32,000 nucleotides of DNA, taken from contig NC_011979.1 of the NCBI RefSeq assembly GCF_000022265.1, forward strand, positions 1,050,001 through 1,082,000, read 5' to 3'. How positions within the stretch are numbered: the first letter of the stretch is position 1; each line of letters begins with the position of its first letter. The notes beneath the pieces were generated by a model. The model did no database searches. It was not told the origin of the DNA and saw nothing but the letters and a program-made list of their open reading frames with translations. This DNA is from Geotalea daltonii FRC-32 (GTDB lineage: Bacteria > Desulfobacterota > Desulfuromonadia > Geobacterales > Geobacteraceae). The translations under genes were made by a program, and so were the position numbers. Of this stretch, positions 1-32,000 are shown piece after piece.

Positions 1-1422
1 CGCCATGCCCGGCACAATATCCTCATGGCCGGCTGGCAATTCGACTCGGAAGTGCGTCTCATCAGGGGAAAAGAGGCCCAGTTGGCGGATGGTGACGTGC
101 GCTTTCTCGCCTTCCTCGAATCACTCTGCGAAAAGAACCCGGAACTGGAGATATACATCCTCGCCTGGGATTTCAGTATCTTCTTTTCACTGGAACGGGA
201 ATGGTTCCAGGACCTGATCTTCAACTGGTCCACCAACGAGAGGATTCATTTCACCTTTGACGGCAAGCATGCCGTCAATGCCACCCATCACCAGAAATTC
301 GTCATCATCGATGGCCAACTGGCTTTCGTCGGTGGCATCGACATCTGTTCGGACCGCTGGGATGACCGTCGCCATCTGCGGCACAATCCGGAACGAAAAA
401 ATGTCGACGGCATCTCCTACGGCGCTTATCACGATATCCAGTCGTACCATACGGGCCCGGTAGTCAGGGAACTGCTGGGAGTATTTCAGGATCGGTGGGC
501 CGAGGCAGGAGGGGAAACCATAGTCTTTCCCACGGTCAATGGGCATTTGCCAAAGGTCGACGGGGCTGCCCTTCCCCTGCCGGCAGGTTCCGTAGCAATA
601 AGCCGGACCCAGGCCCGTGATCTGCTTGCCCTACGCGAGCAGATCCAGGAGATTCGCCGCTTGTTCATCGATGCGATCATGGCTGCCGATCGGCTGGTCT
701 ATATGGAAAACCAGTACTTCAGTTCCCAGGCGATTTTTTGGGCGCTGGTATCGAGGATGAAAGAGCGGCAGCGGCCGAAGCTTGAGATTGTCTTGATCCT
801 GCCCGACAGGCTTCCTTTTACCGAAGAACTGTTTCTTGGCCTGCCCCAGATGAAGATGCTTAAAGGGCTGAAGGAGGTGGCCGCCGAGAACGGCCACCGT
901 CTGGGGATCTATTCCACCGTCTGTACCGACAATGGCGAGAGAAACATGACTTTCATCCACTCCAAGCTGATGCTTGTGGATGACCGGTTCCTGACGGTGG
1001 GTTCGGCCAATGCCACCAACAGGAGTCTGGGGCTCGATACGGAACTGAACATGAGCTGGGAGGCGGAGGTTGGGGAGGGGAGGGAACTTGAAGAATCGAT
1101 CCGCCGGGTGCGTATCTCCCTTCTGACCGAGCATTCGGCGATGTACGATGAAGGGGCGGAAAACAGACTGGGGCAGATCGAAGGGCTGGTGGATTATCTG
1201 GACTCGCTGGTGGATAATAAGGAGAGCCGGCTTTGTCTGTATCAGCCGGATCAGTCTCTGGAGGGGATCGGCTGGCAGGGGGCGCTGGAACCGGTGACCC
1301 GTATCGTGGATCCCGAGCGGCCCCAGGTGGAAGAATTCGTCTTTGAAAGCCTGTCAAGATTTGAAACAAGCAAGTTCACCAGAGGGATATTACTTCTGGG
1401 GCAGTGGCTGTCCGGTCTTTAA
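1..1422 (+). CDS. Phospholipase D / cardiolipin-synthase-like protein (two HKD motifs); 5' end probably off-window
   Basis: Frame 1 is open from base 1 (RHNILMAGWQFD...). Two HKD motifs: HHQKFVIIDGQLAFVGGID and IHSKLMLVDDRFLTVGSANATNRS. Confidence 0.85.
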   Translation, partial: RHARHNILMAGWQFDSEVRLIRGKEAQLADGDVRFLAFLESLCEKNPELEIYILAWDFSIFFSLEREWFQDLIFNWSTNERIHFTFDGKHAVNATHHQKFVIIDGQLAFVGGIDICSDRWDDRRHLRHNPERKNVDGISYGAYHDIQSYHTGPVVRELLGVFQDRWAEAGGETIVFPTVNGHLPKVDGAALPLPAGSVAISRTQARDLLALREQIQEIRRLFIDAIMAADRLVYMENQYFSSQAIFWALVSRMKERQRPKLEIVLILPDRLPFTEELFLGLPQMKMLKGLKEVAAENGHRLGIYSTVCTDNGERNMTFIHSKLMLVDDRFLTVGSANATNRSLGLDTELNMSWEAEVGEGRELEESIRRVRISLLTEHSAMYDEGAENRLGQIEGLVDYLDSLVDNKESRLCLYQPDQSLEGIGWQGALEPVTRIVDPERPQVEEFVFESLSRFETSKFTRGILLLGQWLSGL

Positions 1423-1441
1423 CAGGATCAAAATAACTTCT

Positions 1442-2017
1442 TCATTCTATGAAACTCGAGCCTTTCCATTTGCCATAGAATACCACTTCCTCCAGCGGTT
1501 TTCTCTTCGGTACCTCCGTAATGGTGTCATGTGGATGACCTATGGGGATCAGTCCGACAATACGGATATTCTCCGGAATGTAGAGCAGTTCATGAAGCTT
1601 CCGTGCATAGAAAAGACCGACGAAAACACTGCCCAGGCCCAGTGAATGGGCGGCAAGCATGATGTTCTGGGCGGCAATGCCGGCGTCGGTCATATAATAG
1701 GGCTGCCCCCCCATCTCCCCCGATTGGGCCGGGTCGGCACAGAGAACGATGACCACCGGCGCCTCGGCAACGGCAGCCTGGGCAGGGTTGGTCTGGTAAC
1801 CCCTGGGGGCGAAAAATGCCGCCACGAACGATAATTCGCTCAATTTTTTTCTGGTAGCAGCATCGGTGACGACGACGAATCGCCAGCACTGCATGTTGGC
1901 CCATGACGGCGCCATCCTTGCGGCATCGAGCACCGCGTGCAGCATGCCCGGTTCGACCGGCTTATGGGAAAACCTCCGGATACTGCGGCGGGTTTTTATG
2001 GCATCGAGGGTATTCAT
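1442..2017 (-). CDS. Nitroreductase family protein
   Basis: The N-terminus [21 protein letters not shown]...[15 protein letters not shown] is the classic nitroreductase signature. 191 aa. Confidence 0.85.
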
Positions 2018-2106
2018 GGCGCACCCCTTGTTCGGATGTTTTTATAATTTTAGCGTAAATTGAATATACTGCAGTATTTCTCCTTTCGTTTGCAGCGGGG
2101 GTTGCC

Positions 2107-2895
2107 ATGGCGCTGGCCAAAATGGAGCAGGTGCAGTATGCTGTATGGCGGATTGAATCACTCAGGGATTATATAGAACTCCTGGAGGAAACGCTGCAGT
2201 CCAACAAGCTGGCCATTTTTCGCGGTCAGGCCCATGATTGGCCGCTGGTGCCGAGGGTGGCGACGGTAAATCATCCATTGCCCATACTGGCAAACGAGAG
2301 GCTGATGTTCGATACCTTCTGCCGGGAGGCTTTCCCTTTTGTCCATCCCGAGCCGGCAAACGAGTGGGAATGGCTGGCGGTTGCCCAGCATCACGGGCTG
2401 CCGACCCGGCTGCTGGATTGGTCCACCAATGCATTGGGGGCGCTCTGGTTTACCGTCAGAGCCCCTTCGTCACCTGAAGAAAATGGGGTGGTATGGCTGA
2501 TGATTCCCGACGAGCAGGATGTGGTGAAGCATCCCGACCACACCACTTCACCCTTTGCCGGTTACAGGACCGAAGTCTATCTGCCGCGGCATGTTTCGGG
2601 ACGGGTTCGGTCCCAGGAAGGGGCCTTCACCGTTCACAAATACAGCGAGGAGACGGAGGAATTCATTCCTCTGGAGAAGAGTGGGGCCCAAAATGGAAAG
2701 CTGGTGAAGATACAGGTGCCTGGCAGCCGCTTTCCCCATGTCAGGTATGACCTTTATCGGTGTGGGGTCCATGCCGGTTCCCTTTTTCCCGATGTGACCG
2801 GCGTCGCCGAGAGGATTCGAAACCATTGCCTGCTGTTAGCCGATGAGCTGGACTTCCAGCCGAAAAGGGCTGTTGAGGTGAGTAGAACTGATTGA
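2107..2895 (+). CDS. FRG-domain protein
   Basis: Contains the LAIFRGQAHDWPLVPRV motif (FRG), followed by QHHGLPTRLLDWS, typical of the FRG domain family. Confidence 0.7.
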   Translation: MALAKMEQVQYAVWRIESLRDYIELLEETLQSNKLAIFRGQAHDWPLVPRVATVNHPLPILANERLMFDTFCREAFPFVHPEPANEWEWLAVAQHHGLPTRLLDWSTNALGALWFTVRAPSSPEENGVVWLMIPDEQDVVKHPDHTTSPFAGYRTEVYLPRHVSGRVRSQEGAFTVHKYSEETEEFIPLEKSGAQNGKLVKIQVPGSRFPHVRYDLYRCGVHAGSLFPDVTGVAERIRNHCLLLADELDFQPKRAVEVSRTD

Positions 2896-2923
2896 GTTTT
2901 TTTTCATATTACGCTGCAATATT

Positions 2924-3021
2924 CCCTCTCCCTGAGGGAGAGGGCCAGGGTGAGGGGGCATTGAGCAGGTGGGCACTGCCCCTCATCCGGCCTTCGGCCA
3001 CCTTCTCCCATGGGGAGAAGG
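2924..3021. repeat. Cluster of nested palindromes (REP-like) between the FRG gene and cydA
   Basis: Four palindromes in a row: ccctctccc-tga-gggagaggg (2924-2944), an imperfect tgagggggca...tgcccctca (2951-2985), ggcc-ttc-ggcc (2990-3000), and ccttctccc-atg-gggagaagg (3001-3021). The first and last are near-copies of each other. Confidence 0.6.
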
Positions 3022-3090
3022 AAGCAGCAGTATCTAAAGGTAGTAATTCTCAGATGTCCTGTTAGTCAAAGTCTGAGTAGCGGAGGTTCC

Positions 3091-4416
3091 ATGGACAACC
3101 TGCTTGCCGCCCGCACACTGATGGGGGTTTCTCTCGCCTTCCACATCATCTATGCCACCATCGGCATCGGTTTGCCGCTGATGCTGATGATCGCCGAAGG
3201 CATCTCGCTACGGAATGGCAATGATCTCTATCACCAGATGGCGCGCCGCTGGGTACGCCCCGCCGGCCTTTTGTTCGCCATCGGCGCGGTCTCGGGCACC
3301 ATTCTCTCCTTCGAGCTGGGCTTTCTCTGGCCCAGGTTCATGGCCTTCAGCGGCGCCCTCATCGGCCTTGCCTTCACCATCGAAGGCTTCGCCTTTTTCA
3401 CCGAAGCCATCTTCCTCGCACTGTATATTTATGGAGAAAAGCGCCTGTCGCGCCGGGCGCTCTTTTTCTGCACTATACCCATTACCGTTGCCGCCGCCGC
3501 TTCGGCAGTCTTCGTCATCAGCGCCAATGGCTGGATGAACACCCCGAGCGGTTTCAGAATGGTGGACGGCATGCCTGCAGATCTGCACCCGTTGCAGGCC
3601 CTGGCCAATCCGGCGTGGGCCCATGAGGCGGTACACGGCACCTTTGCCGCCTATGTGGCCACCGGCTTCGCCGTTGCCGGTGTCTATGCATTCTCCATCC
3701 TTCGCGGAACCGATACCGTTTACCACAAAAAAGCGCTGACCCTGGCACTGGCTGTGGCCGGCTTCTTTCTTCCCCTCATGTTCATCTCCGGCGACTGGGC
3801 GGCTTCCTTCGTGGCCAAACATCAAAAACCGAAGCTGGCGGCCATGGAGGCCCATTTTACGACCATGGCCGGCGCTCCCCTTGTCATCGGCGGCTGGCCC
3901 GATCCAGCTTCAGGGCAGGTTTTGTATGCCGTAAAAATTCCAAAGATGTTGAGTGTTCTGGCCCACCGGGAACCGAATGCGGTGGTGGAGGGCTTGGATG
4001 CCTTTCCTCACGGCACTGCTCCCGATCCCCGTCTGGTTCATCCGTTTTTCGACCTGATGGTCGGCTCCTTCTTCATCATGGCCGGCGTTTCCTGCTGGTT
4101 CTGGTGGCGCCGCTGGCAAGATAAAGCGATACCGGCAGGAAAAAGGCTTTTGCAGGCCGTCCTCATTGCTTCTCCCTTTGGCATGATCGCCCTGGAGAGC
4201 GGCTGGTTCGTCACCGAATTCGGCCGCCAGCCCTGGATCGTTCAGAAGCACATGACCGTGGCCCAGGGGGTGACCTCCCATCCGGACATTGACCTGGTGC
4301 TGGCGGCATTCGTCACCGTCTACGTGCTTATGTCCATCGGCCTGCTTAAGCTGCTGCTACGCCCCGCGGGTGAAAGAAGTGCGACCCGCAAGGAGAGCTT
4401 CAATGTTGACCCTTGA
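3091..4416 (+). CDS. cydA: Cytochrome bd-type quinol oxidase subunit I (short, CioA-like length)
   Basis: MDNLLAARTLMGVSLAFHIIYATIGIGLPL... and the GWFVTEFGRQPWIV motif. ATG at 3091 is preceded by GGAGG (3083-3087). The tracked start at 3010 is an upstream extension. Confidence 0.9.
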   Translation: MDNLLAARTLMGVSLAFHIIYATIGIGLPLMLMIAEGISLRNGNDLYHQMARRWVRPAGLLFAIGAVSGTILSFELGFLWPRFMAFSGALIGLAFTIEGFAFFTEAIFLALYIYGEKRLSRRALFFCTIPITVAAAASAVFVISANGWMNTPSGFRMVDGMPADLHPLQALANPAWAHEAVHGTFAAYVATGFAVAGVYAFSILRGTDTVYHKKALTLALAVAGFFLPLMFISGDWAASFVAKHQKPKLAAMEAHFTTMAGAPLVIGGWPDPASGQVLYAVKIPKMLSVLAHREPNAVVEGLDAFPHGTAPDPRLVHPFFDLMVGSFFIMAGVSCWFWWRRWQDKAIPAGKRLLQAVLIASPFGMIALESGWFVTEFGRQPWIVQKHMTVAQGVTSHPDIDLVLAAFVTVYVLMSIGLLKLLLRPAGERSATRKESFNVDP

Positions 4417-5425
4417 AAATATGGCCGCACTGGCCCTCCATCTCGGTCTGGTCATGTATGCCCTCTTCGGTGGCGCCGACTTCGGCGGCGGCATCTGGAC
4501 CGCCCTGGCCTCGGGCCCCCGTGCCCGGGAACAGCGGGACAGCCTCTTTCTGGCCATCGGCCCGGTCTGGGAAACCAATCATGTCTGGCTGATCTTCATG
4601 GTGGTGACGCTCTTTACCGCCTTTCCCAAAGGATTTTCCATTCTTTTTACCGTCCTCCTGGTACCCTTCGTCATTGCCCTGATCGGCATCAATTTCCGCG
4701 GCGCCGCCTTTGCTTTCCGTCATTTCGGCAAAGAGATCGGCCAAGACGTGCCACTAGTGGCGCGGACCTTTGAGATTGCCAGCATTCTCACCCCATTTAC
4801 TCTGGGCATGGCGGTAACCGCCATCGCCTCGGGAAGAATTATTCTCGCCGATGACCTGGTCCAATTGACCCTGTGGGGATGGATCTCCCCCTTCACGCTG
4901 GTCGGGGGGCTGGTGGGGATGGCGGTCTGCGCCTATCTGACTCCCATATACATGACCGTGCGCACGGTGGGGGAATTGCGGGATGATTTTAGACGGCGGG
5001 GGATGGCGGCTGCCCTTGCTCTCGGGGTTATAACAACCATGGCGGTACCCGTGGCCATGGCCGATGCCCCGCTTTTTGCCCAGAGACTGCTGCGGTCATG
5101 GCCGCTGGTCTTCGTTTTCCTGGCCGTTCTCTCCGGCTTGACCACCCAAATGCTGCTCTGGCGGCGGCAATACCTGGCGGCCCAGATCATGGCCGCCGGC
5201 ACCGTGATCCTCACCATAAGCGGATTCTCGGCGGCCCTTTATCCCGACCTGATCATCGGGCAACTGTCCATAGCCGCGGCTGCTGCGCCGCCGCCGACAC
5301 TAAAGGCTTTTTTGACCGTGCTCCCTCTCGGGGCACTGATTCTCGTACCGTCACTGGTGTATCTCTACTGGACCTTCCGGGGAGAGCCGGACCCCCATGC
5401 ACCGCCGGGAAAGGGCAACCGCTGA
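4403..5425 (+). CDS. cydB: Cytochrome bd-type quinol oxidase subunit II
   Basis: MLTLENMAALALHLGLVMYALFGGADFGGGIW... is polytopic. ATG at 4403 is preceded by AGGAGA (4391-4396) and overlaps the cydA stop by 14 nt. Confidence 0.85.
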   Translation: MLTLENMAALALHLGLVMYALFGGADFGGGIWTALASGPRAREQRDSLFLAIGPVWETNHVWLIFMVVTLFTAFPKGFSILFTVLLVPFVIALIGINFRGAAFAFRHFGKEIGQDVPLVARTFEIASILTPFTLGMAVTAIASGRIILADDLVQLTLWGWISPFTLVGGLVGMAVCAYLTPIYMTVRTVGELRDDFRRRGMAAALALGVITTMAVPVAMADAPLFAQRLLRSWPLVFVFLAVLSGLTTQMLLWRRQYLAAQIMAAGTVILTISGFSAALYPDLIIGQLSIAAAAAPPPTLKAFLTVLPLGALILVPSLVYLYWTFRGEPDPHAPPGKGNR

Positions 5426-5444
5426 AGCCCGCTCAAATTCCCTT

Positions 5445-6467
5445 TCAGTTAATGGTGATCCTTCCCGCTTTGCCCAATTCTCCTTCAACGGCATATCTGC
5501 ACGCGCCAAACAGCTCCATAACCCAGAGGTTGGTCAACAGATGCCGCGTTACCGCCGAGGTGGTAAAGGCAGAGCGCTCCCGGCACAGGGCCAGGTAGAG
5601 GATGATCTGGTCCGCCAGGTGGGGGTCCATGGCAGCACCCGTCTCCACATGCTCCAGTAGCTGGTTTGCCGCTTCGGTAGCGACGGTCTCTGCCGGTTTG
5701 CCGGGCGCCCCCAGAGCCTGAAATCCGGCGAGGCCGTTTTCTTCTTCCAGGCGGAGAAAGACGAAGGAGCCAGGGCCGTAGGCTTCCACCCTGATCCGCT
5801 CCACCTCCACCGGGCAGGGAAGCGGCTTGAGAAGCTCCATGGCCCGTTTCTTCTGCCGCTCGGCAATGTTGTCGGGCAGGTTGCCCACACCCGAACAGCC
5901 GGTCACGTGGCGGATCGCGCCGCGTACCGTCGCCTCGAGGGGGGACAGTTTTTCCGTCCTGAACACTTCCACCCTGACCTTACCCCCTCCACGAGGGTAG
6001 AAGCCGTAATGATCCCCGTGAATTCGGATGGTGCATCCGAGCTTTTTAAGCGTCGGGGCAAAGACCTGGGCCAGGTATTCGCCAGAGGGGCTGAAGGGGA
6101 CATTGGTGCCGCCGGTGACGGTAATCGTCGAGTCACGATGGGCAAAGAGGAGCATGGGAATGACCGTCTGCAGCACCAGGGAGATTGATCCGGCGGTGCC
6201 GATATCGAAGCGGAAACTGCCGCCGCTGATGGTACGGGGGGCAAAGGTGATTTCCATGGAGCCGGATGCATCGCCGCTGACCTCCGCATTGGCAACGGTT
6301 TTGGCGGATTTCACCGCCATCAGGTGCTGGGGCTGAAGGCCGGGTTTTTTCCTGGCCGCCCTGATGTTGACCATGCGGAAAGGCTGGCCTCGGATCGCCG
6401 AGAGAGCCAGCGCGGTGCGCAGGATCTGCCCGCCCCCTTCGCCATGGCTGCCGTCGATGGTGATCAT
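5445..6467 (-). CDS. rtcA: RNA 3'-terminal phosphate cyclase
   Basis: MITIDGSHGEGGGQILRTALALSAIRGQPFRMVNIRAARKKPGLQPQHL is the RtcA N-terminal signature. ATG at 6467 has GGAGGG upstream. Confidence 0.9.
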   Translation of the reverse strand: MITIDGSHGEGGGQILRTALALSAIRGQPFRMVNIRAARKKPGLQPQHLMAVKSAKTVANAEVSGDASGSMEITFAPRTISGGSFRFDIGTAGSISLVLQTVIPMLLFAHRDSTITVTGGTNVPFSPSGEYLAQVFAPTLKKLGCTIRIHGDHYGFYPRGGGKVRVEVFRTEKLSPLEATVRGAIRHVTGCSGVGNLPDNIAERQKKRAMELLKPLPCPVEVERIRVEAYGPGSFVFLRLEEENGLAGFQALGAPGKPAETVATEAANQLLEHVETGAAMDPHLADQIILYLALCRERSAFTTSAVTRHLLTNLWVMELFGACRYAVEGELGKAGRITIN

Positions 6468-6555
6468 GGTCCCTCCATAAATGTCGGGAAATCGGCTCCT
6501 TGGTAAAAGTGTAACATGGCCTGCGGGAACGGCTGGCATTCAAAGGAGGTAATGG

Positions 6556-7725
6556 TTATTGATGGTCGGATTTCTTTCCCCAATCGACGCTCATTGCATA
6601 CTCCATGCAGCGCCTGAAGATGTCGTAGTTGAAATGGGGCGGGACTGGATTGGCCGAGTCCCGGTCGGTATTTTGCCGGTCAAAGATTCGGAGGTCGGAG
6701 AGGTAGGGACGGTAGGGTTCGATGAAGCGGTTGAAGAGCTCCTCGGCAGGGCTCGGTTCATATCTTGTGTCTTGGCCGTAGGTGATTTCCAATCCCCTTA
6801 TGTTGAGGAACCTTTCGCAGTATTCTGCCAGTTCTTCGGTTGTGCTGGGTTGTCCATTGGTCAGATGGTAAATGTTGTCAGTATTGGCTGCTTCAATAAT
6901 GGCGAGAGTGGCAGCTACGAAATAGTCGACCGGGATGAGGTTGATGCTGCCCGGCTGTTCCAAAGTCAGCCTTATGGGTAGATGAAGAATGCCCTCGCCG
7001 CCAAGGCGGATTCCATGGCCGGCTGACTTCATGCCCCCATTGTTCCGGATGTCGTTCAAGTAAATATCCCTGATGGCGGCCAGGGACCTCACATGGTGAT
7101 AGATGGCGTTGAAACGGTTGGCCCGGCCGCTTCGGGAATCGCCATAGACAATTGAGGGCCGGACGATAGTAAAGGGGATGCCGCAGGCACGGCAGCTATC
7201 GGCAATCCGGCGTTCTGCCATGGCCTTGGTCTCTTCATAGACGTTGAAGAATTCCGTGGATGATACCGGCCGCTCCAGACAAAGGCCGGGACTGATGCCG
7301 GTGCTGTAAGCGGTGCTGACGTAGTGGAAAGCGGAAGCCTTGCAGTCACTGGCGAAGAGTAGGAGGCTGTTGAGGCTGGTCACATTGGCAGCCAGTGATT
7401 GACCCCGATTGCGATCGGAAAAGGTGGTGTCCGATGCGCAGTGGATGACCAGGTCCGTCTCGGCGCACAGGGCCTGGTAGCGCTTTTGTTCAAGGCCGCA
7501 CCGGAGTTTGAGGAGATCCACTTCCGCCAGTTCCAGGTGCGAGCCTGGATGCTGCAGGCCAAACCACGCCAGTGTGGTGACGATCCGCTCCCCCAGGCTT
7601 TTGCTGCCGGCAGGCCTGCCGAAGACGATCAGTCGATCACCCCGCTTGAGAATTGCGGCCATGAGGTGACTGCCGAGAAACCCCGTTGCGCCGGTGAGTA
7701 CGATGGTGCGAGGTCTCTGTTTCAT
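6556..7725 (-). CDS. SDR-superfamily NAD-binding protein, thioester-reductase / fatty-acyl reductase-like (NAD_binding_4 type)
   Basis: TGATGFLGSHL Rossmann motif, HCASDTTF, FHYVSTAYS and YEETK (YxxxK). Its start overlaps the upstream gene's stop as ATGA (7722-7725). Confidence 0.75.
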   Translation of the reverse strand: MKQRPRTIVLTGATGFLGSHLMAAILKRGDRLIVFGRPAGSKSLGERIVTTLAWFGLQHPGSHLELAEVDLLKLRCGLEQKRYQALCAETDLVIHCASDTTFSDRNRGQSLAANVTSLNSLLLFASDCKASAFHYVSTAYSTGISPGLCLERPVSSTEFFNVYEETKAMAERRIADSCRACGIPFTIVRPSIVYGDSRSGRANRFNAIYHHVRSLAAIRDIYLNDIRNNGGMKSAGHGIRLGGEGILHLPIRLTLEQPGSINLIPVDYFVAATLAIIEAANTDNIYHLTNGQPSTTEELAEYCERFLNIRGLEITYGQDTRYEPSPAEELFNRFIEPYRPYLSDLRIFDRQNTDRDSANPVPPHFNYDIFRRCMEYAMSVDWGKKSDHQ

Positions 7726-9566
7726 GATTGATCCTGGGAATAGAGGAGGTTTTCCTTTCTGCAGTAGCCCTGGTAAAGGATATAGCGGAGCGGCGTTATG
7801 GTTCCGGTTTGCAGGGCACTATTTTCAATCATTGCCCCGGCGGCCATGATCGCTTCCTTTGCCCGATGGATTTCATCGGCGCTGGTCTGGTCGGCATAGT
7901 AGTCGTATTCCATGACGCACCGCTTGCCGTTGTCCACCGGAGTGATGAAGCCGAGGCTGTTCTTCAGCTGGTGGCTGTCTGCAATCTCCTTCAGGGCCGT
8001 TACCATTTCGCTGATCAGTTGAGGCTCCAGGGGCAGATAGATGACGATGGGGAAAAAGTGCCTGTCCCGGCCGATCCGGGAACTTGTGATCCTGAACATG
8101 TTGAGCCAGACAAGATCGGTCAACTCCGGGCGGGAGTAAAGCTCCTCGAAAAAAGGCCTCAGTTCAGGGTCCAGGTCCTGTACAAGTTGACCTGGGGATG
8201 GGGCAAGGGCCGCTTCAGCAAGTTCGGTGAAGCCCCTGATTTTCAGGTAGGAAAACGGTTCATCTTCGGTGAACTCGGCGATCAGATCCAGCCAGCGGGC
8301 GGAGGCGAGGGATGGAAGGCCGAGGGTGAGGGCGGTGACCAGGCGCTGGTCGAATAGGGGCAGCCCCATTTCGCCGATGGCGGCCATTGAGTATTTGTCG
8401 CCGATCACCAGGACCATGCAGGCCATGCCCAGTTTGTCAGCGAAAATTTCCTTGACCTTCACCGCCAGTTCCCGGGTCGGCGAGATAAATGCCGAGACAT
8501 ACTCAAGGTCGAGAATGCCCATGGCCAGGCCGATGCGCCTCGTGGCACACTCCCGGGAAAACCCGATTGCCTGTTCCATGGTTGCAAAAGGGACCAGGAT
8601 CCCCGTCTCATCGGCAGTTTTCGGGTGGAGTTTTATGGACAAGGCAGTGCAGATGCCGGGCGCCTTCTGCTCGACCCTGTCGAATGCATAGAGATTGGGG
8701 GCTGCCTTGTCATTCAGGGAAAACAATGATCCGTCGCTGCCGACGAACTCCGCATCAACATAGTTGTCGGCTGCGGTGCCGTAGGTGGCGGAAAAGAGCG
8801 AGAAGAGGCCGGAGCAACTGGTGCTGCCGCAGACGGCGGCTGCCGGCTCAGCCACATGGACCCGGTAACCGCGCCGGGAAGCCTCACGCTGCAGATCGAA
8901 TGCCGTGACCCCTGGTTCAATTCTGGCCAACCATCGCTTTTCATCGAAAACGATCCCTTTCATCCGGCTGAGGTCGATGACCACCCCCTTGCCGAGGGCC
9001 AATCCGAGAATATTGGTGCCGTTGCCCCGCGCTACCCAGGGAATGCCATTCCCATTGAAGAGCGTTATGAGGCAGGCTATTTCTTCCCGTGTCTCCGGCA
9101 TCACCACGTAGTCGGGCATCTGTGGCTTTGCCATGGGGCAGGGGTCTGTAGAATAGGTGACGGCAACGCCTCGGTCACCGGTAGCCCAGTTATGGCCCAC
9201 GATCTCCTGCATCTCTCGCAAGAGGAAAGTTTCCTTTTCCTTTAAGATGGGGTTACCTGCTGCAACATGTTTTTCCACCAGCGTTTTCAATGCCCTCATC
9301 ACCTTTGTCGGGCGCATTTCCGTGACGAAATAGCACTGGTAATCGCATTTTCCGCACAGGTTGCAGCTGTCTGCCGCCTGGACGCATTTTTCAGTGACAG
9401 GGATTTTTCCGTCGGCGAGGGCCGCATAAAGGAGCATCCTTCCCTGTGGATAAAAGGTCACGTAATGCCGTTCGAAGCCTGAGGCACAGACTCCGGTCCC
9501 AAGAAAGTCGATCTTGCACATGGCATACTGTCGGCAATTGGCGGCGATGTCCCTGGCGTTGTCCAT
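7722..9566 (-). CDS. FAD-binding (PCMH/FAD_binding_4-type) oxidoreductase with an N-terminal Cys-rich Fe-S-type segment
   Basis: The N-terminus carries CNLCGKCDYQC (CxxCxxCxxxC) plus an earlier Cys cluster. The central segment PETREEIACLITLFNGNGIPWVARGNGTNILG resembles FAD_binding_4. Start ATG at 9566 forms an ATGA overlap with the methyltransferase stop. The tracked start at 9689 is an extension. Confidence 0.65.
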   Translation of the reverse strand: MDNARDIAANCRQYAMCKIDFLGTGVCASGFERHYVTFYPQGRMLLYAALADGKIPVTEKCVQAADSCNLCGKCDYQCYFVTEMRPTKVMRALKTLVEKHVAAGNPILKEKETFLLREMQEIVGHNWATGDRGVAVTYSTDPCPMAKPQMPDYVVMPETREEIACLITLFNGNGIPWVARGNGTNILGLALGKGVVIDLSRMKGIVFDEKRWLARIEPGVTAFDLQREASRRGYRVHVAEPAAAVCGSTSCSGLFSLFSATYGTAADNYVDAEFVGSDGSLFSLNDKAAPNLYAFDRVEQKAPGICTALSIKLHPKTADETGILVPFATMEQAIGFSRECATRRIGLAMGILDLEYVSAFISPTRELAVKVKEIFADKLGMACMVLVIGDKYSMAAIGEMGLPLFDQRLVTALTLGLPSLASARWLDLIAEFTEDEPFSYLKIRGFTELAEAALAPSPGQLVQDLDPELRPFFEELYSRPELTDLVWLNMFRITSSRIGRDRHFFPIVIYLPLEPQLISEMVTALKEIADSHQLKNSLGFITPVDNGKRCVMEYDYYADQTSADEIHRAKEAIMAAGAMIENSALQTGTITPLRYILYQGYCRKENLLYSQDQS

Positions 9567-10396
9567 CAGACCCCCTTCCGTTCGAGTCGTAGCGGCATCG
9601 TATCTTTGACCGCATAGCCCATGTACATCACTTTCGTGCATCTGCCCTCGATGAGCTGTAGCCGCAGGGCCAGGTCCTTGTAATTCCATTCGCCCCTGGC
9701 ACGGCGGCGCAGGTAGCTGAGGGTTCTGATGGGAGAGGTGGCCGGCTTGATGCCGCGATGTTCCCTCCAGCCCAGGTGACTTTTTTCCAGGAGCATTTTC
9801 AGTTCCTCCGGTTTGATGAATTTATTCCAGGTGTGCAGCTCGGGTGGCATCACGGCCCAGCGTTTCCATTTCTGCAAAACACCGATGGCCACCAGCCAGC
9901 TGGCGAGCGTGCGGTTAATGGTGTCGTAGCAGAAGATGCCGCCGGGCTTGAGAACCCTGGCGATCTCGGCCACCGTTCTTGTCTGGTCCTGCACATGCTC
10001 CAGCACGTCACAGCAGAACGCCACGTCGAACGAATTATCCGGGAAGGGAAGATTCTCGCCGACTGCCTGCAGATACCCTATGGAGAGCCCCCCGGCTTTG
10101 GCGTGATCGGCGGCAACCTGCAAGGCCGCCGCCGAAGGATCGATGCCTGTGGTCGTAAAACCCAAGGCCGCTATTTCTTCAGAGAGAATGCCTCCACCGC
10201 AGCCTACTTCCAGTGCGGTTCCCCCTTGCCGGCCATGCAACCGCTCGCGGAAATAGTTAATCCGCACAGGGTTGAGCGCGGTCTTCAGCATGTAGAGCGC
10301 CGAACGGGGCTGCCACCATGGATCCCGGTCAAAAATCGCCATGTCTGCAGGGGCTTCTGTCCTGCCTTGAGTGTGGGACACATGCCTCATTTTCAA
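9566..10396 (-). CDS. Class I SAM-dependent methyltransferase (UbiG/UbiE-like)
   Basis: LEVGCGGGILSEEIAALGF (motif I) and FDVAFCCDVLEHV. The start is uncertain: TTG 10396, ATG 10390 or ATG 10342. Confidence 0.75.
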   Translation of the reverse strand: MKMRHVSHTQGRTEAPADMAIFDRDPWWQPRSALYMLKTALNPVRINYFRERLHGRQGGTALEVGCGGGILSEEIAALGFTTTGIDPSAAALQVAADHAKAGGLSIGYLQAVGENLPFPDNSFDVAFCCDVLEHVQDQTRTVAEIARVLKPGGIFCYDTINRTLASWLVAIGVLQKWKRWAVMPPELHTWNKFIKPEELKMLLEKSHLGWREHRGIKPATSPIRTLSYLRRRARGEWNYKDLALRLQLIEGRCTKVMYMGYAVKDTMPLRLERKGV

Positions 10397-10705
10397 AAGT
10401 ATAGCATGTGATTTTTTTTATTAAATGTCGGCCTGCTTTACAGGGAAACTCTCCCTCATTGGTAAAAAGCTCGCGAAATCAGGGTAGAGTGGATGGTACG
10501 GGATATGAAATACGTACACATACTCAATAATCGGAAGAGTTGTTTTACGATCGACCGGCAGGCTGCAGCCGGCGGTTGTGCCGGTGCGGCGGGCTTTAGG
10601 GTGGGTTTTTTACCAGGATTGGCTTGTAAGCCATTCCGACGTCGCTGTCGGAGGAATTTACAGAGTTTGGCATTCAACTGTCGACGACACTGGTGGAGGT
10701 ATGAC

Positions 10706-11437
10706 ATGAACTGGTTTGACTTGCAGGTTGTTACCTTTCTCAATGGCTTTGCCCGGCAATCTTGGCTCTTCGATAAGACGATGAACATCTTTGCCGGTAA
10801 CATCATGTTCAAGGGGGGGATTGTCATTCCCCTGCTCTGGTGGCTTTGGTTTCGCCGGGACAAGGGTGCACAGGACAAGGCATACCTGCTGTCTACCCTG
10901 GCGGTATCGTTCCTGTCGTTGATGGTTGCCCGGCTGCTGGCGCTGGCGCTCCCTTTCCGGCTGAGGCCGCTGCACAACCCCCAACTTGACTTCACCCTTC
11001 CCTTTGGCACAAGGCCAAGTTCCCTGGAAGGATGGAGCGCCTTTCCCAGCGATCATGCTGCCCTCTTCTTTACCCTCGCCACAGGCATTTTCCTGCTGTC
11101 CCGCCGGGCCGGCATCTATGCCTATCTCCATGCTATTTTCATCATTTCCTTTCCCAGGGTCTACCTGGGGCTGCACAATGCCACCGACATCCTTGGCGGC
11201 GCAGCCATCGGCATAGCTATTGGATACCTGGTGCACCTGGATCGCCTGAGGCAGCTGACCGCCTCCCACCTGCTCAAATGGGAGGGCGCCTGCCCGGGTC
11301 TTTTTTATGCCTGCTTTCTGGTCATCAGCTATCAGATGATCTGCATGTTCGACCCGTTGCGCATACTGGGAAGCGAATCCCTGTTAATGGTCAAGCATCT
11401 GATCAAAGAGGCCGTGTTCACCGCCTGGGCGAAATAA
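10706..11437 (+). CDS. PAP2-family (type 2 phosphatidic acid / lipid phosphate) phosphatase, membrane protein
   Basis: PSDHAALFF and FPRVYLGLHNATDILGGAAIG match the PAP2 motifs. ATG at 10706 is preceded by GGAGG (10695-10699). Confidence 0.8.
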   Translation: MNWFDLQVVTFLNGFARQSWLFDKTMNIFAGNIMFKGGIVIPLLWWLWFRRDKGAQDKAYLLSTLAVSFLSLMVARLLALALPFRLRPLHNPQLDFTLPFGTRPSSLEGWSAFPSDHAALFFTLATGIFLLSRRAGIYAYLHAIFIISFPRVYLGLHNATDILGGAAIGIAIGYLVHLDRLRQLTASHLLKWEGACPGLFYACFLVISYQMICMFDPLRILGSESLLMVKHLIKEAVFTAWAK

Positions 11438-11441
11438 CCTC

Positions 11442-12377
11442 TTACCCTCTGACCTGCAGGACGATCTTCCCGCGGGCGTGATGTGACTGGCTTAGCATCT
11501 GAGCATTCCGGGCTTCTTCAAGGGGAAGGATCTTGCCGACGACCGGTTTTATATCGCCTGCTTCCACAAGTTCGGCGATCTTGCCAAGCTCCTTGCCGTC
11601 CGGGTGCATGAAGAGGTAGCCGACCCTGACGCCTGTTTGCTCAGCCAGTTCATGGTCCGGCTGTTCCAGGATGGAGACCATGGCCCCGTGCTGCTGTCTG
11701 AGTACCTTGAAGCTTTTGCGATAGGTTTCACCGCCGATGGTGTCGAAGACAATGTCGTAATCGTGGAGCTGCAAGGAAAAATCTCCCTTGGTGTAATCGA
11801 CGATCTGATCCGCCCCCAAGGACCTGACGAAATCAACATGTGCGGAGCTGCAGGTGGCGGCAACATAGCAGCCCTTGCTTTTTGCCAGCTGGATGGCGAA
11901 GGAGCCGACTCCGCCGGACCCGGCGTGGATCAGCACCTTGTCATCCTTTTTCATCCTGGCAAAATCCACCAATGCCTGCCAGGCCGTGAGCCCCACCAGC
12001 GGCACCGCTGCCGCCCCCTCAAAGGAGATGTTTGCCGGTTTCATGGCCACGTATTTCTCGTCAACGGCCACATATTCAGCATAGGTGCCGTTCCTGGCGA
12101 TATCGGTCCGACTGAAGACCTTGTCCCCTCTCTTGAATTTCGTGACTTCGGGGCCGGTGTCCACCACTACACCCGCCGCATCCCAGCCGAGGATAAGGGG
12201 AAACCGGTGGTGCAGCATATCCTGAAGGTAGCCTTCCCGTATCTTCCAATCCACCGGATTGACGGAGGCCGCATGAATTTCGATCAGCACATCCCTTTTC
12301 GTCACTGCCGGCTTCGGCAGGTCCATCAGCTGGAGCACCTCAGGTCCACCATATTTTTCAATGGCAACAGCTTTCAT
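11442..12377 (-). CDS. Zinc-type alcohol dehydrogenase / NADPH:quinone oxidoreductase-like (MDR family)
   Basis: MKAVAIEKYGGPEVLQLMDLPKP...IHAASVNPVDWKIREG and the IHAGSGGVGSFAIQLAK Rossmann motif. ATG at 12377 has GGAGGAAA upstream. Confidence 0.85.
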   Translation of the reverse strand: MKAVAIEKYGGPEVLQLMDLPKPAVTKRDVLIEIHAASVNPVDWKIREGYLQDMLHHRFPLILGWDAAGVVVDTGPEVTKFKRGDKVFSRTDIARNGTYAEYVAVDEKYVAMKPANISFEGAAAVPLVGLTAWQALVDFARMKKDDKVLIHAGSGGVGSFAIQLAKSKGCYVAATCSSAHVDFVRSLGADQIVDYTKGDFSLQLHDYDIVFDTIGGETYRKSFKVLRQQHGAMVSILEQPDHELAEQTGVRVGYLFMHPDGKELGKIAELVEAGDIKPVVGKILPLEEARNAQMLSQSHHARGKIVLQVRG

Positions 12378-12456
12378 GGCTATTTCCTCCCGGCACTGGA
12401 GAATGAACATCCTCTGAAAAGTGTAGCAACTACTGGAAGGAATGAAAGGCCGGCAA

Positions 12457-13251
12457 TCAGTGTCTGCGGCGGTGGAGCGCCTCTTCGACCGATTTTTTCC
12501 GGGGGCCGTCGAGGCGCCCGGATGCGAGCAGCTTTTTCAACTCGGCGGTATTCAAACCGGGGAGGAAGAGGTCGAACCAGATGAGCGGCGTTCGCTGGTT
12601 CTTGAGAATGGCGCCGATTATATTGGGGCGGGTTTTCCAGCGGGGGTGGCGTGCGATCATGGAGATGTTTTCGGCAGTGGCCCTGGCGCTGCTCAGGAAC
12701 TGAAAAATGAAGGCCTCCTTGATCTGTGGGTTTGAGAGACATATTTCCACGACCTGGGGATCTCCTTCCCTCAAAAGGGCCTCCAGGACGGGTGCCGTGC
12801 CGCGGCGGGCGAGGGTCAGCTTGTTGCCCAGGGGAGTGGTGGGGATGCGCTGGATGACGGCCCGTTCCGCAGCCAGTTTCTGGTCGGGAGTGACGCCGGG
12901 GAGAAAACAGACAGCCACCAGCTCGAAAAGATAAAGGTGCGGCAGCAACATGGTGACGATGGTGCCGGGGGTGTTCGGGTTTTTCACCAGGGCCAGCTTC
13001 AGGTTGTGGCTCTCGGCGGCGAGCGGCAGTTTGTGGATGGCCTTGATCAGGTCCTCAGGCAGGTCACGCCGTTTCAGGAGTGTCAGCAGGTGGGCTTCAT
13101 CCAGCGCCGGATTGCGCAGAGCCGCTCGCAGCACCTCAATGGAGGGCGATTGCAGCACCAGGTACAGCTCATCCTTGCCGGCGGTCAGGGCACTATGCAG
13201 CTGGCGGGATGAAGCTGGATCAAGGATATGTTTTTTTTCAGAGTCTTCCAT
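12457..13251 (-). CDS. Hypothetical helical-repeat protein (LRV/HEAT-like repeats)
   Basis: 264-aa ORF with recurring L..NP..P...L..LL units (ALRNPALDEAHLLTLL, LVKNPNTPGTIVTMLL, CLSNPQIKEAFIFQFL, ILKNQRTPLIWF). No enzyme motif was seen. Confidence 0.55.
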   Translation of the reverse strand: MEDSEKKHILDPASSRQLHSALTAGKDELYLVLQSPSIEVLRAALRNPALDEAHLLTLLKRRDLPEDLIKAIHKLPLAAESHNLKLALVKNPNTPGTIVTMLLPHLYLFELVAVCFLPGVTPDQKLAAERAVIQRIPTTPLGNKLTLARRGTAPVLEALLREGDPQVVEICLSNPQIKEAFIFQFLSSARATAENISMIARHPRWKTRPNIIGAILKNQRTPLIWFDLFLPGLNTAELKKLLASGRLDGPRKKSVEEALHRRRH

Positions 13252-13306
13252 CAGGGGTATCGCTATTTAGCTCAGGTTCCCAGATTCGCCCCAGTCATTT
13301 TTCACA

Positions 13307-13336
13307 AAACGGCTACCTCTGGAGAGGTAGCCGTTT
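13307..13336 (-). terminator. Strong hairpin between two minus-strand genes (terminator-like)
   Basis: aaacggctacctc-tgga-gaggtagccgttt: a perfect 13-bp stem with a 4-nt loop, 42 nt downstream of the 13378 stop. The flanking T-tract is weak. Confidence 0.55.
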
Positions 13337-13377
13337 ATAACCTGATATACAACAGGTCTCAGTACATGCCCTGCCAG

Positions 13378-14217
13378 TTATCTTCTGTGTTCGCCGTTGC
13401 CCCCGTCAGGCCTTCCTTCGTGCCGTTGTGGCTCTGATCTTCCCTCTTGGCGCTGGTTTCTGGGCTGATAATGCCGTTGTTGCTCCTGCCTTTGGGGTTG
13501 CTGGGCCTGGGGTTGCGGTTGCTGTTGAATGCGAGGTTGTCTTTGTTGATACTGTACTTCCGGCCTCTGATATTGCTGTTGCATTTCCTGTGGCTGTCTC
13601 TGTCGCTCCATTCTCCGCGGCTCTTCTTTTCTCGGTTGAGGAGCTCTCTGCTGTTCTACGCTCTGCTGCCGGTGGCGCTGAACCTCAGGTCTTTGCAGGT
13701 ATTGCCTTTGCCTTTCCTGTCTTATTTCTACCCTCTGCTGTCTCGGAGCGGGCCGATAGCTTTGAACGCCCCAATTTCCGTGCCTTTCCCAATAACGAGC
13801 CTTATTCCAGCTTTTCCAGTTTTGCTGAAGTTGGCCGTGGGGGATCCGCTTGTATTTCCACCGGTGCCCATACCAGTTACGGTCTCTGTAGTATGTTCTC
13901 CAACCCGGGTCTACATCGTAGTAGAAGCTTGGTACGCTGTTGTAATATACCCAGCCCCTGTTATAAGCACGTGACCTATACCAACGGCCATCCCATGGCC
14001 TCCACCACCAGCCGTTCCAGAAAAACAGTTCATCCTCAACATCGGGAACAACGTAAACACCTGTGGTTTCGGGAATCACCAGCACCTCAGGAGGTGACGA
14101 AAAGGCGATTAATGGCGGCAGTGAAATTCCCACATTTACATTTATCCCTGCCATTGCCGGGATAGGCACCGCAATTGCCAGTGCCAAGAGAATGGCTGCT
14201 AATACTGATTTTTTCAT
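13378..14217 (-). CDS. Exported protein with a Trp/Tyr/Arg-rich core and a Q/R/P/E low-complexity tail
   Basis: MKKSVLAAILLALAIAVPIPAMA signal peptide, with ATG at 14217 preceded by GGAGG. The tail contains QRPEVQ twice and long QQ/PQ runs. Confidence 0.7.
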   Translation of the reverse strand: MKKSVLAAILLALAIAVPIPAMAGINVNVGISLPPLIAFSSPPEVLVIPETTGVYVVPDVEDELFFWNGWWWRPWDGRWYRSRAYNRGWVYYNSVPSFYYDVDPGWRTYYRDRNWYGHRWKYKRIPHGQLQQNWKSWNKARYWERHGNWGVQSYRPAPRQQRVEIRQERQRQYLQRPEVQRHRQQSVEQQRAPQPRKEEPRRMERQRQPQEMQQQYQRPEVQYQQRQPRIQQQPQPQAQQPQRQEQQRHYQPRNQRQEGRSEPQRHEGRPDGGNGEHRR

Positions 14218-14909
14218 TGTCTTGCCTCCGTCCAATGTCTTTGGTTCCCAGAACAAGTGAGTTACCCCATGCTGCGCAAGCTGTTTCAGTAAGCATTTCT
14301 GCTGTCCATCATAGTACTACCGTAAGGCTTTAGCCATTATTATTTGACAAGCAGGTGCTGCAAGGTCGGGTCACGTCACAGCGCGTCAGCGCCTTTGTGT
14401 CGACGCCTTGTTAGCCGTTTATTGCTTGCTTCTCAACTGCCTCAACCCGAAATACTCTCCAGCGGCGTCAACACTGTCGATATTACTCATCACCCCATAT
14501 TCAGCTTTTGGAGGTTTTCCAGGTTTGACAAAATAATAGCCGACATCCATTTGCGGTTTGAAGACTGTCTTCTTATTGCCTGTTACGACCTCAAATTTCC
14601 ACGCATATATCCATGAACAGAAATTCCGGCTTTTTGAAGCTTCTGTTCCTCGCCTCCCAAGAGGCAACAACTGTTAATTATTGCTATTTTATTGCATAAA
14701 TATAATTCTTTTTGCAATTTACAGAAATCACTGGTAGTGTCGCTCCTGGTCTCATGCTGTGAAGCACCATAATTTGCTTTCATCAACGGAGACGATAAAA
14801 ACATGGGGCTTCTCTGAAGGCTCCAACGGGGAGGTGTAGAGGCAGGCATATGATTTGATGGACGAAGCGATTGTTAACATCATCATTTAATGGAAAAGGA
14901 GAACAAAGC

Positions 14910-17297
14910 ATGGGGAAATTTTTAGTTCTAGCTGCTGTTTCATTTGCATCAGTGACCCTGATGGCTGCCAGCCAGGTCCAGGCAATAACCTATCAGACCC
15001 CACCCGTTTCAATGACTTACCATAATGGCGCGTCAAGCCAGGCCACATCGGTAAAAACCGATTCTCAGGGTAACATCTATGAAGCAGTAACCTCCATGGG
15101 TGAAAACGGCACGATCGTAAAGTTTACACCAGACGGGCAGACCGCCTGGACGGTGGATTTTGATCCCAGCAACCCGAGACCCGCAGACAAGATGGGCAAT
15201 TTTGTCACCAGCACAGGGATCGCTGCTGTTGCAGTTGACCGGAACGACAATATCTATGCCGTAGGAGAGTCCCACAACGGGATTGCACTCGATTGCCTGC
15301 TCAAGAAGTACAACGCCGACGGTACCCTGATCTGGCAGACCAGGTACAGTGTCCCCCAATCGGGCACCATCATCGAAGATCAGTACTGCCATGACATCAC
15401 AGTCGACAATGCAGGAGACATCATTGCCGGCGGAACTTCGTTAATCTTCAACGGAACAAATTATTCAGGTTACGGCAACCAGATTTTGAAATGGGATGCA
15501 AGCGGAAAGCTGATTGGAAAGTTCAATTTGAAAACCAACGGAACTGCGGCTTGCGGTCCAGCTACCCCCTGCCAGTCCCAGATCATGAAAGTTGTTACCG
15601 ATCTGAATCAGAACATCTACGCCATAGGGAAAATGGGTGGCGTATATGCCAATACGACATATTATCGCAAGTTCAGCAAAGACCTAATGCCTCTTGCCAA
15701 TCGTTATGCATATATCAATAATAATCTAAAAACCACTGCAATTGCGGTGGATACACAGGGCCATGTGTTCGGTAGCGGCTATGAAACTGTTTACAGTCCA
15801 ACTAGCGGCCATAATGCTGTTTATCGCACGATGAATGTTTTCGATTCGAATCTGAACATGCTGTGTGACGACAAAACGTATGTGGGGTTGCTGACGCAGT
15901 ATACGGATCCCACTCCTTATGGTTTCAATGCCATTGTTATCGGGCCGGACGAAAAGGCTTATCTGGCTGGAAGCCAGGACAAAAGTTTTGCCGTGATGGC
16001 ATATAATGCACAGTGCCAGCCCCAGTGGCTGGACGCTGCCGGGAATCCTGCCCTCCTGAAAGCGCAGGTGGACTCTTCGGATTTCAGCAATGCAGTCACA
16101 ATTGACAACAACAACAATCTGATCATAGCCGGCCGGAAGTCCGACCAGGTGGCTACTGATGCGGTTACCGTAAAGTTCGCACCAGTGGTGACACCAACAT
16201 CGTCCGACTTGGTTATTTCAGCTTTATTCGCCCCGAGCGCCCTAAAAACAGGACAAACTTTTAACGCGGGGGGATACTTGAGAAACCAGGGCGACGGACC
16301 AACGGGTGATGCTGTTTCAGGTGCCCACTGGCTTGGTTTATATCTCTCTACCGATAACATCATCAACCGGCAGGATATCCTGTTGTGCCGCACCCCGGTT
16401 ATCGCCCAGGCCGGCAGCCAAACACTGACATATCACTGCGAAGGAACCCCTCCGGCCAACCTCCTCACAGGGACATACCATGTAGGCGTGATTACCGACG
16501 ACGGCAACTTGATCTCCGAAACGGACGAAACCAACAACACCCATTCCGAACAATTGCAGTACACGGCACTGCCCGATTTGGTCGTTGTAAGTGGCGCTGC
16601 TCCGGCAAGCGCAGAAAATGGGCAACAGATTACTGTGACCGCCACCATCAAGAATCAAGGGGCTGGAGCAGCCATTAGTACAACGGCAGGGATATACATC
16701 TCTTCGGACAGCGACTTCGCAATGAGCGACTCGCCGGTCTGTAGCGCCGCAGTTGGTACCCTTGCACCAGGTGCGTCACAAGAAGTGTCTTGTACAGGGA
16801 CCATCCCTATGAATACTTATGGCGGAAAGGTCTATATCGGTGTTCTGGCCGATAACACCAATGCTGATGAAGAGACCAATGAAACTAACAATAGTTGGTC
16901 ACAGGCTTTTAGTCTTACCGCACTTCCTGACTTGGTGATTTCAATGGCAGTCAGCCCTGCAACTGCGCAGAGAGGTGAGCAGATTACAGTTAGCGGAACA
17001 GTCTCTAACCAGGGGTACGGGGCAACAGGTACGCAATACTCAGGTTATTATTTTGTGAGCATGTACCTTTCGCAGGACAATGTGATTACTTCGACAGACA
17101 CAGCACTTTGTAGTGTTGGATTCGGAACTACGCCTGCCAACACTACTATACCATTTAGCTGCACTGCTACGATCCCCGCATCCATTGCTGCCGGTAACTA
17201 TTATGTCGGTTTTGTTGCGGACAGTTATGGAAACGGTGTGGTTGAATCCGACGAGACGAACAATAATAAGGTCAATGCAATAGCAATTACACAGTAG
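14910..17297 (+). CDS. Exported beta-propeller-like protein with three C-terminal CARDB-type repeats
   Basis: MGKFLVLAAVSFASVTLMAASQVQA signal peptide, with ATG at 14910 preceded by AAAGGAGA. Recurrent D..GNIYA.G strands occur in the N-terminal half. About 16203-17294 holds three copies of LPDLV-...-GQQITV...NQG.GA...-ETNETNN units. Confidence 0.8.
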   Translation: MGKFLVLAAVSFASVTLMAASQVQAITYQTPPVSMTYHNGASSQATSVKTDSQGNIYEAVTSMGENGTIVKFTPDGQTAWTVDFDPSNPRPADKMGNFVTSTGIAAVAVDRNDNIYAVGESHNGIALDCLLKKYNADGTLIWQTRYSVPQSGTIIEDQYCHDITVDNAGDIIAGGTSLIFNGTNYSGYGNQILKWDASGKLIGKFNLKTNGTAACGPATPCQSQIMKVVTDLNQNIYAIGKMGGVYANTTYYRKFSKDLMPLANRYAYINNNLKTTAIAVDTQGHVFGSGYETVYSPTSGHNAVYRTMNVFDSNLNMLCDDKTYVGLLTQYTDPTPYGFNAIVIGPDEKAYLAGSQDKSFAVMAYNAQCQPQWLDAAGNPALLKAQVDSSDFSNAVTIDNNNNLIIAGRKSDQVATDAVTVKFAPVVTPTSSDLVISALFAPSALKTGQTFNAGGYLRNQGDGPTGDAVSGAHWLGLYLSTDNIINRQDILLCRTPVIAQAGSQTLTYHCEGTPPANLLTGTYHVGVITDDGNLISETDETNNTHSEQLQYTALPDLVVVSGAAPASAENGQQITVTATIKNQGAGAAISTTAGIYISSDSDFAMSDSPVCSAAVGTLAPGASQEVSCTGTIPMNTYGGKVYIGVLADNTNADEETNETNNSWSQAFSLTALPDLVISMAVSPATAQRGEQITVSGTVSNQGYGATGTQYSGYYFVSMYLSQDNVITSTDTALCSVGFGTTPANTTIPFSCTATIPASIAAGNYYVGFVADSYGNGVVESDETNNNKVNAIAITQ

Positions 17298-17317
17298 CAT
17301 CGCCTTTTAGACGGCAA

Positions 17318-17358
17318 AAATGGGGCATGACGTTAACATCATGCCCCATTTACTTTTC
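17318..17358 (+). terminator. Rho-independent terminator of the CARDB gene
   Basis: aaatggggcatga-cgttaaca-tcatgccccattt: a perfect 13-bp stem followed by acttttcc, 21 nt after the stop. Confidence 0.8.
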
Positions 17359-17375
17359 CTCTATTCGGCGCAACA

Positions 17376-17679
17376 GGTGTATAAGTGGTGTCAGGCTTGG
17401 GTGTATAAGTGGTGTCAGGCTTGCAATTGTGCAAGTTGCTGCGATAGCTGTTGCTTCAGCATAGGCGGAGTACCCTTATTTTCCAATGATTTTTACAGGC
17501 GATTATCTCCAGATATCGTAGCCGATGTTCAGCATCAGGGGTGTATAAGTGGTGTCAGGCTTGCAATTGTGCAAGTTGCTGCGATAGCTGTTGCTTCAGC
17601 ATAGGCGGAGTACCCTTATTTTCCAATGATTTTTACCGGCGATTATCTCCAGATATCGTAGCCGATGTTCAGCATCAGG
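17376..17679. repeat. Tandem duplication: 24-mer A (x3) and 116-bp B (x2), arranged A-A-B-A-B
   Basis: ggtgtataagtggtgtcaggcttg occurs at 17376, 17400 and 17540. The 140-bp units 17400-17539 and 17540-17679 differ at one base (17497 a versus 17637 c). The right end of each unit contains the last ~12 codons plus stop (37 nt) of the 17643-18128 gene. Confidence 0.95.
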
Positions 17680-18128
17680 GCGGAAGTGCTTAATATGGCG
17701 ATTTGAATGCTTGTACGACCATGCTTATAACCTATTGCGGGGATAATGCCGAGACCGAGGCCGTTTTTATTCACCGGTATCTTATCTTCATGGGGAGGCA
17801 CATAACCCAGAATCGCCCCTGCAGTAATTTTCAGGAAGAGATGTCTGGATTCCGAGCCGTAGATGAAGCGCTTGCCCCCATAGAGATAGCCGGAGGGCTG
17901 GTAATAGGAATTGCTGAAAATGGCGCCTCCCAACTCCCACCTGGAAGCGGATTCCCATTCCAGACCGGTATACCAGGGGTAGGAATTGCGTCCGGGGGTG
18001 GAGCTGTAATGATAGATATACGGACCGAAGTTGAGTTGCAACAGGTCTCCATCACCGAAAACGTCCGCTTTTGCATGGAAGGTTCCGAAAATGAAAACAA
18101 GATGGAAACAGAGCAGTACAGAGCGCAT
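17643..18128 (-). CDS. Putative small outer-membrane beta-barrel protein
   Basis: MRSVLLCFHLVFIFGTFHAKA signal peptide, with ATG at 18128 preceded by GGAGGAGG. Alternating aromatic/Gly beta-strand pattern (LGGAIFSNSYY, FLKITAGAILGY, IIPAIGYKH). Family not identified. Confidence 0.55.
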   Translation of the reverse strand: MRSVLLCFHLVFIFGTFHAKADVFGDGDLLQLNFGPYIYHYSSTPGRNSYPWYTGLEWESASRWELGGAIFSNSYYQPSGYLYGGKRFIYGSESRHLFLKITAGAILGYVPPHEDKIPVNKNGLGLGIIPAIGYKHGRTSIQIAILSTSALMLNIGYDIWR

Positions 18129-18198
18129 GGACCTCCTCCGCCGTAAGTATAACAGGTCCATGCCCAATGTCAGAGGTTGGGTAATCTACCGAAGAGAA

Positions 18199-18218
18199 AG
18201 GGGGGCCTCTGCCCCCCT
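18199..18218 (-). terminator. GC hairpin downstream of the SnoaL-like gene
   Basis: aggggggc-ctct-gcccccct: a perfect 8-bp G/C stem, 16 nt after the 18234 stop, followed on the minus strand by ttctcttc. Confidence 0.55.
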
Positions 18219-18233
18219 AATCCATTGTGTGGC

Positions 18234-18710
18234 TCATTTGATGACGCCCAGCTGCCTGAAGAGTCCGTAGATGTCCATCACATCCCAGTGTTCGGCAAGT
18301 TTGCCGTCTTGTACCCGAAAGATGTCCACCGCATCGAAACTGTATTTCTGCCCATTTCCCGGAATCCCGAGCCATTCTTTTTCCAGTGTGCCCGAATAGG
18401 TGCCGTATACCCAGACCTCGTCTCCCTCGGCGACAATCTTTTTCAAACTGTAATTCCAATCGGGAACCGCGGCGAACCATGCTGCAAAAAACTCCTTGAA
18501 TCCCGCCGAACCCTGCTTGACCAGCGGGTTATGCTGAATGTAATCGGCACGCACATACCGCTCTACCTCGCTGAGATCCTTCTTGACGAAGACCTCCTCT
18601 GCAAATCTGCCGATAAGTGCCTTGTTCACATCCTTCTCCTTTGCGATCGCTGTTCCACCCATGATGAAAAATAGTCCTGCCACCAACAGGGTTGCCTTGA
18701 TTGCTTTCAT
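18234..18710 (-). CDS. SnoaL/NTF2-like (ester-cyclase-like) exported protein
   Basis: Signal peptide MKAIKATLLVAGLFFIMGGTAIA, then the pattern ...YIQHNP........F..F...PD........I.EGD.V.V..T.SGT....G....G....F...DIFR..DGK..EHWD. Confidence 0.7.
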   Translation of the reverse strand: MKAIKATLLVAGLFFIMGGTAIAKEKDVNKALIGRFAEEVFVKKDLSEVERYVRADYIQHNPLVKQGSAGFKEFFAAWFAAVPDWNYSLKKIVAEGDEVWVYGTYSGTLEKEWLGIPGNGQKYSFDAVDIFRVQDGKLAEHWDVMDIYGLFRQLGVIK

Positions 18711-18777
18711 TTACTGCCTCCTTTGAAAAATAAATTATTCGTCGCTAGCGAGCATGTTGCCAACGATAACAATATAG

Positions 18778-18833
18778 GTTACTATCCGCAAGTAGGCACC
18801 TTTTTGTATTGTAGTTACCTTTTGGTTACTATC
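18778..18833. repeat. Direct repeat GGTTACTATC x2 in the SnoaL/HxlR divergent intergenic region (candidate operator)
   Basis: ggttactatc occurs at 18778-18787 and 18824-18833. The related gtaggcaccttttt / gtagttacctttt lies between them. Any regulatory role is inferred only from position. Confidence 0.3.
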
Positions 18834-18863
18834 GGATCTATCAAGGGGAAAAAGGAGATTTTT

Positions 18864-19226
18864 ATGCGGTGGGATGTGTATAACGAGCGCTGTCCGACCC
18901 GAATGGTCCTGGACCGCATAGCCGACAAGTGGACGGTACTCATTATTGGCTCGCTGGAAAAAGGGACGAGAAGATTCGGCGATCTTCGCCGGGAAGTGGG
19001 GGGGATTTCACAGAAGATGCTGACCCAGACATTGCGGGGGCTTGAACGGGACGGTCTGGTGACCCGTGTCATCTATGCCACTGTCCCCCCCAAAGTCGAA
19101 TATTCATTGACCGATCTCGGGCGGACCCTGGTAAGTGTCTTTGAGGGAATACGGCACTGGTCTGAAAGCAATATCGAGGAAGTTCTCAAGGCGCGGGAAT
19201 TCTACGACAGCCGTGGAGATGCGTGA
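18864..19226 (+). CDS. HxlR-family winged-helix transcriptional regulator
   Basis: CPTRMVLDRIADKWTVLIIGSLEKGTRRFGDLRREVGGISQKMLTQTLRGLERDGLVTR...PPKVEYSLT is the HxlR signature. ATG at 18864 is preceded by AAGGAG. Confidence 0.9.
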   Translation: MRWDVYNERCPTRMVLDRIADKWTVLIIGSLEKGTRRFGDLRREVGGISQKMLTQTLRGLERDGLVTRVIYATVPPKVEYSLTDLGRTLVSVFEGIRHWSESNIEEVLKAREFYDSRGDA

Positions 19227-19271
19227 CGTCAAGGCTTGCAATTGTGGGGAGGGCTAAGGGGTCTGCCCTTG

Positions 19272-20434
19272 GTGCGCCGGTGAAACCGGCGAGAGATAGT
19301 GAGTGAAAGTCTCATACGATGAAGGAGTAGCGAACCGCATCGGCCCCGAGTCATGCGCAGTCGTCCGTGAGGACGGCTGCGAAGCGTTGACAGGGGGGAT
19401 GTGGGCCAGGTATTGAGCCGCGAAAAGACCCTCATCCGGGGTGCCGACGCCATCGAGGGCAGCGGAAGGCAAAACGGGATGTCTCGTAAGCGCGAGAAGC
19501 ATTCCGACCCCGCGTGGTCTTAGACCCTGCGCACGCATGCAAGTCTCCCGCACGGGAACCGGGATATCCTGCGATTGGCCATTACGGATGGCATAATGGT
19601 CCGTGCCGTGAATTCTATGAAGCACGACGGCGATGCACGGTCGCGGGAAGTCGGACAGTTCCATAGTACCGAAGAAGCCCTCGAACAAAGGTTATGGTGC
19701 GCCACGGCCAGCGGAGGGGGTGGAGGGAAGGGGACTGGCCGAAGGGAATGCGTTGTTGCAAAACAGGCACTGAACACAGCGTCAGAAAAGGAATCGGAAT
19801 GGACAGCCGTAATAGGGCACAAAACGGGAAACCGCAGCAACAGCCAACGGCAAGCTCCCATAGCCGCTCCATAGACCTGCAAAGCGCGCGGCAACGCATA
19901 CGGCAGAAAGCCTTGGCAGATAAAGGTTTACGGTTCACAACACTCTGGCATCACGTCTATCACATCGACCACCTCCGGGAATCTTACTACAACTTAAAGC
20001 GGCACGCCGCACCGGGAGTGGACGAACAGACGTGGCAGCAGTACGGGGAGGACCTGGAAGGAAACCTTCAAGACCTCTCCAACCGGCTGCGGCGCGGAGC
20101 GTACCGGGCGAAGCCGGTCAGAAGGACATATGTCCCCAAATTAGATGGCAGCCAGAGACCAATCGGCATTCCCGCACTGGAAGACAAGATCGTCCAGCGC
20201 GCCACCGTAGAAGTCCTGAACTGCATCTACGAGGCCGATTTCAAAGGCTTCTCGTATGCATTTCGACCCAAGCGCAGCCAGCATAATGCGCTGGATGCGC
20301 TTACGGTCGGCATCACCACGAAGAAGGTGAGCTGGGTGCTTGATGCAGACATACGTGGATTTTTCGACGCCATCGACCACGCATGGCTGATGAAGTTCAT
20401 CGAGCACAGAATCGCGGACCAGCGCGTTATCCGT
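19272..20434 (+). mobile_element. Group II intron, 5' fragment (domains I-III region plus the start of the domain IV ORF); 3' half missing
   Basis: GTGCG at 19272 matches the intron 5' consensus. About 530 nt of non-coding, structured-looking sequence precedes the RT ORF. No YADD, maturase or domain V/VI sequence follows. Confidence 0.8.
19799..20434 (+). pseudogene. Group II intron reverse transcriptase/maturase, truncated after RT block 4
   Basis: RPIGIPALEDKIVQRA, FSYAFRPKRSQHNALDAL and WVLDADIRGFFDAIDHAWLMKFIEHRIADQRVIR are RT blocks 2-4. Similarity stops at about 20434 and the frame runs into unrelated sequence. RT5-7 (YADD) and the X domain are absent. Confidence 0.85.
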
Positions 20435-20819
20435 CATAAGGACTCAACCTTATTTCATGGGTGTACAAGTCGCCATGATTTTTCCCGGCACAGCCCTCAC
20501 AATCACGCGGGCCGTTAAAGCTGTAACTGTTCACGCCGCCGTACATAAGATGGATTCGTCGGTCGTGAAATGGTCCGAGTAAAGAGAGGTGGATTTCGAG
20601 CGTTCTGGCTTCGTTTCGATTGCCTTTTCCACTCTCTTTTATGGTGCACGTTTCCAGCCACGCATCATGCAGAGACGTAGGTGACTGGAGATCAAAATAC
20701 TTTGCGTCGGATGCAAATGCATAGACGTGCGCAGGCAGTCTATCTTTGATTGTGAGAAGGTATTCTTGGTACCCATGGAAGTCGATGCTGTCTGAGTCCG
20801 ACTTAAGAATGTGTTCCAT
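20427..20819 (-). CDS. Cassette ORF, hypothetical (polymorphic-toxin immunity-protein-like pattern, tentative); 3' end probably altered at the intron junction
   Basis: 130 aa, with AGGAAA before the ATG at 20819. The ...LHDAWLETCTI... segment resembles Imm-type proteins (weak). The last codon and the TAA stop lie in RT-derived sequence. Confidence 0.55.
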   Translation of the reverse strand: MEHILKSDSDSIDFHGYQEYLLTIKDRLPAHVYAFASDAKYFDLQSPTSLHDAWLETCTIKESGKGNRNEARTLEIHLSLLGPFHDRRIHLMYGGVNSYSFNGPRDCEGCAGKNHGDLYTHEIRLSPYDG

Positions 20820-20832
20820 TTTCTTTTTCCTG

Positions 20833-20897
20833 TGCCAACGGTGTGGGGGCGCAGCGGCGGAGCGTTAGCGGAGACCGCTGCCGCCTACTGGTTGTGC
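20833..20897 (-). other. attC recombination site
   Basis: Minus strand: R'' GCACAAC ... R' GTTGGCA. Internal pairing cagcgg/ccgctg. 65 bp. Confidence 0.8.
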
Positions 20898-20898
20898 C

Positions 20899-21426
20899 TT
20901 AGTTGCATCCCTCGATATACTGGATGGACTCGAACTTCCCTGATCTGAAGCTTGTAACCTTTCCCTTCTCAGTCTCAAAAATGAATCCGTAGCCGGGCTT
21001 CAGCTTGATGATCAGATACTTTCCGTCCTCTTCGAGATAGGGATGTGCCTGCTCTTTTACTTTTCCTGGGAAGGCCTTTTTTACTGATGCTTCGGTGTCA
21101 CCGACTCGTAAACCGTGGATCGACGCAAATTTTCTTGATGTGATGTCTATTCTGCTAATTCTCTCTTCTTCAATCATGAACCCGATGTCACCATACTTCC
21201 CGTCGGGGTAGACGTAGTAGCACTCCTCGTTCCCTGAATCTGATGGTTCTGTCTCTTTCAGCTTTATTCCTGATTTTTCCGAGGCCTCTTTAACTGTCAT
21301 TCCGACAGCTATTGGGCCAAGACGATCAACCTGCAATTGTTGCTTTTCCAGTTTTTTCAGGTCAGTGGCAAAGGCAAGGCTGGTGGTAAGAAATAGGCTA
21401 GCGATGACAACGCCGGAGATTCTCAT
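20899..21426 (-). CDS. Cassette ORF, exported hypothetical protein
   Basis: MRISGVVIASLFLTTSLAFA signal peptide. ATG at 21426 is preceded by AAAAGGAAAG. The tracked start at 21447 lies inside the attC. Confidence 0.65.
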   Translation of the reverse strand: MRISGVVIASLFLTTSLAFATDLKKLEKQQLQVDRLGPIAVGMTVKEASEKSGIKLKETEPSDSGNEECYYVYPDGKYGDIGFMIEEERISRIDITSRKFASIHGLRVGDTEASVKKAFPGKVKEQAHPYLEEDGKYLIIKLKPGYGFIFETEKGKVTSFRSGKFESIQYIEGCN

Positions 21427-21443
21427 TTTCTTTCCTTTTAATT

Positions 21444-21506
21444 GCACAACGGCTGAGAGCGCACCAGCGGAGCGTAGCGGAGACTGTGTGTCGCGCTTTG
21501 TTGGGA
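21444..21506 (-). other. attC recombination site
   Basis: Minus strand: R'' TCCCAAC ... R' GTTGTGC. 63 bp. The centre is related to the attCs at 20833, 27750 and 29917. Confidence 0.8.
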
Positions 21507-21525
21507 GTTCGTGTCGTTTCGCTGT

Positions 21526-21873
21526 TTAGAACTTCCTTTTTATGAATTTCAGATAATATCCTAAGCAAATACAGAATAATGCAAACAGAACTAAATATAT
21601 TTGAATTAAATGAGGAATCTTTTTTACAACCAACATTAATATGCAAATCAGTAAGTAGCCTATTAGCTTTGAATACTTCTTACTGAACTCAGTCATTTCA
21701 TATAGATTGAACTTTATCGCAAGCCATGCCACTGGTAGAAAACAAAGCAAAGGAACGCTTACTACTTTAAGCGACCCACTTACTGAACCAGTCTCATGGA
21801 AAATGATAAATGGCATAAATGTGATGCCGAGTGCTATAAGGACTCCCAAAAACTTTTTTTCACTTAACTCCAT
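21526..21873 (-). CDS. Small polytopic membrane protein, paralog B (third gene of the large cassette)
   Basis: MELSEKKFLGVLIALGITF... has about 4 hydrophobic helices and is very AT-rich. It is paralogous to 21930-22292 (IKFNLYEMTEFSKKYSKL..VVKKIPHLIQIYL versus IKYKLFIMSEADKKYSQI..VTKKIPDTIKMYL). Confidence 0.7.
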   Translation of the reverse strand: MELSEKKFLGVLIALGITFMPFIIFHETGSVSGSLKVVSVPLLCFLPVAWLAIKFNLYEMTEFSKKYSKLIGYLLICILMLVVKKIPHLIQIYLVLFALFCICLGYYLKFIKRKF

Positions 21874-21929
21874 GCCACACCTCATAGGGGTTGGAGTTGT
21901 TGGTGCTGTTTGGTGTTTTTTTCAAACAG

Positions 21930-22292
21930 TTATAGTTTATTTTCATTTTTGACTCTATTTTTTGTTATTAAATATAGGAAAAGACAAATTGTTTCATATG
22001 AAATTACCAGCAAATACATTTTTATTGTATCAGGTATCTTCTTTGTCACTGACATCATAATGCACATGACTATGATAAAGATGATTTGAGAATATTTTTT
22101 ATCAGCCTCAGACATTATAAATAGTTTATATTTTATTACTATAAAAGCTAATGGCATAAATATTATAGTGGGAGCAATTATCATAGTTACTATGTCATAA
22201 ACTGACTTTATTTTGTACGGCACTACAATCATCATAGAAATAGTAAAAAATATTGTAATTAATTTAAGAAATCTGATGGCTTTTTCGTCCAT
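21930..22292 (-). CDS. Small polytopic membrane protein, paralog A (second gene of the large cassette)
   Basis: 120 aa with about 4 hydrophobic helices. Its ATG overlaps the stop of the 1032-aa ORF as TAATG (22290-22294). Confidence 0.7.
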   Translation of the reverse strand: MDEKAIRFLKLITIFFTISMMIVVPYKIKSVYDIVTMIIAPTIIFMPLAFIVIKYKLFIMSEADKKYSQIIFIIVMCIMMSVTKKIPDTIKMYLLVISYETICLFLYLITKNRVKNENKL

Positions 22293-25200
22293 TAGCCTAC
22301 CTCATACTTTCTTCTCAACCGAAGGTGACTTTCATTTATCCTTTGAATTAAAAACGCCTTAAGCATATTCATGCCTATAGCTATTCCAATTGATACCACA
22401 ATTGGCAGTGCTGGAAAGGCAAGAGCCAAAGCTACACCCAGCACCAGAAATGACGAAATTATTAAATAAGAGCTGAGCCATTTATAAGGGTCTACGTCTG
22501 GATTAGAGTTGATTTGATTTAGATCCTGAAACCATTGCACAACAGAAAATACAACTCCAAACATCTTTACTACATTTTGAAATACTTTAACAAATTCGGC
22601 ACTAATGCCATTTTTCAGTATGTCCAGTCTAAATCCAACCAATAGGCTAATGCCATCGACTAAACTCAATTTACTGTCGTCTACCGGCACGTTCGAGCCA
22701 TTTAGCCCGCCACCTATCATATACGCGCCTTCGCCGGTTGTCGGGTTCGTGATGATATATCCGCAGCCTGTCCACCCTTTAAAAGTGATGTCAGTTTTTG
22801 AAACAGTAACTACCTTCCCAGCATTTACGGCATTCTGAATATCTGTCTTTACCTGCGCGTCCACCTGAAGCTGCGGCAGGATGCTGGCAATGTTCGACTG
22901 GTTTACGGTGTAAATCGGTATACCCAAGTCATTGGCTATGTTCAGGGCTTTAACTGCCGAGACTCCTTCAACAGGTGCGGCAGGGGTGGAGAACAGTTGC
23001 TCCGGTACAGCGTGTTCCAAAGCCGAAGAGTTCATTCCCGTCGCCAAGAGGTACTGAACTTTTGCTGCCTCATCACCGTTAAGCGCCTTGTTCACGGAAA
23101 CATTCCTGTCAACGTCCATGACAAGCCCGCCGGAGCTTACACTGCGAGGTATTCCGAAAAACATATTCACCGCGACATCGGAAGAGAAGATGGCCTCCGA
23201 TGGATACCGCGCAGACGCCATACCCATCGTAGATGCCTGAACAAAATTCATTACATCGAGTTGAGCATAGTAGGTTAAAGCAGTGGAATAGAGAATATCG
23301 CCTATGATGTCATCTTTAGTGAGCCCGGATACTTCCTGGGCTTCGAGCTTTGCTTTAGTGTCCGCCATCTTTGCTTTTAGCCCGAGGAGTTGTGCCTGTG
23401 CTACCCTTCCAGTATCCAGGGCGATTGCGTTAAATGCCCCTGCAAATATCGGGTTCGAGACGATCTCAGATGAATAGGCGGGGCTGGAAAACGTCATATC
23501 AAAGGTTTCAATGGCACCGAGGGTAACTGGCGTGCCTGTCGCCACCACCTGCCCATCAATTCGAAGTTCTGGCTTTACTTTGATGAGATATGCGGGAAGA
23601 GATGAAGGAAGTTCGTTCGGCTGTATAGGTGTGCCGTCTGCATGTGGCTGTGGAAGATATGAGTTAATGACTGCTTCATCTTGGGGGGTGGCAGGTGAGT
23701 AGCTGAGGGTGATCTTCTTGCCAGCCAGTTCAGGCAGGGCCTTTGTTATGTTCAGGGATGTGTCTATAACGGTGGCATCCGGATCTATTAACGATAGATC
23801 GACAGAATCACTCCTGACGTTGAAAGACAGATTATGCCGATAATTATCAGGTAGTTCAGCAAACGCTACTCCCCGCATTGCGCCTCGGTACGGTAACGTG
23901 CCGAGCAAATAGGGGTATTCTTTCTTGTCTATCTCCTTCTTGCCAAGCACATCGCCAATCGCGGCATTGGGATGGTTTTGCTGGAGGTAGGTCTGCACCC
24001 TGGATTGATAATCCTGTAGTGTTTGCTGGGTGAGGAGGGAATTTAGGCCTGTTGCGTAGCCAGCGGTTTCGTTGATGGTGGCGGTAGATTTGATCTGGTT
24101 GACAAATGTCTGTGTGTCAAAGGGAACGGCGGTCTTTATGTCGATCCCATTGGTGTAAATGTACTGCTTATAGCTGGCGTCAAGGCTTATCCACGTGTCC
24201 CCTTTTCCGGTTTTGTGTTTCGCTCCGCGTGAAGGCCTGTAGTTAATCCAGGCGTCCACCCAGACGTGCTCCATTCTAACTGCTACTATTTTGCCGCTGG
24301 TAACCAGCCCTTTCGTCGGCATCCCGCCGCTGGACATGTAATCAAGGGCCGCCATAGGGTCGGTGAAACCACCTGCCCAGTTCATGACTTTCTCAATGGG
24401 AAGTTCTATGGTGCCTGTGACGTAGCGGGCATGGATGCCGGAAGCACGCAGGAGCGCAATGAGAAGAGACGCCGTGTCAATGGCGTTTCCCTGTTTGGTG
24501 AGAAGGGTTTGGTTGGCACCCTGAATGGAGCCCCAGGTGGGGACAAATTCGACGTTATTCCGCACCCACTCGTAAATCTTGACGGGCTTGTACTCAAGTT
24601 CCTGGGCCTTGGCTCTGATTTCCGGGGTTAGCTGGACTTCAATTGTTTCAGCAAGATCAGCAGGTCCGGCAGGTTCTTTTTTGAGTGGAGTAGTTGCGGT
24701 GACGGTGCTTGTCGTGAGTAACCCGGCCAAGGAGCCGGCCGAGGCGACCAAAATTCGCTTCTGGTCTCTCCAAGACGTCTGGTTTTTCTTTATGTCTTTC
24801 TCGAATTCTTCCTTGTTGAGTCTTGGCTCCCGCTTCTTAACTTTAGGTTGCCGGTGCGGGAGATTGTTGGGATCAAAGGGTTTATGTTTTTTCTCTACCT
24901 TGACCTTTTTCAGGTGTTTTACAGCCTTGTCAATCTCCGCTTCGGCTTCTGCTTTGTCTTTGGCCTTTTCGATCCGGTCGATGTTTCCCTTCAACTCGGT
25001 GAGATTGTCATCATAGTGTTTGACGAACTTGTAATGCCGCTGGAGGACTTCATCAGGTAGCTTCGCGTCTTTGAGCTTCTTTTCCGTCTCGGCGAACTGT
25101 TTGCGGATTTCCTTGTCTGCTGTTTCTATTTCAGTTTTAGCGGCCTTCAGCCGCTCTTTCTTGGTTTCAATATCCGCCTTGGTGTCAGCTAGGCTCGCTT

Positions 25201-25390
25201 GCAGCTCTTCCGTGGTTTTTGCAAACCGCTCCTCAGGACCAGCGGGTTTTTTCTTGTGCTGCTCCTTCGACTTTTCTTTCTTTATGGCGTCCTGCGCGGC
25301 ACTAGCAATGCTGAATACTCCGCAACCCGTCCATGTGAAGAAGCACAGTACGACTACCGCTATTACCTTTGAATATCTACGAAACATCAT
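22292..25390 (-). CDS. 1032-aa lipoprotein-like protein: coiled coil + transglutaminase-like core (Cys position = Ala) + large unassigned region + C-terminal hydrophobic helices
   Basis: GAGGAGGAG lies before the ATGATG at 25390. Lipobox-like FTWTGC. K/E-rich residues ~35-205. GNAIDTASLLIALLRASGIHARYVTG / MEHVWVDAW / WISLDAS match the transglutaminase core spacing. The C-terminus has LIISSFLVLGVALALAFPALPIVVSIGIAIGMNML. Confidence 0.85.
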   Translation of the reverse strand: MMFRRYSKVIAVVVLCFFTWTGCGVFSIASAAQDAIKKEKSKEQHKKKPAGPEERFAKTTEELQASLADTKADIETKKERLKAAKTEIETADKEIRKQFAETEKKLKDAKLPDEVLQRHYKFVKHYDDNLTELKGNIDRIEKAKDKAEAEAEIDKAVKHLKKVKVEKKHKPFDPNNLPHRQPKVKKREPRLNKEEFEKDIKKNQTSWRDQKRILVASAGSLAGLLTTSTVTATTPLKKEPAGPADLAETIEVQLTPEIRAKAQELEYKPVKIYEWVRNNVEFVPTWGSIQGANQTLLTKQGNAIDTASLLIALLRASGIHARYVTGTIELPIEKVMNWAGGFTDPMAALDYMSSGGMPTKGLVTSGKIVAVRMEHVWVDAWINYRPSRGAKHKTGKGDTWISLDASYKQYIYTNGIDIKTAVPFDTQTFVNQIKSTATINETAGYATGLNSLLTQQTLQDYQSRVQTYLQQNHPNAAIGDVLGKKEIDKKEYPYLLGTLPYRGAMRGVAFAELPDNYRHNLSFNVRSDSVDLSLIDPDATVIDTSLNITKALPELAGKKITLSYSPATPQDEAVINSYLPQPHADGTPIQPNELPSSLPAYLIKVKPELRIDGQVVATGTPVTLGAIETFDMTFSSPAYSSEIVSNPIFAGAFNAIALDTGRVAQAQLLGLKAKMADTKAKLEAQEVSGLTKDDIIGDILYSTALTYYAQLDVMNFVQASTMGMASARYPSEAIFSSDVAVNMFFGIPRSVSSGGLVMDVDRNVSVNKALNGDEAAKVQYLLATGMNSSALEHAVPEQLFSTPAAPVEGVSAVKALNIANDLGIPIYTVNQSNIASILPQLQVDAQVKTDIQNAVNAGKVVTVSKTDITFKGWTGCGYIITNPTTGEGAYMIGGGLNGSNVPVDDSKLSLVDGISLLVGFRLDILKNGISAEFVKVFQNVVKMFGVVFSVVQWFQDLNQINSNPDVDPYKWLSSYLIISSFLVLGVALALAFPALPIVVSIGIAIGMNMLKAFLIQRINESHLRLRRKYEVG

Positions 25391-25441
25391 CTCCTCCTCG
25401 CCGTTGAAATCATTTCATTATTTATGGTTCTCTTTCAATTC

Positions 25442-25497
25442 TCTCAACGGGCCGGGAGATCACCGGCCATCAGGCCGGTGTATCTTCCTGGTTATCT
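25442..25497 (-). other. attC recombination site
   Basis: Minus strand: R'' AGATAAC ... R' GTTGAGA. Internal pairing ccggcc/ggccgg. 56 bp. The upstream ORF ends inside it. Confidence 0.75.
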
Positions 25498-25862
25498 GCT
25501 CGTTTTGAAACATCTATTTCGTCGCTCTGATGGATATCAACAATGAAAGAACCAATGATAACAAAGACCGCCATGGTCATTACAAAATACACATGATGAA
25601 TCAAGCTTCTAAAGGTGAGTCCGTAGATCATGTAGGTAATCAGCCATCCAGCAGCAATAAACAGTCTTATTATTCTATTTGATTCATATTTTCTTCGTAT
25701 TAAATACAAGCCGACATCAAGGCTAAGAGCAATTGACCAAGTCGCAAGGATTATTTGCATTGACCTTGCTCGTTCCGCGCTATCCCACACTATAAGCAGG
25801 CACAACACATATGAGAGCCCGATCGCCGTTAGGAATTTTCTTTTTTCCGATTTGCTTGTCAT
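25470..25862 (-). CDS. Cassette ORF, 4-TM membrane protein
   Basis: 130 aa with four hydrophobic segments. GAAGGAAATC lies before the ATG at 25862, directly after R' GTTATCT. Confidence 0.65.
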   Translation of the reverse strand: MTSKSEKRKFLTAIGLSYVLCLLIVWDSAERARSMQIILATWSIALSLDVGLYLIRRKYESNRIIRLFIAAGWLITYMIYGLTFRSLIHHVYFVMTMAVFVIIGSFIVDIHQSDEIDVSKRADNQEDTPA

Positions 25863-25872
25863 GATTTCCTTC

Positions 25873-25940
25873 AGATAACGGTAGTGAGGCGCTGCGGCGC
25901 GGAGTCTTTTCCCGCGACCGTCAGCCGCCGATGGTTATGC
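25873..25940 (-). other. attC recombination site
   Basis: Minus strand: R'' GCATAAC (contains the TAA stop of 25935-26300) ... R' GTTATCT. 68 bp. Confidence 0.8.
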
Positions 25941-26300
25941 GCGTTTGTCGGCAAGCATACGGTAGCAATCTTCTCGTATTGATGCTGTCCTATCCAAGAA
26001 ATACTCAAGATTCGATTTGTCCAGGCAAAGCACTCGATTCTCGCTTATGCAATCAAGACTTATGAGGATTTCTGAAATTGCTTTCAGTCTCTCGTGTATG
26101 TCCTCCGACTCCTTGGGCCAGAATACCCCCAAAACCTTTTCCTTCTCGAAGTACCGAGTTCCCAGCTCCAAATTCTCGCTTTTATAGAAAGTAATTGTAT
26201 TCACTCCGTTGTTCCATTTTGGAGGGAAAAGAACAAGGATCGGCTCAAATTCCTTCCGAGTTAACGTATGCCTACAGCCGTTTTGGATTACCAGTTTCAT
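25935..26300 (-). CDS. Cassette ORF, hypothetical soluble protein
   Basis: 121-aa ORF with its stop embedded in the attC R''. No recognisable motif. Weak RBS. Confidence 0.55.
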   Translation of the reverse strand: MKLVIQNGCRHTLTRKEFEPILVLFPPKWNNGVNTITFYKSENLELGTRYFEKEKVLGVFWPKESEDIHERLKAISEILISLDCISENRVLCLDKSNLEYFLDRTASIREDCYRMLADKRA

Positions 26301-26401
26301 AATCTGCTCACATCACCTAGGCCAGGAACTCCTGGTCTATCAATCTTTGAAGAGTCGATTCGCGATGCCGAAATATCCAATACCCGCTAAGCTTAAAGAA
26401 A

Positions 26402-26575
26402 TTATGCATATCGCTTGTTATTTGTGATTCCAAAAGTAAGGCCAATTGCGATAACTCCAACGAATCCAAAGAGCAATGCTACTCCAACCTTATTGGCTTC
26501 TTTTTTGGATATTGTGGTCCCGCTGAAGCCGACCTTGTAATCGTGTTTATCTTTATTCTTCATTTTTTCTCGCAT
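26402..26575 (-). CDS. Small ORF with one C-terminal TM helix (start 26575 or 26563)
   Basis: MREKMKNKDKHDYKVGFSG...VGVALLFGFVGVIAIGLTFGI. The tracked N-terminal extension (to 26638) runs through the attC-like palindrome. Confidence 0.4.
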   Translation of the reverse strand: MREKMKNKDKHDYKVGFSGTTISKKEANKVGVALLFGFVGVIAIGLTFGITNNKRYA

Positions 26576-26633
26576 AATGGCGCGGCAGTTGACCGGGCGG
26601 TGTTTTTCGGCCCGGTCAACTGTCTTGTTGGAG
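26572..26633 (-). other. attC-like site with a degenerate core
   Basis: Minus strand: R'' CTCCAAC ... R' ATTATGC (A in place of the core G). The stem cagttgaccgggc/gcccggtcaactg is a perfect 13 bp with no bulge. Confidence 0.5.
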
Positions 26634-26642
26634 TTCACCTAT

Positions 26643-27197
26643 TCACTTGGCAGCCGGAATTTGCATTCTCGCTTCCTTTATTGATTCCAGGATGCTTTCG
26701 TAGTTTAGCCTCTTTTTGTCGTAATCAGGGGCCTCTCTAGGCGCCCAAGCAATTTTTCGCAGTTCATTGTTTTTTAGTGCCAGCGTACTCATCAGTTCTG
26801 CCACATCCAGTTCCAGTCTAGCCTCTTCTAGTTTATTTAATTGGATTAGGCACCGTGCTTTCTCGATGTGAAAATCTGGCTCCTTCGAGGAGTGTATAGC
26901 TCTGTCAGCAAATTCTGCCGCATTCTTAGGGTCATTTCTGTGACGGAGAACAAGTGATAGCTCAGCATGTGCTTTTGCAAACTCTTCATCCCCATATGCT
27001 TTATCACACCCCTCAATAAACTTTACGGCAGCCACCTCAAGCGCGTTCCAGTCTTTAGCTTTAAGGGCGGCATCTCGTTTAGGTTTGTTTTCGACACATG
27101 CTTGGGGGAATTCGATAGCCTCTCGACTACATGCTGTGCTGCAAAGAAGAACGAAAACCATGATAGAGGTAAATGTCTTTGAAATCATCGAAATCAT
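26643..27197 (-). CDS. Cassette ORF, exported/lipoprotein-like helical-repeat (TPR-like) protein
   Basis: MISMISKTFTSIMVFVLLCSTAC signal. GGAAGGAAAAAGG lies before the ATG at 27197, immediately after R' GTTGGAA. Helical repeats with A..Y/F.KA patterns. Confidence 0.6.
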   Translation of the reverse strand: MISMISKTFTSIMVFVLLCSTACSREAIEFPQACVENKPKRDAALKAKDWNALEVAAVKFIEGCDKAYGDEEFAKAHAELSLVLRHRNDPKNAAEFADRAIHSSKEPDFHIEKARCLIQLNKLEEARLELDVAELMSTLALKNNELRKIAWAPREAPDYDKKRLNYESILESIKEARMQIPAAK

Positions 27198-27206
27198 CCT
27201 TTTTCC

Positions 27207-27257
27207 TTCCAACGGCTGAGAGCACAGCGGGTTCACCGCTGTTGCGCTTGGTTATCT
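27207..27257 (-). other. attC recombination site
   Basis: Minus strand: R'' AGATAAC ... R' GTTGGAA. Internal pairing cagcgg/ccgctg. 51 bp (short). Confidence 0.75.
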
Positions 27258-27273
27258 GAAAAATGCAGTATTG

Positions 27274-27735
27274 CTAGTATCCGGATTGCTTGCCGACCAT
27301 ACTCTCTATTTCGACTCTGAGAACTGTTGTGCTAGCAACAGACTGCTCTGGAAATGAGAACGAACGATTCGAGTACTGCTTCATTATAATTTTTAGAGCT
27401 CTACGCTTTTCTTCAATATCCTCAATGAAAATTGCCTTGCCAAATCCAATGACGCTTTTGTATCTCATGCCCCAATCACAAGCTTCTTCGTTTTCTACGA
27501 TCTCAGTATTTGCATCAAATTCAAAGCAAACGGAGTTGTTTCTCCTGATTATCTCAATTTTCCGCCCTTCGTGAGCAGCATGGAAATATAAATAACCATC
27601 CTCATACCCAAAACTGAGCGGCACAACATATGGTTGATAACCATCGCTCAGTCCAAGTCGACAGACCATCGATTGTTGAATAACAGCTCTGAGAGTTGGC
27701 TGATCTTTAATTTCTTTTTCGTGTCTTCTCATCAT
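27274..27735 (-). CDS. Pyridoxamine 5'-phosphate oxidase-family (FMN split-barrel, Nim-like branch) protein
   Basis: MMRRHEKEIKDQPTLRAVIQQSMVCRLGLSDGYQPYVVPLSFGYEDGYLYFHAAHEGRKIEIIRRNNSVCFEF is a close match to the Pyridox_ox_2-type N-terminal pattern. Confidence 0.85.
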   Translation of the reverse strand: MMRRHEKEIKDQPTLRAVIQQSMVCRLGLSDGYQPYVVPLSFGYEDGYLYFHAAHEGRKIEIIRRNNSVCFEFDANTEIVENEEACDWGMRYKSVIGFGKAIFIEDIEEKRRALKIIMKQYSNRSFSFPEQSVASTTVLRVEIESMVGKQSGY

Positions 27736-27749
27736 GCATTATTCCTTTC

Positions 27750-27812
27750 AGATAACGTCACAAGGCGCACCGGCGGAGCGGAGCGTAGACCGCGTGCCGC
27801 CGCGTGTTGAGC
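27750..27812 (-). other. attC recombination site
   Basis: Minus strand: R'' GCTCAAC ... R' GTTATCT. 63 bp. Confidence 0.8.
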
Positions 27813-27818
27813 ATTCCC

Positions 27819-28238
27819 TTACTTGTTGTAACCATTGGTGATGATATCGGGATTCAGCTTCTGCAACTCAGTTGTCAACGACTCAGGATTATTTATAAGA
27901 TTTGTGATTCTAATCGCTCCTTTATTAGTAATGATCTTTATGACCATCAAGCCATCATGTATTTCTGAAATGTCAGTAGCATAAAGCGTTTTCCTCCGCA
28001 GGATGGACCTGCATAACAAGGTTCCGCTCTTATAAATTTCAACTCTATGCGCAGTAAAAAAAAGGAAATACCAATAGATCGGCAGCATAAACGGGAGCAT
28101 CAATGTTGTTGCATGTCTGCCTGAGTAAGGGGGGAAGGCAACCCAGAGGGAAATTAAGAACAGCACTGCATAAACAATTCTTAACGCTACTGATGTCTCG
28201 AAAGTCTTTACTTCTTGTTCCATTCGTTTTCTTTCCAT
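27819..28238 (-). CDS. Cassette ORF, 2-TM membrane protein with a small soluble C-terminal domain
   Basis: Two hydrophobic helices (ALRIVYAVLFLISLWVAF, LMLPFMLPIYWYFLFF). The start is more likely the ATG at 28223, because 28238 is 1 nt from the attC R'. Confidence 0.6.
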   Translation of the reverse strand: MERKRMEQEVKTFETSVALRIVYAVLFLISLWVAFPPYSGRHATTLMLPFMLPIYWYFLFFTAHRVEIYKSGTLLCRSILRRKTLYATDISEIHDGLMVIKIITNKGAIRITNLINNPESLTTELQKLNPDIITNGYNK

Positions 28239-28239
28239 T

Positions 28240-28291
28240 GCTCAACGCCATAAGCCTGACCGGCTGCGGCCGGTCTTGGCGCTGGTTAGCT
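28240..28291 (-). other. attC recombination site
   Basis: Minus strand: R'' AGCTAAC (contains the TAA stop of 28286-28948) ... R' GTTGAGC. Internal pairing gaccggc/gccggtc. 52 bp. Confidence 0.8.
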
Positions 28292-28948
28292 GTGGGGGTT
28301 GATTTTAAAGATGTGATCTTTTGTTTTCTTACCGAAGCTGATTTCTATGTCAGACATTTCCCGTGTTATCTCTAGAATTTGTTCTCGCGGCAATCCCGTT
28401 TTCTTCATGATTCGGTGAATAGTCGTCCACTCGAAACTGCTACTATCGATAACATCTCGAATCAAAGTCTGTATATCACGTGAAGGCTCTTGTTTCTCCT
28501 CGGCAACAGGGACGACAACTGCGGTCTCGGTTGGTTCGACAGCGGCTGCCTTGTCGGTAAGATCTTCTATCTTCGCGCCTAACTCTTCTATGTTCTTCTC
28601 ACGCTCTTTTGCATTTATTTCGTATTTTGACCTCAGTTCATTTAGTTCTTCATGCGTCTTCTTTATCTCAGCATGTAGTGCTTGTGCGTCAGTTAGTAAT
28701 TTTTTTAATTCAGTAGTTGACTCATTAATCGAGGCATGTGCTTTTCTAACATCGAATCCAAAGAAAGCAACTCCCAATATTGCTAGAATTGTAACGAATC
28801 CTCCACCAATCCAGACTGCAGCCTTAAAAAACTTCACTGCGTCTTCCGTTAGGTTTAGGGTGACTTGAGCTGGTGGCGCATCAACTGCAAAAGCAGCAGT
28901 CGCAACAAAAATCAGCACTAGCACTAGCAGCATATATATTCTTCTCAA
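28286..28948 (-). CDS. Cassette ORF: signal/TM + TM + coiled coil + C-terminal winged-helix-like module
   Basis: TTG start at 28948, 8 nt after GAGGAGG. Hydrophobic segments YMLLVLVLIFVATAAFA and AVWIGGGFVTILAILGVAFFGF. Heptad-like segment ELKKLLTDAQALHAEIKKTHEELNELRSKYE. C-terminal FEWTTIHRIMKKTGLPREQILEITREM. Confidence 0.6.
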   Translation of the reverse strand: MRRIYMLLVLVLIFVATAAFAVDAPPAQVTLNLTEDAVKFFKAAVWIGGGFVTILAILGVAFFGFDVRKAHASINESTTELKKLLTDAQALHAEIKKTHEELNELRSKYEINAKEREKNIEELGAKIEDLTDKAAAVEPTETAVVVPVAEEKQEPSRDIQTLIRDVIDSSSFEWTTIHRIMKKTGLPREQILEITREMSDIEISFGKKTKDHIFKINPHS

Positions 28949-28969
28949 CTTTCAACCTCCTCTTGTATC

Positions 28970-29029
28970 AGTTAACGCCTGAGAGCACAGCGGCGGGCTT
29001 CATCCGCTCGCTGTTGCGCGTGGTTGGAC
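28970..29029 (-). other. attC recombination site
   Basis: Minus strand: R'' GTCCAAC ... R' GTTAACT. 60 bp. The centre is close to the attC at 27207. Confidence 0.8.
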
Positions 29030-29030
29030 T

Positions 29031-29426
29031 TTATGTCTTTTTCAGTTTCTCATATGTCTGCCAAAAGCATTTTTTGTATGCCGAATACGCTCTCGCTACG
29101 TCATTTTCTGTTACATCTTCCTCGATTGCTGAGGCACCGACCATCGTCTCGAACTTCTTCGCCACCATGTTCCAGCTTTTCATCAATGTCTTCGATTTTT
29201 TTGTCAGGTTTTTCCTTAGCTCGATGCCTTCTTCCGTCAGTGAGTATTTCTTCCCGACCTTACACACCAATCCCTGTTGGATAAGCCAACCCAAGCTTGT
29301 TTGTAGCTCCTTGTGAGTCGGGATCGCGTGGTTGAGGCCGTCAGCCGTCGCAATGACTTCCTGCAACGACGCAGGCTTTTCAGGTACCGACAGAAATATC
29401 CAACTGTAAGTTTCCGATTCGTTCAT
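29031..29426 (-). CDS. Cassette ORF, small winged-helix-like protein
   Basis: MNESETYSWIFLS... The tracked start at 29549 crosses the attC, so the ATG at 29426 was chosen. TSLGWLIQQGLVCKVGKKYSLTEEG resembles a wHTH wing. Confidence 0.55.
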   Translation of the reverse strand: MNESETYSWIFLSVPEKPASLQEVIATADGLNHAIPTHKELQTSLGWLIQQGLVCKVGKKYSLTEEGIELRKNLTKKSKTLMKSWNMVAKKFETMVGASAIEEDVTENDVARAYSAYKKCFWQTYEKLKKT

Positions 29427-29437
29427 TTTTTTCTTTT

Positions 29438-29499
29438 GTACAACGTCACAAGCCTGACCAGCGGAACGAAGTGGAGACTGGTCTAGGCGCAAGTTATAC
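29438..29499 (-). other. attC recombination site
   Basis: Minus strand: R'' GTATAAC ... R' GTTGTAC. Internal pairing gaccag/ctggtc. 62 bp. Confidence 0.8.
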
Positions 29500-29607
29500 A
29501 TTTCTCTCCACTTTGGGAGGTAATAATGAACACTGTAAGAAAGGCCCAAGAGTTTCTTCTTAGACCTATAAAAAATTTCATAATCAACACAGTAGCAGAG
29601 GCGCTGA

Positions 29608-29865
29608 CTAGGCGGGAAACTCGTCTACGTCAATCTGTAAGGTTTGTTTTGCCTGATTCAGAATATACGTGTAGATTTCGTTAAGAGTTTTGTCTTGAAG
29701 TTCTCGCTTAAGGTAGTGAATTGTTATTTGTGTATTAGATATTTCAGCTTCATCTGTAGGCCTACTTAAACTAACAGTTGCTGTTATTTCAGTTAGTTCT
29801 TCTCCTGCAAACTTAGATGGTTGGTAGCAAAGTTTGATCATTGCGATTTCGGTTGCCATACTCAT
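29608..29865 (-). CDS. Cassette ORF, hypothetical 85-aa protein
   Basis: ATG at 29865 is preceded by GAGGAGGAA. The tracked GTG start at 29901 is less likely. No motif recognised. Confidence 0.5.
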   Translation of the reverse strand: MSMATEIAMIKLCYQPSKFAGEELTEITATVSLSRPTDEAEISNTQITIHYLKRELQDKTLNEIYTYILNQAKQTLQIDVDEFPA

Positions 29866-29916
29866 TTCCTCCTCTTGGGTAATTGTGCCTTGGTGGAGCA
29901 CTTTTTAATTTTTGAT

Positions 29917-29980
29917 GTATAACGTCTCAAGGCGCCAGCGGCGGAGCGCCAGCGAAGACCGCTGTCGCCGCTGGTTAGGC
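29917..29980 (-). other. attC recombination site
   Basis: Minus strand: R'' GCCTAAC (contains the TAA stop of 29975-30445) ... R' GTTATAC. 64 bp. Confidence 0.85.
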
Positions 29981-30445
29981 ATTCTCGCCGAAGATATGCG
30001 CAATCAAATTCCTATAAATTGGTAAAGCATTTCCGCCAGGGTTTATCACTACTCCGTCATACGAACCTGTTTGAACATAGCTGCTTACTTGGTTGCTTGG
30101 CATTATTAGTCCTGAAAAATGGGACGGAGCGTAGTTCTGGAACTCTTTCCAGTCAGTGAATAGAGTCAATAATCGTCGGTTGTCTGAGTCTTGGACTTCA
30201 AGAATTCCAAACTTGCTCCCCTTCTGAATTTCTATTTCACCTTTTCCAATTTCTTGTTTATTGAGCCCTCTCTCGTCAATAGCGGCCAGGAATACAGCCT
30301 TTCGTATTGCCTCCACTAACTCCACCGTGCTTTCGTTTGAGTTGTGATTTGCGTGATTTTGAATTGCGGCCACTAGATCCGGATTTTCAACTGGCTTGTT
30401 TACGTCAATATTCGATCCGCTACTTTTTTTCTTAAATGGCCACAT
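29975..30445 (-). CDS. Cassette ORF, SseB-like family protein
   Basis: ...LLTLFTDWKEFQNY......YDGVVINPGGNALPI matches the SseB-type pattern. AAGGA lies before the ATG at 30445. Confidence 0.55.
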   Translation of the reverse strand: MWPFKKKSSGSNIDVNKPVENPDLVAAIQNHANHNSNESTVELVEAIRKAVFLAAIDERGLNKQEIGKGEIEIQKGSKFGILEVQDSDNRRLLTLFTDWKEFQNYAPSHFSGLIMPSNQVSSYVQTGSYDGVVINPGGNALPIYRNLIAHIFGENA

Positions 30446-30460
30446 AGTTATCCTTTTTTT

Positions 30461-30533
30461 GCCTAACGGCTTGCGCCCTTGACCCGCCCGGGGCGTTTCT
30501 CAGCCCCGGTCGGTGTCCAAGGGCCTGTTGGAT
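30461..30533 (-). other. attC recombination site
   Basis: Minus strand: R'' ATCCAAC ... R' GTTAGGC (both fit RYYYAAC / GTTRRRY). Pairing cccttgac/gtCcaaggg has one extra base, and ccgggg/ccccgg also pair. 73 bp. Confidence 0.85.
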
Positions 30534-30563
30534 GCTTTCTTTCCTCATGTAGTTCAGCCGTGC

Positions 30564-31013
30564 TCATTTTCGACTTTTTAAGCGCTGCTGGACATTTCTT
30601 GTAATCAATAGAGTCATGAGTCCTAATACGACAGAGACCGCCATTTCATGCCATTTCATCGCCTTTAACACGAATTTCATCGGTTCTTTGATCCCTTGGT
30701 ATCTTGTGATGTCCCATAAAATCAAAATCGGTAAAACCACCGTTGAAAGCAGCAAAACAGTTGATGTGCCCAAGTAGGTAAGAGGGCCAATTAACGCTGC
30801 TACTGCGACAGCTAATACGAGCATTATCAAGAGGATGTATTGTTCAGCAGAAGTCATAACCGGCACTACAAGAACGAAAACCGTTATCACTCCATACGCG
30901 ATCGACGCACGTTTCCAACTCCACTTCTCGCTTTTATTACTCATTTTGTCGATGAGCGGAGGAATGGTCATGCATACGAGGATAGTTATCAAACTGCCAT
31001 AGACTGGAATCAT
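30564..31013 (-). CDS. Cassette ORF, polytopic membrane protein
   Basis: MIPVYGSLITILVCMTIPPL... has 4-5 hydrophobic helices. ATG at 31013 follows GAGGGG. The tracked TTG at 31028 lies inside the attC R'. Confidence 0.6.
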   Translation of the reverse strand: MIPVYGSLITILVCMTIPPLIDKMSNKSEKWSWKRASIAYGVITVFVLVVPVMTSAEQYILLIMLVLAVAVAALIGPLTYLGTSTVLLLSTVVLPILILWDITRYQGIKEPMKFVLKAMKWHEMAVSVVLGLMTLLITRNVQQRLKSRK

Positions 31014-31022
31014 TTTCCCCTC

Positions 31023-31086
31023 ATCCAACGGTTTCGGCGCTGAGCGGCGCGGCGAAGCTGCGTCCGTCTCTAGTGCATGGTTATGC
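31023..31086 (-). other. attC recombination site
   Basis: Minus strand: R'' GCATAAC (contains the TAA stop of 31081-31431) ... R' GTTGGAT. 64 bp. Confidence 0.85.
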
Positions 31087-31431
31087 GGCCTCGCTCTTAT
31101 AAAACTTATACAGAGACCAGGGCCAGAGCAGCACGAATATTAGGACCATCGACATCTGGACCGCAGCAAGGATAAATATCGTGATAGATACAGTGACGGC
31201 TATCAGTTGGCTTTTTTTGCTTAATTTTGTAGGCACAAGCAACGCAACGGCTATTCCTAGTGAAAAGAATCCTGCTACAAGAAGGAACATGATTTTGGGA
31301 CTTGTGGGGGCAATGGCCATAAATTCCCTCAAGCCTGCCGCATTTATGATAATTGCAACTGCACCGACATTACCAACTGCGGAAAGAACGCTCATCATGG
31401 CTGCAAATTTTCTTGGGTTGTCAGATTTCAT
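31081..31431 (-). CDS. Cassette ORF, small polytopic membrane protein
   Basis: 116 aa with 3-4 hydrophobic helices. GGAG lies before the ATG at 31431, directly after R' GTTATGC. Confidence 0.6.
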   Translation of the reverse strand: MKSDNPRKFAAMMSVLSAVGNVGAVAIIINAAGLREFMAIAPTSPKIMFLLVAGFFSLGIAVALLVPTKLSKKSQLIAVTVSITIFILAAVQMSMVLIFVLLWPWSLYKFYKSEAA

Positions 31432-31440
31432 TTTTTCTCC

Positions 31441-31501
31441 GCATAACGTGTATGAGGCGCACCCGCCGCGTCAGCGGTCGGTGTGCCGCCGAGAGTTGGA
31501 C
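31441..31501 (-). other. attC recombination site
   Basis: Minus strand: R'' GTCCAAC ... R' GTTATGC. 61 bp. Confidence 0.85.
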
Positions 31502-31502
31502 A

Positions 31503-31952
31503 TCAGTACTTTGCCGTATTTAGCCATTTAATCTCATCGGCCACGAATGCCTGCGATGCGGTAATTTCGACTTCTACATATTCTTCTTTTAGCTTTTCAT
31601 ATGGATCTGCTGATAGCAAAAGGTACTGCTTCTGATTTCCATACATGAAGCCGACATGGTCAAATCTGGTTTTTATTCCGTCTTTGGTTTTCAAGATAGC
31701 AGCAACTTTAATCTTGTCTCCATTCGGTGCTACCAGCGCCCAGCCTTTGGATTTCTGCTTGTACGCTGACGGAACTGCAATTAGCAGAAAGTTGAATGGG
31801 TACTTTGTTGTTCTGATGGGTTTTGACGGTCTTATCGTCAATGTATTTTCAGTCACCTTCTCAGATTTATTCGAAATTACAACTTCCTCTTCGGAGGTTG
31901 AAGCACACGAAATAAGCAAGCCCGCCAAAAGGAGGAAAAGCATTTTTTTCAT
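31503..31952 (-). CDS. Cassette ORF, lipoprotein
   Basis: MKKMLFLLLAGLLISC has a lipobox. AAGGAAAAAG lies before the ATG at 31952. Confidence 0.65.
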   Translation of the reverse strand: MKKMLFLLLAGLLISCASTSEEEVVISNKSEKVTENTLTIRPSKPIRTTKYPFNFLLIAVPSAYKQKSKGWALVAPNGDKIKVAAILKTKDGIKTRFDHVGFMYGNQKQYLLLSADPYEKLKEEYVEVEITASQAFVADEIKWLNTAKY

Positions 31953-31966
31953 TCTTTTTCCTTGTC

Positions 31967-32000
31967 GTCCAACGGCGGCTCGGCATGACCTGCGCGGCAG
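31967..32000 (-). other. attC recombination site (partial, runs off the window)
   Basis: Minus strand: R' GTTGGAC at 31967-31973, preceded by a GC-rich arm. The R'' side lies beyond base 32000. Confidence 0.6.

What the first reader, a model, noticed from the sequence alone, without database searches (positions are those of the whole stretch)
20427..32000. Integron gene-cassette array: 15 attC sites punctuate 11.5 kb of co-oriented minus-strand ORFs
Nearly every gap between the minus-strand ORFs holds a 51-73 bp imperfect palindrome. Read on the minus strand, each begins with an inverse-core-like heptamer ending in AAC (GTCCAAC, GCCTAAC, ATCCAAC, GCTCAAC...). Each ends with a core-like GTTRRRY heptamer (GTTAGGC, GTTGGAT, GTTGAGC...). 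The RBS and start of the next ORF follow within a few to ~60 nt. Four ORFs use the TAA inside R'' as their stop, and one ORF ends inside the palindrome. Twelve units are 0.4-0.75 kb with a single ORF. This is the organisation of integron cassettes, and G+C drops sharply compared with 1-19 kb. No tyrosine recombinase lies in the window. Given the cassette orientation, attI and intI should lie to the right of base 32000, with intI probably on the + strand.
Basis: partly seen in the sequence, partly recalled or inferred. Interest (0 to 1): 0.8.

Follow-up and report, generated by a model that had tools for sequence, protein, structure and literature searches.

The report
Known Geotalea daltonii integron cassette array
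This stretch is a genuine integron gene-cassette array (a row of small mobile genes, each ending in a folded recombination site) in the chromosome of the metal-reducing bacterium Geotalea daltonii FRC-32; the array was already noted in the literature, so it is a textbook example, not a discovery.

Summary
On the minus strand, 20.8-32.0 kb holds 14 complete attC sites of 51-73 bp plus a 15th cut by the window edge. They delimit 14 complete cassettes (13 of 418-730 bp, one of 3,998 bp) and a truncated terminal one.

The sites pass four tests of attC identity:
- A stem with compensatory changes, and bulges only on the 3' arm of the bottom strand.
- The R'' box of each site is complementary to the R' box of the preceding site (52/56 variable bases, against 12/56 for its own R').
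- A model trained on them finds bona fide class 1 attC sites.
- A near-identical strain differs by whole cassettes, with breakpoints at G|TT.

Exact protein look-ups place the window in Geotalea daltonii FRC-32 (Geob_0973 to Geob_0993). Léon and Roy (2010) already list the group IIC-attC intron lying 2.3 kb to the right as inserted into an integron cassette array.

The left end is not an attC. It is a deletion junction at 20435-20438 that fuses a truncated cassette to a 3'-truncated, unrelated group II intron.

I could not reach intI or attI, so whether this is a complete integron or an integrase-less cluster stays open. Novelty: already known. Interest: low.

The parts
31967..32000 (-). attC 'a', cut by the window edge. 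The full site is L001:2219-2293. R' is GTTGGAC.
   Evidence: The full site scores 41.0 bits with model R1 (it was in the training set). Its bottom strand folds at z = -5.4 with three 3'-arm bulges.
31503..31952 (-). Cassette ORF, 149 aa (Geob_0993), with a lipoprotein-like N-terminus. No Pfam family.
31441..31501 (-). attC 'b' (R'' GTCCAAC, R' GTTATGC)
   Evidence: 46.6 bits
31081..31431 (-). Cassette ORF, 116 aa, membrane-like. Its stop is the TAA inside R'' of attC 'c'.
31023..31086 (-). attC 'c' (R'' GCATAAC, R' GTTGGAT)
   Evidence: 61.1 bits
30564..31013 (-). Cassette ORF, 149 aa, membrane-like. No Pfam family.
30461..30533 (-). attC 'd' (R'' ATCCAAC, R' GTTAGGC)
   Evidence: (z = -3.9); 41.6 bits
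29975..30445 (-). Cassette ORF, 156 aa, SseB family (Geob_0990). Its stop is the TAA inside R'' of attC 'e'.
   Evidence: (PF07179, E 4.5e-18)
29917..29980 (-). attC 'e' (R'' GCCTAAC, R' GTTATAC)
   Evidence: 60.8 bits
29608..29859 (-). Cassette ORF, 83 aa. No Pfam family.
29438..29499 (-). attC 'f' (R'' GTATAAC, R' GTTGTAC)
   Evidence: 58.0 bits
29031..29426 (-). Cassette ORF, about 131 aa from ATG 29426. Automatic calls start it at 29501 and so read through attC 'f'. It has a weak winged-helix match.
28970..29029 (-). attC 'g' (R'' GTCCAAC, R' GTTAACT)
   Evidence: 48.2 bits
28286..28933 (-). Cassette ORF, 215 aa, with a signal or membrane anchor and a coiled coil. Its stop is the TAA inside R'' of attC 'h'.
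28240..28291 (-). attC 'h' (R'' AGCTAAC, R' GTTGAGC)
   Evidence: 46.2 bits
27819..28223 (-). Cassette ORF, 134 aa, membrane-like. No Pfam family.
27750..27812 (-). attC 'i' (R'' GCTCAAC, R' GTTATCT)
   Evidence: 60.5 bits
27274..27735 (-). Cassette ORF, 153 aa, pyridoxamine 5'-phosphate oxidase-like flavoprotein
   Evidence: (PF12900, E 3e-24)
27207..27257 (-). attC 'j' (R'' AGATAAC, R' GTTGGAA)
   Evidence: (z = -3.3); 43.0 bits
26643..27188 (-). Cassette ORF, 181 aa, TPR-like lipoprotein. The strain behind L005 also carries this cassette (99.7% identical).
26572..26633 (-). attC 'k' (R'' CTCCAAC). Its R' is ATTATGC, with A in place of the crossover G. The stem is perfect, with no bulges. 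L005 has G at this position.
   Evidence: (z = -5.2); 40.1 bits
25935..26563 (-). Two-ORF cassette: 53 aa (26402-26563) and 121 aa (25935-26300). The whole cassette is absent from the array of L005.
25873..25940 (-). attC 'm' (R'' GCATAAC, R' GTTATCT)
   Evidence: 54.7 bits
25470..25862 (-). Cassette ORF, 130 aa, membrane-like. It ends inside the loop of attC 'n'. L005 shares this cassette (99.8% identical).
25442..25497 (-). attC 'n' (R'' AGATAAC, R' GTTGAGA)
   Evidence: (z = -6.0); 40.4 bits
21526..25387 (-). The three genes of the single 3,998-bp cassette: a 1031-aa transglutaminase-like protein (22292-25387) and two paralogous small membrane proteins (21930-22292 and 21526-21873, 34% identical). 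No internal attC.
21444..21506 (-). attC 'o' (R'' TCCCAAC, R' GTTGTGC)
   Evidence: 65.5 bits
20899..21426 (-). Cassette ORF, 175 aa, with a signal peptide. No Pfam family.
20833..20897 (-). attC 'p', the last attC of the array (R'' GCACAAC, R' GTTGGCA)
   Evidence: 61.4 bits. Identity with L005 and L006 starts at its CGTTGGCA.
20436..20832 (-). Truncated terminal cassette (Geob_0976). Residues 1-127 match a family of about 157 aa. The last three codons and the stop come from the intron remnant. Its own attC (expected R'' TGCCAAC) is deleted.
19299..20435 (+). 5' 1.1 kb of a second, unrelated group II intron, 3'-truncated inside its reverse-transcriptase gene. It forms the distal border of the array and is not part of the integron itself.
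   Evidence: RF02005, 191 bits; RVT_1 positions 1-99 of 205. The same junction appears in independent assemblies L003-L006.

Best explanation
Window 20.4-32.0 kb is the distal part of the chromosomal integron cassette array of Geotalea daltonii FRC-32 (Geob_0976 to Geob_0993).

Anatomy (shown). Each unit is a largely promoterless cassette: usually one ORF, followed by an attC site. The array ends on the left at a truncated cassette that has lost its attC. That cassette is fused by a deletion to a 3'-truncated group II intron lying next to the chromosomal HxlR and SnoaL genes.

Recombination (inferred from established integron biology). The bottom strand of an attC, here the window's + strand, folds into a hairpin: an R box (AAC/GTT), an L-box stem, and extrahelical bases on its 3' arm. 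An integron integrase (IntI) recognises this fold and cuts between the G and TT of GTTRRRY. Recombination between two attC sites excises a cassette as a circle. Recombination of that circle with attI or with another attC reinserts it.

Left-end consequence (inferred). The terminal cassette can no longer be excised.

Right side (shown from the overlapping contig L001). The array continues with one more cassette (Geob_3856). The attC upstream of that cassette is split by a group IIC-attC intron inserted antisense to the cassettes.

Expression (inferred). That intron carries the outward promoter P1out predicted by Léon and Roy. P1out, not a distant Pc promoter, would be the nearest promoter reading into the cassettes of this window.

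Open. Whether an intI gene and an attI site follow further to the right was not determined.
For: Identity of the locus:
- Exact-sequence look-ups give Geob_0973, 0976, 0990 and 0993 of G. daltonii FRC-32.
- Contigs L001-L004 are 100% identical to the window.

attC structure:
- In 15 aligned bottom strands, 93.8% of cells are paired, against 73.8% after shuffling (0 of 500 shuffles reach it) and at most 43% when the partners are slid.
- 8 of the 10 L-box pairs show compensatory changes.
- Within the L-box stem, the alignment columns left unpaired lie only on the 3' arm. One holds a base in all 15 sites and a second in 7 of 15.

Cassette boundary rule:
- R'' matches the reverse complement of the preceding R' at 52/56 variable bases, against 12/56 for its own R'. 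No permutation out of 100,000 reached that.

Specificity and generality of model R1:
- In the window it hits only the 14 sites, on one strand apart from a weak reverse-strand echo of one of them.
- It gives 7 hits in the unseen array L005, one per intergenic gap.
- It finds the attC sites of blaVIM-2 (24.4 bits, E 9e-4) and aadA5 (21.6 bits, E 0.005). It finds those of aac(6')-Ib4 and aac(3)-Ia weakly (E about 0.3). All four are in the expected place and on the expected strand in class 1 integrons.

Mobility:
- L005 and L006, from other samples, are 100% identical to the window from CGTTGGCA leftwards and unrelated upstream of it.
- L005 lacks the cassette between attC k and attC m, with the switch inside [G/A]TTAT.

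Intron to the right:
- The reverse transcriptase is 100% identical to that of FRC-32.
- The 5' exon is an attC bottom strand that ends in ...GGT.
- The motif TTGCCT-17 nt-TACGCT lies at intron positions 74-102, exactly as in Table 3 of PMC3001079. That table marks this intron as inserted into an integron cassette array.
Against: - No integrase gene, attI site or Pc promoter was seen. There is none in the window and none in the 2.3 kb available to the right.
- Site k has A in place of the crossover G and has no bulges.
- Site o folds poorly on its own (z = +0.6).
- Model R1 was trained on these same sites, so its hits in the window are true by construction. It also missed 2 of the 6 class 1 attC sites.
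- The IntegronFinder attC model itself could not be run.
- Cassette expression and IntI activity are inferred, not measured.
Confidence: 0.95

Rival explanations
1. The array is a CALIN, that is, a cluster of attC sites with no integrase nearby. This could be a remnant whose intI was lost or split off. Its cassettes would then move only if an IntI encoded elsewhere acts on them.
For: - There is no tyrosine recombinase in the 20 kb to the left, in the array, or in the 2.3 kb to the right.
- An IntI search seeded with the closest available relative (Trichloromonas) showed no G. daltonii protein among its best 120 hits.
- CALINs outnumber complete integrons in complete genomes: 279 against 164 (PMC4889954).
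- In Geobacter sp. DSM 9736, a 92%-identical intron has no IntI gene within 10 kb.
Against: - Whole-cassette differences between strains that are 99.7-100% identical imply recent IntI activity.
- Only 6.6% of CALINs have more than 10 attC sites, and this array has at least 16.
- In seven related loci, IntI lies 3' of the intron on the same strand.
- The sequence where intI would be expected was simply not available.
Confidence: 0.4
2. The palindromes are not recombination sites. They are ordinary intergenic repeats (REP-like elements) or rho-independent terminators that separate small genes.
For: - They are G+C-rich hairpins that sit just after stop codons.
- Some individual folds are no better than shuffled sequence: sites f, i, o and p have z between -1.3 and +0.6.
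Against: - Terminators and REP elements do not carry AAC/GTT end boxes whose variable bases match the neighbouring site and not their own partner.
- They would not show one-sided bulges with compensatory stem changes.
- They would not let a model trained on them pick out class 1 attC sites.
- They would not mark the exact breakpoints of cassette gain and loss between strains.
- No run of T follows the hairpins.
Confidence: 0.01
3. The left boundary heptamer GGATAAC (20426-20432) is the R'' box of a final attC, cut there by a group IIC-attC intron insertion. The array would then end in an intron-split attC, like the one on the right.
For: - The heptamer fits nnnnAAC.
- Its complement reads GT/TATCC, which is the point where IIC-attC introns insert (TTGT/T, PMC7923331).
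- The adjoining DNA is a group II intron on the expected strand.
Against: - The cassette begins with TTGGCA, so its R'' should be TGCCAAC. GGATAAC matches none of the four variable bases.
- Reverse-transcriptase homology runs through R247 (20432-20434), so the heptamer is the antisense of reverse-transcriptase codons.
- The cassette protein is cut at residue 127 of about 157.
- What abuts the heptamer is the middle of the reverse-transcriptase gene, not an intron 3' end.
- The junction region has no attC-like fold and gives no R1 hit.
Confidence: 0.02

Closest known systems
Chromosomal (sedentary-type) integron cassette arrays, for example the Vibrio cholerae superintegron and the integrons reported in Geobacter metallireducens and G. 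lovleyi
   Same: - Co-oriented, mostly single-ORF cassettes of 0.4-0.7 kb.
- Each cassette ends in an attC with RYYYAAC and GTTRRRY boxes, a covarying stem and extrahelical bases.
- Cassette genes are mostly of unknown function.
- G+C is lower than in the host genome.
- The array differs between strains at the level of whole cassettes.
   Different: - The attC sites are only about 55% identical to one another, so they are much less uniform than Vibrio VCR repeats.
- intI and attI were not seen.
- The distal end is sealed by a deletion into a group II intron remnant.
Group IIC-attC introns (S.ma.I2 lineage; Léon and Roy 2009/2010; Quiroga and Centrón)
   Same: - The element 2.3 kb to the right (5' end at L001:1757) lies antisense to the cassettes.
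- It is inserted at GT/T of the R'' complement of an attC bottom strand.
- It encodes a reverse transcriptase/maturase.
- It matches Rfam RF02001.
- It carries the published P1out motif at intron positions 74-102. It is the very intron listed for CP001390.
   Different: None found. It is the catalogued member. Its 3' end and 3' exon were not available.
CALIN elements (Cury et al. 2016)
   Same: At least 16 attC sites, with no intI in any of the sequence examined.
   Different: - It is far larger than a typical CALIN: 83% of CALINs have fewer than 6 attC sites.
- The side where intI would be expected could not be read, so the defining absence of intI is not established.
Class 1 mobile integrons (pJB12 and pEC1, used here as controls)
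   Same: The attC architecture is the same. A model built from the window's sites recognises the attC sites of blaVIM-2, aadA5, aac(6')-Ib4 and aac(3)-Ia.
   Different: - No resistance genes, no Tn402 or 3'-conserved segment context, and a chromosomal location.
- The class 1 sites score much lower (14-24 bits) than the local sites (40-65 bits).

Membership tests
Integron gene-cassette array (attC sites) | Imperfect palindromes of roughly 50-150 bp, bounded by R'' (RYYYAAC) and R' (GTTRRRY) | tested here: met
   There are 14 complete sites of 51-73 bp. AAC is invariant. GTT is present in 14 of the 15 R' boxes; site k has ATT.
Integron gene-cassette array (attC sites) | Conserved secondary structure with little sequence conservation: a paired L box supported by covariation | tested here: met
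   Mean column identity is 55%. 93.8% of cells are paired, against 73.8% after shuffling and at most 43% when the partners are slid. 8 of 10 stem pairs show compensatory changes.
Integron gene-cassette array (attC sites) | Extrahelical bases on one arm only, the 3' ('') arm of the bottom strand. These set the polarity of recombination. | tested here: met
   Within the L-box stem, the alignment columns left unpaired lie only on the 3' arm. Column 60 holds a base in all 15 sites, including k. Column 56 holds one in 7 of 15. In single-sequence folds most sites show the 3'-arm bulges, but site k folds as a perfect stem without any bulge. That the bulged arm is the '' arm in known attC sites rests on my recollection of MacDonald 2006 and Bouvier 2009; I did not read those papers here.
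Integron gene-cassette array (attC sites) | Cassettes are units joined at G|TT, so R'' of each site is complementary to the TTRRRY that begins its own cassette, i.e. to the R' of the preceding site. | tested here: met
   52/56 variable bases match the preceding R', against 12/56 for the site's own R'. No permutation out of 100,000 reached that. The same rule holds in an unrelated cassette copy, L094: GTTAGGT upstream and ACCTAAC downstream.
Integron gene-cassette array (attC sites) | Recognition by an attC covariance model | tested here: inconclusive
I ran the reciprocal test instead. Model R1, built from the window's sites, finds 4 of 6 class 1 attC sites in the right place and on the right strand, two of them only at E about 0.3. 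It also finds 7 of 7 gaps in the unseen array L005.
Integron gene-cassette array (attC sites) | Cassettes behave as mobile units: present or absent between strains, with breakpoints at the core site | tested here: met
   Compare the window with L005 and L006. The terminal cassette and its flank are 100% identical from CGTTGGCA onwards, and the upstream cassettes differ. The cassette between attC k and attC m is absent from L005, with the switch in [G/A]TTAT.
Complete integron | An intI gene (a tyrosine recombinase with the IntI-specific insertion) next to the first cassette, divergently oriented | not testable with these tools
   The source genome is withheld from the searchable collections. 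Contigs stop inside the intron 2.3 kb to the right. There is no IntI in the window or in L001.
Complete integron | An attI site and a Pc promoter upstream of the first cassette | not testable with these tools
   Same limitation. In addition, attI sequences are not conserved outside classes 1-3.
CALIN | [quoted passage not shown] | tested here: inconclusive
   At least 16 attC sites are present. No intI lies to the left. To the right, only 2.3 kb could be examined, and the array continues beyond the intron.
Group IIC-attC intron (element to the right, in L001) | A class C group II intron with a reverse transcriptase/maturase, inserted in the attC bottom strand at TTGT/T, antisense to the cassettes | tested here: met
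   - Rfam RF02001, 131.5 bits.
- RVT_1 and GIIM domains.
- The 5' exon is an attC (R1 40.9 bits) that ends in ...CTGGT.
- It is listed in PMC3001079 Table 3.
- The 3' splice site was not available.

The most novel reading that the evidence does not exclude
The array is cut off from any Pc promoter by the antisense group IIC-attC intron, or it lacks a neighbouring integrase altogether. In that case the intron's outward promoter P1out is what expresses the cassettes of this window. The fixed terminal remnant (a truncated cassette fused to a dead, unrelated group II intron) is shared at 100% identity by strains with different arrays. It would then serve as a natural anchor for measuring cassette turnover in wild G. 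daltonii populations, and it hints that group II introns repeatedly shape both ends of this array.
Probability: 0.25. Interest if true: 0.35.

Novelty: already known. Interest (0 to 1): 0.15.

Why it matters
It matters little as a discovery. Integron cassette arrays are well understood. Integrons are known in Geobacteraceae (PMC2426708, PMC11434368). This particular array, in a genome published in 2009, is already marked as an integron cassette array in Léon and Roy 2010.

Its value is as a clean worked example:
- All diagnostic features of attC sites can be shown from sequence alone.
- Comparison with metagenome-derived strains shows cassette gain or loss at the canonical G|TT crossover.
- It documents a IIC-attC intron sitting upstream of a long run of cassettes, which is the situation for which intron-borne outward promoters were proposed.

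Tried and rejected
Attempts to reach intI and attI to the right of the window. None succeeded.
- A genome-contig scan with Geob_0993 found no relative.
- The FRC-32 intron protein P0001 is not on record in the contig index. The source genome therefore appears to be withheld.
- A genome-contig scan with the intron reverse transcriptase returned 76 loci, none from G. daltonii.
- An IntI search seeded with the Trichloromonas IntI from L009 showed no G. daltonii entry among its best 120 hits.
- The 92%-identical intron copy in Geobacter sp. DSM 9736 has no IntI within 10 kb.
- Look-ups of Geob_3856 returned only contigs that end in or at the intron.
- Literature searches for FRC-32, daltonii or CP001390 together with integron or intI found no statement about its integrase.
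- The supplements of PMC11434368 and PMC4889954 are not held.

Other things tried:
- My first strict palindrome scan required R'' to match its own R'. It found only one site. This is expected, because R'' pairs with the preceding R'.
- GGATAAC at 20426-20432 as a final R'' box: rejected.
- REP elements or terminators as an explanation: rejected.
- Assembly artefact at the cassette/intron junction: rejected. The junction recurs in four Logan, ENA and JGI assemblies.
- Hidden attC sites inside the 4-kb cassette or in the lower-G+C region at 14-19 kb: none at E <= 1 with filters off.
- DNA of the full-length 158-aa homologue P0401 was not retrievable. More distant homologues were used instead.

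Full report
**1. What is in the sequence**

On the minus strand from 32000 down to about 20430 there is an unbroken run of co-oriented ORFs. Between them I located 14 complete imperfect palindromes of 51-73 bp and a 15th cut by the right edge of the window. Read on the minus strand, each complete site begins with nnnnAAC. Each ends with GTTnnnn, except site k (26572-26633), which ends with ATTATGC.

Measured between the G|TT positions, the cassettes are 526, 418, 562, 544, 479, 468, 730, 490, 543, 635, 699, 431, 3998 and 611 bp long.
- Four ORFs use the TAA inside R'' as their stop (ORF ends 31081, 29975, 28286, 25935).
- One ORF (25470-25862) ends inside a palindrome.
- G+C drops from about 0.55-0.62 in 1-13 kb to about 0.43-0.46 in 25-32 kb.

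**2. Are the palindromes attC sites?**

Four independent lines say yes.

*(a) Structure.* Folded as single-stranded DNA, the bottom strands (the window's + strand) form a stem whose bulges lie on the 3' arm. I aligned 15 bottom strands.
- A 10-bp L-box stem plus the AAC/GTT R box is paired in 93.8% of cells. The shuffled value is 73.8% (0 of 500 shuffles reach the observed value), and sliding the partners gives at most 43%.
- 8 of the 10 stem pairs show changes on both sides.
- Within the stem, the only unpaired alignment columns lie on the 3' arm. One holds a base in all 15 sites and a second in 7 of 15.
- One-sided extrahelical bases on the '' arm are what sets polarity in known attC sites. 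This last point rests on my recollection of MacDonald 2006 and Bouvier 2009.

*(b) The cassette-boundary rule.* IntI joins cassettes at G|TT. R'' of a site should therefore be complementary to the TTRRRY that starts its own cassette, which sits in the preceding site, and not to the R' that follows it.
- R'' matches the reverse complement of the preceding R' at 52 of 56 variable positions.
- It matches its own R' at only 12 of 56.
- No permutation out of 100,000 reached 52.

*(c) Cross-recognition.* I built covariance model R1 from the 15 sites and ran it with filters off.
- In the window it hits only those 14 places, all on the + strand apart from a weak echo (14 bits, E 0.42) of site n on the other strand. 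There is nothing in 1-20.8 kb at E <= 1.
- In L005, an array from another sample that the model never saw, it gives seven hits, one in each intergenic gap.
- In two annotated class 1 integrons fetched as controls, it finds the attC sites of blaVIM-2 (24.4 bits, E 9e-4) and aadA5 (21.6 bits, E 0.005). It finds those of aac(6')-Ib4 and aac(3)-Ia weakly (E about 0.3).
- All four control hits lie just downstream of the gene and on the bottom strand. There are no other hits in those 26 kb.
- It misses the attC sites of aac(6')-Il and dfrA17.

*(d) Mobility.* Contigs L005 (ENA) and L006 (JGI) come from other samples.
- They are 100% identical to the window from CGTTGGCA (the R' of the last attC) leftwards, through the terminal cassette and the flank. 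Upstream of that point they are unrelated.
- L005 also shares two cassettes at 99.7-99.8% identity: the TPR-like protein and the 130-aa protein.
- L005 lacks the two-ORF cassette that lies between those two in the window. The switch falls inside [G/A]TTAT of the R' core.
- So nearly identical strains differ by whole cassettes, exactly at the canonical crossover.

**3. Where the window comes from**

Exact-sequence look-ups of six window proteins return Geotalea daltonii FRC-32 entries, among them Geob_0976, Geob_0990 and Geob_0993 and the SnoaL-like cyclase ACM19335. Logan contigs L001-L004 are 100% identical to the window. The genome itself seems to be withheld from the searchable contig collections.

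**4. The right side**

L001 extends 2.3 kb beyond base 32000.
- It completes attC 'a' and adds one more cassette (113 aa, Geob_3856).
- It then reaches an attC whose bottom strand is interrupted after ...CTGGT by a group II intron on the opposite strand to the cassettes. The intron's 5' end, GTACG, is at L001:1757.
- The intron matches Rfam RF02001 (131.5 bits).
- It encodes a reverse transcriptase/maturase that is 100% identical over 425 aa to the FRC-32 protein.
- The remaining attC part still scores 40.9 bits with R1.
- The motif TTGCCT-17 nt-TACGCT lies at L001:1656-1684, which is intron positions 74-102. This is exactly the P1out entry for 'Geobacter sp. CP001390' in Table 3 of Léon and Roy 2010.
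- That table marks this intron as inserted into an integron cassette array, with a hypothetical ORF as the 5'-exon gene.

The array has therefore been in the literature since 2010. That paper proposes that such outward promoters drive the cassettes downstream of the intron. For this window that is an inference, not a measurement.

**5. intI**

There is no tyrosine recombinase in the window or in L001 (Pfam scans; tblastn with IntI1). Every route to the sequence further right failed.

By analogy the predicted geometry is reasonable.
- In 50 loci from other genomes that carry relatives of this intron, all 35 R1 hits at E < 0.01 lie on the intron's sense strand.
- In seven of those loci, an IntI homologue (43-54% identical to IntI1) lies 3' of the intron on the same strand.
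- In L066, L036 and L028, attC hits lie between the intron and the IntI gene.

Whether FRC-32 really has it there is unknown. I put a complete integron at roughly 55-60% and an integrase-less cluster (CALIN) at roughly 40%. The recent cassette turnover argues that an IntI acts on this array from somewhere.

**6. The left end**

The array does not end in an attC.
- Window 19306-19527 (+) matches Rfam RF02005 (191 bits).
- The ORF 19694-20518 (+) matches only the first half of the RVT_1 profile (positions 1-99 of 205).
- Against full-length relatives, reverse-transcriptase homology runs through ...EHRIADQRVIR (R247 = 20432-20434) and then stops.
- On the other strand, the terminal cassette protein (Geob_0976, 130 aa) matches a family of about 157 aa only up to ...THEIRLSP (residue 127, codon at 20439-20441). 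A 91%-identical 158-aa relative continues for 31 more residues.
- The junction therefore lies at 20435-20438.
- The last three codons, the stop codon and the R''-like heptamer GGATAAC are all antisense reverse-transcriptase sequence.
- The expected R'' for this cassette would be TGCCAAC.
- In L094, a homologue of this gene is an intact cassette, with GTTAGGT upstream and ACCTAAC right after its stop.
- The junction is reproduced in L003, L004, L005 and L006, so it is real and older than the differences between the arrays.
- This intron is only 34% identical in its reverse transcriptase to the IIC-attC intron. It sits after a hairpin downstream of the chromosomal HxlR gene.

**7. Cassette content**

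Content is typical of chromosomal integrons.
- Recognisable products are an SseB-family protein, a PNPOx-like flavoprotein and a TPR-like lipoprotein.
- A 4-kb three-gene cassette encodes a 1031-aa transglutaminase-like protein and two paralogous small membrane proteins.
- The other products have no Pfam family. Many have signal or membrane segments.

**8. Verdict**

The feature is a standard integron cassette array in a published genome and is already noted as such. The fine details appear not to have been described: the sealed distal end, the A at the crossover base of attC k, and the differences between strains. They are minor. Novelty: already known. Interest: low.

Noticed in passing
window 19299-20435 (+): The 5' 1.1 kb of a second group II intron (Rfam RF02005). 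Its reverse transcriptase is only 34% identical to that of the IIC-attC intron. It sits 14 nt after a hairpin (19275-19291) downstream of the HxlR gene. It is cut off inside the reverse-transcriptase gene and fused to the truncated terminal cassette at 20435-20438. How the deletion arose is unexplained.
   Followed up: yes
window 26572-26633 (attC k) compared with L005:279-340: In FRC-32 this attC has A in place of the crossover G (ATTATGC) and a perfect, bulge-free stem. The L005 strain has G there and lacks the next cassette. The mutation may have locked that cassette in place.
   Followed up: partly
window 21450-25447: An unusually large cassette of 3,998 bp with three genes: a 1031-aa transglutaminase-like protein, whose stop overlaps the next start (TAATG), and two small membrane proteins that are 34% identical to each other. 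The last 0.8 kb is only 38-40% G+C, against about 50% for the large gene. No internal attC was detected.
   Followed up: partly
window 29426-29501 and 26563-26638: Automatic gene calls (156 aa starting at 29501; 78 aa starting at 26638) read through attC f and attC k. In-frame ATG codons just after the R' boxes (29426 and 26563) are likelier starts.
   Followed up: partly
L001:1656-1684 and L001:1757: The IIC-attC intron to the right carries the published outward promoter motif TTGCCT-17 nt-TACGCT at intron positions 74-102, pointing into the cassettes of this window.
   Followed up: yes
50 loci among L008-L082 plus L085 (those searched): In 50 loci from other genomes that carry relatives of the IIC-attC intron, all 35 attC-like hits (E < 0.01, 862 kb, both strands) lie on the intron's sense strand. 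In seven loci an IntI gene lies 3' of the intron on the same strand.
   Followed up: partly
Contig 1Ecslaqg of SRR29904083 (no DNA held); corresponds to about L001:1730: In this sample the contig stops about 27 nt inside the intron's 5' end. This could mean that an intron-free allele or further intron copies are present there.
   Followed up: no
window 14000-19000: G+C is also lower here (0.46-0.53) than in 1-13 kb. The region encodes an 808-aa CARDB-repeat protein (14871-17297) and several ORFs with no Pfam family. There are no attC hits. It may be a separate acquired region.
   Followed up: no
window 25-2895: A PLD-like protein (465 aa) and an FRG-domain protein (262 aa) lie at the left end of the window, upstream of the cytochrome bd oxidase genes. 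I did not examine them further.
   Followed up: no

Follow-up and report, generated by a model that had tools for sequence, protein, structure and literature searches.

Background

Class C-attC group II introns, among them S.ma.I2 and G.s.I1, are found at integron arrays, antisense to the gene cassettes, and an outward promoter (TTGCCT, 17 nt, TACGCT) has been listed for 'Geobacter sp. CP001390' (Leon and Roy 2010, PMC3001079). Truncated introns of another class are also on record: H.ha.F1 and H.ha.F2 are class E fragments in an attC cluster of Halorhodospira halochloris (Sonbol and Siam 2021, PMC7923331), in which the reverse transcriptase (RT) gene is broken; both are truncated at the 5' end, follow attC-like hairpins, and fit abortive reverse transcription, which begins at the intron 3' end and so leaves 5'-truncated copies (PMC7923331). 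Introns of a further kind occur on Klebsiella IncF and ColE1 plasmids; the copies on 12-kb Klebsiella plasmids are named Kl.pn.I5 or Se.ma.I1 (PMC6764390). Here we compare with these systems a 5' fragment of a group II intron at one end of a chromosomal integron of Geotalea daltonii FRC-32. It lies in a stretch of 32,000 nt (contig NC_011979.1, positions 1,050,001 to 1,082,000), hereafter called the window and numbered from its first base. A sequence-only reading of the window had placed half a group II intron at the far end of a cassette array and had suggested kinship with the attC-targeting introns.

The half intron and the adjoining integron

The features on which the analysis rests are the following (window positions unless stated otherwise):

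18723-19226, + strand: hxlR-family regulator gene (Pfam HxlR, E 4e-30), the last gene on the non-array side
19227-19271, + strand: 5' exon flank, of which the last six bases, CCCTTG (19266-19271), are IBS1
19272-20437, + strand: 5' part of a group II intron, 1,166 nt from a full length of ~1.9 kb
19272-19798, + strand: intron ribozyme, domains I-III and the start of domain IV (RF02005 match)
19454-19459, + strand: EBS1, CGAGGG (column pairing with the exon end across introns)
19799-20437, + strand: fragment of the intron-encoded protein, 213 codons, RT0-RT3, ending ...ADQRVIRH (TIGR04416 and relatives)
20437-20439, no strand: putative deletion junction, at which the intron RT gene and the last cassette ORF, both broken internally, are joined (homology ends on both sides)
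20427-20819, - strand: last cassette ORF, truncated, with 126 genuine codons followed by Tyr-Asp-Gly-stop
20833-20898, - strand: most distal surviving attC (profile match 20835-20897, E 3.6e-07)
32503-34403 in window-equivalent numbering (L004:2503-4403, genome 1082503-1084403), + strand: intact class C-attC group II intron (RT and ribozyme matches)
Genome 1089100-1090050, + strand: integron integrase (TIGR02249, 355.7 bits), divergent from the cassettes

The array is real: 17 attC profile matches lie between co-oriented minus-strand ORFs from 20427 onward, and every cassette has its own attC except the last (ORF 20427-20819). The integrase gene is situated beyond the window, ~19 kb from the half intron and on the opposite side of the array, so that placement of the half intron at the distal end was correct. 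Among 40 other genomes of the family that were sampled, 24 contain a matching integrase, which in 20 of them is 77-88% identical (the remainder being weaker or partial matches); the integron is a chromosomal one that occurs throughout the lineage. A simple regular-expression search for attCs was dropped because most of its matches were false, and the RNAalifold consensus of the array attC alignment was too poor to justify a covariance model.

The half intron begins with GTGCG at 19272, where it aligns with the starts of 56 related introns, and carries 527 nt of ribozyme before the ATG of the RT frame at 19799. Rfam RF02005 (group-II-D1D4-6) matches over its whole model at 19306-19527 with 191.2 bits (gathering score 49, E 1.9e-56). 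The RT fragment matches positions 3-171 of the 353 of TIGR04416 at 185 bits, where the cut-off is 300, its N-terminal half being clearly of group II type, and positions 1-99 of the 205 of Pfam RVT_1. Several points of the sequence-only reading are thus borne out: the GTGCG end, the ~530 nt of ribozyme-like sequence, and the assignment to group II introns, the RT being that of neither a retron nor a DGR. Two others need adjustment. The RT is present, extending from RT0 to RT3 and breaking just before the RT4 core, in place of the proposed blocks 2-4; and the element does stop abruptly, at 20437 instead of 20434. The AT-richer array does set in at the same point, with GC content falling from 0.56-0.58 to 0.50 and then to 0.32-0.47 past the break.

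As had been claimed, the window has neither a YADD motif nor a maturase domain, and domain V/VI is likewise missing, with no RF00029 match anywhere in the window. Since, in addition, the 3' ends of the relatives find no match in the genome, the half intron is a fragment and not a functional group II intron member; the remnant is unable to splice, reverse-transcribe or move. The genome contains two group II RT genes only, that of the half intron, which is single-copy, and one complete copy. A search for an intact copy elsewhere in the genome therefore found none, the other RT gene belonging to a different lineage, class C-attC.

Lineage of the half intron

Three lines of evidence separate the half intron from class C: in a maximum-likelihood RT tree it falls into a clade with RF02005-matching introns (support 100/99), the class C copies forming a separate clade; identity between its RT fragment and the RT of the class C intron in this array is 34%; and its ribozyme is of a different family. 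The suggested kinship with the attC-targeting class C introns is therefore abandoned, as RT tree, pairwise identity and ribozyme family all place the half intron elsewhere. Solved RT structures do not discriminate the class of the fragment, which scores ~86-95 bits against class C chains (86 against the GsI-IIC RT and 95 against the best chain, 5hhl), 82 against LtrA and 71 against a third group II RT chain, 6me0.

The best relatives, up to 69% identical in RT, come from Acidobacteriota and other metagenome-assembled genomes (MAGs), and the RT of an intron on a Klebsiella IncF plasmid, with an RF02005 score of 184.5 bits, is 53% identical to the fragment. The likeness to the Kl.pn.I5/Se.ma.I1-like introns of Klebsiella IncF and ColE1 plasmids and to other RF02005-type introns thus extends from the ribozyme family (191 versus 184.5 bits) to the RT (51-53% identity for the Klebsiella copies, up to 69% for the Acidobacteriota MAG copies), the same GTGCGCCGG start, and an EBS1 at the same position. 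It differs from them in consisting of the 5' 1,166 nt only, in having CGAGGG as EBS1 where most relatives have an AGGAG-type sequence, and in having no close copy within its genome or its genus, where the best match is 36% identical. Another member of the genus with a closed genome of 5.1 Mb (G003) has two group II intron families of nine copies each, with frames of 540 and 469 aa, whose identity to the half intron is only 31-36%.

In two intact relatives (L108 and L010) the terminal loop of domain V, a domain deleted in the half intron itself, consists of five bases, which is a hallmark of IIE/IIF ribozymes (PMC3753933). We designate the element 'RF02005 lineage, IIE/IIF-like domain V', on the basis of its ribozyme family and of the domain V loop of its relatives; neither the pSymA introns nor the literature on Kl.pn.I5 yields a class label for the lineage. 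The protein of one full-length relative (L005) has ~450 residues and is without an endonuclease domain.

The related introns are not located in attCs. Most introns of the lineage are antisense to, and immediately upstream of, the ribosome-binding sites of host genes: in 37 of 56 copies (L005-L083, L108) the exon end includes CTCC, TCCT or CCTC, paired to an AGGAG-type EBS1, and 33 of these 37 have CAT 8-20 nt upstream, which in 29 of the 33 opens a minus-strand ORF of at least 60 codons. No description of this antisense habit of the lineage was found in the literature searched.

The insertion site

The half intron has the sense of hxlR and starts 45 nt past the end of that gene. For the identification of EBS1, the first 540 nt of 57 introns were aligned and every column was scored for pairing with each intron's own last six exon bases; one column stands out, with 95.6% of its cells paired across the 57 introns, the next best reaching 70%. 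In the half intron the corresponding CGAGGG forms six of six pairs, one of them G-U, with the exon end CCCTTG. This pairing indicates that the intron reverse-spliced exactly at this site, and the 5' junction at 19271/19272 is an authentic insertion site. For EBS2-IBS2 no alignment column exceeded 0.60 at exon positions -14 to -7, and EBS1 alone is claimed.

The 5' flank had been judged not to look like an attC, and two further analyses agree. Profile HMMs of the 5' half, the 3' half and the full length, built from 16 array attCs, recover an attC outside the training set that is split by the class C intron (E 5e-06), and give no match at 19200-19280 even at E<=100. Folding of the flank as RNA is no better than that of shuffled sequence (z +0.83), and as DNA it reaches -5 kcal/mol, as against -13.8 to -18 kcal/mol for the array attCs and -15.7 kcal/mol for the 5' exon of the intact class C intron.

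A 14-mer in the flank, GGCTTGCAATTGTG, has nine dispersed copies in the genome, at window positions 17418, 17558 and 19233 and at six other sites. The copies usually follow GGTG(C/T)CA and short tandem repeats; the resulting TGGTGC-N5-TTGCA resembles a sigma-54 -24/-12 promoter, of which the copy in the flank is without the -24 part.

The half intron thus inserted into ordinary intergenic DNA by its own EBS1-IBS1 pairing, in the sense of hxlR. It does lie antisense to the cassettes, as had been noted (intron on the + strand, cassettes on the - strand), but given such an insertion this orientation is uninformative, the intron having also the sense of hxlR, and does not discriminate in favour of a class C-attC intron.

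An intact class C-attC intron in the same array

An intact class C-attC intron lies 503 to 2,403 bases past the end of the window, ~12 kb deeper in the array than the half intron. Its RT matches the solved GsI-IIC RT at 453.5 bits, and its ribozyme matches RF02001, RF01998 and RF00029. It splits an attC just before the R'' box: the 5' exon is an attC bottom strand ending ...GCCGCTGGT, and the 3' exon, TAGGC, completes the R'' box and provides the stop codon of the next cassette ORF. The antisense of its bases 74-102 reads TTGCCT, 17 nt, TACGCT. This match to the promoter entry of PMC3001079 identifies it as an already published class C-attC intron.

The half intron resembles this intron, S.ma.I2 and G.s.I1 in its place at an integron array, its antisense orientation to the cassettes, and its position adjoining the stop codon of a cassette ORF. 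It differs from them in belonging to another RT clade, in its ribozyme (RF02005, versus RF02001 and RF01998 in the intact class C intron), and in its 5' exon, which is not an attC bottom strand, the target having been set by a 6-bp EBS1-IBS1 pairing without a stem-loop.

The 3' junction and the truncated last cassette

At the other end of the half intron, two truncated genes meet. Intron homology stops at 20437 and cassette homology starts with the Pro codon at 20439-20441, leaving at most 1 nt ambiguous. The related introns continue after RVIRH with (L/I/V)KKWL.AG and the RT4 core, in place of which the half intron reads KDSTLFHG.... On the opposite strand, the last cassette ORF closes with Tyr-Asp-Gly and a stop that are read in antisense from the RVIRH codons of the intron. 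Homologues of the cassette protein, ~156-176 aa in length, run on past ...HEIRLSP. Eight aligned ones of 159-176 aa, and the closest one of full length (P0121), continue ...SP(G/D)GLLIHELLFERG...; P0121, with 158 aa and an aligned identity of 88% to the window ORF, reads ...SPGGLLIHELLFERGTFLIEFKEFQHSEELVAA. Comparison with full-length homologues shows that the last cassette has lost 31 codons, its stop and its attC; relatives of ~1.92 kb put the loss from the intron at ~0.75 kb. The rearrangement breakpoint proposed earlier is thereby confirmed, with truncation on both sides of the junction, in the intron RT gene as well as in the last cassette ORF. P0121 comes from a JGI metagenome contig of 2,188 nt, and the protein family to which it belongs has more than 200 members of ~160 aa, without a Pfam domain.

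Searches by tblastn and blastn found neither the missing C-terminal half of the RT, nor domains V/VI, nor the missing C-terminus of the cassette protein elsewhere in the 4.3 Mb genome, which accords with loss of these pieces and not with their displacement by inversion or translocation. Judged from the sequences that meet there, the 3' end of the half intron is probably a deletion scar. A microhomology at the junction was considered, because the Asp-Gly past the break looked cassette-derived; P0121 has Gly-Gly at this place and the resemblance is a coincidence. With an overlap of at most 1 nt, the junction does not point to any particular deletion mechanism. The ribozyme of the half intron scores as high against RF02005 (191 bits) as those of intact relatives (158-185 bits), which suggests little decay since the event, which would then not be ancient.

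This damage is of the opposite polarity to that of H.ha.F1 and H.ha.F2, with which the half intron shares the condition of a non-class-C group II intron fragment with a broken RT gene in or at a cassette array. Those fragments are truncated at the 5' end and follow attC-like hairpins, whereas the half intron has lost its 3' end, is preceded by a flank that is not an attC and forms no hairpin, and lies at an integron that has kept its integrase. Because failed reverse transcription truncates 5' ends, a 3' truncation combined with a perfect 5' junction indicates that the half intron was damaged after its insertion. For the cassette the consequence is that, its terminal attC having been lost, it is beyond excision by the integrase.

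The locus in related genomes

The closest relative, a genome of the same genus (G002, ~90-95% identical), lacks an integron here: at a stretch of 19-20 nt its sequence goes straight from the equivalent of window position 17377 to that of position 40074 (window-equivalent). A 19-20-nt imperfect direct repeat, ...TC(G/T)GCGCAACAGG, is present here at window 17358-17377 and at L004:10080-10099 (window-equivalent 40080-40099). It is the 3' end of a merA-like gene. Between the two copies lies a 22.7-kb segment with the gene for an outer-membrane protein, snoaL-hxlR, the half intron, the complete array and, ~25 nt from one repeat, intI. In G002 the segment is missing and the repeat occurs once, so that the integron as a whole resembles an insertion/deletion polymorphism.

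The hxlR gene itself is present in G002 in a different neighbourhood. Identity there is 90% up to window position 19227, one base past the hxlR stop, and the sequences are unrelated beyond it. The snoaL-hxlR stretch (window 18159-19227, L094:6364-7429 in G002, 90% identical) lies on the other side of a CARDB protein gene in G002, and is followed by a 3.4-kb stretch specific to that genome which includes a 364-aa ORF. The snoaL-hxlR interval is a rearrangement hot spot. An undeleted allele was not found in the related genomes, G002 having no integron at the locus and hxlR elsewhere, and the array of a further genome (G005) running off its contig; G003, which was also checked, gave no attC matches with the profile built from the attCs of this array.

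Proposed history of the locus and its alternatives

We consider it probable that an intron of the RF02005 lineage inserted 3' of hxlR and was later cut when a deletion took away part of it together with the end of the last cassette. A mobile intron would have reverse-spliced at a point 45 nt beyond hxlR, in the orientation of that gene, guided by EBS1 to CCCTTG. A later illegitimate deletion would then have had one end point within the RT gene, immediately ahead of RT4, and the other within the final cassette ORF of the neighbouring integron, removing ~0.75 kb of the intron (RT4-7 with the YADD motif, the maturase domain, and domains V and VI) together with the terminal attC, the last 31 cassette codons and any DNA in between. 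We infer the order of events, the mechanism of the deletion and the amount of DNA between the break points; the half intron most likely came to lie beside the array by accident.

Homing of the intron into the terminal attC, such that its position and antisense orientation would reflect attC targeting by a non-class-C intron, appears improbable. The geometry is that of the intact class C-attC intron (attC body, intron 5' to 3', stop codon of a minus-strand cassette), the flank has ACGTC..CAAGGC in common with some array attCs when compared by eye, and class IIB and class E introns adjoining attC-like structures have been described (PMC7923331). Against this, the profiles that recover every array attC as well as the untrained split one find nothing at 19200-19280 at E<=100; the flank is without the invariant AAC and folds at -5 kcal/mol, versus -13.8 to -18 kcal/mol for attCs; part of it is the dispersed 14-mer, which is unrelated to attCs; and the relatives of the half intron are not in attCs. 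Equally improbable is a join made in one step during retrotransposition, by which, after full reverse splicing at 19271/19272, cDNA synthesis would have been primed inside the intron RNA by a DNA end of the array, only the 5' half being copied and the intervening DNA being deleted. Introns with an endonuclease-lacking protein depend on DNA ends at replication forks as primers (PMC7923331), the endonuclease domain is absent from the relative's protein examined (L005), and a perfect 5' junction is set against an abrupt 3' join. Yet the junction has no microhomology at which a primer could anneal, the literature searched holds no precedent, and the outcome would be indistinguishable from that of a later deletion. 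Only marginally easier to entertain, and still unlikely, is the wider proposal that insertion and loss of the array end were one coupled event, with reverse transcription aberrantly primed from an array DNA end, and that the lineage may favour integron ends, an affinity at which the truncated class E fragments in the Halorhodospira attC cluster hint.

Two further explanations concern the 3' junction itself. The junction could be an assembly artefact joining two unrelated reads, repeats such as introns and attC arrays being classic places for misjoins; we regard this as very improbable, for the genome is one closed contig of 4,304,501 bp, 100% complete, the intron is single-copy and so offers no repeat for a misjoin, and the exact chimeric product of 130 aa is on record from NCBI, JGI, ENA and a Logan read assembly. 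Least credible of all is recombination by the integron integrase between a cassette and the RT gene at a secondary site with the core-like sequence GTTATCC (20426-20432). The GTTAT of this site fits the loose consensus of integrase secondary sites, and on the minus strand GGATAAC mimics the stop-containing R'' boxes of other cassettes. A crossover at G/TT of the attC R' box would, however, keep the whole attC, and here the attC and 31 codons are gone; moreover, the bases to the right of GTT still encode the conserved I-R-H of the intron and agree with the relatives at every base up to 20437, which puts the crossover 8-10 nt off. Integrase recombination is contradicted by these observations, and could be revived only if the full-length cassette gene itself carried GTTATCCGTCAT.

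Conclusions

The half intron, as the remnant of an insertion downstream of hxlR that was probably cut by a later deletion, is a real but ordinary scar of genome rearrangement, left by a known kind of retroelement that is now dead; broken group II introns are common, and taken alone it is of little consequence. If insertion and deletion were, against expectation, one coupled event, the deletion by which the terminal attC was lost and the last cassette immobilised would have been the work of a retroelement. The antisense ribosome-binding-site habit of the intron lineage may merit a study of its own. The locus also counsels caution: an intron antisense to cassettes is not in itself evidence for attC targeting, since this integron does possess a class C-attC intron, and that is a separate element, 12 kb away and published before (PMC3001079). 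For the integron, the locus shows how the distal end of a sedentary chromosomal array was sealed, the last cassette being left with neither an attC nor its own stop codon and so beyond the reach of the integrase.

Follow-up and report, generated by a model that had tools for sequence, protein, structure and literature searches.

An outsized integron cassette of Geotalea daltonii probably encodes a polymorphic toxin–immunity module

Introduction

The window analysed here, a 32-kb (32,000-nucleotide) stretch of the Geotalea daltonii FRC-32 chromosome, carries an array of attC-like repeats in which one unit is far longer than the others. It encodes a giant protein and two small membrane proteins, and a sequence-only reading had described it as an uncharacterised system to which no function could be assigned. 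Two questions therefore arise at this locus, namely whether the unit is a single integron cassette and what such a cassette would be for.

Results

Three genes between two attC sites

All features lie on the minus strand, and the three reading frames, their TAATG overlap and their 56-nt gap are as initially described:

22292..25390, minus strand: giant gene Geob_0980, 1032 aa, predicted polymorphic toxin (open reading frame, relatives and AF2 model)
21930..22292, minus strand: Geob_0979, small protein A, 120 aa, four transmembrane (TM) segments, predicted cognate immunity protein (TAATG overlap; pairing at locus L075)
21526..21873, minus strand: Geob_0978, small protein B, 115 aa, four TM segments, predicted leftover immunity gene (pairing at locus L001)
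25440..25499, minus strand: attC of the upstream cassette, 41.3 bits with model R1 (in the R1 training set)
25391..25447, minus strand: cassette leader including the ribosome-binding site (..TTCAACGGCGAGGAGGAGATG), kept upstream of the giant genes in L002, L034 and L075
21442..21508, minus strand: the cassette's own attC, 65.7 bits with model R1 (in the R1 training set)

Geob_0980 corresponds to WP_230199015.1 by exact look-up; ACM19342.1, with the same description, is one residue shorter. The start of Geob_0979 overlaps the stop of Geob_0980 via TAATG. The Geob_0978 frame runs from 21526 to 21885 or 21873 (119 or 115 aa), and the ATG at 21873, which is the annotated start, lies 56 nt from the stop of Geob_0979. 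As initially stated, A and B are paralogs (34% identity over 108 aa, E=9e-20). A simple hydropathy window, the source of the TM counts, gives four hydrophobic segments for either protein, and both are under purifying selection relative to their orthologs (dN/dS 0.16 for A and 0.09 for B).

The covariance model R1 was trained on 13 attC-like repeats from the same array, and its scores of 37–66 bits for these repeats are scores on its own training sequences. AAC...GTT is invariant in the repeats, and their inner helix shows compensatory changes, with 88% of cells paired compared with 25–41% for slid partners; the observed covariation was reached by 0 of 500 shuffles. The upstream attC folds as a strong single-stranded DNA hairpin (z=-4.4), and its R′ box GTT at 25448-25446, with crossover at G|TT, makes 25447 the 5′-terminal base of the cassette. 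In the cassette's own attC the R′ box GTT lies at 21450-21448, and G 21450 is the last cassette base. The bordering sites thus enclose 3,998 nt comprising Geob_0980, Geob_0979 and Geob_0978. AttC-to-attC spacings in the remaining array are 418–730 nt plus a single unit of 1,334 nt, so that the three-gene unit is 5.5–9.6 times the ordinary size, in line with the 5–10-fold excess first noted. The reported absence of an attC inside 21507-25441 was borne out by an R1 scan of 21509-25439, which found zero internal attC at E<=10 with filters off.

Three other genomes carry the same cassette type (L002, L034 and L075). Homology with these cassettes starts at the GTT of the upstream attC, and a near-identical attC terminates their giant-plus-small-gene units. 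More broadly, giant-family units of relatives are found on integron cassettes and adjoining integrases. The shared leader and attC support the earlier view of one outsized multi-gene cassette: the 4 kb form a single, genuine integron cassette. A promoter-like match in the leader (25438-25409) was not above chance. No integron integrase was seen in the 32-kb window or within ~2.3 kb past its end, and the current mobility of the cassette is therefore unproven.

A conserved giant with an inactive transglutaminase-like domain

Geob_0980 belongs to a large family of uncharacterised proteins with more than 1,356 relatives, and its AF2 model has a pLDDT of 78.6 and a pTM of 0.78. The following parts were distinguished:

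25298..25390, minus strand: signal peptide or signal anchor at the N-terminus, aa 1-31, with a conserved AxA site at its end (alignments A1 and A2)
24176..24634, minus strand: transglutaminase-like core, aa 253-405, without nucleophile (Ala303) (Pfam Transglut_core, E=3.6e-19)
22697..24175, minus strand: post-transglutaminase scaffold, aa 406-898, fold not recognised (blocks of 55–84% identity; homology to RHS proteins)
22697-22777, minus strand: junction motif GWxGCGYIIxNPxTGxGAYMIxGG, aa 872-898, at the scaffold end
22295..22696, minus strand: variable C-terminal domain, aa 899-1032, predicted toxin module (identity drop, GC drop and hydropathy)

Residues 1-898 are conserved among relatives, with ~71% pairwise identity up to residue 900 (55–84% per 30-aa block, except for 47% at aa 511-540). 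In the signal region F18, W20, T21, G24, A29 and A31 are nearly invariant in alignments A1 and A2. A conserved lipobox is not supported, nor is the lipoprotein-type signal of the sequence-only reading: Cys23 is Gly in relatives, which read FFTWTSGG, and conservation is limited to the AxA site. Of the other features that had been pointed out, the WTGCGY...GG motif and the hydrophobic C-terminus are both present, as is the K/E-rich helical region, a coiled coil of ~200 aa between the signal and the transglutaminase domain.

The transglutaminase-like core had also been recognised correctly, with its nucleophile missing: GNAID of the giant aligns to GVCRD of 3isr, so that the nucleophilic Cys is replaced by Ala. 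His375 and Asp404 are retained, and N302, D305, E374 and D404 are invariant in the family alignment. The domain is accordingly regarded as catalytically dead. A Foldseek comparison of the giant's model, as had been proposed, matched the core to 3isr and found no PDB match for the aa 406-898 scaffold. Residues 240-873 are homologous to the N-terminal part of plasmid RHS repeat proteins (E 1e-26 to 1e-38), for example a 2,059-aa protein of Burkholderia gladioli. The junction motif does not always contain Cys876 (P0120 has Val), and hence no processing mechanism can be proposed.

An exchangeable tail and its downstream partner

At the junction, pairwise identity among 108 relatives falls sharply from 71% (aa 871-900) to 9% (aa 901-930), and over the final ~135 residues the family members show no relationship to one another (7–10% identity). 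Matches from tblastn at 73 genomic loci mostly stop near query residue 898-901. GC content breaks at the same point, from 50.5% for the scaffold to 38.3% for the C-terminal domain (CT); the values for A and B are 24.8% and 32.8%. The Geob_0980 tail is hydrophobic, with three TM helices predicted from hydropathy and low AF2 confidence. A Pfam search of this tail returned no toxin domain or other match, and only two related cluster representatives were present among 1.8 billion. Its hydrophobicity suggests a membrane-targeting toxin, toxicity being extrapolated from other alleles, and could also reflect a mere membrane anchor.

Toxin-type domains occur in the tails of relatives. Matches are strong for NlpC/P60 (40.4, 53.4, 26.8 and 24.0 bits; cut-off 23), CHAP and RHS, and below cut-off for phospholipase A2 (28.4 bits against 29.4) and, weakly, for SLT and Tox-ART-HYD1. 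One tail of 1,875 aa bears RHS-type YD repeats, read by eye, and Pfam gave no match in its last 246 aa; at locus L035, RHS-type YD repeats follow a Geob_0980-type scaffold.

The neighbourhood survey suggested earlier linked a small downstream gene to the giant in 70 of 83 copies, starting -25 to +120 nt from the giant's stop. Similar tails go with similar downstream proteins (pairs 14/34/9/2358, odds ratio 108, p=1e-19, with loci treated as independent despite phylogenetic relatedness), and the 34 tail-similar pairs without a detected similar downstream protein result partly from contig ends and ORF picking. Where the tail is hydrophobic, the downstream protein tends to be multi-TM (39/9/9/13, p=0.002, related loci again treated as independent). 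Soluble enzyme tails are followed by proteins of 200–440 aa, several with signal peptides, which include beta-propeller and repeat types. Orphan modules, 5′-truncated and with their own tail and small gene, lie 3′ of full copies at L030, L052, L059, L038 and L011. At most non-cassette loci the giant is also linked to a large surface-type protein with CarboxypepD_reg/MG2 repeats, which is absent at the G. daltonii cassette, and no secretion or delivery machinery linked to the cassette was found. Judged by comparison of sequences, the family architecture, the co-variation of tails with small genes and the orphan modules form the signature of a polymorphic toxin–immunity system, which supports the effector/immunity layout first envisaged.

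The two small proteins had been taken together as tandem partners. At L075 the CT is 98.6% identical to that of Geob_0980 and only an A-type gene follows, 80% identical to A. At L001, where the CT of giant P0002 is 63.5% identical, the sole small gene is B-type (83% identical to B, 37% to A), and the giant's 3′ end directly precedes it and matches a short sequence next to B:

21877..21886, minus strand: TATGAGGTGT, remnant of the giant gene's last codons (Y-E-V), just upstream of B (aligns to the L001 giant 3′ end)

Partnership with the present C-terminus was upheld for A, which appears to be the cognate immunity protein of the current tail. B looks like the leftover immunity gene of a displaced sister tail allele, and the two are probably not equivalent partners.

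Discussion

We consider it probable that the cassette is a polymorphic toxin–immunity module, consisting of an exported giant with an exchangeable toxic tail, its antidote A and a leftover antidote B; on this reading it is most likely a weapon of bacterial competition. Geob_0980 would be exported through the Sec pathway via its N-terminal signal, and aa 1-898, which comprise the coiled coil, the dead transglutaminase-like domain and ~490 further conserved residues, may act as a scaffold for presentation or delivery. The last ~135 residues, past the junction motif, would be the exchangeable toxin module, here a three-helix hydrophobic domain that most likely damages the cytoplasmic membrane of neighbouring cells without the antidote. 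A, predicted to be an inner-membrane protein with four helices whose translation is coupled to that of the toxin, would neutralise the tail in producer cells and their kin. B may have been retained when a new tail-plus-A module recombined in and displaced a related tail allele, and could protect against neighbours carrying the sister allele. No route is predicted by which the Sec-exported Geob_0980 would reach another diderm cell.

A non-toxic envelope complex seems unlikely. The giant would then be a structural or adhesive protein of the periplasm or cell surface, with its C-terminal helices as an anchor; the small membrane proteins would be co-evolving partner subunits or chaperones of this anchor, and tail variation would stem from relaxed constraint or partner co-evolution rather than antagonism. 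This would suit a tail that is simply hydrophobic, modelled with low confidence and without an enzymatic or known pore-forming domain, the CarboxypepD_reg/MG2 protein at most non-cassette loci, and the proposal that a dead transglutaminase acts only as a peptide-binding anchor (PMC3482391). However, tails of relatives include peptidoglycan hydrolases, an RHS-repeat tail and sub-threshold PLA2 and ART-like matches. The abrupt 71% to 9% change in identity at the GC break, the truncated orphan modules, the leftover gene B with its 3′-end scar, and the occurrence on integron cassettes and beside integrases fit recombinational exchange better than drift.

Compact defence modules could plausibly be carried on integron cassettes, and a membrane-active tail with small membrane proteins could also fit anti-phage defence or abortive infection, in which the giant senses phage at the envelope and membrane damage is carried out or held back by the membrane proteins. 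We regard this alternative, also raised initially, as very improbable: PADLOC returned weak coiled-coil matches alone (E 0.003-0.09), no defence genes recur in the 73 neighbourhoods of the giant family, and cell-wall-hydrolase tails with secreted beta-propeller-type partners suggest antibacterial effectors that act in the periplasm instead of phage sensing inside the cell. That the unit is two or three ordinary cassettes of unrelated genes with decayed attC sites has a negligible chance of being correct, because although MFE folding gives a weak hairpin for its own attC (z=0.7), so that attC sites here can be poorly palindromic, and a short hairpin lies between A and B, the R1 scan was empty, the giant gene overlaps A, the same leader and terminal attC enclose such units in three other genomes, and particular tail alleles go with A and with B.

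The toxin–immunity reading also places a system once called unassignable. An 'inactive transglutaminase' class of polymorphic toxins, including RHS toxins, was described in 2012 by Zhang, Iyer, Aravind et al. (PMC3482391), and the Geob_0980 module would fall within the known polymorphic toxin systems next to it. Both have an N-terminal signal or TM segment, a transglutaminase with a lost catalytic residue, and an immunity-type gene behind the region for a variable C-terminal toxin; the part homologous to aa 240-873 is N-terminal in these RHS toxins (e.g., WP_013700275.1 of the Burkholderia gladioli BSR3 plasmid). In contrast to them, Geob_0980 has a ~200-aa coiled coil between signal and transglutaminase domain and no RHS cage, its tail directly following a family-specific junction motif. 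Tails in its family are mostly short and hydrophobic with polytopic membrane partners, and many loci have the linked CarboxypepD_reg/MG2 protein.

CDI and Rhs systems are defined by a conserved body, a junction motif, a variable tip, downstream immunity and orphan modules. CdiA-CT/CdiI and Rhs-CT/RhsI resemble the present system in the sharp junction between conserved body and unrelated lower-GC tip, the cognate immunity gene immediately downstream, the 5′-truncated orphan tip-immunity modules and the retained extra immunity genes; the defining features also rest on PMC3482391. Unlike them, the Geob_0980 system has no TPS domain, CdiB partner, VENN or PxxxxDPxGL motif and a plain Sec-type leader, and no PAAR, VgrG or T6SS genes lie near its loci. 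Pore-forming colicins and the ionophoric CdiA-CT of E. coli EC93 have small polytopic membrane immunity proteins. They share with Geob_0980 a hydrophobic helical C-terminal killing domain (predicted here) and, encoded immediately behind it, an inner-membrane protein of ~115–120 aa with several helices; PMC3482391 lists Imm-CdiI. The Geob_0980 tail differs in its ~135 aa and three helices and has no sequence match to colicin pore domains or Tox-WTIP, and receptor-binding and translocation domains are not recognisable.

In Vibrio cholerae T6SS loci, sequential effector displacement is reported to leave immunity-gene arrays (PMC5361080). The extra non-cognate immunity gene downstream of the current pair is a likeness to the arrays described there, whereas the delivery system is another and the Geob_0980 array lies wholly inside an integron cassette. 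G|TT attC borders, an own 3′ attC and recurrence in different arrays are shared with other integron cassettes, including two-gene toxin-antitoxin ones. The unit differs from ordinary cassettes in being 4.0 kb with three genes, its neighbours having ~0.4–0.7 kb and one gene, and from toxin-antitoxin cassettes in that its cargo is a predicted exported antagonism weapon, not an intracellular pair. Packaged as leader, toxin, immunity genes and attC, the whole weapon and its antidote could travel together between integrons.

A single outsized cassette in the attC array

An attC-like repeat array occupies the minus strand from approximately 20430 to the end of the window. The alignment of 13 of its repeats comprises an invariant AAC...GTT plus an inner helix, in which 88% of cells are paired compared with 25-41% when the partners are slid; compensatory changes occur at six pairs, and the observed covariation was reached by 0 of 500 shuffles. 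A covariance model (R1), built from these 13 repeats of the window's array only, scores its own training repeats at 37-66 bits. The cassette and its boundaries are as follows.

25440-25499, minus strand: upstream attC; 41.3 bits with R1 (training member), second-weakest consensus match among the 13
22292-25390, minus strand: Geob_0980, the giant protein of 1032 aa; WP_230199015.1 by exact-sequence look-up
21930-22292, minus strand: Geob_0979 (A), 120 aa; its ATG overlaps the stop of the giant gene as TAATG
21526-21885, or 21526-21873 from the second ATG, minus strand: Geob_0978 (B); the annotated start is the ATG at 21873
21442-21508, minus strand: the cassette's own attC; 65.7 bits with R1 (training member), best consensus match in the array

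By minimum free energy, the upstream attC forms a strong hairpin (z=-4.4) and the cassette's own attC a poor one (z=+0.7), with L''/L' boxes (AGCGCGACAC / GGTGCGCT) that pair only with two bases extrahelical. The crossover between G and TT, as read from the sequence, lies at 25448/25447 upstream and at 21450/21449 downstream. Spacings from attC to attC are 418-730 nt in the array, with one of 1,334 nt, and 3,998 nt for the Geob_0978-0980 unit.

The sequence-only reading had proposed that this unit is a single outsized multi-gene cassette. A search with R1, which was trained on this array, identified no attC in 21509-25439 and no match splitting 21507-25441 (filters off, E<=10), and the whole unit recurs with the same boundaries in three other assemblies. 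In these, an R1 attC directly follows the giant-plus-small-gene unit, with 50.8 bits in a Geobacteraceae MAG (L002), 46.3 bits in a Desulfuromonadaceae MAG (L034), and 41.8 bits in a Logan contig (L075), and these terminal sites are nearly identical to that of the window. Upstream homology among the four loci starts at the GTT of the R' box and continues through a common leader and ribosome-binding site, and the DNA preceding that GTT differs among them. Because the leader from GTT and the terminal attC are common to all four loci, the single-cassette claim is confirmed. Judged by these boundaries, the four units apparently belong to a single type of mobile cassette that has inserted into different arrays; L002 and L075 have one small gene each, the window and L034 two each.

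A weak R1 match (11.8 bits, E=0.45) at 26570-26635 on the minus strand falls within the 1,334-nt unit (attC 27205 to 25871), the only other oversized unit in the array; it may be a decayed attC that formerly split this unit into two ordinary cassettes. The ORF called at 29031-29549 runs across a strong attC (29436-29501, 58.7 bits), so the real gene starts downstream of the attC and the mechanical start is wrong.

Introns and surroundings of the array

At either visible end, the array abuts group II intron sequence. An integron integrase was seen neither in the window, where part of the ORFs were scanned against Pfam, nor in the approximately 2.3 kb past its end (L076). Positions 1-13,000 are a high-GC chromosomal part (55-62% GC), which is followed by these features.

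14871-17297, plus strand: 808-aa protein with CARDB and beta-propeller repeats, between the high-GC part and the array
18723-19226, plus strand: HxlR-type regulator, between the high-GC part and the array
19306-20430, plus strand: group II intron (Rfam RF02005 at 19306-19527, 191 bits)

The similarity of the reverse-transcriptase (RT) ORF at 19694-20518 to intact RTs ends at about 20430, next to the stop and the R''-like GATAAC of the last cassette ORF (20427-20819). The intron is truncated and lies at the distal array end in opposite orientation to the cassettes. A group IIC-attC intron in the G. daltonii genome (CP001390) is listed in PMC3001079. Beyond window position 32000 (L076:1-1275), the array contains two or three further attC sites, followed on the opposite strand by another group II intron RT/maturase (RVT_1 plus GIIM), which seems to be intact. 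In L002, an intron RT ORF (92-1072, plus strand) is located directly upstream of the attC preceding the homologous giant cassette and resembles the truncated RT of the window (common DAIDH.WL.KFIEHRIADQRVIR). Introns therefore accompany this cassette type in two genomes.

The three genes

The layout of the three ORFs matches the coordinates of the sequence-only reading exactly. Its view of the two small proteins as paralogs also holds, A and B being 34% identical (E=9e-20), and a simple hydropathy window finds four hydrophobic segments in each. The dN/dS values, each against the closest ortholog, are 0.16 (A) and 0.09 (B), and A and B are therefore real, constrained genes. A word-indexed search with A returned itself and one ortholog only. 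ACM19342.1 carries the same description as WP_230199015.1 and is 1 aa shorter. Scans of the three proteins against NCBIfam and PADLOC gave only sub-threshold coiled-coil or hydrophobic noise, a promoter and terminator scan performed no better than shuffles, and a literature search on these locus tags retrieved no paper mentioning the genes.

A conserved scaffold with exchangeable tails

The only Pfam match on the giant protein is Transglut_core at aa 253-405, in agreement with the transglutaminase-like core noticed previously from sequence. It lacks the nucleophile: in the alignment with the Cytophaga protease 3isr, GNAID faces GVCRD, so that Cys is replaced by Ala303; the family consensus at this site is GNAFD, and His375 and Asp404 are kept. 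A coiled coil and linker of approximately 200 aa (aa 32-250) separate this domain from the N-terminal signal. That signal had been described as lipoprotein-type, which does not hold across the family: the window has TWTGC and relatives have TWTSGG, the Cys being Gly in relatives. Since the Cys is not conserved and the AxA site is, the N-terminus is an ordinary signal peptide or signal anchor.

Full-length relatives number more than 1,300; most are about 1,000 aa long, and Geobacteraceae, Desulfuromonadales, Nitrospirota, Thermodesulfovibrionales, and Syntrophaceae are their main sources. In alignments of 23 and 108 sequences, conservation is strong from the N-terminal signal to a motif GWxGCGYIIxNPxTGxGAYMIxGG, after which there is no similarity. 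Mean pairwise identity among the 108 sequences is 71% at aa 871-900 versus 9% at aa 901-930, and tblastn matches at 73 loci end mostly at aa ~898-901. We refer to aa 1-898 as the scaffold and to aa 899-1032 as the tail. GC content drops from 50.5% in the scaffold to 38.3% in the tail, a break that coincides with the identity junction; A and B have 24.8% and 32.8%, respectively. Two possible functions of the junction, with Cys876 as an autoproteolytic nucleophile or NPxTG as a sortase-like signal, were discounted, given that Cys876 is Val in one relative (P0120), that the motif is modeled confidently as a beta-hairpin, and that the tail after it can be a whole enzyme domain.

AlphaFold2 modeled aa 50-896 confidently (mean pLDDT 78.6, pTM 0.78) and the tail as helical with low confidence. 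In a sequence search of the PDB, the family profile matched the 3isr transglutaminase core and nothing else. The structural comparison suggested in the sequence-only reading succeeded in part, as Foldseek recovered transglutaminases in the PDB for the giant protein and nothing for the rest of it; all matches of a separate model of aa 405-900 (pLDDT 58, poor) had E>0.19 and are meaningless. At the sequence level, plasmid-encoded RHS repeat proteins of Burkholderia, Methylomonas, and Spartinivicinus are homologous in their N-terminal part to scaffold aa 240-873 (E 1e-26 to 1e-38); one of them is a 2,059-aa B. gladioli protein that is followed by a small ORF.

A Paraglaciecola mesophila plasmid (NZ_CP047657.1; L078 4602-8613) encodes a 1,044-aa hypothetical protein matching scaffold aa 286-895 (24% identity, E=1e-38); a gene for a 275-aa hypothetical protein comes after it, and a site-specific integrase lies nearby. 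This plasmid being gammaproteobacterial, the RHS-less architecture is therefore not confined to the anaerobe lineages. G. daltonii itself has a second paralog of the giant family (P0033). Full-length members occur as tandem pairs in some genomes (L007:9714-13642; L008:2391-9072), and the second copy in L007 is interrupted by approximately 1.2 kb between residues ~360 and ~351, perhaps through an insertion or a misassembly.

Tails and downstream genes across the family

We examined 73 loci from species-representative genomes, many of which are MAGs in which frameshifts are possible. An adjacent ORF starting -25 to +120 nt from the stop follows 70 of 83 family copies. Hydrophobic tails go with multi-TM downstream proteins (39/9/9/13, p=0.002; TM by a simple hydropathy window), and soluble tails are followed by proteins of 200-440 aa, several with signal peptides and beta-propeller- or repeat-like. 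Over pairs of loci, similarity of the tails is associated with similarity of the downstream proteins (14/34/9/2358, odds ratio 108, p=1e-19, with kinship ignored).

Several soluble tails of relatives match toxin-type domains. NlpC/P60 scored 40.4, 53.4, 26.8, and 24.0 bits (cut-off 23) and a CHAP match was found; one prokaryotic phospholipase A2 match (28.4 bits) is below its cut-off of 29.4, and SLT and Tox-ART-HYD1 matches are weak and likewise below cut-off. Most of six related ART-like tails have an RHYT motif, and one reads RHFT. The 1,875-aa tail of one relative (L035) contains RHS-type YD repeats, read by eye, and its last 246 aa have no Pfam match. Membrane helices are absent from the periplasm-type tails (peptidoglycan hydrolases, PLA2-like) and precede the enzyme domain in ART-like tails, so the relation between tail type and membrane helices is coherent across the family. 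The window's own tail has no Pfam match, and a search of 1.84 billion representatives with it gave two matches only, each a fragment from the giant family, and thus no evidence of this tail on other delivery scaffolds.

In five loci (L030, L052, L059, L038, and L011), 5'-truncated copies starting at query residues 269-772 lie downstream of full copies, and every one has its own tail and small gene. The window's counterpart of such orphan modules is only the leftover gene B with a 10-nt scar of a 3' end.

A and B correspond to different tail alleles

Two close relatives of the giant protein distinguish the small genes.

L075 (P0001): N-terminal identity to the window giant 92.5%, tail 98.6%; one gene after, 80% identical to A
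L001 (P0002): N-terminal identity to the window giant 89.6%, tail 63.5%; one gene after, 83% identical to B and 37% to A

The 56-nt spacer before B contains TATGAGGTGT, which aligns with the last codons (Y-E-V) and stop region of the L001 giant gene, and that gene sits directly before a B-type gene. On these alignments, A and B pair with distinct tail alleles and are probably not equivalent. In the simplest reading of the arrangement, a P0002-like tail would formerly have had B for its immunity gene; recombination would then have exchanged that tail for a new module of tail plus A, with B retained. Immunity genes retained in this way are known elsewhere, from polymorphic toxin systems and from T6SS loci (PMC3482391; PMC5361080). 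The scarred A/B pair would represent a compact natural case of tail-and-immunity replacement and could serve directly to test immunity specificity.

A probable toxin-immunity module

The family has a sharp junction, a co-varying downstream gene, toxin-type tails in relatives, orphan modules, and scaffold homology, which are defining features of polymorphic toxins, and the cassette is probably a polymorphic toxin-immunity module. The resemblance to effector/immunity layouts remarked on in the sequence-only reading is supported by the co-variation of tail and downstream gene, the orphan modules, the toxin-type tails in relatives, and the pairing of A and B with alleles. Geob_0980 would be exported by Sec, and its scaffold would present or deliver the tail. 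The three-helix hydrophobic tail of the window may damage the cytoplasmic membrane of cells that do not have A, a mechanism in which we place less confidence than in the module as a whole. A, a predicted inner-membrane protein of four helices whose translation would be coupled to that of the toxin, would neutralize the tail in the producer, and B would protect against neighbors with the sister allele. The neighborhoods of the 73 loci contain no recurring T5SS, T6SS, or other secretion genes.

That the three proteins instead form a non-toxic, membrane-anchored envelope complex would fit a window tail without a toxin signature, but it leaves the enzyme tails, orphan modules, GC break, and scar unexplained, and we regard it as improbable. 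Phage defense, an alternative raised in the sequence-only reading, is very improbable: it has no positive evidence, and PADLOC gave only coiled-coil-type matches for the giant protein (E 0.003-0.09) and none for A or B. Several decayed cassettes are scarcely credible given that R1 finds no internal attC, the giant and A genes overlap, and the whole unit recurs in other arrays.

Comparison with known systems

Among published systems, the probable toxin-immunity module comes closest to the class of Sec-exported RHS toxins described with an "inactive transglutaminase" (PMC3482391). Since polymorphic toxins and scaffolds with a dead transglutaminase are already known, the kind of system is not new. 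The giant protein resembles that class in the loss of Cys from the Cys-His-Asp triad of its transglutaminase domain. Unlike in that class, where the domain immediately follows the signal or TM helix, a long coiled coil precedes it in the giant family. The class has an RHS repeat array, whereas the window giant has no RHS cage or repeats, which within the family were seen (by eye) only in L035. The family further differs in its own junction motif, in the predominance of membrane-type tails with membrane immunity proteins, and in a frequently linked large partner gene. The single-gene units of the window's array are of 0.4-0.7 kb, whereas the predicted toxin-immunity cassette is of 4 kb and occurs in four genomes. 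A literature search for bacteriocin/immunity cassettes in sedentary integrons found nothing relevant.

A candidate partner and the wider significance

In 29 of the 38 loci whose sequence extends 3 kb or more downstream, the gene of a large signal-peptide protein (BIG) closely follows the giant-plus-small-gene unit in the same orientation (L004:9593-14914; homologs in L006, L008, L017-L019, L021, L031, L038, L043, L045-L053, L056, L058, L062, L066, L068, L069, L073, and others). It has an N-terminal alpha/alpha-toroid (prenyltransferase/TED-like), then CarboxypepD_reg repeats and MG2, and can reach ~1,800-2,000 aa. BIG is absent from the integron-cassette versions and from the window, where neither the 14871-17297 nor the 18723-19226 product is related to it. 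The linkage suggests that BIG may be a functional partner of the scaffold. It is a doubtful, tentative extension that the two, BIG and the ~900-aa scaffold with its coiled coil, dead transglutaminase, and beta-rich domain, constitute a new Sec-dependent delivery route, contact-dependent or vesicle-borne, in anaerobic diderms such as Desulfuromonadota and Nitrospirota, with integron cassettes shuttling complete effector-immunity units. If true, cassette-borne effector-immunity units would plug into machinery encoded elsewhere in the genome.

Polymorphic toxins are a main currency of bacterial competition, and most of the work on them comes from Proteobacteria, with T5SS, T6SS, or Rhs systems, and from Firmicutes. 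Our finding points to a populous family with exchangeable tails in anaerobes of sediments and aquifers, among them Nitrospirota and metal-reducing Geobacteraceae. It also suggests that a weapon and its antidote, here the predicted toxin and immunity genes, can be carried together by a sedentary integron as a complete 4-kb unit. Cassettes are usually expected to be narrower in function and smaller than this, and such a unit would widen both their functional range and their size. A toxin-immunity cassette would moreover be addictive and thereby self-stabilizing in the array.
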